From the NCBI GenBank assembly GCA_963818475.1, contig CAWFSF010000006.1, positions 1,536,001-1,600,000 on the forward strand: a stretch of 64,000 nt of DNA, in the 5' to 3' direction. Under the pieces are notes generated by a model that did not search any database, was not told where the DNA came from, and saw nothing but the letters and a program-made list of their open reading frames with translations. The stretch comes from Nitrospirota bacterium (GTDB taxonomy: Bacteria > Nitrospirota > UBA9217). Shown one piece after another: positions 1-64,000 of this stretch (positions within the stretch are counted from its first letter, which is position 1; the number at the start of each line of letters is the position of its first letter). A program made the translations under genes and the position numbers.

Positions 1-347
1 CATACTGAGACGCGGTTCCGGTATGAGATAGATACGGTATAAGCTGCGATAAGATAATACACTTACTACAAAAAAGCAAGGTGAAAACAGATAAAACGAG
101 GTATCAACGCAATCAAAGAAATGGCTTAAGCGTGACAAAAAATGAAGCGTTCAGAATATGCGATATCGCGCGCAGCATATTACGAAACCTGTTGATAGAG
201 AGTATCCGCACAGCATTCAAGACCAGATAATGCCAATGTTACCGGTAACACGGATCATGTGTCAAAAATACACCGCGCATGGGTAATGGATTACCTAGAG
301 ATGATGGAAAGTTATATCCAAACCTTTGATATTACGTTCATTTAATC

Positions 348-363
348 AGGCACAGCTATTGCA
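348..363 (+). promoter_or_regulatory. Putative sigma54 (-24/-12) promoter
   Basis: AGGCACAGCTATTGCA: GG(349-350)-N10-GC(361-362), matching the TGGCAC-N5-TTGCA consensus, 46 nt upstream of the ATG at 409. Confidence 0.65.
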
Positions 364-408
364 AATAAAAAAGGTTAAAACAATTAAAAGTTAGGTTCTA
401 GCAAATAT

Positions 409-1676
409 ATGACAGACGCTCAAAAAACAATTGCCTTTTCAGCGATCGCCGCTCTTGCCCTCTGGGTCAGCGGACTCGGCCATCCATGCCTTCATCCTTC
501 ACCAGGGCGAGTTCTCGGACCTTGTGCTGTTCGGCGGCTCGTGGCAAGAGCTCCTTTCGCGGTTGCTCCTTATCGCCGGCATCTTCTTCTACGGACTTGT
601 CATCACCAGGATGCGCGATCATTCCGACCGGAGAAAAATGCATACGGAACTGCGTGCGAATCGCGAACGGCTCGAACGGGAGGTTGCTGACCGGACCGAT
701 GAGCTGCGCTCGGTCAATGAGCTCCTGCACAAAGAGATCATCGACCGCATGCGGACGGAAGAGGAACTGTATCGGTCCGAAAGCTTCCTCAGCACCATTT
801 TCGACAGTTTCCACGATCCCTTTAGCATCGTGGACCGCGATTACCGGATCGTAAAGTTCAACGACGCCTATTCCCGTATAAAGAACCTGCCGGCAAAGGA
901 CCTGTTCGGCAAAAAATGCTACGAGGCGCTCCATGGCAGGAACGACGTTTGCAACGGCTGCGTTATCCTGAAAACCTTTCAGTCCAAGGACCCCTGCGCC
1001 AAGGAGAAACAGGTACGGCAGGCCAACGGAACAGCGATCTGGATCGAGATCTACACCTACCCCATTCTGGACCAGCAAAGAAACGTGACGCACGTCGTCG
1101 AATACACCAGGGACATCACGGACCGCAAAAAATCGGAAGAAGAGAAGAAGCAGTTGATCGAAAACCTGAACTATCTGTCCACGACCGACAGTCTCACCGG
1201 CCTCTGCAACAGGCGGGCGCTCACCGAGACGCTTCATTATGAGATCGAGCGCGCGCAGCGATATGATACGGACCTTTCGCTCATCCTGTGCGATGTCGAC
1301 AAGTTCAAGCCCATCAATGATACCTACGGCCATGCTGCAGGCGACGCCGCCCTCCAGGCCGTATCGGAAGCGCTCAAGACCTCGCTCCGCACAACGGACA
1401 TTCTGGGACGCTATGGCGGCGATGAGTTCATGATCATTCTGCCGGAGACATCGCTCGCTGGAGCAAAAATGCTCGCAGAAAAGGTGCGCCTTGCGGTGTC
1501 GGAGATCGAGCTGTCACGTTGCGAAAAGCGAGCGGATCGGCCTTTCCTTAAGCCTCGGTGTTGCAAGTTGCTGCGCACCTGCAGAGAACATCGACACGCT
1601 GGTGAGGCTCGCCGATTCGGCGCTCTACCTGTCAAAAGAAGGGGGCAGGAACAAGGTGTCGGCTATGAGCGTATAA
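409..1676 (+). CDS. Membrane-anchored PAS/PAC diguanylate cyclase (frameshifted near 470 and 1520)
   Basis: Stitched from ORFs 409.., 431..1918 and 1491..1676: N-terminal TM segments, coiled coil, PAS (KKCYE...C..C), DSLTGLCNRR, DVDKFKPINDTYGHAAGD, RTTD I-site, GGDEF, and C-terminal SLGVA...ADSALYLSKEGGRNKV. Confidence 0.85.
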
Positions 1677-1755
1677 TGTTTGAACTTCAGGCAGGCACGA
1701 CAATGAGGTGGTGCGGCAGCAGCTTCAGCTCGAAGCAAGATCAGCAGTGGATGAT

Positions 1756-2529
1756 TCAACAAAGAAAATATCTGGAATTTCTGTTCTTCCCGAGCGGCCT
1801 CGCGGTTTTCAACATCCTGTCCACACGTTGTTTGGCCTTTTCCACAGCCTTTTCCACAGACAATCCCTGGGATATGAACACGGTTATTGCAGCAGAAAGT
1901 ACGCACCCCGTGCCGTGAAAATCGCCTTTTCGTCTCTTTGTGGAAAAGCTCAGCACGGTCTTTCCACCATAGAGCGTATCAACTGCCGCACCCTGCAAAT
2001 GGCCGCCTTTGATCAGAACAAAGGCAGGCCCCATATCGAGCAGTATGCCTGCGGCAAAATCCATGTCCTGATCCGATTGAATAGCGATGCCGGTAAGCGC
2101 TTCAGCCTCTGGAATGTTCGGGGTGATGATCCGGGCAAGCGGGAAGAGCTCCTTTTTCAGTGATGAGACTGCAGCGGGCTGCAGCAGTGCCTTGCCGGAA
2201 CTGGACTGGAGCACGGGATCGATCACCAGGTTCCTGATCTGGTATTTTCGCACGGCCCGTGCCACGGCAACGACATTCTGTTTTGTCAGCAGCATGCCGG
2301 TCTTGATGGCGTCAGGCATGATGTCGGAAAGAAGAGCCTCTATCTGCTTCGAAAGCAGCGATGACGACACCGGCTCTACTGCCGTCACTCCCCTGCTGTT
2401 CTGGACCGTGAGCGCGGCCGGGATGGCCATACCGTAGGCGCCGAGCGCCTGAAAGACCTTGAGGTCGACCTGGATGCCTGCACCGGAGGAAGGGTCGGAA
2501 CCTGCTATGGAGAGGACTTTTTTCATCAA
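1756..2529 (-). CDS. thiD: Hydroxymethylpyrimidine/phosphomethylpyrimidine kinase
   Basis: SIAGSDPSSGAGIQVD, ITPNIPEA, HGTGCVLSAAI motifs; thiamine operon context. Confidence 0.93.
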   Translation of the reverse strand: MMKKVLSIAGSDPSSGAGIQVDLKVFQALGAYGMAIPAALTVQNSRGVTAVEPVSSSLLSKQIEALLSDIMPDAIKTGMLLTKQNVVAVARAVRKYQIRNLVIDPVLQSSSGKALLQPAAVSSLKKELFPLARIITPNIPEAEALTGIAIQSDQDMDFAAGILLDMGPAFVLIKGGHLQGAAVDTLYGGKTVLSFSTKRRKGDFHGTGCVLSAAITVFISQGLSVEKAVEKAKQRVDRMLKTARPLGKNRNSRYFLC

Positions 2530-2563
2530 GGAGTCAAACCTGTTCTAGAATAGAGCAAGAATG

Positions 2564-2662
2564 TTCGCCGCAAGAGCCGCAGAAGCTTGCGGAAAAAATC
2601 TTAGAAGCATTCAAAAAAGCTAACGATTTGATCCTTCTCTGCGCCCTTTGCGGCTTTGCGAA
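2564..2662. repeat. Intergenic imperfect inverted-repeat element
   Basis: ttcgccgcaagagccgcagaag ... ctctgcgccctttgcggctttgcgaa arms around an AT-rich spacer. Confidence 0.55.
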
Positions 2663-2705
2663 GAGATCCGTTTCTAGGTTCGAGCAGCTAATGAATTGAA
2701 AAGCG

Positions 2706-3692
2706 CTACCGCACGGGCATGGCAGTCTGCACTCCTGCCCCGTTCAGATCCAGCTTGATCAGTTCCTGCGGGTCAACGCGCGCACCCTGCACGCGAACGC
2801 CCCAGTGCAAATGGGCGCCGGTGGACCGGCCGGTAGAACCTACCAGGGCGATGACGTCGCCCTTTTTGACCCGCTGCCCGGGCGTCACCAGGACCTTCGA
2901 AAGATGAAAGAACATGGTATAGATTCCCTGGCCATGGTCGAGCACCACTGAATTGCCCGAGTAATACAGGTCATCGACCAGCGCAACAACACCGTTGTTC
3001 GGCGCATGCACTGGATCGCCTTCCTCGGCCTCAACATCAACGCCCGTATGGGGGTTCTTGGGGATCTGGTTCATGAACCTGCGCACGCCGAAGAGGGTGG
3101 CGATCTTTCCCTCGCGCGGGTTCAGGAACCCGCCGTCCCAGACACGGCCCGTCTCGTTCGGCCATATGGAGTTCGTCAGTTTCAGTTCCCGTTCCACCCT
3201 TGCCTCGTTCTCGGGAGAAAGCTCGACCATGCCCTTCGGGAGCTTCAGATACTGCGCAGGATATTCCTTTTTCTGCACCACGACGGTACGGTGCTCGGTG
3301 CTTCCGAAGGCCGTGACATCCAGCGGATAGGAACCAGGCGCAGTAAAGAGATCGATGCCGACCACTGCCCGAAAAGCATCCTGGGAAGGATTGAAATAGA
3401 TCTTTCTGCCATTGAAGGCGCCGTCAACAGGACCGCTCATTCCCCTGACCGTAACGATCATGATATCGCCCGGACCAGGACTGGATGGGGAAAAGACTAT
3501 CTCCGGCTGTGGATGGCTGGCAGGATCTGCTGCAGAAGCAAGGAAAGGAAGACAGAGCAGGGTTGCGATGAAAAGAAGTACTCTGCTGAACGAATTAGAT
3601 TTTGTTCCGCCCCAGAAAGCCCCCCTCACCCTACCCTCTCCCACGAGGGGAGAGGATATTTTTAGTGACCGATTCCGCAGTTTATTTAGCAT
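2706..3692 (-). CDS. M23 family metallopeptidase, secreted (start uncertain)
   Basis: HTGVD, LDHGQG, HLS, GSTGRSTGAHLHW zinc motifs; signal-like LLFIATLLCLPFLASAA. The N-terminal extension runs through a REP-like element. Confidence 0.88.
   Translation of the reverse strand: MLNKLRNRSLKISSPLVGEGRVRGAFWGGTKSNSFSRVLLFIATLLCLPFLASAADPASHPQPEIVFSPSSPGPGDIMIVTVRGMSGPVDGAFNGRKIYFNPSQDAFRAVVGIDLFTAPGSYPLDVTAFGSTEHRTVVVQKKEYPAQYLKLPKGMVELSPENEARVERELKLTNSIWPNETGRVWDGGFLNPREGKIATLFGVRRFMNQIPKNPHTGVDVEAEEGDPVHAPNNGVVALVDDLYYSGNSVVLDHGQGIYTMFFHLSKVLVTPGQRVKKGDVIALVGSTGRSTGAHLHWGVRVQGARVDPQELIKLDLNGAGVQTAMPVR
3621..3655. repeat. REP-like hairpin element
   Basis: ccccctcaccctaccctctcccacgaggggagagg with a cctctccc/gggagagg stem. 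Confidence 0.6.
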
Positions 3693-3703
3693 TATATTCA
3701 CCC

Positions 3704-3735
3704 ATTCCGAAATCCGCAATCCGAAATCTGAAATA
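3704..3735. repeat. Heptamer tandem repeat (aatccgc/aatccga)
   Basis: attccga aatccgc aatccga aatctga; same unit as at 6705-6736. Confidence 0.7.
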
Positions 3736-3738
3736 GAA

Positions 3739-5027
3739 TCATTTCTTTTTAAGATACGCGCTCACGCCCTTCATGGAGCAGAACTCGCCGCACATGGTGC
3801 AGACGTCGGACTCCTTGGGCATGCTTGATTCACGCAGTTTCCGCGCCCGCTCGGGATTGATCGAAAGTTCGATCTGGCCCTTTCCAGTCGAGGGCCTTGC
3901 GCCGCCGCGCCATTTCCTTGTCCCAGTCCATGGCGCCCTTGACGCCTTTGGCGATGTCCGCTGCATGGGCCGCGATCCGGGAGGCGATCACGCCTTCGCG
4001 CACATCGTCCAGGTCCGGCAGCCGCAGATGCTCCGACGGGGTGACATAGCAGAGAAAGTCCGCGCCGGCTGCTCCTGCAATCGCGCCGCCGATGGCCGAG
4101 GTGATGTGGTCGTATCCCGGCGCGACATCGGTCACGAGCGGGCCGAGCACATAAAAGGGCGCGCCCTTGCAGAGCTCCTTCTGGATCTTTATGTTCGTCT
4201 CGACCTGGTTGATCGGCACATGGCCGGGCCCCTCGATCATCACCTGCACGCCCGCCTCGTGCGCCAGGTCGCGCAGTTCGCCGAGGGTGATCAGTTCCTC
4301 GATCTGCGCCCGGTCCGTGGCATCGGCAAGACAGCCCGGCCGCATGCCGTCGCCCAGGGAGAGCGTCATATCGTACTTCTTCGCAGATCTCGATCAGCCG
4401 GTCGTACTGGGTATAGAGCGGGTTTTCCTTCTCGTTCACGATGCATCCATTCGAGATGGAACGCGCCGCCGCGGCTCACCACGTCCATGATCCGGCCCTG
4501 GCGCTTCAGGCGCTCGATGCTCGACAGCGTAACGCCGCAGTGCACGGTCACGAAATCGACGCCCTCTTCCGCCTGCTCCTCGATCACGCGGAACAGCGTT
4601 TCCGGGTCCATCTGGACGATGGGCTTCCCCTGTTCCACGGTCTCGACCGCAGCCTGGTAGATCGGCACGGTGCCGATGGAAATGGTCGAGTGCCTCAGGA
4701 TCTCATTGCGGATCTCGATGATCGGCCCGCCCGTCGAGAGGTCCATGACCGCGTCAGCACCGGCAGCCACCGCGACCTTGAGCTTTTCGATCTCGTCAGC
4801 CACGGACATGCGGTCCTTGGAGGTGCCGATGTTCGCGTTGACCTTGGTCCGCAGCCCCTTGCCGATGCCGAGCGGAGTGATCGACGTGTGGCGCTTGTTG
4901 CGCGTGATAACGATCGTGCCGTTCGCCACGCCTTCGACCACATGGTCAGGCTGACGCCCTCTGCCCGCGCAACCGCTTCCATCTCGGGAGTGATGTTGCC
5001 TTTTCGCGCTTCCAGAATCTGTGTCAT
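3739..5027 (-). CDS. thiC: Phosphomethylpyrimidine synthase (frameshifted)
   Basis: [58 protein letters not shown]-terminal CTMCGEFC across 4 ORF fragments. Confidence 0.93.
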
Positions 5028-5064
5028 GATCACCTCGCATGCAGGATTCCTCGTGAATTATTTT

Positions 5065-5725
5065 TTACCTCGGAATACAATAAGTGCAGGCTATTTTATC
5101 CATGAAATCTATGGCCTGCATGAACTTCCGGGCTGCTGCTGTTATATCCTCAGCAGCAAGGATCGCTGATATCAGCGCCACCCCGTCTGCTCCGGCAGCA
5201 AGGACCTGAAGGACATTTCCACTTTTTATTCCGCCAATAGCCGAATACGGGAATATGAAACGTGATTTTTTACTTCCCTGATGGTCAGACTTCCCCAACG
5301 GTTTTCCATACGTGCACTTTTGACGGCGTTTCAAAAACAGGTCCAAAGGTGATAAAATCCGCCCCCCTGGCCTCTGCATCCTTTGCTTCCTGAGCGGAAT
5401 GGGTTGAAACTCCGATCAGCATTCTGCTGCCCACGATCTTTCGTGCAGCGTCAACCGGCATGCTCTGATGGCCCAGATGCACCCCGTCGGCTTCGACAGC
5501 AACAGCCACATCAACGTGGTCATTGACGAACAGCTTTGCCCCGAATTCCCGGGTAATGGCCCGCAGCTCCTGCGCCAGTGCCAGCAGCTCCCGAACAGGA
5601 AGGTCCTTTTCGCGGAGCTGGACAGCAGGAACGCCGCCCTGCAGGGCAAGACGGACCGCTTCGGGAAGCGGCAGCTTCGTCTGCTTCCGGTCGGTTATGA
5701 GGTAGAGTTTGAAATCAACCGGCAA
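5065..5725 (-). CDS. thiE: Thiamine phosphate synthase (frameshifted near 5310)
   Basis: LYLITD, VQLREK, VNDHVDVA, GVHLG, GVSTHS, GPVFETPSK, AIGGI, GVALISAI. Confidence 0.9.
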
Positions 5726-5757
5726 AGAAAGCTCCTACACAAAAAATACAAAATTCT

Positions 5758-5864
5758 TTTGCCACGAAGGCACGAAGACACTAAGAAGATCTTAAAATTA
5801 ACCCCTAGGAAAGAAGGAAACGACTTTCCAGACTTTCTTCGTGCCTTCGCGACTTCGTGGCAAA
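5758..5864. repeat. Intergenic inverted-repeat element with periodic stem
   Basis: tttgccacgaaggcacgaagacactaag ... cttcgtgccttcgcgacttcgtggcaaa. Confidence 0.7.
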
Positions 5865-5881
5865 GTTGGTTCCAGCTTCTC

Positions 5882-6661
5882 TCAGCTTCCGATCATCCCG
5901 TCCAGCGGGCTGCTTGCCGTGGCATAGAGCTTCTTCGGTATCCTGCCCGCCTTGTACGCGAGCCTGCCGCCGAGCACGCCGTACTTCATGGCCTCGGCCA
6001 TGGCGATCGGGTCCTTGGCGCCGGCAATGGCCGTGTTCAAAAGCACTGCGTCGCAGCCCAGTTCCATGGCAAGGGCCACATCAGAGGCCGTACCCACGCC
6101 GGCGTCAACGATGATCGGCACCTTCACGGTCTCCATGATGATCCTGAGGTTGTAGGGGTTCCTGATGCCGAGGCCGGACCCGATCGGCGCGGCAAGCGGC
6201 ATGACCGCAGGGCAGCCGATGTCGACGAGCTTCTTGGCCATGATCGGGTCGTCGCTGACGTAGGGCAGTACGATGAGCCCTTCTTTCACCAGCACCTTCG
6301 CCGCTTCGAGCGTGGCCTCGTTGTCCGGGAACAGGGTCTTCTCGTCGCCGATCACCTCGAGCTTCACGAGCTTCGTGATCCCCGCCTCGGCCGCGAGCAT
6401 GGCCGTCCGGATCGCGTCCTTTGCAGTATAGCAGCCCGCCGTGTTCGGCAGGATCTTGTATTTTTTCGGGTCGATGTAATCGAGCAGGTTCTCCTTGCTC
6501 TTGTCGATGATGTTCACCCGGCGCACCGACACGGTGATCACATCGGTACCCGACGCCTCGATCGCCCTCTTCGTTTCCTCAAAATCCTTGTACTTCCCCG
6601 ACCCGACCCAGAGCCGGGATTTGAACTCAATACCGGCAATGACCAGTTTGTCGTCAATCAT
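5882..6661 (-). CDS. thiG: Thiazole synthase
   Basis: [46 protein letters not shown]; start [10 protein letters not shown]. Confidence 0.95.
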
Positions 6662-6677
6662 GTATGATACCTCTCCT

Positions 6678-6941
6678 TCACTTAGCCCTTTTGATCCCCC
6701 ATTCCAATCCGCAATCCGAAATCCGAGATCCGCAATTGAAGTCTCCCCCTGCCATAAAGCTGACCACTTCAAGGCTGTCACCCTCCTGCAGCATAGTCGC
6801 ATCATAGGCAGCCTTCTTCACGATCTCAAGGTTCCGCTCAACGGCCACCTTCTCCGTCTGGATCTTCAAATGCTCCAGAAGGCCCCGGACCGTAAGTCCG
6901 TCAGGAACATCGCGTTTTTCGCCGTTCAAGGTGATGTTCAT
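6678..6941 (-). CDS. thiS: Sulfur carrier protein ThiS with 15-aa extension after GG
   Basis: MNITLNGE...[10 protein letters not shown]...[16 protein letters not shown], then [21 protein letters not shown] before the stop. Confidence 0.9.
6705..6736. repeat. Heptamer tandem repeat (aatccgc/aatccga)
   Basis: caatccgcaatccgaaatccgagatccgcaat. Confidence 0.7.
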
Positions 6942-6966
6942 GCGTCCGCTCTCCGATGGTTCAAAT

Positions 6967-6994
6967 AAAAAAAGCCGCATCCAAAGATGCGGCT
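6967..6994 (-). terminator. Intrinsic terminator, TPP riboswitch expression platform
   Basis: Minus strand agccgcatc-tttg-gatgcggct followed by a U run, between the aptamer and thiS. Confidence 0.85.
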
Positions 6995-7021
6995 GGAAGG
7001 GCTTTAATGATAGTATACGGT

Positions 7022-7108
7022 TCGCCTTCCCTACGCCGGAACTACCCGGATCAGGTTCTAAGGGTCGTCCGTAAAAGGACTCTCAGCCCGAAAGGCTCCC
7101 CCAGCTCT
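7022..7108 (-). ncRNA. TPP riboswitch
   Basis: Minus strand ctgggggagcc...ggCTGAGAg...gaccctTAGAACCTGATccgggTAgTtccggCGTAGGGAAg; THI-box motifs directly upstream of thiS. Confidence 0.95.
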
Positions 7109-7126
7109 TGCTATGTAATTGAAGGT

Positions 7127-7155
7127 AAAATACAGCACAGCCGGGCCAAAGTCAA
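7127..7155 (-). promoter_or_regulatory. Putative sigma70 promoter of the thi operon
   Basis: TTGACT-17 nt-TATTTT about 20 nt upstream of the TPP aptamer. Confidence 0.5.
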
Positions 7156-7236
7156 CGCTTTTCTGGCTCAGGAGTGCAACGAAACACTCAATTCGCCCCT
7201 CCCCACTCGTCAGGAATTAATTCCTTACCTGTTACC

Positions 7237-8763
7237 TTACCCCCTGGTACCCTGGACCCTGAGCCCTGCCATTCTGAGCTTCCTCTCGTGCCGCTGCAGG
7301 ACCTGGCGGAAATGGAACCCATAGATCGAGAAGGTGATGGCGAGCGGGAAGAGCCGCGGTTTCCGGACCAGGGACCAGACGATGAGCTTCCAGTACTGGA
7401 GCCGTTCCCTGCCAAGGATGCCGAGACGCACCACGGACTGGGCCATGGCCCGGAAGTGCATGAACTTGAAGCGGCCCTGCATCTTTTTCGGCGGATTGTA
7501 TTCCTGCAGGAACTTCCGGACACGGGCGTAATAGTGTTTGGGGGCGTAGATGGTGCCCAGGATATGGCGGTAGCCGTTGACCAGCGTGTCGTTGTTCATC
7601 TTCGAGACGAAGTTGATCGAGAAGTCGGTGTTGTCTCCGGTCGCGTTCTTGATGAGCCTGCCCTCCTGCTCCATGCGGCGGTGCAGCTTGGTGCCGGTCG
7701 GCGCGTTCAAAAGCCCCACCATGGCCGTCACGATGCCGCTCTCCTGGATAAAGGCGATCAAACGCTCGAAGATCGCAGCCGGGTCCTTGTCGAACCCCAC
7801 GATGAACCCCGCCTGTACCTCGAGGCCCGCGTGCTGGATCTTCCGGACGTTCGCGATGAGGTCGCGGTTCTGGTTCTGGCGTTTGCTGCACTCGGCGAGG
7901 CTCTCTTCGTTGGGCGATTCGATGCCCACGAACACCTGGTCGAACCCGGCCCGGACCATAAGCTGCATCAGCTCCGCGTCGTCGGCAAGATTAATCGACA
8001 CTTCGGTATAGAGCTTGAAGGGATGCTTGCGCGTCTCCATCCAGGCAAGGATGGCGGGCAGCACCTCGGTCTTGAGCTTCCCCTTGTTCCCGATGAAGTT
8101 GTCGTCCACGATAAAGACGCTGCTCTTCCAGCCCCTGAGGTAGAGCGCCTCAAGCTCGGAAACGATCTGTGCCGCGCCCTTGGTCCGTGGCACCCGGCCG
8201 TAGAGCACCGTGATGTTGCAGAAGTCGCAGTCAAAGGGGCAGCCGCGGGAATACTGAATATTCATCGAGGCGTAGTGCTTCATGTTCAGGAGATCGAAGC
8301 GCGGCAGCGGCGTCCTGCTGAGGTCCGCCCAGAGCGGAGAGGTATACACGCGCTGCGGTTTGCCCTCTGCGAGGTCGGCGAGGAACAACGGCAGCGTGAT
8401 CTCCGCCTCGTTCAGAATAAGGTGGTCCACATGGCCATAGTCCCCGGCATAGGCCGTGAAGTGCGGTCCGCCGGCGATCACTTTCGTGCCGAGCCGCCGG
8501 CATCGCTCGATGATCGTGTCAGTCGATTCCTTCTGGATGGACATGGCAGAGACCAGCACATAGTCCGCCCAGCGGAGATCGGCGTCGGTCAGCTTCGCCG
8601 TATTCAGATCAACGAGGCGCTGGTTCCATTCCCGGGGAAGCATGGCTGCCACGGTAAGAAGGCCCAGGGGCGGCAGGCTTGCCTTCTTGGCGATGAATTT
8701 TAAAGCGTATTTGAAGCTCCAGAAGGTAACAGGATACTGCGGGTAGACGAGAAGAATGTTCAT
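7237..8763 (-). CDS. B12-binding radical SAM protein (DUF4070-type C-terminus)
   Basis: N-terminal B12-binding domain (PPLGLLTVAA, GGPH), SRGCPFDCDFC, VDDNF, GIES, GFIVGFD. Confidence 0.88.
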   Translation of the reverse strand: MNILLVYPQYPVTFWSFKYALKFIAKKASLPPLGLLTVAAMLPREWNQRLVDLNTAKLTDADLRWADYVLVSAMSIQKESTDTIIERCRRLGTKVIAGGPHFTAYAGDYGHVDHLILNEAEITLPLFLADLAEGKPQRVYTSPLWADLSRTPLPRFDLLNMKHYASMNIQYSRGCPFDCDFCNITVLYGRVPRTKGAAQIVSELEALYLRGWKSSVFIVDDNFIGNKGKLKTEVLPAILAWMETRKHPFKLYTEVSINLADDAELMQLMVRAGFDQVFVGIESPNEESLAECSKRQNQNRDLIANVRKIQHAGLEVQAGFIVGFDKDPAAIFERLIAFIQESGIVTAMVGLLNAPTGTKLHRRMEQEGRLIKNATGDNTDFSINFVSKMNNDTLVNGYRHILGTIYAPKHYYARVRKFLQEYNPPKKMQGRFKFMHFRAMAQSVVRLGILGRERLQYWKLIVWSLVRKPRLFPLAITFSIYGFHFRQVLQRHERKLRMAGLRVQGTRG

Positions 8764-9093
8764 TATGACTCCTTTTTAAGACGCACCGGGGAAGTTTTCA
8801 CGTACCAGGAGAGCCCGAATTGGAGATGGAACTTGTTAAGGACAGTGTCGAAGCAGCGTGAACCGCAGCATCATCATTATCCAACTCCGGCGCCGCATAT
8901 ACAACAACTATTATGATATGAAACCAGCCAAGGACCGTTCCGGAAACTCCTGCCTCAGCTGTTATGACATTAAGTTTAGCACGGATTGAGGAACTTGGGG
9001 AAAAATGAAAGGGGAAAAATGATCGGATGCGGAGGTGCAAGACTGTTACGAATGAACCTGCAGCACTAGTGCGGTTAAAGACAACGAAAAGGC

Positions 9094-9122
9094 GCGGCGA
9101 GAAACGTCTCGTTTCTCGCCGC
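9094..9122 (-). terminator. Stem-loop, probable terminator
   Basis: Perfect 13-bp stem gcggcgagaaacg/cgtttctcgccgc with an adjacent A tract, downstream of the 9184 gene. Confidence 0.6.
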
Positions 9123-9183
9123 AAGGTTAGTTTTTGCTTTGGCGGTGCCGTTTACCTGGTGGCCCTAAAAAGTCCCGGAAGGC

Positions 9184-9405
9184 TCAGCCTTTTTTGCTGC
9201 CCATAACCAGCAGCACAACGCCGCCTACGAGCGCAAGAGCGCCCACGATCGGAGACAGCGGAAGCGTTTTCGATCTCTCAGCCGTAACCTCCACGGGACC
9301 GAGATCGACGACCTTCTCCCTGCTCGTGTAGGTAATGCCCTGATACGCAAAGATCGCGATCCCTGCAACAATGAGGATGATCCCTAACAACGTGTTTGTT
9401 TTCAT
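9184..9405 (-). CDS. Small membrane protein (DUF3185-like)
   Basis: Two TM helices flanking YTSREKVVDLGPVEVTAE..TLPLSPIVG. Confidence 0.75.
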   Translation of the reverse strand: MKTNTLLGIILIVAGIAIFAYQGITYTSREKVVDLGPVEVTAERSKTLPLSPIVGALALVGGVVLLVMGSKKG

Positions 9406-9452
9406 TTCGCGCCTCCGACCGGTCGCCGGTCCGGTTTACGATCTGCCGCAAT

Positions 9453-9602
9453 CTACCCGACCCTGCGGCCCTGAAGGAACCCGACCACCACTACGATAAG
9501 AGCAATTACCAGCAGAAGGTGAATGAACCCACCCATGGTGTAACTGCTCACCAGCCCTAACGCCCAGAGGACTATCAGTATCACAGCAATTGTCCACAAC
9601 AT
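9453..9602 (-). CDS. lmo0937-family small membrane protein
   Basis: MLWTIAVILIVLWALGLVSSYTMGGFIHLLLVIA; GGAGG RBS. Confidence 0.85.
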   Translation of the reverse strand: MLWTIAVILIVLWALGLVSSYTMGGFIHLLLVIALIVVVVGFLQGRRVG

Positions 9603-9680
9603 TTGACCCTCCTTCCGGATTGCTCTGGCCCGTTGCCCACGCGCTTGCCGGTCCGGCAATCCATGCGTACATGAACTCAG

Positions 9681-10437
9681 CTACTCGATGGTCATCCGGT
9701 TCTTTACGCTCTTCACGCCTTTTACGTCGTCGACGATTTTGTTGACCAGCTCCTTTTCGGCCGCGTTCTTGGCCTTGCCGCTCAAAGTAACGACACCATT
9801 CTTCGTGGTGACCGAGGTCTTGAGTGCACTGGTCGATCGATGGAACAGCAGCGCCGTTTTTACCTGGGCGGTAATGGAAGAGTCATCGATCTTATCACCC
9901 ATGGTTCGGGATGTCTTTTTCGCGGTCTTAGCCACGGTCATCTCATTATTGACGTCTTTGACCCCTTCGACATCCTTGGCATGTTCGGTCGTCAGTTCTT
10001 TTTCTGCCTGGCTGTCCGCTTCGCCTTTCAAGGTGACGATCCCGTCTTGTGGTGGTAACCTCCGTCAGGGAGCTCACGCTCTTATGAAACAGGAGCGTGG
10101 TTTTCACTTTCGCAGTGATCCACGCATCCGACTTCTCGGCGGGGCGCTCCCCTTTTACTTCCAGCTTGTTGTCCACGCTTTTGACCCCGGCCAGGCCTTC
10201 CACAGTCTCCTGGGCCAATGATTTGTGGTGTTCCTCGGAGACCGTCCCTGTCAAGGTGACGACGCCGTTCTCGGAATCTATCTTAATATCATCTTCCTTG
10301 AGATAGGTCTTGAACACATACGACTTTTTGGCTGATGATTCTATGCTGTCATCCGTCTTGGAAGCGTAGGCAGGCACACCGAGCGCCAGCAGAGCAGCCA
10401 CTGCCACCATAAGAGATAATGAATAGATTGCTTTCAT
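9681..10437 (-). CDS. Periplasmic triple-BON domain protein (OsmY-like; frameshift near 10050)
   Basis: Signal peptide plus three D..IT..VK..L...GVVTL.G...GVKSV.N units across ORFs 9946..10437 and 9681..10031. Confidence 0.85.
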
Positions 10438-10533
10438 GGTACGTTCTCCTTATTATTGTTATTACGGTTGTTTTTTTTATCATGCAGCCGCAGCCGGAGT
10501 CCCGGGAACACGCAGGCGCATGATACGCGCGCT

Positions 10534-10713
10534 CTACTTACCCAGGACCTTTTTGGCCTGGCCGACCTTTTCCTGCATTTTGCCGGTTATGTTTTCAATT
10601 TTGCCTTCACCTTCCAACTTGGGGTTGTCAGTGATTTTCCCGGCCGCTTCCTTGACCTTACCCTTTGCTTTGTGAAACTTGCCTTCCACCTTTTCCTGTG
10701 CGCTGGATTTCAT
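10534..10713 (-). CDS. csbD: CsbD family protein (59 aa, not in the ORF track)
   Basis: Manual translation MKSSAQEKVEGKFHKAKGKVKEAAGKITDNPKLEGEGKIENITGKMQEKVGQAKKVLGK; GGAGG RBS. Confidence 0.85.
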   Translation of the reverse strand: MKSSAQEKVEGKFHKAKGKVKEAAGKITDNPKLEGEGKIENITGKMQEKVGQAKKVLGK

Positions 10714-10775
10714 GGTATTCCTCCTCCCCGGTTATTGGCCTGGCCCGTCACACAGGCCCCATCCAGTATCAAGAA

Positions 10776-11399
10776 TTAATGCCGGAACCCGAGGTTGAAT
10801 GTCGCCGTGAACCCGTTCAATTTAACAGGCTGGCCGCCGTAATCCGGTTTGGCGCGCAGATACCTTCCCTCCAGTCCGACAAAAGTCGTATCTGAAACGT
10901 CGATGTTAAAGCCCGCTCCGGCATGTACTCCATAGGTTGTTTTCGACTCGCCGCTGAAACTGCCGAAGTTCCCGTCCACGTCCAATTTCGTGATGTATGC
11001 GCCGAGCCCGAACTCGCCGTAAAGCTCCACCACCCCGATCGGGATGATGCCCTTTGCGGTTACGAGGACCGGAACGGCTTTGAGCTTCGTAGTGCCCGGC
11101 TCCGCAGCGGCATGCCCTTCGCTCTCAAAATATCCGACTCCCAGTTCCAAAGCCAGTACTGGCAGGAGGTAGCCGCCGACTGCGATCTCGCCGTTGAACC
11201 CGGTCTTCGTGTCGATACGGGACGTGTTCCCTGAGTTGAAATTGCTGATGTCGTATTCCTCGCTTGGCGAATAGACCCCTCCCTTTAACACCCAGTAACC
11301 GTCGCGCATTCCTTCCGTTGCATAGGCCGTTGGTGCAATTCCTATTATTGTTAATGAGACTGCAAGCACAAAGAACATTACGATCTTGATCGTTTTCAT
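10776..11399 (-). CDS. Outer-membrane beta-barrel protein (OmpA/OmpW-like 8-stranded)
   Basis: Signal peptide, alternating beta strands, C-terminal FNLGFRH. Confidence 0.75.
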   Translation of the reverse strand: MKTIKIVMFFVLAVSLTIIGIAPTAYATEGMRDGYWVLKGGVYSPSEEYDISNFNSGNTSRIDTKTGFNGEIAVGGYLLPVLALELGVGYFESEGHAAAEPGTTKLKAVPVLVTAKGIIPIGVVELYGEFGLGAYITKLDVDGNFGSFSGESKTTYGVHAGAGFNIDVSDTTFVGLEGRYLRAKPDYGGQPVKLNGFTATFNLGFRH

Positions 11400-11710
11400 G
11401 TTTCCTCCCATCGGGCGTGCGCGCCTATCCTTCACATGATAGATACTCCAGAGTTTTAAGCATAGCGTAACAAACGTCTGGCGTCAATTGAGGGGGCTCT
11501 TGATACTATTGGCATATAAATGGGAACGGAAGGAGGACCGAATTGCGGACCGTTCTGATAAAAAAGCAAAACAAAGATAATTCCAGAGTTAACCAACCGG
11601 CTATGCACAAGCATTGCGTGCAATAACCTGTGCATTAATTGAATTTAAGTAACATATTGGATAAGATTGAAACAGAGAAATCCCACTCGCATGATTGCCC
11701 CGGAGACAAT

Positions 11711-14245
11711 ATGACGATCGCAACCGCATCATATGCGCAAGAGCAGAGAAGAGAAGAAAGACGCAAATATGTAAGGGCGCGTGACAATGTATCCACTCAA
11801 ATTATTACGAGGGCAAATTCAAGCGGTCCGGCAGATGAGCTCATGAATGAGTTTCTGGTTGGGTCCGCCAAAGCCATAGAATGCAGTTCCGCTCTCATCG
11901 TATTCCGCGAGGACGCTTTTCTGAGATCAAAGTACCAGTACGGGATGCCGGAGACCTCTGGTAAATCCTGGACGAACGAGGACCTCCCCCATGCGGTGCT
12001 TGCTGAAATTACCGGAAGGCGGGTGCTGATCGATGATACGCACGGGGACGAACGGGTCAACCGGGATGTCATGGCTGCCTATGGGATCCGCTCCGTCCTC
12101 GCCATTCCGCTTCTGGCAAGCGGCAGGGTGATTGGAATCACGCTCTATCACAACTCTGCACCGGCCTCTTTTACGCATGAGCAGGTGGAGTTTGCAACGC
12201 GTGCAGGAGATGTCGCTGCACTGGCTTTTGCTGACCGGCAGATGCGGGACAAATTCGACCGGCAGGAAAAGCGCCTGGCGACGCTTACCAGGCTGAGCGA
12301 AAGCCTGAACCGCACCAATGTGACCATTCATTCCCTCCGTCAGCCGCAGGAGATCATCCAGAGAGCGATCGTGGAAGGCACACAAGCCATCGAGGCCGAA
12401 AGCGCAATGATCTTTATTGAGGAAGACGGCCTTTGGCGCGTGGACAACGTGCACAACCTGCCGCAGGAGCTTGTAGGCAGGAAGTACACGAGGGAGGAGG
12501 TCCTTCACACGGTCATCGCAGCGGAAACCCGGCAACCGGTGCTCATTACCGATGTGGACCATGACCCGCGCATTAACAAGCAGTTTGCAAAGGACCTGAA
12601 GATCAGGTCGCTCATCGATTTTCCCCTGCTCATAAGCGAGAAGGCGGTCGGGGACATCGTTTTTCACTATCATACGACCACGGTCGGCTTTTCCGACCTC
12701 TATCTCGATTACGTCAGCAAGCTGGCGCCCGCGGTCTCCCTGGCCATCAACAACGCCTATCTTTTTAATGAGCTTGCCAGGTCCCGGGACCGGGCATCCT
12801 TCTTCGAAAAGGCTGTTCAGGCCTCTTCCCAGCCCTTTGCCTCGGCGCATCCCGAAGGCCTCATCATGAACTTTAACCAGGCTTTTGCCGAACTTACCGG
12901 GTACAGCGCGGACGAACTCCAAAAAAAGAACTGGATAGCAGACATCACGCCTCCGGAGTGGCGCGAGCTTACGGAAAAAATGCTGGCACGGGTGCGCGAA
13001 ACCGGAAAACCGCAGACCTATGAGAAGGAATATCTGCGGAAAGACGGAACGCGGGTGCCGGTGGAAACAACGGTAAATCAGGTTCTGGATGAAAAAGAAA
13101 ATATCGAGTACTACTATGTGTTTGTAAAAGACCTCACCGCGAGCAAGATATCTGAAAAGGAGCTTCTGCGGGCCAAGACCAGCCTCGAAGCCAACGTGAG
13201 CGAGCTGGAGCAGCGCAACAATGATATAAGAATGCTGAGCGCCATGGATTCGCTGCTTCAGGCAAGCACCACGCGCGATGAAGCAAAAGCTGTTGCGGTA
13301 AAAGCCCTGACACAGCTTTTCACTCTCGCACCCGGAGCACTATACCTGGTCCAGGCCCAGGGTGATGTCCTGGAATTAGGAGCGGCCTGGGGCGATGGTC
13401 AGATCGAAGAAAAGACGATCACCCAGAAAGACTGCTGGGCCTTGAGACTGGGACGCCTGTACTCCATTGAAGATCCGGTTTCCCAGAGCTTCTGCCCCCA
13501 TGTGAGCAAGGAACTTACAACGGGCTATATGTGCATCCCGATCACGGCGCAGAATGAGATGTTCGGCCTGCTGCACCTGCAGTTTCCGGCTGACTGGCTC
13601 AGTACGGAGAAGGAAAAAAAGTACATTCTGGAATACCGGAAACAGCTGGCGACAACAGCGGCGGAAAGTATGGCACTGTCATTCGCGAATTTTCATTTGC
13701 GCGAGATCCTTTACAGCCAATCGATCAAGGACCCGCTGACCGAACTCTTCAACAGGCGCTACATGCGCGAGATCCTGGAAAAGGAGGTGCACAGGATGAC
13801 GCGCAGGAAGCGTTCCCTCGCGATCATCATGTTCGATCTGGACCATTTCAAGGAGTTCAACGACCAATACGGCCATGAGGCGGGCGACATTCTGCTTCGG
13901 GAGCTCGCGGAGAACGTGAGAGGCCAGATCAGGGAAGAGGATTTCGCCTGCCGGTATGGGGGCGAGGAATTCGTGATCGGGATGCCCGAAACTTCGCTCG
14001 AGGACGCCCGGGAGCGCGCGGAACGTTTGCGCGAAAAGATCTCGCAGATCACGATCCAGTACCTGGGGAAAAGCCTCGGCCCGGTCACGATATCCGCCGG
14101 GGTGGCCGTGCTGCCCGAGCATGGCACGTCGCAAAGCGAGCTGCTGCGGTCGGCGGACGCGGCTCTCTACGCGGCCAAGGAGCAAGGGAGGAACCGGGTG
14201 GTAACGGCCGACCAAAAACAGGAAGTTAATGATAAGCAGGAATAA
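11711..14245 (+). CDS. GAF-GAF-PAS-GAF diguanylate cyclase
   Basis: GIRSVLAIPL, IRSLIDFPL, PAS (NQAFAELTGYS, RKDGT), DPLTELFNRR, DLDHFKEFNDQYGHEAGD, REED I-site, GGEEF. Confidence 0.9.
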   Translation: MTIATASYAQEQRREERRKYVRARDNVSTQIITRANSSGPADELMNEFLVGSAKAIECSSALIVFREDAFLRSKYQYGMPETSGKSWTNEDLPHAVLAEITGRRVLIDDTHGDERVNRDVMAAYGIRSVLAIPLLASGRVIGITLYHNSAPASFTHEQVEFATRAGDVAALAFADRQMRDKFDRQEKRLATLTRLSESLNRTNVTIHSLRQPQEIIQRAIVEGTQAIEAESAMIFIEEDGLWRVDNVHNLPQELVGRKYTREEVLHTVIAAETRQPVLITDVDHDPRINKQFAKDLKIRSLIDFPLLISEKAVGDIVFHYHTTTVGFSDLYLDYVSKLAPAVSLAINNAYLFNELARSRDRASFFEKAVQASSQPFASAHPEGLIMNFNQAFAELTGYSADELQKKNWIADITPPEWRELTEKMLARVRETGKPQTYEKEYLRKDGTRVPVETTVNQVLDEKENIEYYYVFVKDLTASKISEKELLRAKTSLEANVSELEQRNNDIRMLSAMDSLLQASTTRDEAKAVAVKALTQLFTLAPGALYLVQAQGDVLELGAAWGDGQIEEKTITQKDCWALRLGRLYSIEDPVSQSFCPHVSKELTTGYMCIPITAQNEMFGLLHLQFPADWLSTEKEKKYILEYRKQLATTAAESMALSFANFHLREILYSQSIKDPLTELFNRRYMREILEKEVHRMTRRKRSLAIIMFDLDHFKEFNDQYGHEAGDILLRELAENVRGQIREEDFACRYGGEEFVIGMPETSLEDARERAERLREKISQITIQYLGKSLGPVTISAGVAVLPEHGTSQSELLRSADAALYAAKEQGRNRVVTADQKQEVNDKQE

Positions 14246-14292
14246 AGGATCAGACTGCAGCAAGGGAGAAGTATATCAGAACTGAGGATCGC

Positions 14293-15478
14293 ATGATTAT
14301 TGCCGGCAGGCATCTCCGCTCTTGCAGGGTCTCCTTGTTTTTCAGCCTCGTTCTTCTTCTCGCCGGTTTTCATAACGTGAGCGCCGAAACCACTGGACAG
14401 CCTGCAATAAATTCCATTACGACGGATACGACGGATAGCCCGGTGAGCACGGAAACGAATACCCGGCAGGCCCCATCTTCACCTGCTGCACAGCAGGAGA
14501 CTAAGCCCGTCCAGGCCCCTCTACCGCTGACGCCAACCGAAGCTGCGAAGCGATTGGGGCCGCAAGTAGACCCCTGTTATACCGTCAAGGTGGCCGGAGA
14601 TAACTGGATGGACCAGGTGCATGGCTTTGTGCAGGATAACACCTGTGAACCAGCGGTATGGTTTGATACCTTCTTTGTGAAGGACCATGTTTTGCTGGAT
14701 CTCCGGCCCGGCCTGTTCATCAGATTAAGAAATTCAGCCCGGTGGACCGAATCGCAGACGGTCGCTTATATCCGCGATCTCCATCTCGAGTGGGAGCTGC
14801 CCCAATGGAAAAAATTCCTGAAAAAATCAAAGTTATATTTCGAGTCGAGATCTGCTGCCGACAAATACACTACCCAGCCCGGCCAGCCCATCGAACCGGC
14901 AATCGACCGGAAAACGGGAACCAGAAAACCCATCATCGGGCTGCGGGCGGATCCCTATACCAGGCTCCGTGCACTGGTCAGTATTGACAGCGGTGTCAAG
15001 ATCGGCATACATTCCGATGCCCATATCAGGATGCGCTATCAGTACGTGAACCCCTTTGGCGAGGTTTACCTCCTCCGATTTTCCGAGATCGCCATGTGGC
15101 AAGCCATTGAACATTTCTCGAACACCGTGCAGTTCGATCTTGAACGAAAGTTCACCCCGTTTACGTTCGTCCGGTGGGGCAATAACGTGACCTACACTCG
15201 AGGACACGCCCGGCGTAACCTGGAATACCGGGATCAGTCTTTTCACTCAATTGACGCCCAAGAGCGCAATTTCCTATGATACCAGTATATGGGGAGTGAA
15301 TCATCCTCATTGGGCCATTCAGAATTACCGGGTCGGATTACTCTATCGACGGAATTTTTACCGGCCCTGGCTCTTTTTCGAGCTTGCGCCTGAAGTCACC
15401 TGGCCGAAAGATGCGAGCGGCCACAGGAATTCCGTTTACGCTTTCATGGCTACCCTTGAGATTCAATTCGGCAAGTAA
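14293..15478 (+). CDS. Exported, probable outer-membrane beta-barrel protein (frameshift near 15200)
   Basis: Signal peptide, P/T-rich linker, WFDTFF, beta-rich body ending YRRNFYRPWLFFELAPE...LEIQFGK. Confidence 0.6.
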
Positions 15479-15658
15479 TTCAGGTGAGACCGGAGCTATA
15501 ATAAAATCAGAGCGCAAGAGAAAGTTACGGAATGCAGTTCCGCTCTGACTGTATTCCATGAGAACGCCTTTACCAGGACTCCGGGTATTAGTTTGCCGTG
15601 GCTACATTGATTAACATTGCAATCGTATGATTGCACATCTGAAGACAGGAGGAGTGAA

Positions 15659-16222
15659 ATGAAGAAGAATGTTTTCATGACAGTATTAGTTGTTTTTGGA
15701 TTAGCCTTGTTTCCGGGTTGCGTCACGATACAAACATGGCCAGATGAGGAAAGGAGTGCAGAGAACAAGATGGTAGTGCTCCAGGAGAAGATTGGGGAAG
15801 GGCTGAAAACCGGTGCGCTTACACCCGACCAATCACAGATGTTTCTGACGAAGCTAAAAGATATTCGAACAGACTATACTGCGCTGAAAGACAGAAGGGT
15901 TTACCGGAGCGAGTGGCAAAGCCTCCATGGAAGACTTGATGCACTGGGAGAGGAGATCAACAGGGCGCTGAGCCGAACAACAAGAGTTGAAGAACCAAGG
16001 AGTGGTGACAGAATTGCCGCACTCCAAAGGAGAATTGATGATGGGAGAAGCAGCGGACGTTTGCCTCAGACAGAAGGGCGGGAATTTCAATCCAGGCTGG
16101 ACTCCATTCGGCATGATTATTTGCGGATGACGGAAGGAGGCAGATACGGCACGACCGAAGAGAGTGCGGACATTTCCCGCAGGCTCGATTACCTGGAAGC
16201 GGATCTAAACAGGTTCCGATAG
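15659..16222 (+). CDS. Lipoprotein with two helical repeats
   Basis: Lipobox FPGC; GGAGG RBS; duplicated I..G...G.L..../L..IR.DY/RLD.L....NR unit. Confidence 0.7.
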   Translation: MKKNVFMTVLVVFGLALFPGCVTIQTWPDEERSAENKMVVLQEKIGEGLKTGALTPDQSQMFLTKLKDIRTDYTALKDRRVYRSEWQSLHGRLDALGEEINRALSRTTRVEEPRSGDRIAALQRRIDDGRSSGRLPQTEGREFQSRLDSIRHDYLRMTEGGRYGTTEESADISRRLDYLEADLNRFR

Positions 16223-16384
16223 AACTTTCCAGAAAAATCGGCATCCGGACATTCCGCGAATGCACTCTTTATCTATTCTGAGTGATCGGGTTGCCCTGTC
16301 AAGTGCGAGTTTCACGCCCTCACACTGCTGTATGGAGATGGGGAAATATCCCTTCTCCTTACAATGCATGAAAGGAGAAATACC

Positions 16385-16576
16385 ATGCCATTAATTCAAT
16401 TGGTGATTGTCCTGGTTGTCGTTGGGGTGATTCTCTGGGTGATTAACAGCTACATACCGATGCAGCACACCATAAAGAAAATTTTAAATGTGGTAGTGGT
16501 TATTGCGGTGATTCTCTGGCTATTGAGTGTCTTCGGGCTCATCGGAAACCTCTCAACGATTCGTATTGGGAAGTGA
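16385..16576 (+). CDS. Thivi_2564-family small membrane protein
   Basis: MPLIQLVIVLVVVGVILWVINSYIPMQHTIKKILNVVV; AGGAG RBS. Confidence 0.8.
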   Translation: MPLIQLVIVLVVVGVILWVINSYIPMQHTIKKILNVVVVIAVILWLLSVFGLIGNLSTIRIGK

Positions 16577-16760
16577 ATGGTTTAAAGATGCTCTCCATTC
16601 ACGGTCCACTGGCGTTCTGTGATCGCAACAAGCTTGCAGGGCGGGTAGAACTTTATGGTGTATGCGAGGTGCATTCCTGTCCGAAACCGTATAGGACCGT
16701 AGAGGGTTAGGTTTGACCGTTTTGGGCACGGGACATGGAGTACTGACATCACGTACATGA

Positions 16761-16792
16761 GAAGGCGGGCCAAGTGGCCCGCCTTCGTTTTT
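16761..16792 (+). terminator. Intrinsic terminator
   Basis: gaaggcgggcca-ag-tggcccgccttc followed by gttttt. Confidence 0.75.
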
Positions 16793-16835
16793 AGAACGAT
16801 GTCATAACAGGTTGCCGTACCAGCCAATCCTTAGG

Positions 16836-18232
16836 TGTCAAATGTCAGGACATCGGTTACCCGATTCTAATGGTCCCATATATCAAGACATCGGTTACCC
16901 GAGTCTGATAGTTTGCTCAACTGGTAGTAAATCGTCCGGCATTAGGTACTCAAAAGTATCGACGATGTCATTTCCTAGATAGAGCTGCACAGCATGTAGA
17001 TTCGTTACAATCTGTGCCCTGACATAAGAGTATATGAGGTCTCTTGATACCTCGAAACGTTCTCCAAAGATATCAAGCTGCCGATTGCTCCGGATGAACC
17101 GTACGAGAGATACATTTCCATCCGGGATGAAGCTAAGATCCGGCATCTTGCTATTCGACCTCACGGTTATTGGCGCAAAGCCGTGGGCCAGTTTCATTTC
17201 ATGAGCCGTTTTCCCTTTGAGGCAGCTGTATCGGTGATGCTTGTTGTGAAACCGTTGAAAATTCTTGTTCTGCTGTTTCAGCACAGCATAGCTTGAGAAC
17301 CATTGCCGACGAAAGAACCGTTTGTCGTAGGTGTCATTGAAACGTTCCACAACGCCGTTACGCCATGGTTCTCCGATCGGGATGAATACCGGATGGACAC
17401 CGTAACTCAGACAAAGCCGTATGACCATCCCCATGGACCTGGGATGCCGGTTGCTGCCCCGGAAGTTCAGCGCGTTGTCCATCTGCAGGTAATCAGGGAT
17501 GCCCATGGTCTTCCAACAGCGCAAAAGGCCTTGGCAGACGTGGGAATCCTGTTTCGTTCTTTGAGCCTCGGTGTAGACTTCATGGCTGAACAGATCAATG
17601 ACATTCAGCGCATAGAATCTGCCGTCATCTTTAATGTAGCGCGGCCCCACCAGGTCCATCTGGTGGATGTTGTTGCATCCCAAGGCTTCGGTGAAGTACG
17701 GGTATTCGACCCCTTTGGGCGCATAAGCTGTTTTTTTTAACGAGCCCTTCGCGTTTCAACACCCGGTTTATCGTGCTGTCCGAGGGAAACGGCAACCCTT
17801 GCTTCTTAAGCTCCCATTTTATGGAGGAAACTCCAATTTGGGCATAAGGGGCATCCACCAAGTTTTGTCTGGTCGAAAGAATACGCTCTTTCGACTTCTC
17901 GTCGATTTCTGAGGGCTTTGTTTTGGGAGCGCGAGATTGCTCTTTGTACCAGTCGGGTCCGCCGGTTCGATATCGTATCAGCCATTTGAAGAACCACTTT
18001 TTGGATCGGTTCAGGCTGGTATAAACATCCTTTGGCGATTCGCCTCCCTGGATGTGTCGGCTAATAGCTGCCTGTCTGAGTTCTTCTTCCATAGAGGCTC
18101 TCCTTCTTGATTCAGATTAGGAGAGCATGATAGCATCAAACAGCATTAAGGAAACTGACATCCTAATTTAAATGGATTTCGGGTAACCGATGTCTTGACA
18201 TATCCGGGTAACCGATGTCCTGAAACTTGTCA
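16836..18232 (-). mobile_element. IS481-like insertion sequence
   Basis: Terminal IRs TGTCAAATGTCAGGACATCGGTTACCCG / TGACAAGTTTCAGGACATCGGTTACCCG; 6-bp TSD CTTAGG at 16830-16835 and 18233-18238; rve-type transposase inside. Confidence 0.9.
16895..18092 (-). CDS. DDE (rve) transposase, split at an A8 run (-1 frame)
   Basis: HTH ORF 17631..18092 (KWFFKWLIRY, SRAP, STINRVLKR) joins catalytic ORF 16895..17683 (HQMD, QMDN, NGVVERFN) at GTTAAAAAAAAC. Confidence 0.88.
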
Positions 18233-18240
18233 CTTAGGCA

Positions 18241-19623
18241 CTAGCCTCCGGGCAGGAAATCAATCGGATACAGAATGGTGGTCTTGGAAACCTTCTCCTT
18301 CGGTCCGAAGTTGAACTTCTTGACACGCTCCACGATCTGGGCCACCAGCTCCGGCGAGGCCAGATCGTTCGACTGCACCGTACATGCGGAGACCTCGCCA
18401 CCCGGCTCGATGGTGATGCGCAGTATGATCTTGCCGCGCAGGGTCGGGTTCTTGCGTAATTCGGCATTGTACATCCGATAGAGCGTCGCCTTGTATTTAT
18501 CGAAGACGATCTGGATCTCTTCGTCGGTTCGTGCCGGTCCGGGTCCGGAACTGAGCGGCCTCGCCTCTTCCGTCAGCCCCGCAACCGTACTTTCTACCCT
18601 TGTAAAACCCACACCGCCGATACGATTGCCATTGCCGCTGCCGATATTGCGGCTGACTCCGGCATTGCTGATGCCACCACTGCCGCCGGAGCCGCCCGTT
18701 GACGGCATAGCGACTATTGATCGGCTGGCCCGGGCCTGACCTGCCGCCACGGGCGACTGGTTGCTCAGACGCGCCTCAGCGCCGAGCCGCGCAACGGGAG
18801 TTTCATCCATTAGATCTTTAAAGCTCTCCTTGAAAGCCAGAACCCCCGTGCTCTCTGCTTTTTTACGCGCGGCCTGTGTTTCTTCGGTGGTTGGTTTGGG
18901 TTGGTCTTCCTGCTGTTTCTCCGGCGCCTTTTCCTGATCGGGCTTCTTTTCTTCCTTGGGGCGTGGCGGCTCAGGCTTGGGCGGCTCCTTTCTCAGCAGA
19001 GAGACCAGACGTTGCGGAACCACAGCCACGACCGGGCGGACCGGCGGCGGCAGTTTCCACAGGCGCATCAGAGTGCTGAAAAAGAAAAAGAATAACAAAG
19101 CGACAAGCAAGGCCCGGCGGAAGCGTCTTTCGCTCTCGGCGTCTTTGGTCCAGGGCATGATCATCGCGCGATAAGGAACGGACGAAATCTCCCGCTCTAT
19201 GACGTACTCTTCCTGGCGCCGTTCTTCACGGGCGTACGCATCACGTACTTCTTCGTCGAGGATGTCCAGCTCATCCAGGCATCGGTTGATCTGCCCCTGG
19301 AGAGATGCCTGTTTTTCCAGAATCCCGCTGATCTCCCCCTCAAAGCGGGCAACCCGGCTCCTCGCCCGTTCCAGGTGTCCGGCGACATTTTGGGCCTCCG
19401 CGACTCCTTCCCAAAAGAGTTCATCCGCTTTCAGTTCCCCCAGCTTGTCGAGCGCATTGCAGACGTCCCGCAAGGCATCGAACCGCTGTCTGTCGGCGGA
19501 AAACGTTTCCAGCTCTGCCTCTACAGCGCGCAACTCGCCTTCCAGCACCTCGTGTTTTTGCCGGGTTTGCTCGATCTGTGCGTTCAGCTGCGCCAATTCC
19601 TCTGCTAACATGGATGTATTCAC
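18241..19623 (-). CDS. AgmX/GltG-like TonB-type protein with N-terminal coiled coil
   Basis: Coiled coil, one TM, Pro/Lys/Glu linker, Gly-rich spacer, C-terminal RTDEEIQIVFD...YNAELRKNPTLRGKI...FNFG...YPIDF (AgmX/PglI C-terminal type). Confidence 0.85.
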   Translation of the reverse strand: MNTSMLAEELAQLNAQIEQTRQKHEVLEGELRAVEAELETFSADRQRFDALRDVCNALDKLGELKADELFWEGVAEAQNVAGHLERARSRVARFEGEISGILEKQASLQGQINRCLDELDILDEEVRDAYAREERRQEEYVIEREISSVPYRAMIMPWTKDAESERRFRRALLVALLFFFFFSTLMRLWKLPPPVRPVVAVVPQRLVSLLRKEPPKPEPPRPKEEKKPDQEKAPEKQQEDQPKPTTEETQAARKKAESTGVLAFKESFKDLMDETPVARLGAEARLSNQSPVAAGQARASRSIVAMPSTGGSGGSGGISNAGVSRNIGSGNGNRIGGVGFTRVESTVAGLTEEARPLSSGPGPARTDEEIQIVFDKYKATLYRMYNAELRKNPTLRGKIILRITIEPGGEVSACTVQSNDLASPELVAQIVERVKKFNFGPKEKVSKTTILYPIDFLPGG

Positions 19624-19633
19624 GGCAGCCCCA

Positions 19634-20132
19634 CTATCTTTTTGCTTCCTTCTGGACGACGGCGAGGGAAATCTTTCCGTATCCAGAAGCCGTGCAGGTC
19701 GACATTATTTTTTTAAGCACTTTGAACGGAATCGTTTTATCGGCAAGGAGAGTGATTTCCTTGCTTTCGGCAGCCGTCTTGGTGCTTGTCTCGATAACAT
19801 TGCGAAGCTGTTCCAGTCGCTCTCTTAGTTCATAAACTATCCCGATTGCTGTCATCGAGAAGTTTGGGGGTGCTGATCACGGCTTCGCCCTGAACCATTA
19901 CTACTTCGGGGGTGACCACGATCGTCACTGTTTCCCTTGGCTTGGTCTCGACAACGGAAGCGGGCAGCGTGATCTGCGCTTCCGGCATAGTACTGTTGAA
20001 TGAGTGAAAAAGCAGAAAGAACACCAGAACGCAAAGAACATCCATCATCGGTATCAGGTTTATGCCGAGACCTGCAATATGGCCTTTTCTGTTGTTACGC
20101 TCCATCCGTTTCATACGTCTGCTTTCTTTCAT
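19634..20132 (-). CDS. ExbD/TolR-family protein (AglS-like; frameshift near 19845)
   Basis: INLIPMMDVLCVLVFFLL with TM Asp; ITLLADKTIPFKVLKKIMSTC. Confidence 0.85.
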
Positions 20133-20631
20133 GGTGCGTCTCCTAGGGATATCTTCGGAAAGAGAACTATTTTGTTGATCTCTTTGCTCCCTTCCGCCCG
20201 CACTTCGGCGCCACGAACCGCATCCATGACCTGGATCAGATAGTCGTATTCGATCTTCGGCTCCATCAGAATCGTCGCGTCTTCCTTCTCCGGATATTGG
20301 GCCTTCAGGCGAAGGAGCATTTTGGACAGCAGCTCAAGATCGTATTTATCGTCTTTTTTCGGAATCGCGGCCTCCACGGACGACCCGTTGGCAATTTCCA
20401 GTCCTGCCTTGCGGACAATCACCTCGATGGCGAAATTCGGCTTGCCGGCCGCTCCGCCGGCGTCGGTCGGGACACTCAATTCCTGGATCGTAATGCTCAT
20501 AAAGACGGCAGAGATGAGCAGAAAGACCACCAGAACGGTAAGAATATCCATCATGGGTGTCAGGTTCAAGACTTCCATGATATCCGTAGCGACCTCATTC
20601 TTTTCTTTCTGTTACGATATCGTCTCGCCAT
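20129..20631 (-). CDS. ExbD/TolR-family protein (AglQ-like)
   Basis: LNLTPMMDILTVLVVFLL, YDYLIQVMDAVR, LFPKISLG; 5' end frameshifted. Confidence 0.85.
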
Positions 20632-20640
20632 GATCAGCTC

Positions 20641-20692
20641 CTGTCAAATTGGCGCTTGGTCAAACTGGAGGACTGTCAAATTGGCGCTTGGT
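20641..20692. repeat. 20-bp direct repeat at the 3' end of the ExbB-like gene
   Basis: ctgtcaaattggcgcttggt at 20641-20660 and 20673-20692. Confidence 0.85.
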
Positions 20693-21321
20693 AAAATTGG
20701 ACATGGTATTGAGCGCCTTTACCGATGCCATCTCCAGGCTGTTCACGATCTGACCCGTGGCTGTTGTCAGGCGGGCATGGAGCAGCAGAAGCGGGATCGC
20801 GGCCATCAGACCAAAGGCGGTGCAGTTCATGGCCTCCGAAATGCTGGCCGCGAGCAGGGCGGCCTTCTCGGCGGGGCTCGCACGTGGCAACCGCGCCGAA
20901 GGCCGTGATAAGACCCATGATGGTGCCGAGCAGTCCGAACAGGGTGGCGATATTCGAGAGCAGCGCCAGGTACGGTGTGCGCTTTTCCAATTGAGGAACG
21001 ATCTCCATCATGCTCTCTTCCATGGCGATTTCTATGTCTTCCCGTCGCCTGACCGCCCCCTGGCGCGCCAATCCCATCCCCAGCATTTGCGCCATACTGG
21101 ATTTGTCCTCGTTGACCATTTCCCGGGCCTTATCGAACTCTCCCTTTTCCATCACCGGATACAGCGAGTCCCATATTCTTCTGGTTTGCGTCCTGGATGC
21201 GTTTCAATTGAACCCAGCGTTCAAACGCGATGGCCAGACCGACCGCAAGCACGAGTAGAATAGGGAACATGAAGAACCCACCCGTCTGAAAAAACCTTAC
21301 TATTGCATATACGAATCCCAT
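20660..21321 (-). CDS. MotA/TolQ/ExbB proton channel (AglR-like; frameshifted)
   Basis: GGFFMFPIL...AIAFERW, ATLFGLLGTIMGLITAF, ISEAMNCTAFGLMAAIP. Confidence 0.88.
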
Positions 21322-21358
21322 CTTTTTTTCCTCCTTTTTCACTAACGAGACAACGAAG

Positions 21359-21673
21359 TTATTTTTTGGTACTGACCTCGAAAAAATCCAATTGCCGCAT
21401 AAACACATCTCGATCCACGGGCATATCACTTTCGGTTAACATCATGTTCAAACTTGTCTCCACACCGATTTCAGAGCTTTTCCAGGGTACGATATACAGG
21501 GCTTTCGGGGCTTCATCGTTGCCGACGATGGACATGCCCGAAAGTTCTTTGGCCGCCGGTTCCTTGTCCTTGGCCGCCGTCCATGGCCTTGGCCGCCGAG
21601 CCATGTCCTCGGCCATGGCCGTGCCGAGCAGCGCCAGAAGCAGACACAGCCAAAGCAATAGATTTCGATACAT
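21359..21673 (-). CDS. Small exported protein (GltF-like)
   Basis: Signal peptide; GMSIVGNDEAPKALYIVPWK; lies between the TPR lipoprotein and the ExbB-like gene. Confidence 0.6.
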   Translation of the reverse strand: MYRNLLLWLCLLLALLGTAMAEDMARRPRPWTAAKDKEPAAKELSGMSIVGNDEAPKALYIVPWKSSEIGVETSLNMMLTESDMPVDRDVFMRQLDFFEVSTKK

Positions 21674-21694
21674 ATTCCCTCCTTCCTTTTTTGC

Positions 21695-22379
21695 CTAATG
21701 CCCGACCGCATGCGCAGCTCGGCGATCCAGATCTTGACCTGCGCGTCCGCGGGCATCGCCTCGCTGTAAATCTCGAATTGTTTGAGCGCGCATTCCGGAT
21801 CATTCAGATACAGATCGCAGAGGATCCCGAGATTTCTATGGAGCGGGAAGATAGTCCGGAAAACTCGCGATCGCCTTCTCATAGATCTCCCGGGCCTCGT
21901 TGAAAACGGCCGTTCTTGCGAAGCAGCAACCCATATTCATTACTGGCCACCGGGTGATCGGGAACCAGCCCCAAAGCGGTTTTGAGGTGCTGCTCGGCCG
22001 GCTCCAGCTTTCCGGTCCGCATGATAGGCCACCGCAATGTTGATATATGGCGCCGTGACGCCCGGTGACCGCTCGATCACCTTTGTCAGAAGTTCGATGG
22101 CCTTGTCATTTTTCCCGTCGTTCATCATGGCGACGGCGCGCTCGAATTCGCCGCGCGACTCAGCATCCATGCTCGGGTTTTCCCGTGATGACGAATCCTT
22201 GCCGCCCATCTTCGAGCCGTCGCCACGGATGGTCCCTGAACGGATGGTCCTTGATCTGCAACGGGCTGCTGCGTGACCTTGGCGTTGGTAGCGCACCCGG
22301 AAAAAACCGCGAGTACGATCACCAGGGCCACCCACCCGGCCCGCTCTTCGGACTTTCGACCGCCATACCAGCTCTGCAT
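21695..22379 (-). CDS. TPR lipoprotein (GltE/AglT-like; frameshifted)
   Basis: Lipobox VFSGC; FERAVAMM, PYINIAVAY, HRNLGILCDLYL, VKIWIAEL. Confidence 0.7.
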
Positions 22380-22450
22380 TCTTGACCTGCATCGCCCAGC
22401 TCCCTGTCTCGTTCATGTCAACCCTGATGAAATCGTAATAAATCAAATTA

Positions 22451-22520
22451 GCCACGGAGTCAAGGAAGAAACCGTATAATCTACTTAAATCTTTTCTCCG
22501 TATCTCAGTGTCTCCGTGGT
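22451..22520. repeat. Intergenic inverted-repeat element (ccacggag type)
   Basis: gccacggagtcaagg ... ctccgtatctcagtgtctccgtggt; related to the 48830 element. Confidence 0.6.
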
Positions 22521-22550
22521 GGATCATGACTTTTTACGAGACGATCAACC

Positions 22551-25500
22551 TTATTCGACCTTGTCAGATGGTGCACCCTTGTTGCCGTTGTCGTCCACTC
22601 CCGGCGCCGCTTCTTTGGCCTCATCCGGTTTGGCGGCCTGCGGCGGCTCTGCGGCTGGCTCCGTTTCCTGGGCCTCAGCCGGCTTCGCATCCTGCTTCGC
22701 TTCTCCGGCCTGCGCCGCCGCCCCTTCGGGCGCCTGCGGCGCGGGCGGCTCCGGACGTTCAATGGCGAACATGTAACTATCCAGCGAAGCGATGACGGGG
22801 CTCTCCTCTTCCGGCTTGTCGTAGCGGGCGGGAACGAACTTGGCCAGTTTCTGCAGACTCTTGTCGATCCACTCGTTGTAAACACCGAGGGAGATCAGCT
22901 CGAGATTGCTCTTATGCATTGCAATGGCCTTCTCTTCGAAGGGATAGGCCTGCTCCTCGATGGCCAGTTCGTACTCTTCCCGTTCCAATGCGCTCAGTCC
23001 TGCGGGACGTTCGGACTCCTTCAGGTCCTTGCTGAAGTGGGCATAGATCTCGGCCAGATAGAAGGTCGCCGCGGCGGTGACCTCACCGACTTCATAATCG
23101 AGAAGTTTGTTGAACTGCTGGGTCGCCACCTTCATCAGCTCCTTCTTCTTGCGCAGGTTGGCCTCGAAGGGTTCGACCAGTTTGACCCCGGCGAACTGGT
23201 CGAAGGTTTGCTCGGCCAGAACCAACGCGGCTTTGCCGGCAAGATAGCGGGTCCGCGGCGTACGCTCGCCGCCGGCGCCCGCATCAATGGCGACGATCTG
23301 CCTGAGCTCGGCGAGATAGTTGTCCCGATCGTTCTTCTTCTTCAGAGATCCGCGATTTTGTTGCGCGTTTCCAGGTTGGGTTCCACCGGATGCGGGAAAT
23401 AATCCACATAGCGCCGGTACACCTCGAGCGCGCGGGCCTGGTTGCCCGACCTTTTCATGCAATTCCGCCGCGATCAGCAGCGCCTCCCGCCTTACCTCAT
23501 CATCCTGGGATTCTCTTTCTATGCGTTCATATTCATCGGCCGCGAGGGAGAGCTGCCCATCCTCGCGATAGACGTAGGCGATCTTCTTGGTCACCTCGGG
23601 CTGCAGTGCGTGTCCGGGGAACAGGTCCCGGAAGCCCACCAGCACAGCCGCCGCCATCTTCCAGTCCTTGAGCTGGATCAGGGCGGCGGCCGCATCGTAC
23701 TCCGCGGTCACCCTGATCTTGGAGGTCGGGGCCATACGCCCCACCCGCAGGAAATGCTCCGCCGCTGCCCGATAATCCGCCGGCGCATTCGCCTGTTCGC
23801 CCTGCTTGTAAATCGCTGCCGCAAGATTGTCGATCAGGGCATCGCGGCTTTTGTCCCCGGCGGGGAGCAGCGCCAGCACCTTCACGTAAGCGGTTTCGGC
23901 TTCGCTGTAGCGATGCAGCTCGTAGGATGAGTGGCCGACCACCAGCCAGGCTGCGCGCACGACCTCCGCCTCGGCGCCGGGGAATGCCTCGATGAAGCTT
24001 GCGTGCGGCAGCCACCGCCGGTTCATAATCCCGCATGTCGTACAGATCATCCGCGGCCGCCCCCAGAACGATCGCCGCCTTCTCGTGCTCCGGATAGGTG
24101 TCGGCAAACTTCAGCGAGCTGCGTACGACCTCCCGCTTCACCTGATCTTTTGCCGCGGGCGCAGCGCCGGCGAGGTGTTGGCGATAGGCGTAAATTGCCG
24201 CGTAGCCGGCCTGCGAGGACTTTTCGTGGCGCGGATATTCATAGGCGGTCTTCTCGTATTCCACCGCCGCCAGATCAAAGGAGCGGTTTTCCAGCAACAG
24301 ATCCGCCAACATGATAATTGATGGCCGGCGATTCGGGGTCCATCGGGAAGGAGGTGAGGAATTCCTCGATACCAGTGCAGCGCTTCTTCGAAGTTCGTCT
24401 TTTTTTCCTTGATCTGCTTCGGGCTCTGGTAAAGCGCGTGATAATGCTTGGCCAGGTCGGTGAGGTTCGTTTTGAGCCAGGCCAGAACTTCCGGACGGGC
24501 GCCCGGTTCGAAATGCTTCCAGTATTCGGCCTTGAGCCCGTAGTTGTCGGCAAATTGCTTTTTCGCGTCAATGACCAGGCTGGGGAACGCCGCCGGCAAG
24601 ATGGATTTCGATCACCCGCATGTGGAATTGCGGCGATACCTTGTGGAACGGATTGCGGCTGACAAAGGCGTTGTAGGCTGCAGCGGCGTCGCTGTAACGG
24701 CGTTTGTCGAAGTAGAATTCCCCGAGGTTGCTGTAGACGCCGTCCTCGTAACTGCGCTTGCCGTGGCGGGTGAAGTACTCGACCACGGAGTCGGCGCCGC
24801 CGAGGTTGGAAAAGCTCAGGCTGATGACCCGGAAGGTGTCATCGATGCGCTTGCGTTCCGGCTCGTCCGCGGTCTGGGCAAAGTCGTAGCCCACCGACAC
24901 CTTGTGGTCCAGCAGCGCAATGAACCGGTGCAGGGCCTCGTCATAGAGTTCCTGCTTGTAAAAGGTCCAGCCCAGCTTGTACAGGGCGAGCTCGTAGAAT
25001 AGGATGAAGAGACACCCATGGTCACGATGCTGCCGTAGGCCTCCTCGGCATCCAGGTAACGCCTGCGGGTGAAGAAGTATTCGGCGCGCCGGAACTGCAC
25101 TTCATCGATATATCGGGACCGCGGGATAGTCGCGCACCAGCCGGTCCATGACCGCCATGGCCTCCTCGATCTGCCCCAGTTCCTCATAGGCGCGGGACAT
25201 CTGATACAGCACCTGGTCGTTGCGCTCGTACAGGGGATAATCGTTCAGCAGTTTCTTGTAGAGCGCGATGGCCTCACGGGCGCCTGCCCGTTCCAGGTCC
25301 TCGGCGCCGCGACAAGGCTCCGTCCGCAGCCGCCGCCGTGCCGGCCACCGGCGCGCTCTGGGTCGCCCTTTTCTCAAAATCCGCCTGCGATTCGCCTGGC
25401 ACCGGGTTCCTGCGCCGGTGCAGGACCAGAGGAGCCGCGCGGGCGCGACCTCCGGACGCGCCGCGCGTTCCGGAGGAGGCAACGCAGCGGCGGAGACCCG

Positions 25501-25788
25501 GCGGTCCGCTGCGGCATCGCCGGAAAGAAGGCCATATTCCCTTTCGATCTTCAGGTCTGCCAGGCGACGAATCGCCTCCGGCGACAGGGCCGAGTCCGGC
25601 GTTTCTTCCAGAAAGCGCCGGTAACCCTCCATGGCTTTCTCGAGCCCGCCTTCGATCTTCTCTTCCTTGATTTCGATCTGCATGTTACGCAACTTGGCAA
25701 TCGTATCCTTGCCGCCGCCCGACTGACAGGCGGTCAGGAGCAGCGGCAGCGCGAGCACGCTCCATCGAAGACAATTCGTTGTCCTCAT
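22551..25788 (-). CDS. Large TPR lipoprotein, ~1050 aa (GltD/AgmU-like; frameshifted)
   Basis: Lipobox LTAC; TPR array (DQVLYQMSRAYE, EVQFRRAEYFF, AEYDAAAALI); C-terminal LEREEYELAIEEQAYPFEEKAI...PARY. Confidence 0.75.
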
Positions 25789-27685
25789 TGCTCGGCCCTC
25801 TTCCGGCGCTGGGCCTTGCTGGCACGGTCGTAGCTGTCCGCCATGGCGAAGCGCGCCTTGATCTGGAATTCGTCAAGCCGGTCGCGGCGCTTGGTGAGTT
25901 CATTCACGGCCATGGTCTCGAGCATCTGCCCCTGACGTGCCATCAGTTCCCCCACTTTTTCCCGGGCGGCCGCGATCCGGGTCCGCTGGCGGCGGATCAC
26001 CTCGTCGTACCCTTCGTAGCTTTGCGTGGCGGCCTGGCGGGTACGCACAAAGGCAGTGTACTGCCTGTTCAGCAGGTCGATCACCTGGTTCAGATCGCGA
26101 AGGTTCTTGTGCGCCTCGGTAAGGCGCTGGTCATATTCCGTATGAGATGTTCCAGTCCAGCACCCCCCGCAGCCGCCTGATCCGGTCCTCGACGTCGTCG
26201 GGCGCGGCCGCGCCGTCCGGCGCGTCAGCGTCTGCTCCAGATGCGCCAATCTGTTCGCTGATGATCCGTTCCTCCGCGGTCGCCAGATAATCGGGGCGCG
26301 GCGCCACCAGCATGGCCTGCAGCCGTTGTTCGATCCGGTCCCGCTGCTCCAGGCGCAGCCGCATCTGCGAGTCGAGCCGTCTGAATTCCCGGTCGATCGC
26401 GGGAAGCAGCGGCTGGTAATACGCCCGGCGCTGCTCGATGATATCCTCGAAGGCGTCCAGGTCCCCTGACCAGACCTCCAGCTTCTTGCGCAGCTGCTCC
26501 AGGTCGAGATAGTTTTTCAGCGATTCCTGAAAATCATGGGAGGCCATCAAATCGAGCAGGTAGAATGTCTCGGGCGTTTCCGGCAGCTCGCGCAGCTTGA
26601 CGACCCAGTCGGCATCCTGTTTCAGCTCTTCCCGCACCAGGGCCTTGAGAAATTTGCCTTCGCGGATACTGCGTGATCGATGCGCCGAGCTTGTCGATCT
26701 TCCTTGCCGAACGCCTCCAGCGCCCTGCCATACATCAGTGCCGCCTTGCCGTACACGTTCGAGCTTCCCGTAGGCATAGGGGACGGCGAGCATGGCTTCC
26801 TGCACCGACGGAGTCCGTGACCTCGCGTTCGGCCAGGATGCTCCAGGGCACCAGGGCCTGTTCGAACCGTCCCTGAGAGGCGTCTGCCCAGCCCGAACCG
26901 AGCAGCGCCCGGTTGGAGAACGGCCCGCTCAGACGCACCCGGTCGAGCACCTGCTTGGCGCCCTCGAAATTCTTTTCACTCATCAGCTTGTCGCCGAGGA
27001 CAAGGTTCGACTTGTCCTTGATCGCCAGCGTGGCCGGATTGTCGCTCTCGATCTGGCCGGTACGGTCGAGATACTGGCGCCCTTCCTGCTCCTTCCCGCT
27101 CCTTGAGCAGCGCGATCCCGAGGTTGTACGTGGCAAAACCTTCCAGGCTCTTCGCACCTTGGAGGTCTTTCAGGATGCGGGCGGCATCATCGAAGCGGCC
27201 GTTGGCCATAAGGATTTGCGCGCGCAGGAATTCCAGATCATCGCGAATTTCCTGCGGGAACGGCGCCCCGGATGCGTTCCACGGCCTGCAGGGCATTCTC
27301 CGGCTGGTCTTTCTGGAAGTAGATCCGGGCCAGGCGGAAAATGGCCTCGTTGCGCACGGTCTCCTCGACATTGCCCTCGATCACCGCCTTGATGGCGCGC
27401 CCGGCGCGCTGGTGCATCCGGTAGAACAGTTCGAAATCACCCACGTCAAACTCGGCCTGGTCGACATGGTAGTAAAGCGAGTCGAGCGCGGGCTCATCGA
27501 GCCCGCGGTACTGCCCCAGTTCGGTGTCGAGCCGGGCAGATGGCCTCGAACCAGTCCCCCTGATAGGCGTAATACAGGGCCTCTCCGAAATAGAGGTCCT
27601 TCAGGTCTTTTGGCGTGGCTGTGCCGGCCGCCAGTGCAGGCGCTGCGAACAACAGGGAAGCCAGCAAGACAAGCAATCTGGACAT
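25785..27685 (-). CDS. Exported TPR/coiled-coil protein (frameshifted)
   Basis: Signal peptide, KDLYFGEALYYAYQG, NEAIFRLARIY, NRALLGSGWA, EAMLAVPYAY, C-terminal ARFAMADSYDRA. Confidence 0.7.
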
Positions 27686-27688
27686 ACG

Positions 27689-28215
27689 CTACCAATCCTT
27701 AAGGGTGATAGTTTGAGCATCGGAACCGGCCAGGTGAACCTCCACCATCTTGGGTCCCACATCCTTGTTGAACTTGAAAGCTTTCCGTTCCGCGGAGATC
27801 GGATCCGCCCTCGGTTTTGCCGGTCAGGAGTACCTGCAGGTCGTGCTCGCCGGATCTGACATTGCCGGTATAGATGCGCTGCACCCCCCCCTTCTGCAGC
27901 GCTTCGAGCTCCTTGAAGGTGTAGAGGTGATGAGCGACCGGCTTGCCGTCCAGCTGGATCTCCATCGAATCGAGGCGGAAATTTCGCCCCGTTGTCCAGC
28001 GACACGAAGACGGCGACCTGGGTATTGGATGGATACAGCAGCTTCTCTTCGAGCAGGTTCAGCTGCGCCGCGATGCCGAGAACATCGGTCTTGATCTCCT
28101 GGACCTGTTCATCCAGGCCCTTGATCTGTTCCTTGGAGACTTCCTCCGCATAGGCAGGGAAGCTCAGCATCAGCATCGCAATGGAGAGAATGAACCCTTT
28201 TAACATGTTGAACAT
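27689..28215 (-). CDS. Conserved exported protein of Glt-like loci (frameshifted)
   Basis: Signal peptide, LDEQVQEIKTDVL...LEEKLLYPSNTQVAVFVS, HHLYTFKELEALQKGGVQRIYTGNV; no HTH. Confidence 0.7.
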
Positions 28216-28244
28216 GGCTGCCTCCTGTAAATCAAAAGAGCATC

Positions 28245-28391
28245 TGGACGCGATTTACGCGGATAAACGCGGATTTAAAAGCCTGATTAAAAGCATGATG
28301 AATCCTTTTCTTGAATTAAATCATAAACAGAATCTTGATTTATCTGCGAACCTGCGTCGCCTGAGCGCCTCTGTGGTCATCTGCGTCCAAA
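28245..28391. repeat. Intergenic palindromic element, copy 1
   Basis: tggacgcgatttacgcggataaacgcggat ... atctgcgaacctgcgtcgcct...tggtcatctgcgtccaaa. Confidence 0.75.
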
Positions 28392-28398
28392 TGTCTAT

Positions 28399-31300
28399 TT
28401 ACATTTTCCCGACGATATTGATGAACAGCCCCTGGTGCCTGTAATCCAGGTCGGTCAGATCATCCGAGAACTTGCTGAAGTTGTAGCCGACCCCCACCTT
28501 GATGTGATTGCCCAGATGCCGGTAGATCCCCACCAACACCCCGCTGCGGCTGTCCTGGGCGTCGGGCAGGTCGAGCAGGCGGCCCTCGATCAGGGCGTCC
28601 CAGCGGTGGACGAAGTGCCAGTCGGCGCGCACGCACATACAGGTGAGGCCCGGCTGTCGAAGTACTCGGGATTGACCCGGTCCAGGCTCACCTGCCCCAG
28701 CCGATAGGCGTACTTGCCGCCCACGGTCCAGCGTGACGTCAGATCGTACATGACATCCACCGACGCCGATGTGACTGCGCTGGATAACGCCGGCCGCCGT
28801 GCTGGTGCCGCTGATCTGTTCCGCTGCCGGCACATTGTAGAAATAGGTGTACTTGAGCAGGGCGTTGAGCCGGTCATTGTTGACGGGACGGTAGGCATAG
28901 CCCATCACCGCCTCGGTATAGCTGCCGTCGTAGAACTGGCCCTGCGAACTGTCGCTCTGGGCATAGTTGAATTTGCCGATGAGCCGCCAGTCCGGGGACA
29001 ACTGGTATTTGAGGCTGTTTTTCAGCAGCCAGGTGGTGCGTTTGATGGTGCTGGTATCCGGCTGCTCCGAATCATCCACCCGGTATTCCAGGGCGCTGGC
29101 TATCTTCAGCTTCTCGAATCCATAACCGGCGCTCACTCCGGCCGCCGTTCTCTTGATCTCGGCCCCTGTCAGATTGTCCTGCAGGGTGCCGAAATCGAGA
29201 TTCGCTCCGAAATTGAGGCGATCGGCGGGCGCGAGTTCCACACCGGTGGAATGCATCAGACCGGTGGGGACATCGCCATGGGTATAGCGCTCTTCCAGAT
29301 AGACACTGGCGCTGTCCGAGTAGCGGGTGCGAAACCCTGATGCCATGTTCCCCTTTCTGGCTCGCAGGCCGTTGTCCGAACGCTCGTTCTCCAGGGCATA
29401 ATTGAGGTAGAGCGTGGTCCGGTCGGAATAGAGATACTCGGTGCCGAGCCGGCCGGCCGCGCCGAGGTCCCCCTCGGAGACCTCGCCGTTCAGCTTAAAG
29501 CGGTCGGTCACCCGATAACCGCCGCCGACGCCGATCCGGCCATTGTCCTCGCGATTGCCGCTGGTCTGAACCGACTCCTGCGCGAAACCGTAGCCGCTCC
29601 ATCGCGCCTTGGAATCATACAGCGCCTTGGCCACCACATCGGTGCGGTCGCCCTCTTCCTGGGTCAGGGGAACCACCGGCGAATTGTCCTCGCGGCTGTC
29701 CCGGCGCACGCCCGAACTCAGCGTCCAGTGGTCAGTCACCTGGTAATCGAGATTCAGTTCAGCGGCCTCTGTTTCAAGCCCCTGGTCCACGGTCCGCTTG
29801 TCGGCCTTGAGATGCAGCCCCAGACGGTCGGTGATGGGCAGTTCCGCCGTGCCGCCGAGTTGAGAGGTATCCCGATCGGTGACCAGACCCGGCGCTGAAT
29901 AACCCGCCTCGAGTTCCTGGTTGTATAAGGTGATCCGCCCCTTCCAGTTTTCGAAGAAGTCCTGGAAGCCGACGCTGACATCGACACGGTGGGCCATGGC
30001 GTCGACATCGGATTGACTCAGAGGGCCGGTGGTGCTGAAATTGAAACCGCCATCCAGCGAATTCGTGGTGGCAGAGACCCGGCCCCTTGCTGCGGCCGGC
30101 TTCGAGCTTGACCCAGGTACTGGATGACTTGCGGATGGTCACATCCGCGCCATCCAGGCTGTTGTCATTTCCCTCTTCCTCGTCCCGGCTGGTGGTCACG
30201 CCGACCTTGACATGGTCGCCGAGCCAGTAATGGGCCCGGCCGCCAAACGCCATCGCATCCAGGTCCTCGACCCCGGGCGTGATATTCGTAACGGACCACC
30301 AGAAAGACGGGGTTGCCGCCGGTCGAGTCGCTGTGCACCAGCAGAGAGTCGTCCGCCGTCGAGGCCAGGGGCTGGGTCAGCAGCAGGCGGCCCTGCAGGT
30401 AGTCGATGTCGTAATCGAGAACCGGCGTCAGGTTCTTGACGCGCCAGCACCATGCCTGAATCCTTGTCGCGGACCTCGATGCGCACCCGTTCGGACCCTT
30501 GAAGGAGGTCCTGCCGACGCAGGAAGTAAAGGGAGCCGCCGGTCCCCCGGAACTCATCGCGGCCCGCCACCGTCCCCGGTTCGGCGGCAAAACCGTCGAC
30601 CATGAAGCGCTGCTCGCCGAAACTGGTGACGCCAGGGGTCTGATAATGGAGGTTCCCGCCGTAAAGCCCACGGTCCACGTGCGCCAGGTCGTTATCGGTA
30701 TAGCCGACCTTGAAATTGCCCCAGAGGCCGTAGTTCTCATCTTTTTTCAGCTTGACGTAGAACTTGCCGCATGGTCGGGGCATCTTCCACGACGGTGCTG
30801 TCATCGCCGAAGGTCGGGAAATGATAATCCGGGTCGATACGCCGGAACAGCGCCTCAGGCGACTTGTCCAGGAAGTTGCTGAAGATCTCGTCCAGCGGCC
30901 CTTCGCGCGTATCGGCGCTGGCCGTCAGCCCCCAGCCGTTGCCGAACTGGCCTTTCGTATAGAAGGCAAGCCGTCCCTGGAGGTCAAAGTCGTCGCTGTA
31001 TTGCGGCTTGTCCGGGGCGAGCAGCTTGGCCGGACCGTTGGTCTTGTTGGCCGACAGGGTCAGGTCGGCGATGCCCACCGTGAACCAGTCGTTCTTCTCC
31101 AGCGCCAGATCGCGCAGAAAGAGTTCGCCGTTGCCGGACTTGTCGAGCACGGCCACCTCGACGGTATGCATGCCCGTCGGCAGGATTTCCTCGGCGATGA
31201 AACGGCCCTTGCCGTCCACCGGCACCGGGTATCCGGCCAGCCAGACGCCGTGTCCGGCGGGAATCGCGCTGCCGTGGGCCTGGACGGTCCCGCCGCTGAG

Positions 31301-33529
31301 CGGGATGTTCCTGCTGGCGATGCGGCTTTCGCCGTAGCCGGCCAGCAGTTCCGTCCGCGGGTCGGCCTCGGCAACCGACGCGATCGATCTGGTCGACCAC
31401 CCACAGCGGCTGGGCCGTGGTCTCGTCGAAGTGGCCGTTCGCATCGTAAACGCGGACCAGATATTTGAGCTGCCGCCCCGGCGCGGAGAAGGTCTCGAAA
31501 CCGGGCTGCCATTCCGCCATGCCCTCGTCATTCATGGGGATGACGGCCACGGGCGTGTCGCGGACCGACTGGGCCTCATCGAAAACCCTGACCTCCGCCC
31601 GCTTGATGAAGCTGTGGTAGTTGGCGTAGAGGCGAAAGCGGACCAGGTTCTCGGCAAACTCGGTCTCCGCAAGGTCCTGATAGCGGATGCTGCGCGGCCA
31701 TGCGGTCACGTTCAGCCGTGGCTCCGCCTTCAGGTTGTCGTACTTGAACTCGATCTGGGCATGATCAAGGGCCACGTCGGTGCAGCGCTGCACGTCGGGA
31801 ATGCTCTTGCCCGGATCGTCGATCGGCTTGCCGTCGACCGAGATGCGCATGAGATTGAGGCCGAAGGGATTGGCCGTGCTCACCTCGCGGGTCATGCGGG
31901 TGATGTCCACCCCCTCGTAGTCATCGAGGGCGACGAGTTCATCATAGACGACCTGCACCTCGACCCGCGAGGTATCCGACTCGATGAAGCCGACATTGAC
32001 CACGTCCGCGGTCTGGACATAGCCCCGGCCTTCGAACTCCGCCTGTTCCTCGGTCAGTCCCATCTGCTCGCGCACCGCGGTCATGGTCCGGCGGGCACGC
32101 GCCGTGGACCAGCCGATATCGTCGCCGTAGACGGCAGCGGTGCGCCGGTCGAGCCGCTGGTTGCTGGTATAGCCGACAAAGCGCAGGCGGACGTTGGTCT
32201 TGTCCTTGATCTCGTCCATGAGCTGCCGCAACCGCTCGGTATAGCCGTCGGGCAGGACCGGGTCGCCGTTTTCGAACAGGATCGGATCGATGCGCGCCCG
32301 ACGGCGGGTCATAGACCTTGGTGACCGTTTCGGCGCCGGCATCTTCCGGACACAGCCGCGGCTCGTCAGGCAGGTCCTGGAGCGGATCGTCATGCCAGAA
32401 CTCGACCTCGACGCGCCGGTTCATGGCCCTGCCCTGCGGCGTGTCGTTGGAGGCCACCGGCTGCGACGCTCCCTTGCCGTCGCTTTCGACCGCGACATTG
32501 GACAACCTCAGAGCGTCCTGGACGGCGAGGGCAACGCGCCGGGCCACCGCCTTCGACAGCCCCAGCTGGTCGCCGTAGATGCGCTCGTCGCGCCCTTCCA
32601 GCGGGGTGTTGTCGGTATAGGCGGTGAACTTGACGACGATATTCTCCTTGCCTTTCAGATTGATCAGCGCCTGTCTGATCTGCTGCAGAAATTCTTCCGG
32701 CACGGTCACCATGCTCTCTTCGTAATGCATGGGCGCAATCAGGTTCTTGACGCGGGCACGATGGGAATGGCCTTCCTTGTAACGCAATTTGCAGACCGTC
32801 TCGGTGCGGCAGACCTTGACGCGGTTCACCTGCCGGGGGACGATCACTTCCTTTTCGACCATCTTTTCGCTGATCTCGTCATACCAGACCTCAACCTCCA
32901 CCCGCCGGTTGAGCGCCCGGCCGGCCTCGGTCGCATTGCTGGCGACCGGCTGGCTGTCACCCAGCCCCTCATAGGAGATGGCTTCCGGGGGAAGCCCGAG
33001 GGCGCGCTGGCAATATTCGGCGGTGGTGCCCGCCCGTTCCCGGGACAGGCCGGTATTGTCGCCGTATTTCGCTTGCAGGGGGCCGCTGAGCGGCTGGGAA
33101 TCGGCGTGGCCGACAAAGTGAAGACGCACATTGGCGCGATTGCGCATGCTTTCGAGCACGCCGCGCAGAAGCGCCACATACTCCTCGGGAATGTCCGCCT
33201 CACCCTGTGCGGAAACGGATGGGCGGGACCACATTCGCCAGCTTGATCGTCTTCACTTCCTTTTCGGCGACCGTGCGTTTCTCCGTGCGGTCCCCCTGGT
33301 CCTCCGCAAAAACGGACGGATCAAGGAGCCAGGGAGTGAAGGCCCTGTCCTTCGGCAGGTGCATTTCGGTCGTTTCGCCGCAGGTAGCAGCCTCCCTCGT
33401 TCCCGGGTCCGCATTCACGGTCGTTGCAGATACGGCTTCCGCACAGACGGCGGTCTCCGCTCCGGCTACGGACACAAGGAACATCAATATAAGGGCGATA
33501 CAGCGCTTCATCATTAATCCCATCAACAC
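28399..33529 (-). CDS. Giant outer-membrane protein with three OmpA-like domains and a C-terminal beta-barrel, ~1700 aa (frameshifted)
   Basis: Signal peptide; GHADSQ..LSRERA..NRRVEV, AYTDN..NRRVEV, GYTSNQ..STARA; GRLAFY, DPDYHFPTFGDDS, DYDIDYLQGRL; ends GVGYNFSKFSDDLTDLDY..GLFINIVGKM. Confidence 0.8.
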
Positions 33530-33545
33530 ATCCTAAAAAAACATT

Positions 33546-33697
33546 TGGACGCGGATTTACCGCGGATAAACGCGGATGTTAAAGCTTGAATCAAGTAAGT
33601 TTTTAAATAAAGGCCAAATCATAAAAAAAGTTCTTCGCATCTATCTGCGCAATCTGCGTCGCCTAGAAGCCCCTACTTTTGGTCATCTACGTCCTAA
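33546..33697. repeat. Intergenic palindromic element, copy 2
   Basis: tggacgcggatttaccgcggataaacgcggat ... atctgcgcaatctgcgtcgcct...tggtcatctacgtcctaa. Confidence 0.75.
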
Positions 33698-33718
33698 TAG
33701 CCGTTTCTGACGGCTGGG

Positions 33719-36700
33719 TCACGGCGGCGAGCCCCGGCGCCAGAAGATCTCGGTTTCGATGGTGAGCCGATATCCGCCATCCCACTTGCCGGCGATCTCC
33801 TTCTTCAGCGCCTTGAGACGCTTCTCTACCAGACCTTCGTTCTCGACGTCCGCCAGGTACGACAGCCGCAGCACCGAAGGCGCTTTCCGCAATTCCTTCA
33901 ACAAAAGATCGATCCTCGGCTGCCACTGCATCCGCAGCTCCGTGCTCTTCGGTTCGAACGCCCCATCGGCGATATCCATGGACACCACGTGGTGGATCGT
34001 TGCGCCGAAGTTGAAGCGCAGCATTTTGCCGCGCGTGGCGCGCTGCACCCGCGGGTTTTCGGTGGTCACCCGATAGCCGGTGGGCAGGGTGCGATCGTCC
34101 AGCTTGAGGATGAAGTTGCTGCCGCGATTCTCGTCAGGGACCACCGCGCAGGTGATATGGAAGCGCCCGTGCTCGTCGGTGGTGGCGATCAGACCGCGTG
34201 CCGTCACCACGCGCACCCCGGCAAACCCCGTTCACCCGCATCCTGCTATCCGTTCAGATCGCGATCGTCGAACACCTTGCCGATCACGTCGGTGCAGTCG
34301 AAGGTCGGGTCGGGGATGACGCGCACGGTCGCTGTCGCCACCTCCGAGAACGGTCCGCCGGTGTCTGTATTGATCACCTGCGCCTGGTTGACGTACTCGC
34401 CTTCCGAGACGCCGGCGCCCACTACCAGGAGCAGCCTGATGGTGTGCTGCTGGTTATAGCCGATGGCGAGATTATTCCACACCAATTGACGGCCGTTAAT
34501 GACCGGCTCAAGCGCGGTGCTCGTCGATGCGGCTGGAGCCTTCCACATACTTGAACCCGGCCGGCATCGTATCGACGATCCCCAGAGGGGGCAGCGTGCT
34601 GCGCAGCGTGTTCTTGAAGGTGATCGTGTAGGGAACGAGCTGACCGCGGGTGACATTGATCAGGGGGCTCGTCTTCGTGATCGAGATCTTTTCCTCAACA
34701 TATGGATCGACCGGAATATGATTGTTGAAGATCTGGTTGTCATCGGGTTGCCAGTCGAATCCAACGTGAGGCGCAGGTAGTAGGTGGTGACCGCCCCCGT
34801 CGGCGCAGTCGCGGAGACCTGCGCCTCGCATTGATCCGTGGACGGAATGGCGTCATCGGGACAGACCGGTACTGAATAAGGAACCAGCGTTCGCTGCATC
34901 GAAAATGTTGCTCGGCAGGAATAGATCAGCGACGGCCCCGCCACGTATCCCGCAGGCACTGCCGTAACCGCGATGAGGTAGTCGCGCGCCGTCGGGACAA
35001 TTCTGGCTGACTGAAGTTCAGGTCGAACTTGTAAGTTCCGTTCGCCGGCGTCACCTGGTTCTGCTGAGACGGATCGACGAAGCAGCTCGCGGGCAAAGCG
35101 GTCCCCGTTGACGCCAGCAGCATGGTGAGTGTCACCCCACCCAACGGCTTGCGCGACACCGCATCGTAGACGACGCCGTTCGCCGGGATGACGGTTTGCG
35201 TCGGGTTCTCGGCGGGCAGCACGTTCAGATCATCGTCGCTCTTGATCGGCGTCGGCCAGGGACCGTGACAGCTCGGCCTGGTTCAGCACTACGGTCGCCG
35301 CTTTTGAGATCCGTCCTGAGGACAGCCTCGAAGACGATCGTCAGGGTTTCGTTCGCCTCGATATTAGCCGATGACGTTGAGCGTGGTGCCGTTGACTACA
35401 GCACTGACTCCTGTCGTCCCGGTCGAACTCGTGACAACGACATTCTGAATCGAACCCTGGAACCTCGGCATAGCGTTCAGGCGATCGATCTCATCGACCA
35501 GCGAGATATTTGCTACCCGAATACCAGTCGGGTTTTGTATGACGATGGTGTAGCGCAGCCGGTCACCCGGGTTCGCAATCGGTTTGTCCACGGTCTTCTG
35601 GAGCGTCACGACCGGAATCGGAACGGTCAGCGGCGGCGCAGCGGCCGTGGCCACGTAATCGTTGAGCCCGCCGATGCCGTCCGCGCCGGTGCGTTCATCG
35701 CTGTTCGCGCCATCGAGGCTGGTCCAGCGGACGGTCACGCTGTTGGTCAGCGTCTGACCGGCGCTGACCGTATCGAGCACCTTCACCTCATAGGTGATGG
35801 TGACCGTTGTCCCTTCAACGATGTCGATGTCAGCGGTCGGGGTGACCGGCCAGGCCCAGGTGAGGGTCTGGGCCGTGGTGCTGCCGTCGCCGGTCTGCAT
35901 CGGGTCGGTGATGGTATTGCCGGTGCCGTTGACCGTGGCACGTGCCGACCTGATAGGCCAGGCCCAGGCTCAGCATGTCGACGAGGCCGGCATCAAAGGC
36001 ATCGGAGAAGTTGGCGCCCGAGGCTGCCGTCAGGGTCACGGTGTAGGTCAGAATATCACCCGCTTTGGGTGGCGTCGTTGGACTCACGCTCTTGGTGACG
36101 GTGACGGAAGGCTCCACCACCGTCATGACGGCGGTGGTATTGCTGGCCCCCGACATCCGGGTGGCGGCATTACCGTCGATCTGGTTGTACGTATAGGAAG
36201 CGGTGTTGCTGAAGGACAGACCGGCATCGTTGCCGGCAACGTTGTTCATGCGCACCGTCACACTGACCACGATCTGTTCATTGGCCGGGATCTCGATGCC
36301 GTTGGTCGTGTCTTCGATAATTAGATCGGTACTGGTGTTGGTATTGACCGGCGTCCACGTCTGGGAACCAGAGACCTTGCTGATGCTGACCAGGGTCAGA
36401 TTCGCGCTGACCGCCCCGAGGTTGTCGAGAATGCGCACATCGTGCAGCGCCGCCGCCTGCGGGACAGCAGGCACGGTGATGGTGTAGGTGAACTCCTGGC
36501 CGATTGTTGCGGTCGTGCTCGCCGGATTCTGCTTCAGCAGCCCACCGGGCACAGGCGAGGTCAGGGTCTGCTGCGCCGTATTGGTCGGGCCATAAACCTC
36601 GCGGTCGGCAGCGCTGCCATTGGCCGGTACCGCCTCATCATCGAAGGAGTAATAGAGCGTTGCCTGGGCTGTGTTGGTCAGGGTCAGACCGGGACCGAGG

Positions 36701-39700
36701 TCCGCATCGGCCGTCACCTGATAGACCACGCGCAGAGTGTCGCCCGCCGGGATAGTGTAGGCATTGGCGACGCCGGAATCGAAGTTCCAGGTGGCGACAC
36801 CAGTAGTGGCATTGTAGACGGGGGCCAGTACCGGCAGGCTGGTGTTGGTGTTTACCAGGGTGATGGCGGTGGTGGTCACTCCGCCCTGCCGTAGACCTAC
36901 CGGCAGGGTATCCACCAGCACCGTGTCGTAGGCTGGCGCCGCGCCGCTGTTGAGGATGCTGACCGTATAGGTGATGACCTCGCCCGCGTTGATGACCGTA
37001 TCCCCGCCCGCCGCCGATGCGCTCTTGCTCACCGTCAGTATCGGCTGCAACGTGGTGACGCTTGCGGTACTCGGCCGCGTCACAAGATCCCCGGCGACGG
37101 TGTATCCGAGTGTGGCGTTGTTTGTCAGCGTCTGGCTTGTCGGCGTCTGCGCGAACGTATCGTTGTTCAGCACGCGCACGCGGTAGCGAAGCACCAGGAC
37201 GTCATTGGTCGGATTGCCGTCACTGGGGTTGACCACCGTACCCAGAGTCCAGGTAAGGGTCTGCGTGCCGCTCGGCGCAGGTGGTGTGGGCTGGACCGTG
37301 CCGAAGTAGGTGGCACTGACCATTCCCACATACTGAAGTCCCGTCGGCAACGTGTCGGTGACGCTGACATTCGTGTGGGTGCCTTCCTGCAAGCCCAAAC
37401 GCAACTCGTATTCGATCAGATCACCGATACGGACATTGGCATCGGCAGCAGTATACGTATCGCTCGCCCTCACCTTGACAAAGGCTGTGCTATCTCCGAC
37501 GATCAACGTGGTGCTGTCAGAAGCAACATAGTCGTTCGGCACGACGCCGGTTCCGCCGCGCTCATAGGCGGGGAAGTCGCCATCGAGACTAGTCCAGCGG
37601 GCGGTCGCGGTGTTGGTCAGCGCCTGACCGATCACCACGTCGCTGTTCACCAGCACATCATAGGTGACGGTGACCGTCGTCCCCGCCGTGATATCGAGAG
37701 CGCTCCAAGTGAGTGTCTGGGGGGTGCCGGTCACACTCGGTTCAGCGGGCACACCACTGATCCGCGCGGTCCCGGCAACATACGTCAGCCCCAGGCTCAG
37801 GGTATCGCTGAGCACGAGGTCATAAGCGTTGGAGGCCGGGGCCGGGGCAGCGATCAGGTTCACCGTGTACGTGAGAGTGCTCCCTGCTGTTGGCGGCGTA
37901 GCCGACGAGACGACCGTCTTGTCCACGGTAACTGCCGGTTCAGCGATGGTCAGTGCACCGCTGGTGCCGCTGGTCACTGCGCCGGCCGGAATGCCCGTAT
38001 AGGTATAGGATGCTGTATTGGTGAAGCTGACGCCGGCATTGGCAGTGGTGTTATTGGCCACGCGTGCGGTCAGCGTGATCACCGCCTGCTGGCCGGCAGG
38101 AATTGGGCCGATGGTGAGGCTTACGTTCTGGCCGGCCGTGTTGTCCGTCAGGGTGAACCGGCAGCGGCCACTGTGGCGCTCACATAGGTCAAGGCACTGA
38201 GTGCAGAGTGTCGGTGATGACCACGTTGCTGAGCGCGGCGTTGATCGGCGTGCCCGGCACGGTGATCTGGTAGGTCACCGTCTCGCCGATGGTCGCTTCG
38301 CGACGGCGACGTCAAGATCTTGGTCAGCGGCTGAACGATCACCTGGTTGGTCATCCAGACTTGTGCAGGGCGGAGGAAGCGTAGATGCGGCCATTCGCCG
38401 GCAGCGACTCAGTACTCGATGCAGTGTTGCGCTGTTGCTCCAGGTCTGGTCTGCGGCCGCGATGTCGGTATGGAAACCGATGGTGTAATCGATTGTCACG
38501 CACTGGCCCGGATTGACCGGTGTGCTGAGCACGAAGTTCATGGTGCCGCCGCGGCCGGCAGGCGGCGTATAGGTATAATCGGTCCCGGCAATGAGGGTGG
38601 TCCCGCCCACGGCCACCACCGGCGTGGTGATGCTGGTCTCATTCAGCTGGCTCGCCAGCAGGTCGGTAAGCTGGACATTGTAGGCCGGCGCCAGGCCGTT
38701 GTTGCAGGACGTCAGCTGGAAGTTCATTACATCGGTGGCAATGTTGACCTGGTACGGATCGGCCGAGGTACCGGCACCGGTGCGGCCGGTGCCCAGATCG
38801 ACCTTGGCTGATCGCGCTCATCTGCGGCTGACGCACGTCGACCCGCTCCGTGGTCGTCAATCGGGCGGGATAGACCGCCGGATCGCCGCCCGTATAGGAA
38901 AGCTTCGCCAGGTTGTCGAGCAGAATGGACGTGTCATAGCCCACACCCACCGGCGGCGCGTCAGTCACGACCTTCGCGACATACCGGATCACCAGGGCGT
39001 CGTCAGTCGATATGCCGTCCGGCGTGTTGATGATGTCGCCGAACTCCCAACGCAAGGTGCCGGTGGCGCCGGAGACCGGCTGTACCCCCAGGGTGTAACT
39101 GAAGTTCGGGCCACCGATGACGGAAAAGCTTTGCAGCGCCATGCCCACGGGCAGCGCATCCTCGACCACGACGTTCCGGGTCGTGTATTCCTGCATGTTC
39201 AGCGTCAGATCGTAGGTGACGGTGTCGCCGACGCGCAGAATCGGATGCGGTGCTGGTGGAAGGATCTCGGCATAGGAATCCGCGTAAACCGATTTGACGA
39301 TGGAGGTGTTGTCAACCGTGTAGACGGTGACCGACTGGCCGGGCCGGTGCAATAGTCGTTCGGCAGGGTTATAGTCGGACAGCCCGCGCCGGTGCGCTCG
39401 CGCCCCGGGACCGGATTACTGATCGGATCGATCGGATAGTCCTCATCGAGCGAGGTCCAGTCCACATAGGCGCTGTTGGTGAAGGAACTCACCGAGGAGG
39501 CGTCCACCACGGTCACCTGATAGGTGAGCACCAGCGACTGGCCGGCGGGAATGTCGAGACTGCCGTCGTCGTTGTCGCGGCCCCAGACCAGGGTGGTGCC
39601 GGAGGGCGTGGCGGGAGTTCGCGACAAAGCCGGTGACCGCGACGCTGTTGATCGTGGCCGTGGCGGAACCGGGGACCAGCGCTACGTTCGCCGGCAGGGT

Positions 39701-42174
39701 GTCGGTGATGTTGGCATCAAAGGCCGTGGAAGCGTAGAGGCCGCTGTTATTGGTAATCGTTATCTTATATTCGAGAATGTCGCCCACCGTGGCGGGATCG
39801 GTTGCCGGTTTGCCGGCAGGCGAGACAAAGCTCACCGTCTTGGCGGCGGTCAGGAGCGGTTCGACCACGGTCATGTTGGCGGTGGTGCCCGCGCCGCCGG
39901 CCAATTGCGTGCTATTGACGCCGTTTGCCCGGTTGTAGGTGTACTACGCGCTGTTGTTGAAGAACACGCTGCTCTGGTTGGGGGCGCTGTTCAGCAGCTC
40001 CACGGTGATCGCGATCTTCGCCTGGCCATTGGCAGGGATATCGATGCCGGTGACCGTGTCTTCAAGGATGAGCGAGTTGCCGGTGCCCGTATTGCTGAGC
40101 GCCCAGGCGCCGCCCGTTACCACCCGCGCGCTCACAAAGCGCAGGTTCGCCGGCAGAGTATCCAGGATCCTCACGTCGTACAGGGGCACGGCGGTCGGGG
40201 TCGCGGGCACGGTGATGGTGTACTCGAACCGCTCGCCGATCGTGGCGGTCGTTTTTGCTGGGTTCGCCTTCGCCAGCGGGCCGGGAATCAGGATCGTCAC
40301 GATGGTGGGATCTTCGTCGCCCGCCACATCGGGCGAGGCCACGCCGTTGACGTAGGGATCATCGCTCAGGGCGGTGAAGCCGCCGGCGGCGTTCAGGGTC
40401 GCCTGGTTGGAGACCGTGGCGCCGTTGGCAAGGCCCGATTTCAGGGTGATGTCGAACTCGACCACGAGCTGGCCCCCGACCTTGACATCCAGAGCAGGCG
40501 CGCCAGAGATCTGCAGCAGGCCCGAGGTGGAATTAAAGCTCCAGGTGGCGCTGTATCCGGGGGCCCGTCGCAATGCGTGACGATTGCTGAAACGTGGCCG
40601 GATCGAAGTAGGTCAGGTTCAGCGTGTCGTTGATCGTGACCGTATTGATCGTTCTGATCAACATTGAAGACGCGCAGCGTATAGCGCAGGGTGTCACCCG
40701 GCAGCCGCCGTGGTAGCGGGGTTCGCAAGACTGGTCAGGTTCTGGACCGTCTTCTCGAAGTAGTAGCCGTGCAGTGGCCGCCGTGACGGTCTGGCTGTCC
40801 TGATAGTCAATGAAGTCGCCGGCGTGCCGTCGGTGAGCGTTCTGGTCGAATTCGCGGCGGCCGGCATAGGTACTGTTCGCGCTGAACCACTGGGTGGCGC
40901 CGGCGACATTGGTAAGCGTTGCGCCGTCATTGGTGAAACCCGGGATCGAGCTGCGTCTGGTAGGTGATGATCAGGTGCTGCTCGGGTGCGATCGGGCCCG
41001 CGGCATCGGTCATGGTCAGGCTGAGCTGGCAACCGCTGTAGGAGACCGTGTAGTCGGTGCCCGGAGCCAATGTCTTGACCAGGGTGGTGCCGTCGGCCTG
41101 GACGATCCTGGCGCTGAGCGTGGCAGTGGGGTCGGTGGCGCACATGCCGACCGGGAGCTTGTCGGCGATCGTTGCGTTCCAGGCGTCGCCGCCGCCGCTG
41201 TTCTGGACATCGATGGTGAAGGCCGCTGTGTCGCCCAGGTTCAGGGCCGTCGCCGGGCTCGTCTTGTTGACCACGAGATCGGGCGCCACGATGGTCATCG
41301 GCGCAGAGATGCCCGACTCGCCCGGGAGGGGGTTAAAGAATTCGTTGGAATCCACGATGCCGTCCTCATCGAGATCGATCCACCGTGAAAATTGCCACTT
41401 GGCAGTGTTGGTGAACTGCCTCCCTGGCACGTTCGTCGGCGTGTCATCGAGGACCACCGTCACCTCGACCACGATCTGCTCCCCGGCCGTGAGATTGGGA
41501 AGCGTGAAGTGGAGGTTCTTATCGCCCAGCTACCCAGAGTTACTGATCGGCACCGGTGTGCCGCTGCCTTTGTAGTAGGCGTTCAGGCTTACAAGCGTGA
41601 GATCGACGATACCGTCCGACGCCCGTCGTGGTGAGATCGTCCCAGACCTCGAATGCTGCCCAGGTCGTTCGGTGACGGGTCGCTCGCCAACGGGAAAATG
41701 TCATGACCGGGATCGTGAGCGTGTAGGTGAAGGGCAGACCGATGGTGGCCGTGGATGCAGGGGTCTTCTTATCGATGGTCTCAGCGGGGATCATGATATC
41801 CTGGCATGCGCCGCTGAAAGCCCCCTCTTCGGGGAGTTAACTACCCAGAGCTTGTGATCGATATTGGAACACGCCATATTGCCGGCGAACCAAACGTTGT
41901 CGAAGACAATGAGATATATCGTGGGGTCATTGGTTTGAAAGTTGATGGTTGCGGTCAGCGGATTGGACTGCGGCCAGTTCTGGAACGTGCAAGTCGTGTC
42001 GATCGTGATCTGGACAGGAGAGGTGCCGAGAACATTACCGTCAATCACGCCGAAGTACGGGGCCTCGGAGCAAAATTTCTCCGCCGCCTGCGCGGAGGAG
42101 GCCACACCCAGCACCAGGGCGAAGAGGAGCAGCAGCGGGAAACCGAGCCTGGCGCCGCGTGCTGTCAGGGCCAT
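33719..42174 (-). CDS. Giant DUF11/isopeptide-repeat surface protein, ~2800 aa (many frameshifts, one in-frame TAG)
   Basis: Signal peptide (LLLLFALVLGVASSAQA); many K(T/S)V...G..LTYT...D.LP.GL.YV...TNTA repeats; C-terminal DCTDVIGKVFDDRD..GLIATTDEHGRFHITC and a degenerate OmpA-like tail. Confidence 0.8.
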
Positions 42175-42360
42175 ACGAAAACGTTCCCACTTCCAGGCCT
42201 TCCTGATCGAACACGTTCCCCGCAGCTTGCCGCGCAACGGCAACGCCGAGGCGACCCCAAGTACCTGGGCTGCTCGAACGAGAAGGCCTGTAAAAAATGA
42301 AATGATTATGTTTTTCAAATTGTTATGCACTATTTGGCTACAACGTTGGGTCACGAGTGT

Positions 42361-42416
42361 AAAAAAAAAGCCGCCAAAAAATAGTCCTGTCGTGACAGGC
42401 GCTATACTTTGGCGGC
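42361..42416 (-). terminator. Riboswitch terminator
   Basis: Minus strand gccgccaaag...tttggcggc followed by U9; the 5' arm overlaps the aptamer 3' end. Confidence 0.8.
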
Positions 42417-42523
42417 TCGACGGGCATGGAAAGCAAAGCTGGACCATCCTGCGTAGTCCTTGCTTTCTGTAGCCTCGGAACTCTGCGTCCCAAGGTTTCC
42501 CCTGGTTTGCTCTGAGCAAAGTT
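42406..42523 (-). ncRNA. GEMM-I (cyclic dinucleotide) riboswitch, A20 variant
   Basis: acuuugcucAGAGCAAACCaggGGAAAccuuGGGACGCAGAGuuccgaggcuac...augcccgucgagccgccaaagu; P1 ACUUUG/CAAAGU, GNRA-capped P2. Confidence 0.85.
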
Positions 42524-42575
42524 GAAAAATTATGAAATTGTCAAAGCAGCAAACGAAATCACTGAAATCTATACA

Positions 42576-42604
42576 ACTTTAGCATTATACTGCTTTGCTG
42601 TCAA
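42576..42604 (-). promoter_or_regulatory. Putative sigma70 promoter of the riboswitch leader
   Basis: TTGACA-17-TAAAGT with TGn extension, about 50 nt upstream of the aptamer. Confidence 0.55.
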
Positions 42605-42900
42605 GAATCAGAAGAAATAAAATTCTAGATAGAACAACCATTAGTATTCACAAGTTAAAGCGGTCACGGTTTTAGTGGGTCTTCATCTTCACGTTGGCCA
42701 TACTACATGGGAAACTTAAAGTGGTATGTGATTTTAAATACAAAAGTATTATGTGATTCTGATTACATTTTATAAGCGAAGATAGCAATAAAGCTGTGAT
42801 TGAAGTCACATCGCAAATTGACTCGGGAGTCGGAACAGGCCTAAAGAAACCACGAATCACGATGCGAAGTATACTGATTTAGTTGCATGCATCAGGCGCA

Positions 42901-42929
42901 AGAATAATAGTAATGTAACATTCTGTCAA
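42901..42929 (-). promoter_or_regulatory. Putative sigma70 promoter (duplicated, copy A)
   Basis: TTGACA-17-TATTCT. Confidence 0.55.
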
Positions 42930-43025
42930 GAACAATTGTCCATTTATTCGGGTGAATTTAAGGGGATGTGTCAAATTTGCAACAAAGAGCTAAAAGGCAG
43001 GCTATGTGTCGGTTTTAATGTTTCA

Positions 43026-43457
43026 TCACCTCGTCCACTTCTTCAGAATCTCCCTCGCAGCCACCACGCCGGAGATCGATGCCTGAATCAGGCCGCGGGT
43101 CACTCCGGCGCCGTCGCCGACAGCGAAGAGGTTCTTCACTTCTGTTTCGAGCCCGGAGGTGAGCTTCAGCTTCATGGAATAGAATTTCACCTCCACGCCG
43201 TAAAGCAGCGTATCTCCCGAATTAACACCCGGCGCCACATTGTCCAAAAGCCTCGAGCATTTCCATGATATTGTGAAGATGGCGGTAGGGAAGGACAAAG
43301 CTCAGATCACCGGGCGTTGAATCCTCGAGCGTCGGCCGCACTGATCCCTCCGCTGCCCAGGAGGTTCGCCAGGCCGGCTATGTACTTGCCGTACGCGATC
43401 GGCTCGTCAAAGGGGCTCGTGAACTCCGTGCTCACCAGGAGGGCGAAGTTCGTGTTC
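43026..43457 (-). pseudogene. Duplicated 3' fragment of the FAD oxidoreductase gene
   Basis: 43038-43457 is nearly identical to 47391-47874 apart from a 65-nt deletion, a 1-nt insertion and a few substitutions. Confidence 0.9.
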
Positions 43458-43476
43458 TCGACAAAACAAGGGACAC

Positions 43477-43514
43477 AAAAAAAGGGGCAGGATTTATCCT
43501 GCCCCTCGTTTTTT
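43477..43514 (-). terminator. Intrinsic terminator (possibly bidirectional)
   Basis: A7-ggggcaggat-tt-atcctgcccc-tcg-T6, just after the stop at 43525. Confidence 0.8.
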
Positions 43515-43524
43515 AGTGTTCCAA

Positions 43525-46500
43525 TCACCGCAGCTGCATGACTGAAAATGTCTGGCCGGAAATATTTATAGTGCCGACCCTGCGAACCGACGTCTGGTTC
43601 TGAGAGACTGCGTAAGTCAGGGTCCCATTGCCCGTGCCGCTTCCATTCGAAACCCTTATCCAGCTGTCGTCACTTGTGGCAGTCCAGCCGCATTGGCTGT
43701 CCACGTTCACGGTAACACTGCCTGTGCCTTCCGCTCCATTGAACAGGCTGCTCTTGGGGGATATGATAGGCGTGCAGGAACCGGAGACCCCTCTGGTAAA
43801 CGAAGCAAAGATCGTATGCCCGGCGTTTACGTTTGTGAACGTATAACCGGGCGCCGTTCCGACCGATACCCCGTCCACCAGCACATCTGAAATGTTATAA
43901 CCAGTATCAGGGGTGATTGTGAACGCCTGGGGTTCGCTGTAGATCACGGTGATGTCCCCGGCCGGAGTGATGCTTCCGTTAGGCCCTGCCGCAGCAACGA
44001 TGTATGGGTTAAATGTCGCACTAACCATGCAATCCGCTGTTACTGTTGCGGTCGTAAATATGCTTCCATCGAGCGTGCCCCCGCACCCGGTCACCGAGGC
44101 GATGTGATACCCTGTGTCCGGCGTAATCGTGAACAACATACTTTGTCCGTAATCTACCATCTGGGCCGTCGAGGGATTCATGTTCCCGTTGGCTCCAGGG
44201 GCAGGGATAACAGTGTAACGATTGATCTCAAACGAGGCGGTAACCGTGCAATCCGCCGTTATGGCTGCAGTCGTAAATGTGCTTCCGTCGAGCGTGCCCC
44301 CGCACCCGGTCACCGAGGCGATGTGATACCCAGTGTCCGGCGTAATCGTGAACAACGAACTTTGTCCGTGCTCTACCGTCTGAGCTGTCGAGGGATTCAT
44401 GTTCCCGTTGGCTCCAGGGGCAGGGATAACAGTGTAACGATTGATCTCAAACGAGGCGGTAACCGTGCAATCCGCCGTTATGGCTGCAGTCGTAAATGTG
44501 CTTCCGTCGAGCGTGCCCCCGCACCCGGTCACCGAGGCGATGTGATGTCCTATATCCGGCGTAATCGTGAACAACGCACTTTGTCCGTGATCTACCGTCT
44601 GGGCTGTCGAGGGATTCATGCTCCCGCTGGCTCCAGGGGCAGGGGTAACAGTGTAACGATTGATCTCAAACGAGGCGGTAACCGTGCAATCCGCCGTTAT
44701 GGCTGCAGTCGTAAATGTGCTTCCGTCGAGCGTGCCCCCGCACCCGGTCAGCGAGGCGATGTGATGCCCGGTGTCCGGCATAATTGTAAACGACGCACTT
44801 TGTCCGTAACCCACCGTCTGAGGACCTGCGGGACTGATAGCCCCATTTACCCCTGCCGAGGTGGTAATGGTGAGCGGCGGAGCGAGATTTATCGTTACGG
44901 ATAACGCATCCTCAGCTGTATTGCCGATGCTGTCGGCTGCCCTCACGGTAAAATTAAATGTACCGGCCGCAGCTGTTGTGCCCGATATGGCACCGTCTGA
45001 ACTAAACGACAGACCTGCAGGCAAGGCCCCTGATACCACTGACCAGGCGTACGGGCTCACACCGTCTGTGACAGTCAGGGTTTGACTGTAGGATACGCCT
45101 TGCATGCCGGAAGTCAGGGACGATGTGGTAATAGTGAGTGGTTGATAAATCATTATACTAAGGCTGGCCGTTGTGGAAGCCGACACCGCATCCGTCACCT
45201 GTATGGTAAAACTGAAAGTTCCTGCTGTCGTTGCTGTGCCGGAAATTATTCCTGTCAAGCTGTCGAGTGTCAATCCTGACGGCAGGCTTCCGGCGATAAT
45301 CGACCATGCATAAGGTGATGTGCCACCTACGGCAGTCAACGTCGTGGTGAATGGCATGTTCGTTTGGCCGAATCTCGACAGCTGGGGTGAAATAACATGA
45401 AATGATGTATCCCTGAATTTTTTCGTAAAACCGCCATTGGGAAATTGAGCTCCTTGTCCTGTTACATAGACATTGCCGATCAGGTCCACTGCGATGCTCC
45501 ACGGCCATTCACCGATTATATGGTCAGATTGTTTAGTCCACAATTCATTACCGAAAGAATCATATTTTCTGATCAGTGAGTATGGCCCAGTGAGCCGCGT
45601 ATAGCCCAAGACATAAGCATTTCCCATGTTATCCGTGGTAACGCTCATTGCCTCGCTGTACCAGCCTTTCGGGGCAGGAGTCGCCCACCATCTGAGGTTT
45701 CCGCTGGAATCATAGGACATGATGGCCCACATATAACCGGATAAGAAACGTCCTGCTATAAAGCTGTTGCCGGCAAAATCCACAGCGATATCCCAGCCGG
45801 ATTCTTCGCACCAGTTGGGGTCGCAGGGCGCATAACTTAAATAATATGACCTTTCCCACAGGAGAACACCTGTTGCACTGAGTTTGACCGTCAGCATGTC
45901 ATAACCCGTTGTTGAACCCATGCGGTGACCGCTACCTGTTAGATATGCATTGCCGAGAGCATCAACAGCAATGGAATGTGCACTCCCGCCGCCGCTATCG
46001 TAAAAGTTTTTCCATATCTTATTGCCTGAAGCATCATACTTGATCGTGACATAACCTATCTTAGTTCCTGTATCATCCTTTCCCCCATCGCACACATAAA
46101 CATTACCCGCACTGTCGGTTGCAACGCCTGAACGGCCTGAGTAAGCCTTATGAAGGTACTCGGACTTCGTCCATTGCACCGTACCTGAAGCATCATATTT
46201 AACGAGCACCAAATCAACATCCCAAAATGTTCCACTGTCTCCGACAACATAGATATTGCCCGTGTTGTCAATGGCGATGCTGTTCGCATGGTCGTAGCCT
46301 GTATTTCGATGAGTTCTTCTCCAAATCTCGTTACCTGCGCTGTCATATTTAACAATTAAAAAATCAGTTCCGCCTAACTCATTATAAATTGATCCCACAG
46401 TATAATAATTGCCGTCTGGATCGAATGCAGATCCGGTGTTCCTCCAGTTGCCGGGGAAATGTGCCCACTCTTCAACAATAAAATGATCGTCAACTGGCAG

Positions 46501-46821
46501 CATGAGGTTTTTCGATGCCACTGTGTTTTCCGCATCAGCGGCCTGCACCGTGAAACTGAATGCACCTGTTGAAGACGGCCTCCCGGAAATTAATCCCGTT
46601 GCGCCGTCTAATTGGAGCCCCGGCGGCAGTGTTCCTAGTGTGACTGTCCATGCATATGGAGGCAGTCCACCAGTGATATCAACCGATTGGCGATAATCGC
46701 TACCCACCGAACCTTGCAATAAATAATCAGTTATTATTGCAGGAACAGCTTGTGCATATCCGGAAAATAAAACGACATAAAAAACCGCAAAAGCGAAAAC
46801 CTTGAAGATCTCTTTTTTCAT
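43525..46821 (-). CDS. Secreted surface protein: Ig (He_PIG) + SBBP beta-propeller + 2 Ig + InlB-B-like repeats + BACON
   Basis: Signal peptide; GGLPPYAW..GTLPPGL; repeated IAVD..GNVYVTG/KYDASG..W; 73-aa repeats; WTATSDDSWI...RVGTINISGQTFSVMQ. Confidence 0.88.
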   Translation of the reverse strand: MKKEIFKVFAFAVFYVVLFSGYAQAVPAIITDYLLQGSVGSDYRQSVDITGGLPPYAWTVTLGTLPPGLQLDGATGLISGRPSSTGAFSFTVQAADAENTVASKNLMLPVDDHFIVEEWAHFPGNWRNTGSAFDPDGNYYTVGSIYNELGGTDFLIVKYDSAGNEIWRRTHRNTGYDHANSIAIDNTGNIYVVGDSGTFWDVDLVLVKYDASGTVQWTKSEYLHKAYSGRSGVATDSAGNVYVCDGGKDDTGTKIGYVTIKYDASGNKIWKNFYDSGGGSAHSIAVDALGNAYLTGSGHRMGSTTGYDMLTVKLSATGVLLWERSYYLSYAPCDPNWCEESGWDIAVDFAGNSFIAGRFLSGYMWAIMSYDSSGNLRWWATPAPKGWYSEAMSVTTDNMGNAYVLGYTRLTGPYSLIRKYDSFGNELWTKQSDHIIGEWPWSIAVDLIGNVYVTGQGAQFPNGGFTKKFRDTSFHVISPQLSRFGQTNMPFTTTLTAVGGTSPYAWSIIAGSLPSGLTLDSLTGIISGTATTAGTFSFTIQVTDAVSASTTASLSIMIYQPLTITTSSLTSGMQGVSYSQTLTVTDGVSPYAWSVVSGALPAGLSFSSDGAISGTTAAAGTFNFTVRAADSIGNTAEDALSVTINLAPPLTITTSAGVNGAISPAGPQTVGYGQSASFTIMPDTGHHIASLTGCGGTLDGSTFTTAAITADCTVTASFEINRYTVTPAPGASGSMNPSTAQTVDHGQSALFTITPDIGHHIASVTGCGGTLDGSTFTTAAITADCTVTASFEINRYTVIPAPGANGNMNPSTAQTVEHGQSSLFTITPDTGYHIASVTGCGGTLDGSTFTTAAITADCTVTASFEINRYTVIPAPGANGNMNPSTAQMVDYGQSMLFTITPDTGYHIASVTGCGGTLDGSIFTTATVTADCMVSATFNPYIVAAAGPNGSITPAGDITVIYSEPQAFTITPDTGYNISDVLVDGVSVGTAPGYTFTNVNAGHTIFASFTRGVSGSCTPIISPKSSLFNGAEGTGSVTVNVDSQCGWTATSDDSWIRVSNGSGTGNGTLTYAVSQNQTSVRRVGTINISGQTFSVMQLR
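44005..44875 (-). repeat. Four tandem 219-bp (73-aa) coding repeats
   Basis: cagtgtaacgattgatc recurs at 44211, 44430 and 44649 (period 219). Confidence 0.9.
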
Positions 46822-47195
46822 TCCCTCACCTCCGTTGTTTTTTCAGGATGCCATTTCTGAATTTACGCGATTAGCAAGATCTGCATCTTCGACGTGAGGA
46901 TAGCCTGAGAAAAACGGACGATACCCTCGACACTATCCTTTTTTCAGCCTGAGATGTTTGGACATTGATTGAGTGAACTTCCTTGATGACTTTTGAACCG
47001 ATAAAGCACTCACTAGCCCAAGCGTTCTTTGAAGGGTCTTTCAGTTATTTCGTGGAGCATTTGATTTCGTGCGTATAGAATTAAACTGCGTTTTGGACGG
47101 CATGGTAAGGCGGATATGCAGGAATTCTGAAATACGAAGCTGCAGCTTTGATCCCGGATGGTCAAATGGACTGATGCATTTTTCTTATAATGCGC

Positions 47196-47224
47196 ATACT
47201 AATATAGCTGTGTCATTCTGTCAA
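47196..47224 (-). promoter_or_regulatory. Putative sigma70 promoter (duplicated, copy B)
   Basis: TTGACA-17-TAGTAT. Confidence 0.6.
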
Positions 47225-47375
47225 GAACAATGGTCCATTGTTTCGGGGTAATTTAAGGGGATGTGTCAAATCTGCAACAGAGGGATTCTTGTGCGAGAGA
47301 GCTACTTTGCGCAACAAACTGCACACCCCTTCTAATAGGGCTAAGGTAGGCCTATGATCCGGTTGTAACGAATCA

Positions 47376-48764
47376 TCACCCATTCCCCTTCTTCTTCAGA
47401 ATCTCCCTCGCAGCCACCACGCCGGAGATCGATGCCTGAATCAGGCCGCGGGTCACTCCGGCGCCGTCGCCGACAGCGAAGAGGTTCTTCACTTCTGTTT
47501 CGAGCCCGGAGGTGAGCTTCAGCTTCATGGAATAGAATTTCACCTCCACGCCGTAAAGCAGCGTATCTCCCGAATTAACACCCGGCGCCACATTGTCAAG
47601 GGCTTCGAGCATTTCCATGATATTGTGAAGATGGCGGTAGGGAAGGACAAAGCTCAGATCACCGGGCGTTGAATCCTCGAGCGTCGGCCGCACTGAGCCC
47701 TCGGCGATCCGCTCGGGCGTCGACCGCCGGCCCATCTTGAGATCGCCGAGCCGCTGGACGATCACTCCGCTGCCCAGGAGGTTCGCCAGGCCGGCTATGT
47801 ACTTGCCGTACGCGATCGGTTCGTCAAAGGGGCTCGTGAACTCCGTGCTCACCAGGAGGGCGAAGTTCGTGTTCGCTGTTTTCCGGTTCCGGTAGCTGTG
47901 ACCGTTCGCGCTGTACACGCCTTCGCTGTACTCTTTCACCACCTCGCCATAGGGATTCATGCAAAAGGTCCGGACGCGGTCGCGGAAGCGTTTCGTGCGA
48001 TAGAGAAATTTTCCTTCATAGGCGACATCGGTTATGTCCTTCATGATGCTTGCCGGCAGCTCGACCCGCACGCCGATGTCCACGGGGTTCTTCCGGATCG
48101 ACAATCCCAGCCGCTTCGCCTCTGCTGAAAGCCAGGTCGAACCTTCTCTTCCCGCTGCAACGATGACCTGCCTTGCATCGTAACGGTCCCCGTCCCGGGT
48201 CAGGACCCCGGTTGCCTCGCCTTGCTCTGTTGTGATCTGCTGTACTGCTGTATCAAAGAGAACATCCACCTTCCCGTCCAGATACCCCCGTATGTTCTGC
48301 AGAACCACCTTGCAGAGGTCGGTGCCGATATGCCGGATGCGCGCGGGGATCAATTCGAGGCCATAACCTGCTGCTTTTTTCTTGAGCCTGCCAAGGGCCT
48401 CGTCATCCTGCCCGTGTATCGCCCCGCCGGCCCCGAAGGATTGGTACGTAGCGTCCACCTGATCGATAAAAGCCGACAGGTCGCCTGGCAAGATATACTC
48501 CTTGAGCCATCCGCCGAACTCAGGAGTGAGCGTGAGCTTTCCATCGCTGTAGGCCCCTGCCCCTCCCCAGCCGCAGAGGATGCCGCAGAGGCTGCACTGC
48601 ACGCAGGGCACGGACGACTCCAGCATGGGACAGGCGCGGGCAGTGATATCGCTGCCCTTTTCGATCATGAGGATTTTAAGATTGGATTTTTTGGACAGCT
48701 CGAGCGCGGCAAAGATGCCTGCCGGTCCGGTGCCGATGATGATAACGTCGTAAGAGGAAGTCAT
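47376..48764 (-). CDS. NAD(P)/FAD-dependent oxidoreductase (COG2509-like)
   Basis: DVIIIGTGPAG, C..C..C, GWGGAGAYSDGKL, RTFCMNP, GDGAGVTRGL. Confidence 0.88.
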   Translation of the reverse strand: MTSSYDVIIIGTGPAGIFAALELSKKSNLKILMIEKGSDITARACPMLESSVPCVQCSLCGILCGWGGAGAYSDGKLTLTPEFGGWLKEYILPGDLSAFIDQVDATYQSFGAGGAIHGQDDEALGRLKKKAAGYGLELIPARIRHIGTDLCKVVLQNIRGYLDGKVDVLFDTAVQQITTEQGEATGVLTRDGDRYDARQVIVAAGREGSTWLSAEAKRLGLSIRKNPVDIGVRVELPASIMKDITDVAYEGKFLYRTKRFRDRVRTFCMNPYGEVVKEYSEGVYSANGHSYRNRKTANTNFALLVSTEFTSPFDEPIAYGKYIAGLANLLGSGVIVQRLGDLKMGRRSTPERIAEGSVRPTLEDSTPGDLSFVLPYRHLHNIMEMLEALDNVAPGVNSGDTLLYGVEVKFYSMKLKLTSGLETEVKNLFAVGDGAGVTRGLIQASISGVVAAREILKKKGNG

Positions 48765-48829
48765 GTGATCACTCCCTACAGGGAGAATGAGTCACGATAA
48801 ATAGTAATAAAACCCTCATGATTCTATTT

Positions 48830-48909
48830 TACCACGGAGACACGGAGGCACAGAGAAAACATTAACGTTTTGAAATAGCTCTTCTCCGTGACTCCGTGTC
48901 TCCGTGGTA
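48830..48909. repeat. Intergenic inverted-repeat element with periodic stem
   Basis: taccacggagacacggaggcacagaga ... tctccgtgactccgtgtctccgtggta. Confidence 0.8.
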
Positions 48910-48940
48910 GATGTCAACCGGCTCCTTACTCTGTGGTTTC

Positions 48941-50369
48941 TTATTTCTTCGGTTCGAAATCGTTCTTGATTTTAAGGAAGGTGCGGCAGGTTCGTGAACA
49001 ATCGCCGCGCGCTGTCGGGCGACTTGAACATGAGCGGCACGATCTTGCGGGTCCAGTTTCTGCCGGTGTAGAATTGTTTGATGAACTGTTTGTACAGGTC
49101 GTCAAGCCGTTCTTTTGATCCGATCCCCTTCGGCACGAACACGAAGTTCAGGCAGTTCATGAGCTCCCATTTTTCGTCAAAGGTCCCCTCTTCAAGGATA
49201 TTCTGGTAGATGGGCGAACCCGGGAACGGCGTGAACTTGGTCATGTTCATATCGTCCAGTCCGAGGCCGTTAATAAAGTCCGTCGTCATCCTGACGGTCT
49301 CCTCGGTCTCGCCCGGGAGCCCCATCATGAACAGTCCCTTGGCCCTGATGCCAGCCTTCTGGATGCGGGCCACTGTGGTCTTCATCTCATTGAAATCAAC
49401 CTTGGTCTTGTGGCGCGCCAGTATCTCGGGGGCGCCTGACTCGATGCCGAGGCTCACCATCCAGCAGCCTGACGCCTTGAGCATTTTGAGCAGCGCATCA
49501 TCGATATGGCCCACGCGGACGGCGCAGTTATAGGTCATGCCCAGCGGTTTCTGGAGCAGGAGGTTGCAGAATTTCTCGATCCGCTCGCGGTTGAAGGTGA
49601 ACAGGTCGTCGTAAAAGAACACGTGTCTGATGTTGAAGTTCTTTTTCAGGAATGCCATGTGCTCGTACAGATATTCCGGAGAATTGAACCGGAAGCTCCT
49701 GCGGTATACCGACCGGTCGCAGTAGGAGCATTGATAGGGACAGCCGCGGCTCGAGATGATCGTTGCGGTCGGCGCCTTGGGATAATTGAACAACGCCGCT
49801 TCGAAGCGCTTGGGGAATCCATCGAGTTTGTGATATGCGGGGAATGGAAGGCTGTCGAGCTCAACAAGATCGGTCCTGAGCCCATTGTCCTTTATCAAAG
49901 CGCCGTCGCGATACACCAGTCCCTGGATCGTTCCCGGTTCCGCGCCAGCGGCCAGTTCCGCCATGGCCTTCTCGCCTTCGCCGGTCACGAGATAATCAAT
50001 GGCCGGGTACTGTTCGAGGATCTTGCCTCGCAATGCGGACACATGCACCCCGCCGACGATGGTCGTGATATGCGGCGTTGCCTGCTTGATCGCTTCAGCC
50101 TGGCGATAGGCATTCAAAAAGCTCGAGGTGACCGCGGTGAATCCCACCATATCAGGCTTGAACTCGGCAACGCGCGACATGACGTCCGCAGTGCCGACGA
50201 GCGTGACCGGTCCGCGGCAGTCGTGGATCGCGGTCTCGACGCACTGCTGCTCCAGATAGGCGGCTATGGACAGAATGCCCATGGGCGCCATCCGGATGGC
50301 GGTTTCGGTCTTGTCTTCCCTGCCTTCGACCCAGTTCGAGCCGAAGGGATTGATCAAAAGTATTTTCAT
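48941..50369 (-). CDS. B12-binding radical SAM protein (frameshift near the 3' end)
   Basis: PMGILSIAAYL, GGVH, GEGE, SRGCPYQCSYC, YDDLF, GIESG. Confidence 0.88.
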
Positions 50370-51793
50370 CGTTTTAATTTTCCGCTTGCGGTCCTGGGCA
50401 ACTGGTCTACGAACTCAAAATCCTTCGGCACCTTGTACCGCGCCAGATGCTGGTAACAGTACCGCCGAAGGTCATTGGCATCAGGAACCCCCAGGTCTTC
50501 CTGCGCCACGATCTTTGCAATGGGCAGCTGTCCGTAATGAGGGTGTGCAACGCCATACACTAAAGATTCCTTCACCAGCGGATGCTGGTTCAGGACCGAT
50601 TCAACTTCGAGGGCGAAAACCTTCATGCCCACAAAATTGATCACGTCCTTGTCCCTGCCGACGATGAAGAGAAATCCGTCTGCATCGATCTTGCCGAGGT
50701 CGCCGGTCTTGAACCAGCCGTCGCTCAGAATGTCATCCCTGCCCTGCCAGGGCGAGTAGTATGCATCGAGCATGCCTTTCCCCCTGATCCGGATCTCGCC
50801 GACCCCCTCAGCATCCTTCTTGTCCAGGGCGATCTCGAAATCGGGCAGCGGCTTGCCGACGGACCCGCGTTTTTCCGCTGTTCCGGAAAGGCGGATAAAG
50901 GGCAGGCCGACCTCAATGATCCCGTAGGCTTCGGTCAGTTCAAAACCGAACTTTGCGGAGAAAGACGCTGCCACCTCTTCCGGCAGTTTCATGGCTGTCG
51001 AGACCGCAAGGCGGATATGTTTCAGCACATCGCTCGGCAGCGAATCGGTCCGGGCCAGAAGGCTGTAAAAGAACGGCGACGCATAGATGAGCGTCCCCTG
51101 ATGGGCCTGCACGCCTTCGATCAGCGAGCTGGGATAACGGTGGCCGCACAGCACGATGGTGGCGCCGCGCCGCAGGAACAGCAGGATCGTGACCACAAAA
51201 TGAAAGCTCATGGACAGCACCCAGAGCACCGTGTCCTGTGACGTGATCTGCAGGCCCTTGTCGGCAGCATCGGTCCGTTCGATGATCGCTTCGTGGGAAA
51301 GCACCACGCCTTTGCTCGTGCCCGTGGTCCCCGATGTAAACCGGATGAACGCGGGATTGATGCGGAAATATTCCGACTTTGGCCGCTCCCGCACTGCCCG
51401 TTTCGCGAAGAGAAATTGTTTCTTGAAGAGGCCGGTGGACTGCAGCAGCTCACCATAGCCGCCCTTCCGCAGCTCCGGTTCAGCCACCAGAAAATCGACA
51501 TCGATCCCGTCAATGACCGTCTCGACCTCTTCCGGAGTCTGCTCTGTCGAGACCGGCACGATAACGGCTGACAGGGACAGGATGGCCAGGCTCACGATAA
51601 TATAATCGATGCTGTCGTCGCACAGCAGGCCGACGCGGTGCAGCCTGCCCACGCCTTTTTTGTGCAGTTCCTCGGCGACCAGGCCCGCCGATTCCAGCAG
51701 CCGGCCGTAGGTGATCCGGTCGTCCGCCTCGATGACGGCGATCTTGCCCGAGAACGCCTGGGTCTCCTGCTTTATGATATCAAAGATATTCAT
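50366..51793 (-). CDS. AMP-binding acyl-CoA/ACP ligase
   Basis: FTSGTTGTSKG, EAYGIIE, WFKTGDLG, GRDKD, PRTASGKLKR. Confidence 0.9.
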   Translation of the reverse strand: MNIFDIIKQETQAFSGKIAVIEADDRITYGRLLESAGLVAEELHKKGVGRLHRVGLLCDDSIDYIIVSLAILSLSAVIVPVSTEQTPEEVETVIDGIDVDFLVAEPELRKGGYGELLQSTGLFKKQFLFAKRAVRERPKSEYFRINPAFIRFTSGTTGTSKGVVLSHEAIIERTDAADKGLQITSQDTVLWVLSMSFHFVVTILLFLRRGATIVLCGHRYPSSLIEGVQAHQGTLIYASPFFYSLLARTDSLPSDVLKHIRLAVSTAMKLPEEVAASFSAKFGFELTEAYGIIEVGLPFIRLSGTAEKRGSVGKPLPDFEIALDKKDAEGVGEIRIRGKGMLDAYYSPWQGRDDILSDGWFKTGDLGKIDADGFLFIVGRDKDVINFVGMKVFALEVESVLNQHPLVKESLVYGVAHPHYGQLPIAKIVAQEDLGVPDANDLRRYCYQHLARYKVPKDFEFVDQLPRTASGKLKR

Positions 51794-53227
51794 CCTTTTT
51801 TCGGCAGATAGTCCTTATAGATATTTCGCATCGAGAAGATGTAGCGTGTGGCAAGGAAAATGATCTTCATCAATTCCCTGAACGGCACCTTTACCCGGTG
51901 CACCCGCAGCGGATTTGCCTGCAAGGCCACCCGGGACAGCTTCGCAAAATGAGCGTAAAAAAGCTTCATCGGAAGCTTGGTCGGCAGGATCGTGTGCATG
52001 CAGTCGTAGTACAGGTAGGGATCGACGATGAAGTCGTCCTTGTGCTGTTTCCAGAGATCGGTGCCCGGCGACGGTGAGAAGACCGTAAAGGTCACCTCGG
52101 CGGGGCAGACAAGCATGATCTCTTTTTCAAGGTCCTTGAAATCCTGGACCGAGAAGTCGGGGTCCACCATGAAGCTCGCATGCAGCGTGATCCCGATCTC
52201 CTTCAGCAGCTCCACGGCCTTGCGGTTCGTGTCAACGTTCGTGCGCTTTTTGTATTTGTCGAGCCGCGAGCCGACCATGGCCTCCAGGCCCACATAGACC
52301 ACGCCGAGGCCCACCTGCTTCCAGAGCCTGAACAGTTCGGGATATTTCACGATCGTGTCAGCCCGTGCCCAGCTGATATACTTCTTCTTGATGCCCCGTT
52401 CGAGCAGCAGGTTCGCGATCTTGGTCAAGCGGTCCTTGTTCAGGAAGGTCTCATCGTCCACAAAGTAGATGTGGTCCTCGGGGACCCTGGCGATCTCGTC
52501 GACCACATCCTCGGGTTGGCGCTGGAGATACTTGCCGCGCATCAGGTAATGCACCACGCAGAAGGAGCACGAGTAGGCGCAGCCGGTGGACGTGCGCATG
52601 CTTGCCATGCGCGGGAACATCGTATCGAGCTTCTTTTCCGTGGTTGAGGTCCAGACGCAGAAATAACGCGACCGGTCAACGAGCTCGCGGCGCGCCCGCG
52701 GGATCTGTTCAACGGGCGGGAACTCCGGCGGCGGGCCTGCCGCCTTCTCGGCAAAATCAGCTGCCCTGGGCGAGAGCACGGCATCGCCGAAGGCCAGCGG
52801 CTCGTTGTTCTTGTAGCGCCTGATGATCTCGCCGAACACGGTGCCGCCCTCGCCGCGCACGATGATGTCGAGACTGTCGCAATTCACCGCATAATCCGCC
52901 GGAATGATCGTGGCGTGCGTGCCGCCGACAATGGTCACGATCTTCGGATCGTGCTTCTTGACGAGGCCCGGCCAGGCTCTTGACCAGGGCGGACTGGCTG
53001 CTGTAGCCGGTGAAGCCCACGATCTGCGGGGCAAAGGTCCGCACCTTTTCCTGGAAGCCCAGGACCGCGTCCTGCTCAAAGCTCAGGTCCTGGATCACGA
53101 CTTCGTCCTCGGCAGGAACGCCGGCAGCGACCATTTCAAGCTCCAGCGGTTCGAGATGCAGGAACCCCTCCTGCAGGCGTTTTGCCACGAGCAGCTGCGG
53201 ATTCGGTTTTACGAGTAATATACGCAC
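51790..53227 (-). CDS. B12-binding radical SAM protein (frameshift near 52970)
   Basis: VRILLVKP..EPLELE, GGTHA, GEG, STGCAYSCSFC, FVDDE. Confidence 0.85.
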
Positions 53228-53250
53228 GGAGACCCCCTTTAAGTTCAAGC

Positions 53251-53375
53251 ATCAAATTACAAGCACCAAATTACAAATACTATTCAATAATTAAAAATCA
53301 AGTCCCAAATGGTTTGAATATTGGAATTTTGGATTTGAATATTATTTGGAATTTGTCATTTGGGATTTAGTATTT
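53251..53375. repeat. AT-rich palindromic element
   Basis: caaattacaagcaccaaattacaaat ... ttggaattttggatttg...atttggaatttgtcatttgggattt, inside a GC-rich operon. Confidence 0.6.
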
Positions 53376-53377
53376 TA

Positions 53378-54586
53378 TTAATAGTCCTTTATCTTCTCCG
53401 GATACTTCCCGTTCCTGACCCAATAGGCAGCAGCCTTGCCCGCCTGTTCACCCAGCGTCATGCACGTGCCCATGACGCGCGTGGAACCGAGCGCCTCGTG
53501 CGTCACCGATATGCACCTGCCGGCAGTAAGCAGATTCGTGATCCCGTCGACCATAAGACACCGGAACGGGATCTCGTAATAGTCCCCGCGCGGAACGTAT
53601 TTATAGATCGTGCCTTTTTCGCGGTCCCACAGTTCGATGGGCCAGGCGTTCTTTACCACGCCGTCCGGGAACTTCCTGGCGGCGAGCACATCCTCTTTCG
53701 TCAGGGTATAGGCCCCTTTGATCCGCCTGCCTTCGCGCTCCAGCACCTTGAGCGACGTTCCGGCGACATAGGCATCCTGAAAAGCAGGCAGCACTGATGC
53801 GAGGTATCTGACCACGCCGTCCGCGTCTGTGCGTGCTTTTTCCACTGACACCGTTCCGTCACTGCTGGAGACGCTCATCTTGCAATATCCCTCATCAGGA
53901 GCGTCGCCGGCGCTGAAGGTGGTGAAGCGGGTCACCGGCGAAAACGTCCCGGCTTTCACTGCCTGCGCAAGATAATAGGGAACTTTGAGGCACAGGCTGT
54001 CATTCACGTCCTTGAGCCCTTTGACATGGACCACGAAGCCTGCCAGTTGCCGTTCATCATCGGGCGTAAGTTCAAAGGGAGCGCCCGCCAGAGCTGCCAC
54101 GGAACCGCTGCCTGAACAGTCAATGACCATGTTCGGCGCTATTTCCTGTTTGCCGCGCAAACCATCTATGGTGACCGACCTGACCTCGCCCTCCTTCGTG
54201 GCGACCGCGATTGCTGAGTGACCCCGCAGCGTTGCGATAGCGCTCTCGCCGTAGCAGAGCGCGGTAAGAACGGACTGCAGATCCTCGTACTGATAGGGCA
54301 GCACGTATACCTGGCCGATCTTTTTGAGCTCCTTCTTCGGCGACGCGTCGCGCAGAAGAGCGGTGATCTCACGCGCCAGGCCCGGGTTCAGGGTTTCCGC
54401 GGGGGCCGCCTCAGCGTTCAGGTAGAGACCGCAGATATGCTGGAACCGTCCGGCAAAACCGGTCCCCCCGAGATAGCGCTCTTTTTCGACGAGTATGGTC
54501 CGCGCACCGCCCCGTGCCGCAGCAACAGCTGCCGCAGCGCCGGCAACGCCGGCGCCGACCACCAGCACATCGCAGGAAGTGCTCAT
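53378..54586 (-). CDS. FAD-dependent oxidoreductase (FAD_oxidored family)
   Basis: DVLVVGAGVAG, IDCSG, REGRRI, YEIPFRCL, AGRCIS, RVMGTC. Confidence 0.85.
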   Translation of the reverse strand: MSTSCDVLVVGAGVAGAAAAVAAARGGARTILVEKERYLGGTGFAGRFQHICGLYLNAEAAPAETLNPGLAREITALLRDASPKKELKKIGQVYVLPYQYEDLQSVLTALCYGESAIATLRGHSAIAVATKEGEVRSVTIDGLRGKQEIAPNMVIDCSGSGSVAALAGAPFELTPDDERQLAGFVVHVKGLKDVNDSLCLKVPYYLAQAVKAGTFSPVTRFTTFSAGDAPDEGYCKMSVSSSDGTVSVEKARTDADGVVRYLASVLPAFQDAYVAGTSLKVLEREGRRIKGAYTLTKEDVLAARKFPDGVVKNAWPIELWDREKGTIYKYVPRGDYYEIPFRCLMVDGITNLLTAGRCISVTHEALGSTRVMGTCMTLGEQAGKAAAYWVRNGKYPEKIKDY

Positions 54587-55908
54587 GCAGGCCTCCCCAG
54601 GCCGAACCCCTTGCGGATCTGCAGATCGAGCATCTGCACCTCGTCACCCGAGAGCAAACCGTCCAGATAGGAAATGACCAGGCTGAGCCGGTTGTTGTAA
54701 TTATTGCTGAAAAAGCCAAGCCCCGGCGGCACGGGAACGCGGGGCATATGGAAAAGTTCCATCACTTTCCTGCCCATGAACATCGGATGCTGGTACGAGC
54801 TTTTGCCGAGATGGGAGAACGCAAACGTGGCCATTTTCCCTTTCATCGGAAGATGCAGCAGTTTTCCCAGTACGGGCAGAGGCGCGATGCGGGTCAGCAG
54901 ACTTGCTTCTGCAAGGTCTTTGGGAAAACCCGACTTCACCTGGTCGTACATCTGCTGCTTCAGCAGGGCGATGAGCCCCTTGCGATCCGCAGTCTCGCCT
55001 GCCGGAACCTGATAAAAGAGATAGGAAACGTAGTTGAAGAACATTTCCTGCAGCGGGTCCTTGTTGGGACGCAGGTCCAGCGTAACGGGGATGAGGTAAC
55101 TTTGGCCGGACTCCTGCTTCGTGGTGAACAGTTCATGCAGGCACTGAATAATAACTGCCAGCAGGTACGGCGATTCCAGGAGATACCCTGCCTCAGCGTA
55201 CGCACGGTCATAAATGTGCGCGGTCTCCTGTTCGGTGAACGAAAGAAGATGATAGCGCTGGCATCCGTTGCCGTTCCGGGAAAGCGGCAGGGCCCGGGGC
55301 GAGGACTTCGACAGCCCGATGATCCTGCGGTTCACGTTTTTGCCTGCCAGGAACTTTTTCGACCACTGGGTCAGGGCCGCTGTTGACGTAAATGCAATAT
55401 CTCCGGACGCGGCAGGCGATCCATTGTTGAGATTCTGCTGAAAAAGGTTCAAAAAAAGCTCCGCCCCGCGTGCATCAAAAACACGGTGGTCGAATGCCAT
55501 GGCGAGCAGGCATTGTTCAGGATCCTTGAAAAGATGAAACGCCAGGTGTTCGGTCTCATCCTGAAAGGGAGCATTGGCACTGATCGCAAAATGAGCAAGG
55601 ATAGACTCCCGGGACAGCCGATTCTGGGAATTCAGGACCGTCAGCTTCACGTCCCGTCGTGATTCCGCGGGTATCTTCCAGTAGGGAGCGAGCTTGAGAT
55701 CACGGCTCACCTTCCCCTCCAGGACCGGGAACTGCTTCACAAAGGCGTTTAAACGATTCCGGACCTCGCTCTCGTCGAGAGGCGCGTCCAGGAGGAGAAC
55801 GACCTGCGACATGTTGCCGGCACAGGTCGTGGCCTTCATCATATGGTCGAGGGTATTGATCACCCAGTCGGAGCCGGAGAGGTACCGTTTTTGTTTGGAG
55901 AGGAGCAT
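54583..55908 (-). CDS. Condensation-domain-like / CoA-dependent acyltransferase-fold protein
   Basis: FPVLEG, DHRVFDARG (HHxxxDG variant), IPVTLDLRP. Confidence 0.65.
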   Translation of the reverse strand: MLLSKQKRYLSGSDWVINTLDHMMKATTCAGNMSQVVLLLDAPLDESEVRNRLNAFVKQFPVLEGKVSRDLKLAPYWKIPAESRRDVKLTVLNSQNRLSRESILAHFAISANAPFQDETEHLAFHLFKDPEQCLLAMAFDHRVFDARGAELFLNLFQQNLNNGSPAASGDIAFTSTAALTQWSKKFLAGKNVNRRIIGLSKSSPRALPLSRNGNGCQRYHLLSFTEQETAHIYDRAYAEAGYLLESPYLLAVIIQCLHELFTTKQESGQSYLIPVTLDLRPNKDPLQEMFFNYVSYLFYQVPAGETADRKGLIALLKQQMYDQVKSGFPKDLAEASLLTRIAPLPVLGKLLHLPMKGKMATFAFSHLGKSSYQHPMFMGRKVMELFHMPRVPVPPGLGFFSNNYNNRLSLVISYLDGLLSGDEVQMLDLQIRKGFGLGRPA

Positions 55909-55919
55909 AGGAATTCAGA

Positions 55920-56162
55920 CTACAATCTGGTACTGATATACGATGCCAGGGAATGAACGGTCTCGAAGTCCTTCTTGGTAAGGTCCGACGCGATCAGCGG
56001 AAGCTTGAAGGTCTTCTCGATGAACACCAGCATTTCGACGAATCCGAGCGAGTCGATCCCCAGTTCATGGAACGGCTTGTCCGGAGAAATCGCTGAAGCG
56101 TCCTGATTCGAGATGGAGGCAATTCCCTGGATCAGCTTATTTTCAATTTCCTGTACGGTCAT
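55920..56162 (-). CDS. Acyl carrier protein
   Basis: ELGIDSLGFVE phosphopantetheine motif. Confidence 0.88.
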   Translation of the reverse strand: MTVQEIENKLIQGIASISNQDASAISPDKPFHELGIDSLGFVEMLVFIEKTFKLPLIASDLTKKDFETVHSLASYISTRL

Positions 56163-56227
56163 AGTCTGTCAGCCTCATCTATATTTTATTGCATGAATAT
56201 GAATACTGCCTGCGGATATAAGCCTGA

Positions 56228-57298
56228 TCAGATCTTCGTTAAATAGACCACTGACCTATCCGCGTAACAGTTGTACCCGGTGCAGCGGATCTTTGCAAGC
56301 GCCGCGTCCCCTGTTTCCGTAAGAAGACGGAGAGTGTGCGGATTGTCCTGCACCGGCGTTGCATAACGCCGCTGCTGCTTCAGCATCAGCGCGCCTGCGG
56401 CAATGTTGAATGCGCCGCCGACCATCATACTCCCGAAGAGAGGCGAATACGCTGCCGTCGGAATATCCTTCGACAGCGACGGGAGGTAGGCCGTTTCGTC
56501 CGGCATCATGCCGTCGGCGTCAATAATATTGATATCAACGGCCTGGCCTTGATCAGGATCGTCGTTCGTATGGATAGCGTTGACATTGCAATAGGCGTTC
56601 CCCTCGCTATTGTTGCTCAGAAGAAAGAACGCAGCGCCTTCACCCGGGACCTGTCCGGTGGGTTTAAAGGTAAAAGGCCTGATCTTCCCGTCCTGTGCCG
56701 TGGTCAGTTTATGATCGGCAACATATCCCAGCACATCGCCGTACTGGTCAACAGCCCCGGCCAGAACATAGTCGCAGCGCCCCTGGTCGAGCCAGGCCTG
56801 CGCCAACTGCAGCCCGGCATGGAACGAGAACTGGAATTGGGTGATGGTCAACGTGGGCCCCTTGATGTTCAACGACATGGCGATATAGGAGGCCGCCGCA
56901 TTATGGACCGAGTTTGAGAACGTGGTCGGCGAGACCGCAGCGTCTCCATGGTCCAGGATATCGTCAAGAAAATTGAATGTGGTCACATGGGGCCCGTAGG
57001 CCGTGGTCAGGATGATGCCGAGCTTTTTCTGCGTGATATCCTTGATCCCGCTGTTGGCCAGTGCGTCGGCCGCGGCAAGCACGGACATCTTGCTCACGGC
57101 ATCGGAACGACGGATCTTCTTGAGCAGCGTTTTATCAGGCAGGTTCGCGAGATCAACAAGATACGCAGGAAAGGAACCGCCGGGAATATGCGGTGTTGCG
57201 ATCCTTCCCGGCTCTTTCCATCCCTGCAGCAATGCCTTTTCAAGACCTGCGACTCCCTGCCCCGCGGAGCAGATCATGCCGATGCCAACGATCTTCAT
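56228..57298 (-). CDS. Ketosynthase chain-length-factor-like protein
   Basis: Starts MKIVGIG (ATGA overlap); SPTTFSNSVHNAA, GEGA; lacks the catalytic Cys. Confidence 0.8.
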   Translation of the reverse strand: MKIVGIGMICSAGQGVAGLEKALLQGWKEPGRIATPHIPGGSFPAYLVDLANLPDKTLLKKIRRSDAVSKMSVLAAADALANSGIKDITQKKLGIILTTAYGPHVTTFNFLDDILDHGDAAVSPTTFSNSVHNAAASYIAMSLNIKGPTLTITQFQFSFHAGLQLAQAWLDQGRCDYVLAGAVDQYGDVLGYVADHKLTTAQDGKIRPFTFKPTGQVPGEGAAFFLLSNNSEGNAYCNVNAIHTNDDPDQGQAVDINIIDADGMMPDETAYLPSLSKDIPTAAYSPLFGSMMVGGAFNIAAGALMLKQQRRYATPVQDNPHTLRLLTETGDAALAKIRCTGYNCYADRSVVYLTKI

Positions 57299-58480
57299 GA
57301 GCCGGCCTCCCGTCCGATAACGATGGCGGCATTGGTCCCGCCAAAGGCCAACGAGGTGGAGATCGCATAGCGCCCGTTGATCAGCGGTCACTTCGCGCAC
57401 CGGCGCCAGAGGGATCGCTTCATCCCTGTTCTGAAAACCCGCGCTGGCAGGTATCCAGCCTTCCCGAAGACCGAGCGCGGTGAAGACTGCCTCGATCCCG
57501 CCGGCAGCGCCCAGCGTATGTCCGGTCATCCCCTTGGTCGAGAGCATCCTGAGGCCGGGCCCGAATATCTCTGCCAGCACCGTCCCCTCCACCAGATCGT
57601 TGTCGTGCGTACCCGTACCGTGGGCATTGACAAAACCGATCGAGGATGGCTCAATGCCGGCCTCTGACAAAGCTGCAATAAGCGCCGCCTTCAACCCCAC
57701 CCCTTCGGGGCTGGGAGCGGTCAGGTGATAGGCGTCGCTGGAAGTGCCGTACCCGGAAAGCATAAGGTCTGCCGATGCCCCCCGTTTGCACGCCGTTTCC
57801 CGCGTCTCCAGGATCAACACGCCCGCGCCTTCGCCGAGGTTCAGCCCCTTGCGGTCGCGGTCAAAAGGCGCGCAGAGTCCGGGATTGGCGATGCCAAGGG
57901 AATTGAAACCGCAGTAGGGCACATGGTTCAGTTCATCGGACCCGCCGGCGATGGCGATGTCGCAGAGGCCGCTCTTGAGCCAGGACAGGGCGATGCCGAT
58001 CGCGTCGGTGCCGGAAGAACAGGCGTTCACCACCGAGACCTGCGGTCCCCGTGCCCCGATCCTGCGCCCGATATACTCGGCAAGATTGCCGGTTAAAAAA
58101 CGGTCAATGGCGGTCATGGGCGCTGACCCCTGATCACGGTACGATTTGTAGAACGATAGATCGTTCAGCTGGCTTGCCACGGTCGTTCCCATGCAGACGC
58201 CCACCCGGAACCGCGACAGGTCGCCAAGACGGGCTTCCTGCAGGGCCTGATCGACAGCAATGAGGGCAAGGCTCAGCGTGCGCAACCCTTCCATATGATA
58301 TCCGGCCGGAAGTCTCTGCACTTCGAATACGGGAGACTTCAGTGCCGTGGGAAAGAGCGTCACTGGACCTGCGCTCCTCGTTCCCTGCTTAAAAGACCGA
58401 AGCGTCTCGGCAGCGTTGTTCCCTGCGGCCGAGATCACGCCGATGCCTGTTATTAGTACAGAGGATGTATTCATATTCAT
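57295..58480 (-). CDS. Beta-ketoacyl-ACP synthase (FabF-like; frameshift near 57380)
   Basis: NACSSG, APFDRDRKGLNLGEGA, DAYH, NAHGTGT, GHTLGAAG; C-terminal STSLAFGGTNA lies in the shifted frame. Confidence 0.88.
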
Positions 58481-58590
58481 AATTTAGCGTTCACCTGAAA
58501 CTCATCATCGGGCGGATAACTCGGCGTTCGTTGTTCCATCTACGGTCGGGTTATACTCGCCCCTATCTTTTCTCCCGGCAACAAAGGGAC

Positions 58591-59553
58591 TTACGGCATT
58601 TTTCCCGTAGCTGTCGCGATGTCAGGAATGCCCAGCAGGTCCAGTGCGGTATCGACCGTCACGATCCGCATGTCCGGATACTTCGTGCGCACATACGTGA
58701 GCAGCTCTGAGATCTCTGCGCGCTGGTCGTAGACGATTTTGTCAAGTCGGGCAACGGCGCCGCTCGACGCGCCGGTGACCCGGTCTCCCGGCTGCGGTGT
58801 CCCTGCCAGCGGAACAAAATGAAGATACCCTGCCGACAGGAACCATTGGTCACGCACATGTCTCCCCCGCGCCCCCGAGGGGCTGAAGACAAGCTGCTCG
58901 CCCGCTGCAAAGGTGCCGGTTTCGCTGGTCAGTGTGATCTTGACATCTATCTGGTGTCCATGGATGATCAGCCAGTCGCGTTCTGAATATGCCTTGTCCA
59001 CCCGGCCCCGCATCTTCATAAGACCGAATTTTTTGTTGGAAACGGACCGCAGGTCATATTGTTCAAAAACATCCCGGTTAAAGGCGTCCACGCCTCCCCG
59101 TGCGGAACGGTAATATTTACGGGCGACGGCCCGGATCATCTCACTGCTTTTGTTATAGGGATAGACGAGGTTCTTGACCGTCACCCCCAGACTCTCCAGG
59201 ACCGTCTTGGAACGAAACAGCTCATCCTCGACCTGGGCGGGAGAGAGAGACCGCAAGTTCCGATGCGAGGCGGTATGACCCATGATCTCCCAGCCTGCAT
59301 CTCTGAGGCCGACGATCTGCCCGGGACCAAGAAATCCCGTGCGGCCGATCAGGTCCGTGGCGATCGCCGAGCAGGCGACCGCGCCCTGTTCGGCAAAAAC
59401 GTCCCGCGCCACGAGGTAATCCGTATCGAACCCGTCATCGAACACAAAGGTCACCAGCGGAATGGCCGGCCGCTGAACGACGCCTGTGCGGGGGCCGAGA
59501 CTGCTGCAGGCAGCAAGAAACAGCGGCAGCAGCACGGTCACCAGCCGTCTCAT
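58591..59553 (-). CDS. Polysaccharide deacetylase lipoprotein
   Basis: Lipobox LAAC; TFVFDDG, GWEIMGHTASH, YPY, HGH. Confidence 0.8.
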   Translation of the reverse strand: MRRLVTVLLPLFLAACSSLGPRTGVVQRPAIPLVTFVFDDGFDTDYLVARDVFAEQGAVACSAIATDLIGRTGFLGPGQIVGLRDAGWEIMGHTASHRNLRSLSPAQVEDELFRSKTVLESLGVTVKNLVYPYNKSSEMIRAVARKYYRSARGGVDAFNRDVFEQYDLRSVSNKKFGLMKMRGRVDKAYSERDWLIIHGHQIDVKITLTSETGTFAAGEQLVFSPSGARGRHVRDQWFLSAGYLHFVPLAGTPQPGDRVTGASSGAVARLDKIVYDQRAEISELLTYVRTKYPDMRIVTVDTALDLLGIPDIATATGKMP

Positions 59554-59572
59554 GCAGCATGATAACCGTGCG

Positions 59573-59860
59573 TCAGGATGCCTTTTTTCTGTTCTCATAA
59601 ACGAAATTGGCGATGGTATTGATGGAATGGAAGATCTCTTTCCCCTCGTCCATATTCTTTACTTCCATGCCGAAATTGCGCTGCAACAGCACGACGATCT
59701 CGACGGCGTCAAGAGAATCGAGCCCGAGCCCCTCACCGAACAGGACCTCGTCATCCTTGATATCAGCGGGATTGACATCCTCCAGCGAGAGATCGCGCAC
59801 GATCATTTCCTTGAGGTCTTTGCGTATTGTTGCCAGTTCCTGTTCCTTGTTGTTTTCCAT
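59573..59860 (-). CDS. Acyl carrier protein
   Basis: LFGEGLGLDSLDAVE. Confidence 0.9.
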   Translation of the reverse strand: MENNKEQELATIRKDLKEMIVRDLSLEDVNPADIKDDEVLFGEGLGLDSLDAVEIVVLLQRNFGMEVKNMDEGKEIFHSINTIANFVYENRKKAS

Positions 59861-59893
59861 CTTTATCTCCTTGCGTGTAAGGTGTTTATCGTA

Positions 59894-60796
59894 TCAATCA
59901 TTCCCCTGCCACATGTCTCGAAAAACGAACCATTGATAGGGATGGTGAATGGCATACTCTTCCAGAATGCGTGCGAATTCCTGAACACAGGCCGTGATCT
60001 CCGCCTCCTTGTTGCCGCGTGTGCCTGTTGGCGGGTTTATAACGTGAGAAATGTCTGTCACGTATTTTTTCATGCCTGTCTTGGCAGACAGCAGGACCGC
60101 AACAGGACATCGGGCTGCTGCCGCGAGGCTGAACGCGCCGTACGGGAACCGGACGCTTCCATTCAGCAGCGACGCTTCCCGTGAACTGTACCCATAGGTC
60201 CGGTCTCCCATGATCGAAACGATGCCTCCCTGGCTGATCGCCTTCAAGGCTTCAACCACGCCGCCCAGGGAACCATCGGTATACAGAACTTTGATCTTCT
60301 CCTGTTCGCTGTCGATGTTCAACGCCTCTTTGACGGCTACATTGTCCTCAGGCCGCATCATGAGGTATACGGTACGGTTGAGTTTCCTGAGCGCTGTTGT
60401 CGCAACCTGCCAGTTGCCCACATGGGCCGTCAGGAAGATCATCCCCTTTTGCCCCTCAGCCAGATGGCTCTGTATCTTCTCATAGCCGCGGAGCTCGAGG
60501 TCGATATCACTTCCGCCGGCAGCAACATAGTACCGATCGATGAGGCTTTTCCCCTGGTTCACGAACAGCAAATATACATCAACCATCCGCCGGAGAGCGC
60601 CGTGGTCCGGAAAGCGTCGCCGGACATAAGCCATGCTCGCAGCAACCACAGCATGATCAAAGATCAGATAGTACAGGCTGACAAAGTACAGTAATCCATA
60701 GGCGCCCCGTAAGCCGAATATCTTTGCCGCCGTGCGGAAGAACCAGAATCCTAACCGGTTGCCGCGCTTGCGTTCAACACTCTTCTTTTGAGACAT
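59894..60796 (-). CDS. LpxL-type lipid acyltransferase
   Basis: TAHVGNWQ, MGDR, FPYGAF, HPYQWFVF. Confidence 0.85.
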   Translation of the reverse strand: MSQKKSVERKRGNRLGFWFFRTAAKIFGLRGAYGLLYFVSLYYLIFDHAVVAASMAYVRRRFPDHGALRRMVDVYLLFVNQGKSLIDRYYVAAGGSDIDLELRGYEKIQSHLAEGQKGMIFLTAHVGNWQVATTALRKLNRTVYLMMRPEDNVAVKEALNIDSEQEKIKVLYTDGSLGGVVEALKAISQGGIVSIMGDRTYGYSSREASLLNGSVRFPYGAFSLAAAARCPVAVLLSAKTGMKKYVTDISHVINPPTGTRGNKEAEITACVQEFARILEEYAIHHPYQWFVFRDMWQGND

Positions 60797-61972
60797 TGGC
60801 GTACCTGAACTTTTTTATCATTGTTGCGGAAATGTACGTGACCGCACCGATCAGGACAGCAAGGAGCGGTGCAATAACGAGCGAGCCCAGGAACCATTCA
60901 TACAAGCGCGATGAGAACTGCGCGAAAACCGTTGCAAAAGAAAGGTCCGTAAGCCACTGGCCGTGGCGCATATAGTACCCCACTTCAATGCAGAGCGCCG
61001 GAACAAAAGGCGGCATGGCTATATGCTGAACATTCAAGGCCACGACCTTGTTCAGGTTCAGCCTGAGCGCGACATACAGGATCACGAGCGAATGCGCGAA
61101 CAGGATCGGCAGTACTGCCAGAAACAGGCCCACGGCCGCTGACCATGCCAGCCCCTCGGGGGTCGCGTTCTCCTGCAGCAGCATCCGCAGTACCTTTCCC
61201 GGATGACGAAGCAAAGACAGGTCGAAACCAGGCCCCCGTCTTTACCAGCTTTTTGTGAGGCAGCGGCAAGAGACGCCTTCCCACCAGCATGGAATGAATG
61301 CGGGTGAGCCGAAGGTTGTCCAGAACCGGTTTAAAGCTCGAGACCCGCTCCTCGGGCTTCGGATAGTGGACCGAGATCGGAACCATCACAAGCTCCAGCC
61401 CTGCCCAGGCTGCCTTGGCCAGCACCTCTGCCTCAAAATCATACCGGCTGCCCTTGAAGCGCAGCTGGTTAAGATAGCGGACCGGATAGGCACGGAAACC
61501 GCTCTGACAATCGTCGATCGTGCGCCCGGTCTCGGCCTTGAGCCAGAAATTGGCGAATTTCCTGCCGAAGCGGCTCGATGCAGGCACATTATCCGTATTG
61601 AAATCCCTGCACCCGACAACGAGACGAGCTTCGTTTTCCTGCAAAAGCGGAAAGAAGCGCTCCAGGTCCCGCGGATCATGCTGGCCGTCGGCATCGATGG
61701 TGATCATGTACGTTCCGCCGTGTGCCTCGATATAGCGCGACGCGGTCAGGATCGCCTCTCCCTTGCCGAGATTCTTCTCGTGCTTCAAAAGAACGACATC
61801 CAGGCCCGAAAGCAGCGATGCCAGATCGGCATCGGTGCTGCCGTCATCGATGACAACGACGTTCTGCAGGACCGAGCGACAGGATGTCACTACGTCCTTC
61901 ACCGTGGCATGGTTGTTATAAACCGGAACAGCGCACCAGATGGTCCTGATGAAGCGGACTACTTTGCCGCAT
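60774..61972 (-). CDS. GT2 glycosyltransferase fused to a DUF2062 membrane domain (frameshifted)
   Basis: VPVYNN, IDDGSTD, NLGKG, DADGQH, DCQSGFRAYP; then ENATPEGLAWSAAVG...EWFLGSL. Confidence 0.8.
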
Positions 61973-63332
61973 TCCTCGTCCTCTCCTCGGGTTTTCTGTC
62001 CGGGCAGCAGCAGGTCCCACATGGGGCCGGTGTAGCCGAGTTTGTGCAGCACCTGGAGGCTGTTGTCCATGGCATCGGGCGGAAACACGCAGTGACGCAC
62101 ATCCGCGAACGCTTTGGTGAGCGTTTCCTCGAGCCATTTTTTATCGAGTCGCCGGTGAAATGTAGTAGACGGGCTTCAACAGGCCGTCATCGGGCGTGAT
62201 CAGCTTTTCCATGATCGCCAGGCGGGCAAGCGGCGTGTTCGGCAGTATCCGTATGCCCATGAAAATAAAGGCCACGCATTTCTGAAGGCTCAGGATGTTC
62301 TTGATCCCCTCCTGCACGGTCTGCTTCGGTCTCCCCCGGTCCGCCGAACATGAAGAAATGCGATGTGGCGATGCCGTGGCGCACAAGGAGGTCGTTGCAC
62401 GCAATGACATCGCTGAAGGTAAAGCTCTTGCCCAGCTTCTTGAGCGTCGTGTCGCAGGCCGCGTCAGTGCCGACCTCGGCTGCCGCGAACCCGGTCTTCT
62501 TCATGCGCTCGACGATCTCGTCCGTCAGGCCTCCGGGCTTGATGAATGCGGTCCAGGGAATGTTTATGTTCCGGCGCTCCATCTCGCCGATCACCTCAAG
62601 ATAGGCGCCGTCGTCGTCGTTGAACACGGAATCGACAAAGAAAACATATTTGGTCTTGAATTTATCACGCAGAATCTCGATGTCGTCCACAACCTCCTTG
62701 GGATTCCTCCTGCGGAGTTCCGCGCCCTCGAGCACGGGATAGGTGCAGTACACGCATTTATAGGTGCATCCCCGCTTCGTCTGGATCGAGGCGATGTTGC
62801 CGCTGTGCAGATAAAATTCCAGCAGCCGTTCATCATACAACGCCGCATTGATCTGATCGCCCGGGAGCTTGGCATGGGAACGGATAAGCGGCTCCTTTGG
62901 ATAGATCCCCTTCGCCGCATTGTTCGCGAACTCAACAGCCAGAACCTCGCCTTCGCCGACGATACCGTAGTCGGCTCCGGTCTCCTTCAGGATCAGGTCC
63001 GGGATAAGCGAGAATCCCGCGCCGCCCAAAAGCACTTTAGCGTTCGAAGCCCCCCGGACCGTAGTCACGAGGTTCTTCACGTTCTGGATGTAATGCTGCT
63101 CGTGCAAAAGGTTGACATTATCGATGTTCCGCACGGAGATCCCTACCAGATCGGGTTTGAACTCCAGCACCTCCCGCCCGATCGCTTCAAGCGAGGTGTT
63201 CTGCTGCAGGAAATCCGCCTGCCGCACCTCATGGCCTGCCTTCGTCAGCACGGCAGCAATGATGCTCACGCCCAGAGGATAAAGCGGGTAAGGCGACAGG
63301 GTAACATTGGCTGAGATCAGAAGCACCTTCAT
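61959..63332 (-). CDS. Lipid-biosynthesis B12-binding/radical SAM protein (frameshifted 3' end)
   Basis: MKVLLISAN..SPYPLYPLG, ISVRNIDN, QTKRGCTYKCVYCTYP, VDSVFN; resembles TIGR04072-type proteins. Confidence 0.85.
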
Positions 63333-64000
63333 CGGCTTGGCTCCGTTGTCGTATTTTTTTGCCATTTCCGGGGCCTGAGCGCCGCTCCCCGATAGGTCCC
63401 GTCAGCCTTTTCTTTTTCAATGACCTTCAGGAAAAGCTTGGCCATCCTGAGGTTCTGGCTGGTTTCCTTGTAGAACGTATCCCAGGCATAATAGTACAGG
63501 TCCTGCAGTTTCGAGGGGGTGATCTTTGCAGGCTGGTACACGACCTCCCCGCCAGTGTACCGGTTCCAGTCGTTCGACAGGATCCTGCCCTCTTTCTGGA
63601 GCGATTCACGGACCGGCGTATGCGGGAACGGCGTCAGGATCGTGAACTCCGCAAGGTCCAGATTGATCTCGAGCAGGAAATCGACGAGCCGTTTGATATC
63701 GTCTTCATCCTGCTCATCCATGCCGAGAATAATGGTCCCCTCGACGCCGATACCGCGTTCCTGCAATCGCTTCACCCGGTTCCGGATGTAGTCTGACGTG
63801 TCGAAGATGGCCTGGTACACATACCAGCAGCCTGCCTCGGCCGCCAGGTCCAGGATCTCGTCGTTGTCCTTGATGGGATGAGAGACCCATTTCTTCTTGA
63901 GCGGGATCAGGGCGCGGAAGAGGTCCTTTTCCCACTGATCGTTCTGTGCCATGGAATTATCCACGAAGAAGAGACGGTTGTTGTCGATTGCCGCAACTTC
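63329..64000 (-). CDS. Radical SAM protein, C-terminal part (5' end outside the window)
   Basis: FFVDNS, AGCWYVYQA, GTIILGMD, FTILTPFPHTP, typical of B12-rSAM C-termini; CxxxCxxC not in the window. Confidence 0.75.
   Translation of the reverse strand, partial: EVAAIDNNRLFFVDNSMAQNDQWEKDLFRALIPLKKKWVSHPIKDNDEILDLAAEAGCWYVYQAIFDTSDYIRNRVKRLQERGIGVEGTIILGMDEQDEDDIKRLVDFLLEINLDLAEFTILTPFPHTPVRESLQKEGRILSNDWNRYTGGEVVYQPAKITPSKLQDLYYYAWDTFYKETSQNLRMAKLFLKVIEKEKADGTYRGAALRPRKWQKNTTTEPSR

Follow-up and report, generated by a model that had tools for sequence, protein, structure and literature searches.

An eleven-gene cluster behind a GEMM-I riboswitch in a Nitrospirota genome joins a candidate Agl-Glt-like core to a giant DUF11 protein and an OmpA-domain barrel

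The window, i.e., the whole stretch of 64,000 nucleotides analysed from contig CAWFSF010000006.1 of a Nitrospirota bacterium, carries eleven collinear minus-strand genes behind a single GEMM-I riboswitch leader (18241 to 42604). As a reference for the gene map we used G014, a relative with an intact orthologous operon, whose eleven proteins were placed on the window by tblastn. This placement, together with Pfam and NCBIfam matches on the window fragments, upheld the gene content and order proposed by the initial annotation. The features are given below, with the start of the giant gene set at the ATG preceding the signal peptide.

42576..42604, minus strand: promoter-like site, TTGACA-17 nt-TAAAGT with TG before the second hexamer (putative, by consensus match)
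42408..42521, minus strand: GEMM-I riboswitch aptamer, A20-type variant (RF01051, 50.4 bits against 35)
42361..42416, minus strand: intrinsic terminator hairpin followed by nine U (sequence and fold, -73.6 kcal/mol, z -4.97)
33722..42174, minus strand: DUF11/isopeptide-domain giant with Sec signal peptide, about 2,800 codons, at least seven frame changes (collinear with the G010 giant; DUF11 matches)
28399..33514, minus strand: outer-membrane protein with signal peptide that combines three OmpA-like peptidoglycan-binding domains with a beta-barrel region of about 950 aa at the C terminus, six or more frame changes (collinear with the 1,715-aa G014 protein)
27699..28215, minus strand: exported protein of about 171 aa that opens the core block, a single frame change (tblastn with G014)
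25785..27690, minus strand: exported TPR protein, about 629 aa, matching GltC in size and position, frame changed at five points (tblastn with G014)
22551..25779, minus strand: GltD-sized TPR lipoprotein (about 1,070 aa) containing repeated YbgF/CpoB-like modules, frame changed once (tblastn with G014; TIGR02795)
21697..22527, minus strand: TPR lipoprotein of about 230 aa, positioned like GltE, a single frame change (tblastn with G014)
21359..21673, minus strand: small exported protein of about 104-109 aa, intact (ORF and tblastn with G014)
20612..21309, minus strand: predicted TolQ/ExbB/AglR-like proton channel, two frame changes (76-82% identity to G014; PF01618)
20129..20578, minus strand: TolR/ExbD/AglQ-S-like protein, intact (PF02472, 55.5 bits; tblastn with G014)
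19634..20132, minus strand: second TolR/ExbD-like protein, one frame change (Pfam and tblastn with G014)
18241..19623, minus strand: GltG-like TonB-family protein, intact (NF033768, 63.9 bits against a cut-off of 40)

The genes had been described as co-oriented and mostly abutting; the collinearity held, but intact abutting reading frames did not, as at least 24 frame changes in 24 kb (no fewer than 7 in the giant and no fewer than 17 in the other ten genes) break 8 of the 11 genes. Only the genes for the small exported protein, one ExbD-like protein (20129-20578) and the GltG-like protein are uninterrupted, and the giant also contains several in-frame stops between segments of the same frame. 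In the same genome, the frames of rpoB and rpoC, about 8 kb in all, are unbroken and the window flanks carry ordinary long ORFs, so that the damage is local. It is possible, although less probable than not, that the window copy, independently of what intact modules do elsewhere, is a decaying pseudogene array that was acquired horizontally and fell into disuse. The density of the frame changes, the in-frame stops and the unbroken rpoB, rpoC and flanking genes would agree with this, and so would the IS transposase immediately downstream of the cluster, the G+C content (0.60-0.64 within the cluster and 0.49-0.58 outside) and the location of the extra bases outside homopolymers. However, the seven best-supported indel differences, at 20884, 22024, 24993, 30283, 30441/30442, 30771 and 33206, all consist of a single extra base in the window that is missing from related contigs in four public runs, a one-way change typical of consensus errors, and all but 24993 fall at or near frame-change junctions. 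Moreover, the fragments retain 53-82% identity to G014, similar to that of the intact G010 orthologues (57-80%), broken matches occur at the same locus in other few-contig MAGs (G003, L031 and L032), and many close variants, which can spoil a long-read consensus locally, coexist in the public runs. Intact operons are present in relatives.

In the motor block, Pfam recognized MotA_ExbB (46.1 bits, compared with 89.1 bits in G014), ExbD (55.5 and 32 bits) and TPR domains on the window fragments, and the G014 orthologues present signal peptides, lipoboxes and a transmembrane Asp in both TolR-like proteins. In the protein encoded by the last gene, a coiled coil in the cytoplasm and one transmembrane helix are accompanied by a linker rich in Pro/Lys/Glu and in Gly/Ser and by an AgmX/PglI domain at the C terminus. 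Of the HMM searches that the initial annotation had recommended, that with the model of this tail, NF033768, was positive in the window as well as in G014 (60.9 bits), whereas the Myxococcus equivalog models scored far under their cut-offs: NF033760 gave 47.2 and 37.8 bits against 650, the lower score being that of the window GltG-like protein over residues 220-453, and NF033758 gave 15.9 bits against 225 with the 230-aa TPR lipoprotein. No Pfam, NCBIfam or PDB match was obtained for the 171-aa exported protein, which falls into Atlas clusters without names only; its gene leads the core block also in divergent and permuted loci. Likewise, the small exported protein belongs to no family known to Pfam or NCBIfam.

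This gene set resembles the Agl-Glt core complex as delineated in the parts of Luciano et al. (2011, PLoS Genet 7:e1002268; PMC3169522) covered here, namely, GltC, D, E and G with AglR, Q and S, where AglR interacts with GltG and the function of the core is given as unknown. The core had initially been equated with AglRQS plus GltD, E, F and G; its AglR, Q, S, GltD, E and G members were retained, while GltF, which that paper assigns to a group restricted to Myxococcales and Bdellovibrio, has to give its place to GltC, so that GltF-like is at most a provisional label for the small exported protein. The two sets share one TolQ-like and two TolR-like proteins, a GltG-like protein that ends in the AgmX/PglI tail and three proteins with TPRs (about 630, 1,070 and 230 aa), as well as the clustering of the genes in one region, additional small genes without a Myxococcus homologue and the same kind of hosts (Geobacter relatives and gamma- and betaproteobacteria). 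Different from the published core, the one described here occurs in Nitrospirota, its GltG-like protein has a coiled coil in place of the FHA domain of GltG, and it is tied to a DUF11 giant and an OmpA-barrel protein, in many cases behind a GEMM-I riboswitch; such a tie is not mentioned in the parts of Luciano et al. covered here.

The window giant is collinear with the 2,247-aa giant of G010 (55-86% identity), shares a conserved C-terminal region of 500 aa with that of G014 and shows DUF11 matches of 83.5, 45.3 and 26.6 bits on its fragments; in the G014 giant, DUF11 reaches 162.5 bits in 6 stretches, TIGR01451 238.6 bits and the isopeptide-forming domain TIGR04226 137.9 bits. Across phyla, its last 520 aa have a mean column identity of 59%, while the N-terminal part is variable. 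In its predicted fold, the C-terminal part is similar to isopeptide pilins of Gram-positive bacteria and to a fibrillar-adhesin domain from a Gram-negative one. As for the barrel protein, the window fragments matched OmpA (60.2 bits in two stretches; 73 bits in G014) and OMP_b-brl (30 bits), and the barrel part of the G014 protein is predicted to be all-beta, with about 30 strands in residues 430-976 (mean pLDDT 67.4). The predicted barrel fold resembled generic large outer-membrane barrels only, with TM-scores of 0.15-0.28. Furthermore, giant and barrel are read as a single frame, with neither a stop nor a second signal peptide, in four loci of three Nitrospirota MAGs (L035, L038, L039 and L041), which adds evidence for a physical link between the two.

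The riboswitch leader inferred by the initial annotation was borne out by RF01051 (E = 6.9e-07, with 35 as the gathering score), with the putative promoter upstream and the terminator downstream. The aptamer 5' half is common to seven family copies, and 5 of the 24 predicted aptamer pairs show compensatory changes. Because the aptamer 3' end is also the 5' arm of the terminator hairpin (overlap around 42416-42408), the hairpin can be regarded as the expression platform of a switch that is probably ON when the ligand is bound. The proposed gating by a cyclic dinucleotide is supported as regards the GEMM-I class, but the ligand is less straightforward, since all seven Nitrospirota aptamer copies have an A at the position mapped to Vc2 G20, and not the G20 of c-di-GMP-specific GEMM-I. 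An A at this position marks GEMM-Ib (PMC6140456), so that the ligand may be 3'3'-cGAMP; a motif scan of the host genome revealed no Hypr-type GGDEF. Riboswitches precede the module in the window and in the relatives G003, G009 and G010, and GEMM-I riboswitches, frequently in tandem, precede the giant in 10 Desulfuromonadales-type loci. G014 and G022 have none at the gathering threshold and present AraC-type regulators, and none was found at the three betaproteobacterial loci checked. The match to RF01051, the terminator platform after the aptamer and the tandem copies in relatives are features shared with the GEMM-I/GEMM-Ib family (RF01051 and RF03167), including the Geobacter cGAMP riboswitches, and so is the association with surface and attachment genes, which the part of PMC6456294 covered here gives for Geobacter. 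Within this module, however, the Geobacter-type loci carry G at the Vc2 G20 position, different from the Nitrospirota copies.

It had been set beforehand that the giant and the barrel should co-occur with the core in other genomes, and among 80 loci retrieved by the barrel protein they clearly did. The giant ORF abuts the barrel upstream on the same strand in 73 of 73 loci with at least 400 nt of upstream sequence, and also in L030, where just 230 nt are available. In 41 of the 80 loci the core lies directly downstream of the barrel, i.e., in all 14 Nitrospirota, 23 Desulfuromonadales/other delta-type, 2 Acidobacteria, 1 Gemmatimonadota and 1 Oceanospirillum MAG. Elsewhere the GltG-like gene directly precedes the giant (4 loci) or a divergent core lies upstream (2 loci), and in beta- and gammaproteobacteria the core is found before the giant, with the contiguous order core-giant-barrel in three betaproteobacterial records, or elsewhere. 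Among 40 relatives, 9 genomes have GltG orthologues and 8 have barrel orthologues, with 7 in common; G006 has a barrel fragment, and the query used did not detect a GltG orthologue there. If no function were shared, it would be difficult to account for an adjacency that persists in at least three gene arrangements and under five phylum-level labels, and the locus is best explained as a single copy of an envelope module of eleven genes that has spread horizontally and recurs in several phyla. According to the record titles, many carriers are iron- or sulfur-cycling bacteria.

The reading that we favour, with a probability of about 0.55, is that of a surface apparatus induced by a second messenger, in which an Agl-Glt core complex acts on a barrel-held giant adhesin. 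At a high level of the messenger, the ligand would hold the aptamer 3' strand, so that the terminator would be blocked and the operon read. The giant would cross or plug the barrel, its conserved C-terminal module lying in the periplasm beside the OmpA domains and its variable repeats outside, as in a barrel-held fibrillar adhesin, while proton-motive energy from the TolQR-like motor would reach the outer-membrane complex by way of the GltG-like arm and the TPR scaffold. From the sequence comparisons we infer that the motor may export, anchor or move the giant; the energy delivered could serve to export, tension, release or laterally move the adhesin. It is possible to hypothesize that the giant-barrel pair is what the ancestral core natively acted on at the outer membrane, and that this core was later rewired for gliding in Myxococcus.

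It seems unlikely that the two parts are co-regulated but independent, with the TPR/TolQR/GltG-like block in Tol-Pal-like envelope maintenance and the giant and barrel as a self-sufficient, motor-free adhesin. Their co-location could be due to both serving the surface-attached state; TolQ, TolR and TolA are the best named models for the motor proteins, the YbgF/CpoB model TIGR02795 matches the 1,071-aa TPR protein in four stretches with 129 bits, above its cut-off of 90.1, the core is on another contig than the pair in 2 of the 5 proteobacterial genomes tested, and G009, 95% complete, has riboswitch and core with no barrel orthologue found. Nevertheless, the conserved adjacency speaks against independence, no TolB or Pal equivalent was recognized within the cluster by Pfam or NCBIfam, and neither giant nor barrel protein contains an autotransporter or POTRA/TPS domain (Pfam, E <= 0.001).

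Still less probable, in our opinion, is an energised uptake system in which the GltG-like arm opens the barrel as a TonB-dependent-type gate and the giant captures a polymer or mineral-bound substrate at the surface, a possibility suggested by the ExbBD/TonB superfamily to which motor and transducer belong, by TonB-dependent receptors among the structural matches of the barrel and by the iron- or sulfur-cycling titles of many carriers. Those matches have low TM-scores and are equalled by porins, ushers and LptD, no Plug or TonB_dep_Rec was matched by Pfam at E <= 0.001, the covalent giant-barrel fusion fits an anchored passenger better than a capture protein, and three OmpA domains suggest a static wall-anchored platform. 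Similarly slight is the chance that the giant has a structural role in the periplasm or beneath the outer membrane, attached to the wall-bound OmpA domains, with the motor remodelling this envelope layer. The fused forms, in which the giant C terminus runs into the periplasmic OmpA region and no segment annotated as crossing a membrane lies in between, leave room for a wholly periplasmic giant, and beyond the Sec signal no recognised outer-membrane secretion signal is present; however, some 3,000 aa of Ig-like stalk would far outreach the width of the periplasm, the domains are typical of extracellular fibrillar adhesins and pilins, and N-terminal repeats that differ strongly among close relatives next to a conserved C-terminal module are the pattern of an exposed adhesin with a buried anchor.

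The favoured adhesin apparatus shares with the Agl-Glt gliding and Agl-Nfs spore-coat machineries of Myxococcus xanthus, as presented in the portions of PMC11761067 and PMC3858216 covered here, a TolQR-type proton motor, a TonB-like arm, a TPR scaffold and an adhesin-presenting outer-membrane platform. In the Myxococcus model GltC connects outer-membrane proteins to GltD and GltG (PMC11761067), and the barrels GltA/B/H/K hold CglB, the adhesin (PMC11761067, PMC3858216 and the CglB preprint). Equivalents of GltA/B/H/K, GltI/J and CglB were not seen in the cluster, which instead has a single huge OmpA-domain barrel and, as candidate adhesin, a Sec-exported giant of about 3,000 aa; as it encodes no cytoplasmic track proteins, directed gliding is not implied.

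By analogy only, the arrangement recalls type IX secretion and gliding in Bacteroidota (GldLM motor, SprA barrel and SprB adhesin), where an inner-membrane proton motor of the MotAB/ExbBD kind serves a very large outer-membrane barrel and a giant adhesin; homology was not found, PorW/SprE giving just a weak TPR match (27 bits against a cut-off of 250) and no type IX C-terminal signal being present. Barrel-held giant adhesins are also known from type Va autotransporters and from the LapA/LapE retention of Pseudomonas. Different from these, the module has no autotransporter, POTRA or T1SS component, its barrel greatly exceeds theirs in size, the neighbouring genes encode a dedicated proton-driven motor, and transcription control by a riboswitch stands in place of the LapD/LapG proteolysis switch. 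Common to both are the position of the passenger N-terminal to the barrel in the fused forms, a conserved terminal module that is probably periplasmic with the repeats directed outward, and the control of adhesin display by a cyclic dinucleotide, as proposed here for the module.

The eleven genes considered here form a conserved, mobile module, in which a giant repeat protein and a barrel protein make up a tight, sometimes covalent pair that is persistently linked to a core, namely the block running from the gene for a 171-aa protein through that for a GltG-like protein, and in which a cyclic-dinucleotide riboswitch is frequent. The source assembly, in which the window is G000:C6:1536001-1600000, comprises 4.66 Mb in 7 contigs (91% complete, 6.2% contamination). 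Because the window offers no clean ORFs for the cluster, the intact orthologous operons of three relatives (G014, G010 and G022) were used, and the G014 proteins were aligned to the window, on which all eleven proved to be collinear. The features are as follows.

Features of the cluster and its leader, with the gene products in order
42604-18241, minus strand: the whole cluster, including its leader
42604-42576, minus strand: promoter-like site upstream of the aptamer
42521-42408, minus strand: GEMM-I aptamer (RF01051, c-di-GMP-I), 50.4 bits against a gathering threshold of 35, full-length over model positions 1-87
about 42416-42361, minus strand: terminator hairpin with nine U, its 5' arm being the last nine bases of the aptamer
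Giant: 3,077 aa in G014, 2,247 aa in G010, about 2,800 codons in the window
Barrel protein: 1,715 aa
171-aa protein: exported
Three TPR proteins: 629, 1,071 and 230 aa
109-aa protein: exported
Motor and transducer: TolQ/ExbB protein of 231 aa, two TolR/ExbD proteins of 192 and 164 aa, TonB-family protein of 478 aa

The window fragments and the G014 orthologues match the same families. The giant of G014 matches DUF11 (PF01345) over six stretches (162.5 bits), TIGR01451 (238.6 bits) and TIGR04226, an isopeptide-forming fimbrial domain (137.9 bits), and the fragments in the window still give DUF11 matches of 83.5, 45.3 and 26.6 bits; by its domain content the giant falls among the DUF11 and isopeptide-forming fimbrial repeat proteins, and it may contain isopeptide bonds. 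The barrel protein, with an OmpA match (PF00691) of 73 bits in G014 and 60.2 bits in the window and with three OmpA-like repeats in the family consensus, combines the OmpA_C-like domain and the beta-barrel of the OmpA-family peptidoglycan-binding outer membrane proteins. As for the motor, MotA_ExbB (PF01618) scores 89.1 bits, and both TolR-like proteins match ExbD (PF02472), their G014 orthologues each presenting the transmembrane Asp. The GltG-like protein ends with the AgmX/PglI tail (NF033768, 63.9 bits in the window and 60.9 in G014, cut-off 40), which in G014 is preceded by a cytoplasmic coiled coil, one transmembrane helix and a long linker rich in Pro/Lys/Glu and Gly/Ser; a second protein with this tail (62.8 bits) is encoded elsewhere in the window genome, at G000:C2:110633-110887 (+). 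Furthermore, five of the G014 proteins bear a signal peptide, namely the giant, the barrel protein, the 629-aa TPR protein and the two small ones, and the remaining two TPR proteins have lipoboxes. Neither the 171-aa nor the 109-aa protein matched a family in Pfam or NCBIfam; for the former, the PDB gave no sequence match and the Atlas clusters matched were all unnamed.

The initial annotation had described eleven co-oriented genes behind a riboswitch, and their order and content are confirmed by the collinearity with G014; the copy in the window, however, is not intact, since 17 or more frame changes fall in the ten genes other than the giant and at least seven in the giant itself (at least 24 overall), leaving three genes intact. 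One explanation is that the cluster is dead, having truly decayed in this genome, a reading to which we give a substantial minority share. In its favor, the island is G+C rich (0.60 to 0.64 within the cluster compared to 0.49 to 0.58 outside) and ends at an IS-type transposase (16898-18092, minus strand, two overlapping frames with HTH_23/HTH_32 and then an rve integrase core) directly downstream of the gene for the GltG-like protein; the adjoining transposase and the G+C contrast together suggest that the cluster is an acquired island. Elsewhere in this genome, rpoB and rpoC have uninterrupted frames, and the flanks of the window hold normal long ORFs. Related contigs from four sequencing runs lack one base at seven places, of which six lie at or near frame-change junctions and one (24993) does not, in contexts that are not homopolymers. 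The best run contained 0.11 of the sampled words, and the contigs belong to relatives and not to the strain of the window; one RNA run also yielded contigs over the locus, with DNA carry-over being possible. Since matches at the same locus are broken in other few-contig MAGs as well (G003, L031 and L032), a local consensus failure over a strain-variable region is plausible. The spacer that separates the barrel gene from the 171-aa gene (28228-28397) is variable, since 168 nt of it are missing from a related contig in one public run (X2).

To examine whether the cluster is conserved as a unit, a barrel-protein alignment was run against 185,579 species genomes; it returned 369 relatives, of which 80 loci were kept (full-length, 53 to 90% identity). 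According to the record titles, these 80 loci belong to Nitrospirota, Desulfuromonadales/Geobacter relatives, Desulfobulbaceae, Acidobacteria, Gemmatimonadota and many gamma- and betaproteobacteria. Wherever 400 nt or more of upstream sequence is available, as is the case in 73 loci, the barrel gene is immediately preceded by an ORF for the giant in the same orientation; the end of the giant is seen also in L030, with 230 nt upstream, and the other six loci are too short on that side. It is possible to consider the giant and barrel protein on one hand and the core on the other as independent neighbors, and the distribution of the core bears on this explanation in both directions. In particular, the core lies directly downstream of the barrel gene in 41 of the 80 kept loci, and it is absent from the 981 to 10,000 nt available downstream in 33, all proteobacterial (six more are too short). 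Among those 33, the gene for a GltG-like protein ends just before the giant in four, and a divergent block starting with the 171-aa gene is found in two. Moreover, a GltD-like homologue is present in all of five further genomes, on another contig in two (L099 and L106) and upstream on the same contig and strand in three, where the genes are contiguous in the order 171-aa, TPR, TPR, TPR, 109-aa, TolQ, TolR, TolR, GltG, giant, barrel. Among 40 relatives of the window genome, nine have orthologues of the GltG-like protein and eight of the barrel protein, and seven genomes are common to both sets; the core alone is found in G009 and in G019, whose contig ends just past the 171-aa gene, and a barrel fragment alone in G006. 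The initial annotation had staked its proposal on the co-occurrence of giant and core in other genomes. This co-occurrence was borne out, directly or in permuted orders; the cluster is real, and the central idea has survived its own refutation test.

The association of the giant with the barrel protein is closer still in three Nitrospirota MAGs from different projects (L035, L038, L039 and L041), where the two form one frame without a stop. The fused forms have lost the second signal peptide and have kept the conserved motif at the mature N terminus of the barrel protein, and this Rosetta-stone arrangement argues that the C terminus of the giant and the N terminus of the barrel protein would sit together. 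The motif, which consists of an invariant Glu and, about 12 residues later, an invariant Trp, is conserved across phyla (L029 10001-10390 and homologues, in the barrel-protein alignment A6) and is a candidate docking segment. A complex prediction, run without controls, of barrel residues 24 to 80 with the GltC-like TPR protein, the C-terminal domain of the GltG-like protein and the 171-aa protein gave a score of 0.00, which speaks neither for binding nor against it. Paralogous open frames of about 2,000 aa, with 27 to 32% identity to the first 400 aa of the barrel region, occur in many relatives, some of which are without the module; they were located at G000:C2:295006-295923 (-), in G014:C9, G014:C1 and G007:C14 and in G011, G013, G016, G017 and G019, with shorter frames of 972 aa in G000:C2 and of 1,614 to 1,852 aa in G004 and G011.

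In G014, the C-terminal 976 aa of the barrel protein are predicted to be all beta, with a mean pLDDT of 67.4 (75 to 88 in the C-terminal 550 aa) and about 30 strands in residues 430 to 976 of the predicted part. Foldseek and VIA-align returned LptD, Deinococcus SlpA, TonB-dependent receptors, ushers and porins, at TM scores of 0.15 to 0.28 and Z scores of 10 to 14 with an rmsd of 5 to 19 Å, so that the model is that of a large outer membrane barrel with generic matches only and no assignable family. The last 520 aa of the giant show 59% mean column identity across phyla, different from its N-terminal repeats, which differ even between family members. This conserved region is predicted to fold into Ig-like domains (mean pLDDT 78.9) followed by a small alpha/beta end domain, with a fold like that of the isopeptide pilins BcpA, SpaA and RrgB and of a Gram-negative fibrillar-adhesin domain (9ifr).

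A conserved Agl-Glt core cluster outside myxobacteria has been known since 2011 (PMC3169522), and the cluster described here shares with it a TolQ-like channel with two TolR-like proteins, a GltG-like bitopic TonB-family protein recognized by its NF033768 tail, and, judging by sizes and position, three exported TPR proteins (putative counterparts of GltC, GltD and GltE) clustered with the motor. The composition that the initial annotation had cited for this core (AglRQS with GltD/E/F/G) needs correcting. As to the searches against Agl and Glt proteins that it had proposed, the TolQ- and TolR-like proteins match their general families, the last protein matches the AgmX/PglI tail, and equivalog-level identity with GltG and GltE was not found: the model of Myxococcus GltG (NF033760, aligned over positions 336 to 642 of 650) scores 47.2 and 37.8 bits against a cut-off of 650, and NF033758, for GltE, 15.9 against 225 bits. 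Different from Myxococcus GltG, the GltG-like protein has no FHA domain, and the matches listed in a profile search with its alignment were close Nitrospirota relatives named TonB or AgmX/PglI tail, with no Myxococcus protein among them. None of the eleven proteins matched the Group A gliding proteins of Myxococcus (GltA, B, F, H, I, J and K) or CglB, the match to GltJ (NF033761) being confined to the tail (28 to 35 bits against 450). The Tol-Pal system differs in that no TolB or Pal is encoded in the cluster; the TolQ, TolR and TolA models match below their cut-offs, and YbgF-like repeats are present. The likeness to type V secretion is limited to the order of passenger and then barrel in the fused forms, with no Pfam match to an autotransporter beta-domain or to POTRA-Omp85 on the giant or the barrel protein.

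In the leader, the terminator borrows the 3' strand of the aptamer, and for this reason we infer an ON switch, in which bound ligand would hold the aptamer and the terminator would fail. Seven aptamer copies in four genomes (one in the window, three in G003, two in G010 and one in G009) have an identical 5' half in common, and compensatory changes on both sides in 5 of 24 predicted pairs support the helices by covariation. Immediately 5' of the first G-C pair, all seven copies have an unpaired A, at what we take to be position 20 of Vc2. Indirect support for this mapping comes from the "GGC" consensus of RF03167, which differs from RF01051 at the base that is 47 in the assumed numbering. As described for GEMM-I in PMC6140456, G20 of Vc2 reads the first guanine of the ligand in c-di-GMP-specific aptamers, the change of G20 to A marks the cGAMP-binding GEMM-Ib, and natural A20 aptamers can be bispecific. 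The gating by a cyclic dinucleotide put forward in the initial annotation is supported by the RF01051 match, and the G20 of c-di-GMP-specific aptamers is replaced, on the assumed numbering, by the A20 signature of the 3'3'-cGAMP riboswitch in seven of seven copies. Hypr cyclases combine Ser/Thr with GGDEF, according to the account in PMC6456294; among the 23 GG[DE]E[FY] motif matches in the 91% complete genome, one has Ser with GGEEF and none has Ser/Thr with GGDEF. Given the A20 signature, the possible bispecificity and this motif scan, the ligand is uncertain and may be c-di-GMP, cGAMP or both. Two GGDEF proteins encoded in the window, a PAS-GGDEF protein (413-1915, plus strand) and a GAF-PAS-GGDEF protein (11639-14242, plus strand), might supply it locally; in each, the base-reading position is Asp.

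A covariance model built from the seven aptamers and run on 83 sources gave 20 matches, all upstream of a giant and on its strand, which fall in the window, in G010 (L101) and in ten loci of Desulfuromonadales type, frequently with two or three copies in tandem. Rfam confirms ten of them in five Desulfuromonadales-type loci, and these copies have G at position 20; A20-type aptamers in Nitrospirota hint at cGAMP or dual-ligand signaling outside Geobacter. AraC-type regulators take the place of the riboswitch in G014 and G022, and three betaproteobacterial loci gave no GEMM match. In G010, a 183-aa Pal-like OmpA-family lipoprotein is encoded between the tandem riboswitches and the giant (L017 12688-13239, minus strand). 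In G009, the riboswitch (L019 10999-11110, minus strand) leads straight into the 171-aa gene and the core; neither a giant nor a barrel gene lies near it, no barrel orthologue was found in this 95% complete genome, and two cobalamin riboswitches adjoin on the other strand (L019 11373-11557 and 16722-16930, plus strand).

On the favored interpretation, the giant would act as an adhesin on the cell surface, retained in or by the barrel, while the conserved C-terminal module would stay on the periplasmic side, and the machine of TolQR, GltG-like and TPR proteins would transmit proton-motive energy to this complex. Such an arrangement would follow, by analogy, the logic of the Myxococcus model, in which outer membrane proteins are connected by GltC to GltD and GltG, and CglB is the adhesin displayed by the platform (PMC11761067). 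In its full form, to which we assign a probability of roughly 0.3, the proposal is that of an outer membrane display system powered by the proton motive force and switched on by a cyclic dinucleotide. The giant, an isopeptide adhesin exported by Sec, would pass through a dedicated barrel of at least 30 strands that is anchored to the wall and holds it, and the machine would actively export, tension or move it. Display of this kind would be the ancestral function of the Myxococcus gliding and spore-coat machinery, and bacteria that cycle iron, sulfur and nitrogen, from five or more phyla, would use it for attachment to particles. An uptake system is a competing interpretation, for which the TonB-family transducer and the TonB-dependent receptors among the structural matches of the barrel may be invoked; the similarity to these receptors is weak, porins, ushers and LptD are matched at least as well, and the cluster proteins gave no Pfam match to Plug or to the 22-strand TonB_dep_Rec barrel of TonB-dependent transporters at an E value of 0.001 or less. 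The giant may also be periplasmic and not exposed on the surface, a location that the display system itself would assign to the C-terminal module; the likeness of that module to pilins and to a fibrillar-adhesin domain is more in keeping with a surface adhesin.

The display system, as read here, would be so far undescribed: the literature searched gave no account of the giant-barrel link, or of DUF11 giants or OmpA barrels in connection with Glt- or Tol-like clusters or GEMM riboswitches, and PMC12204202 (MBE 2025) does not mention Glt. The function of the core outside myxobacteria, where it carries an extra gene, is described as unknown in Luciano et al. (PMC3169522). With the display system, this core would gain a concrete outer membrane partner, namely a huge barrel that is anchored through OmpA domains and holds a giant adhesin, and a concrete input, the cyclic-dinucleotide riboswitch. 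The function of the ancestral motor would become testable in culturable carriers such as Geomonas edaphica Red53, Geotalea sp. [quoted passage not shown]

Just upstream of the riboswitch promoter, an intact gene (43528-46821, minus strand) encodes a 1,098-aa protein with He_PIG, Flg_new_2, SBBP beta-propeller and BACON domains, which is likely another surface protein. The window also contains a TPP riboswitch (RF00059, 66.2 bits) at 7011-7112 on the minus strand.

Follow-up and report, generated by a model that had tools for sequence, protein, structure and literature searches.

An adenine-variant GEMM-I riboswitch upstream of a surface-fibre operon in a Nitrospirota genome: a candidate 3',3'-cGAMP ON switch

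Introduction

The locus considered here raises the question of which cyclic dinucleotide is sensed by a GEMM-I RNA whose ligand-contacting guanine is replaced by adenine, and of what such an RNA controls. The stretch of DNA analysed (64,000 nucleotides, hereafter the window) carries the element on its minus strand. A preliminary description had proposed a GEMM-I riboswitch with A at the specificity position, acting as an ON switch for 3',3'-cGAMP in front of a Glt-like/adhesin operon, and had drawn on the cGAMP biology of deltaproteobacteria and in particular of Geobacter. The host is not a deltaproteobacterium: the locus lies in a Nitrospirota metagenome-assembled genome (G000; 4.66 Mb in 7 contigs, 54-56% G+C per contig, 91% complete), and what is known of cGAMP in deltaproteobacteria therefore does not transfer directly.

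On balance, and with some reservation, we favor the view that the locus encodes a cyclic-dinucleotide riboswitch of the GEMM-I fold in which A stands for the ligand-contacting G20, that this RNA is a transcriptional ON switch and that cGAMP is its physiological ligand. Statements from the literature are given below as they stand in excerpts of the papers cited.

The aptamer and its binding pocket

A match to the family RF01051 (c-di-GMP-I/GEMM-I) was obtained by cmscan at 42408-42521 on the minus strand. It scores 50.4 bits, above the gathering score of 35 bits, and covers the model in full (positions 1-87 of 87), which together define membership of the GEMM-I fold. Its E-value is 6.9e-07 when the whole 64 kb window is compared with 4227 families and 1.6e-08 in a local scan. 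RF01051 is also the best-scoring model of its clan at this locus, above RF03167. The minimum free energy (MFE) structure of the aptamer alone recovers the three-helix junction, with P1, a GAAA-capped P2 behind its two closing pairs, and P3 (Table 1). The elements of the preliminary description were thus found on the minus strand where it had placed them. The longer P3 that it had noted stems from 30 nt (42462-42433) that the Rfam model lacks and that, according to both the Rfam alignment and the MFE structure, prolong the helix. Strands resembling a tetraloop receptor (CUACAG/CAUG) can be read by eye in P3.

Table 1. Features of the riboswitch locus and of the downstream operon (window coordinates)
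Feature	Position	Strand	Remarks
Promoter-like TTGACA-17 nt-TAAAGT	42576..42604	-	TG before the second hexamer; consensus match only, 10/12
P1 5' strand ACUUUG	42522-42517	-	pairs with 42411-42406 in the MFE structure of the aptamer alone; covaries in the sub-lineage
J1/2 CUCAGA	42516-42511	-	last base A42511, equivalent of the G20/A14 specificity position
P2-closing pairs G42510-C42485 and C42509-G42486	42485..42510	-	enclose an AAA bulge and the P2 hairpin; Rfam alignment, MFE
P2 hairpin	42505-42490	-	GAAA tetraloop 42499-42496; Rfam alignment, MFE
A42484	42484	-	ligand-intercalating base, equivalent of A47 (Vc2)/A41 (Gs1761); Rfam alignment
P3	42414..42483	-	Rfam alignment, MFE
J1/3 GC (G42413, C42412)	42412..42413	-	C42412 equivalent of C92 (Vc2)/C75 (Gs1761)
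P1 3' strand CAAAGU	42411-42406	-	doubles as part of the terminator 5' arm
Intrinsic terminator	42361..42416	-	5' arm 42416-42402, inner hairpin 42399-42386, 3' arm 42384-42370, U9 42369-42361
Gene 1, giant secreted DUF11-repeat protein with isopeptide-forming fimbrial domains	33722..42174	-	Pfam DUF11 on pieces; G010 orthologue
Gene 2, OmpA-domain (peptidoglycan-binding) protein with a large beta-barrel-like part	28402..33529	-	frame-broken; G010 orthologue of 1702 aa
Genes 3-4, two TPR proteins	22605..27613	-	orthologues of G010 proteins of 629 and 1130 aa; syntenic

At RF01051 model position 11, where the consensus is G, both the Rfam alignment and a direct reading of the sequence give A42511. 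The string CAGAGCAAACC (42514-42504, minus strand) differs from the Vc2 counterpart quoted in the preliminary description, CAGGGCAAACC, by this sole G-to-A change. Model position 11 is the unpaired base immediately 5' of the G-C and C-G pairs that close P2. The G20 by which c-di-GMP-I members contact one guanine of the ligand, and which sets the c-di-GMP-selective members apart, is accordingly absent. In cGAMP riboswitches G20 is replaced by an A (A14 in Gs1761) that pairs with the adenine of cGAMP (PMC6140456, PMC6274999). The two other contacting bases are retained in the Rfam alignment: the counterpart of A42484 intercalates between the two ligand bases (PMC5888326, PMC6274999), and that of C42412 forms a Watson-Crick pair with the ligand G (PMC6140456, PMC6274999). 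A42511, A42484 and C42412 together give the A/A/C triplet of GEMM-Ib riboswitches, and A42511 makes cGAMP binding likely as far as sequence can tell.

The adenine was compared with data from relatives. Four soil and wetland sequencing runs yielded short contigs of relatives over the conserved 5' half, which span 42481-42518 and offer no alternative letter at 42511; the same contigs vary at 42493, turning a G-U pair of P2 into G-C. Two further contigs from these runs are about 90% alike over 42391-42589. An A was also found at the equivalent position in 19 of 19 inspected sequences of the sub-lineage from 12 genomes, a set made of all the hits of five same-genus genomes plus hits picked by length. 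Public sequencing runs were searched for the source organism, and none contained more than 0.10 of the sampled words; no RNA run was among those listed.

A terminator that competes with the aptamer

The aptamer is followed by an intrinsic terminator whose inner hairpin was detected by a terminator scan and whose full hairpin is part of the MFE structure of the full-length leader. Alone, the terminator hairpin amounts to -28.2 kcal/mol. For the 169-nt leader the MFE is -68.0 kcal/mol (z = -5.05), a value that none of 200 shuffled sequences reaches. This optimum is the terminator state, against -46.8 kcal/mol when P1 is enforced, and the aptamer alone (to 42404) adopts the P1/P2/P3 structure at -40.3 kcal/mol. 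Because the 5' arm of the terminator holds both the P1 3' strand and C42412, the aptamer and the terminator are mutually exclusive. In this folding model, ligand binding in the course of transcription should block termination, as expected of an ON switch. The read-through on ligand binding that had been predicted from P1 sharing the 5' arm of a U9 terminator is borne out by the model to this extent.

The following sequence of events is proposed. The aptamer (42522-42406) would form first during transcription. Bound ligand, most likely 3',3'-cGAMP and probably with some cross-recognition of c-di-GMP, would keep P1 (ACUUUG/CAAAGU) and C42412 within the aptamer. Without ligand, 42416-42402 would pair with 42384-42370 into a long hairpin with nine U behind it, and the terminated transcript would end before the start codon at 42174. 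Read-through would express an operon that encodes a giant isopeptide/DUF11 surface fibre together with an outer-membrane anchor bearing an OmpA domain and with TPR proteins. With its GEMM-I fold, A/A/C pocket and ON terminator platform, the RNA carries the operational mark by which the cGAMP class is recognised.

P1 is preceded, at a distance of about 50 nt, by the promoter-like site of Table 1. A separate terminator (43507-43482) serves the upstream gene, and the 1.1-kb intergenic region was found to contain no other Rfam match above noise and no tRNA.

The downstream operon

Gene 1 begins at the ATG at 42174 and opens with a signal peptide; in the assembly its reading is spread over several frames. 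Two genomes of the same family were used for comparison: G003, from the same genus as the host, and G010, from another genus. The operon of G010 is intact. Its first product, of 2247 aa, combines DUF11-type repeats (TIGR01451) with isopeptide-forming fimbrial domains (TIGR04226); the others are an OmpA-domain protein of 1702 aa, a TPR protein of 629 aa and a 1130-aa protein with YbgF/BamD-like TPR repeats. The synteny with G010 extends from 42174 to 22605, and by this synteny alone the TPR genes may be co-transcribed with the first two genes. The operon comprises a giant DUF11/isopeptide surface protein together with OmpA-domain and TPR proteins. The Glt part of the earlier assignment to a Glt-like/adhesin operon is not supported, no Glt-specific family appearing among the Pfam and NCBIfam matches of the operon proteins.

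The association of riboswitch and gene is conserved, the same DUF11 gene being found downstream of A-type copies in both G003 and G010. In G003, one A-type copy lies about 200 nt upstream of the DUF11 gene and two more lie upstream of a lipoprotein gene. In G010, two tandem A-type copies are followed by a Pal-like gene and then by the DUF11 gene. The other two copies of the same type in the host genome precede a lipoprotein with repeats that look Big_2-like by eye and two further lipoproteins. Judging from the genes downstream of the host copies, the regulon consists of extracytoplasmic surface proteins.

GEMM-I types in the host genome and distribution of the sub-lineage

Eight GEMM-I hits were obtained in the host genome. 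Three are GGC variants that match best as RF03167 (L001, L002, L005), one is a G-type with G at model position 11 (L003, G000:C2:187261-187338) and three are A-types with the J1/2 sequence CUCAGA (the studied locus, L004 and L007). The last one is a Geobacter-type A variant, AAUACU...CGGAAAG (L008, G000:C1:325538-325614). This type agrees with the nucleotide identities of Gs1761 and dominates in Geomonas azotofigens, where it accounts for 6 of the 10 hits inspected. The presence of several GEMM-I types in one genome fits distinct ligands or thresholds.

Species-representative genomes were searched with a pattern for the 5' half of the aptamer (A variant and GCAGAG), which gave at least 120 loci (126 matches). 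The labels among these loci are Nitrospirota (at least 46), Gemmatimonadota (at least 27), Acidobacteriota (at least 19), unclassified 'bacterium' (at least 6), unspecified Deltaproteobacteria (at least 5), Eisenbacteria (at least 4), Desulfuromonadales or Geobacter kin (at least 3), Clostridia (at least 3) and other single labels (at least 7). At least four of the listed loci (L084, L102, L113 and L152) do not look like aptamers. Among the matches listed, P2 shows five canonical pairs out of five in 69 of 89 distinct sequences (mean 6.7 and maximum 18 in 500 shuffles) and 15 of 30 distinct P1 strand pairs are paired throughout (mean 5.0 and maximum 10 in shuffles). P1 co-varies across phyla, with CUUUG/CAAAG, CUCUG/CAGAG, CGCUG/CAGCG and CCAUG/CAUGG as examples. 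A hairpin reusing GCCGC and the P1 3' strand, followed by a U run, was found in 60 of 109 cases among the matches listed. From these pairing statistics and the recurrence of the terminator, it follows that the ON architecture is conserved and covarying. The invariance of the A among the pattern matches is no evidence, since the A is built into the search pattern.

No paper on GEMM-I or cGAMP riboswitches in Nitrospirota, Gemmatimonadota or Manganitrophaceae was found among the top-ranked literature hits, a scope that makes this weak evidence. The papers among these hits that touch both cGAMP or Hypr GGDEF and Nitrospir- do so in passing or in separate places, and none of them concerns riboswitches in these phyla. 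Against the literature covered, the novelty is a riboswitch of a known fold, GEMM-I, in a phylum not discussed for the cGAMP signal. The CUCAGA-GC...GCAGAG A-variant might even form a separate multi-phylum lineage of cGAMP-preferring ON switches, through which Hypr enzymes and cGAMP control surface-fibre and adhesin operons and whose synthase in the host family would be a Ser/GGEEF enzyme, a proposal that we put forward as speculative and rather doubtful.

Candidate cGAMP synthases

The GGDEF domains of the host genome give 27 rows, of which 19 have Asp, 4 Asn and 2 Ser at the specificity position, while 2 are cut. Candidate 1 (G000:C6:2265717-2266847), the better of the two Ser proteins, is a GAF-GGDEF protein adjoining clpB that combines Ser with a GGEEF motif. 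Its best solved relative is the structure of the Hypr enzyme GacA (6d9m), in which GHLVGS aligns with its GHLEGS, so that the Ser occupies the position of Asp344 in PleD and Ser348 in GacA. The cross-dimer residue of Hypr GGDEF enzymes is not an Arg (PMC6456294); candidate 1 has LLNYRV facing LFNYRY in GacA, with a Tyr as Tyr304 of GacA. The Myxococcus Hypr enzyme GacB has the same GAF-GGDEF architecture (bioRxiv 10.1101/600031). The motif departs from the 'Goldilocks' rule of a central Asp in GGDE[F/Y]: the Ser348/GGEEF combination is reported as inactive in GacA and, in the excerpt concerned, natural Ser/Thr enzymes carry GGDE[F/Y] exclusively (PMC6456294). In candidate 1 the stretch from the Ser to the motif is two residues longer than in 6d9m. 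Each of the 20 orthologues, which cover all 19 genomes of the family, keeps the Ser/GGEEF form.

Candidate 2 (G000:C6:1078200-1079606) is a membrane protein of HAMP type, as read by eye, with GYANGS...GGDDY. It resembles the excerpt's description of GSU1937, whose motif is GGDDF and which has a share in the cGAMP levels of G. sulfurreducens (PMC8835794). The search for a Hypr GGDEF enzyme that had been suggested for this genome thus yielded two Ser-type proteins, and neither has the canonical set of Hypr motifs. No SMODS-type synthase was found in the genome at its 91% completeness; the DncV-like model matched neither this genome nor the controls, which makes it uninformative here.

Five other genomes holding the CUCAGA A-type were inspected, and GacA-like Ser/GGDEF domains with a non-Arg cross-dimer residue were found in four of them: 1 of 14 rows in the Nitrospirota genome G025, 2 of 12 in the Nitrospirota genome G028, 2 of 36 in G034 (Ca. 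Manganitrophaceae) and 1 of 6 in the Acidobacteriota genome G036 (16 matches fetched). The fifth, G035 (Gemmatimonadales), has none in 7 rows (6 Asp, 1 cut). In G034, 8 of 13 GEMM-I hits are of the CUCAGA A-type, and in G036 the single GEMM-I hit is. Among four control Nitrospirota genomes in which no GEMM-I hit was obtained, Ser-type GGDEF domains occur in two (G020 and G021, not G027 and G030). The co-occurrence of riboswitch and Ser-GGDEF is therefore non-discriminating, the numbers being small and the genomes kin. From these sequences, the capacity to make cGAMP is plausibly common in the phylum.

Which ligand, and is the switch functional?

The preliminary description had taken A20 as the marker of cGAMP selectivity, an equation that does not hold. 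The G20A mutant of Vc2 is bispecific, with Kd values of 53 nM for c-di-GMP and 120 nM for cGAMP, and the natural A20 aptamer Cbe 1-2 of Clostridium beijerinckii favors c-di-GMP (Kd 30 nM, against 463 nM for cGAMP); bispecific binding is termed 'widespread' in the riboswitch class in the same source (PMC6140456). The A alone thus does not settle selectivity. It is conceivable, albeit rather unlikely in our estimate, that the same RNA works by the same ON mechanism with c-di-GMP as its physiological ligand, or with both dinucleotides about equally, the operon answering the ordinary c-di-GMP pool. J1/2 and the adjacent G-C pair indeed follow the c-di-GMP-I consensus save for the A, and the host genome has about 19 canonical Asp-type GGDEF domains. 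Adhesin operons are classic targets of c-di-GMP, which also speaks for this possibility, as does G035, which holds the CUCAGA A-type while its uncut GGDEF domains are Asp-type in 6 of 6 cases. Nevertheless, the A is invariant in the inspected members, a set partly chosen by an A-containing pattern. A G-type GEMM-I coexists with the A-type in G000, G035 and G034, which argues against simple redundancy, and Hypr-signature GGDEF domains are common in the genomes with the CUCAGA A-type.

Recognition of another dinucleotide or related nucleotide, as proposed for other binding-site variants of GEMM-I, appears very unlikely: the triplet contacting the ligand is A/A/C as in the validated cGAMP riboswitches and no gene context points to another nucleotide, even if classes of pocket variants exist (RF03167 is present three times in this very genome) and a conserved GCAGAG, in place of the consensus GCAAAG, together with a distinct J1/2 sets the lineage apart. 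Even less credit is given to the locus being a relic, i.e. a riboswitch left before a decaying operon whose regulation is lost. This notion would draw on tblastn tiling of the four operon genes, which shows about 20 frame switches over about 20 kb. The pieces stay open and are 55-90% identical to the intact orthologues of G010, and the same kind of breaks affects the operon region of the same-genus G003, from which we infer that the frame switches are insertion and deletion errors of long-read assembly. Neighbouring genes are intact, e.g. a 1098-aa ORF and clpB, and the aptamer and terminator are equally intact and score as well as those of relatives.

Significance

Soil, sediment and groundwater are rich in Nitrospirota, Gemmatimonadota and Acidobacteriota and, to our knowledge, nothing is known about the cGAMP messenger in any of these phyla. 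With cGAMP as the ligand, signalling by this messenger through riboswitches would reach Nitrospirota, and probably Gemmatimonadota and Acidobacteriota, beyond Geobacter kin, and the messenger would be tied to a giant surface fibre of isopeptide type. If the multi-phylum cGAMP lineage were real, control of surface-fibre and adhesin operons by Hypr enzymes and cGAMP would operate well outside Deltaproteobacteria. Should the Ser/GGEEF enzyme be a natural cGAMP synthase, the 'Goldilocks' rule would be broken by way of a two-residue insertion. Conversely, a preference for c-di-GMP would warn that the A by itself is no safe ground for annotating a cGAMP riboswitch. The G-type, Geobacter-type and CUCAGA A-type aptamers of one genome offer a useful set for the determinants of selectivity beyond position 20.

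Comparison with known cyclic-dinucleotide riboswitches

The Nitrospirota aptamer shares with Vc2 of V. cholerae, the type example of RF01051, the three-helix junction, a P2 GNRA tetraloop docking into P3, the equivalents of A47 and C92 and a J1/2 close to the family consensus. It differs by the A at G20, by a P3 longer by 30 nt and by its ON terminator platform. In the RF01051 consensus GCAAAG, the base after the intercalating A is an A, whereas it is a G in the GCAGAG of the present locus. The c-di-GMP-I-GGC riboswitches (RF03167) belong to the same clan and have the same fold but other pocket bases.

The GEMM-Ib riboswitches of Geobacter (Gs1761 upstream of pgcA, Gm0970, pilM) resemble the present one by the A at G20/A14, by the conservation of C75 and A41 and by their targets, which are extracytoplasmic surface proteins. 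They are likewise transcriptional ON switches, the P1 3' strand and C75 being contested between aptamer and terminator: in the pilM cGAMP switch of Geobacter metallireducens, aptamer and terminator are exclusive and the terminator captures C75 (PMC9262584), and in G. sulfurreducens the GEMM-Ib riboswitches switch genes on (PMC6456294). Their hosts belong to a phylum other than Nitrospirota, and their pocket differs. The crystallised, cGAMP-selective Gs1761 has G8, A9, A11, A12, A14, C15...G40, A41, A42...U73, G74 and C75 (PMC6274999), of which G8, A12, A14, A41, G74 and C75 have identical equivalents here. The equivalents of A9 and A11 are C, and both C15-G40 and the P3-opening A42-U73 are G-C. 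Among the pocket nucleotides other than the A/A/C triplet (A9, A11, A12, C15:G40, A42:U73), A12, as A42513, is the sole match, this set representing the features of one validated member and not a curated class definition. J1/2 is AUAAUA followed by a C-G pair in the Geobacter type and CUCAGA followed by a G-C pair in the Nitrospirota locus. The assignment to the Geobacter GEMM-Ib type is therefore abandoned on account of the equivalents of A9, A11 and C15:G40; by its nucleotide identities, the Nitrospirota aptamer is not of the validated Gs1761 type.

Selectivity for cGAMP reaches about 1600-fold in Gm0970 and about 1200-fold in the pgcA riboswitch (PMC8835794, PMC6456294). In the excerpts cited, the natural A20 members thus span from about 1200-1600-fold cGAMP-selective to c-di-GMP-preferring. 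The nearest tested analogues of the present aptamer are, by sequence logic, Vc2 G20A and Cbe 1-2, in which a c-di-GMP-I-like pocket is combined with A20; both were measured as dual binders, and Cbe 1-2 is likened to the present aptamer by its A20 alone. Judged by its sequence, the Nitrospirota RNA is the natural counterpart of the G20A mutant of Vc2.

The riboswitch and its genomic surroundings

On its 5' side, the aptamer of the A-variant GEMM-I riboswitch holds the 15-nt palindrome UUUGCUC-A-GAGCAAA (window 42506-42520, minus strand), which runs from the last bases of P1 through J1/2 into the first bases of P2; the variant A belongs to its 3' arm. Among the A-variant aptamers of the same type (CUCAGA J1/2, GCAGAG), which form a sub-lineage, this sequence hardly varies. 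In the free RNA, P1 could face competition from a hairpin formed by UUUGC and GCAAA.

Several riboswitch copies are found at the orthologous loci of two related genomes. In the same-genus genome G003 there are three (L042 3525-4909), two of them upstream of a gene for a 212-aa lipoprotein. In G010, from another genus of the family, two tandem copies (L234 18688-19715) are followed by a 183-aa Pal-like gene and then by the DUF11 gene.

Window 42697-42800 is part of a long A+T-rich spacer upstream of a promoter-like site. Rfam and tRNA scans of this segment returned no match, and metagenome contigs from three runs match it with 6-11 other letters per ~100.

The reading frame switches about 20 times over four otherwise well-conserved genes (window 22605-42174, minus strand). 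The G+C content of this region is ~56-69% in 400-nt windows, versus 54-56% per contig genome-wide, and similar switches occur in the orthologous genes of G003. They are probably insertion/deletion errors of long reads.

GGDEF proteins

The GAF-GGDEF protein with the Hypr serine at the specificity position resembles GacA, the Hypr GGDEF enzyme of structure 6d9m, in its cross-dimer tyrosine, but it has the motif GGEEF and a two-residue insertion. All 20 of the family's orthologues (L174-L192, L203) keep this Ser/GGEEF form. PMC6456294 states that enzymes with Ser or Thr at this position have no motif other than GGDE[F/Y]; judged by its sequence, the Ser/GGEEF protein is a natural exception to that statement. 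Both GGEEF proteins that have Asn at the specificity position show Tyr, not Arg, at the cross-dimer position. Similar Asn variants of GGDEF proteins were seen in the Ca. Manganitrophaceae genome G034.

Riboswitch aptamers and GGDEF genes of the source genome (G000; C, contig; L, extracted locus with its own coordinates)
Feature	Position	Strand	Detail
TPP riboswitch	window 7011-7112	-	RF00059, 66.2 bits (cut-off 54.3)
Second kind of A variant	C1:325538-325614 = L008 1501-1577	+	AAUACU...CGGAAAG...GGGUUGCCGAA
c-di-GMP-I-GGC variants (n=3)	C5:394113-394194, C2:797503-797580, C2:778144-778224 = L001, L002, L005		RF03167, 59.7-67.4 bits
Only G-type GEMM-I	C2:187261-187338 = L003		
GAF-GGDEF, Hypr serine	C6:2265717-2266847 = L009 3718-4848	-	
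GGEEF protein, Asn	C6:978902-980239	-	GHEKGN
GGEEF protein, Asn	C6:725569-726807	+	GHEKGN
GGDEF gene, Asp-type	window 413-1915 = C6:1536413-1537915	+	frame-broken
GGDEF gene, Asp-type	window 11639-14242 = C6:1547639-1550242	+	

Other riboswitch aptamers of the genome

Two of the GGC variants lie upstream of genes for proteins that look CBS-domain-like, and the third upstream of one for a protein that looks SRPBCC-like, each likeness being judged by eye. The G-type GEMM-I precedes a gene for a 415-aa secreted protein, which from its CxxCH haem-binding motifs looks like a multihaem cytochrome. The second kind of A variant has a terminator of its own and a 435-aa lipoprotein downstream, and its nucleotide identities, as read from the sequence, agree with those of Gs1761, the crystallised cGAMP-selective riboswitch of Geobacter.
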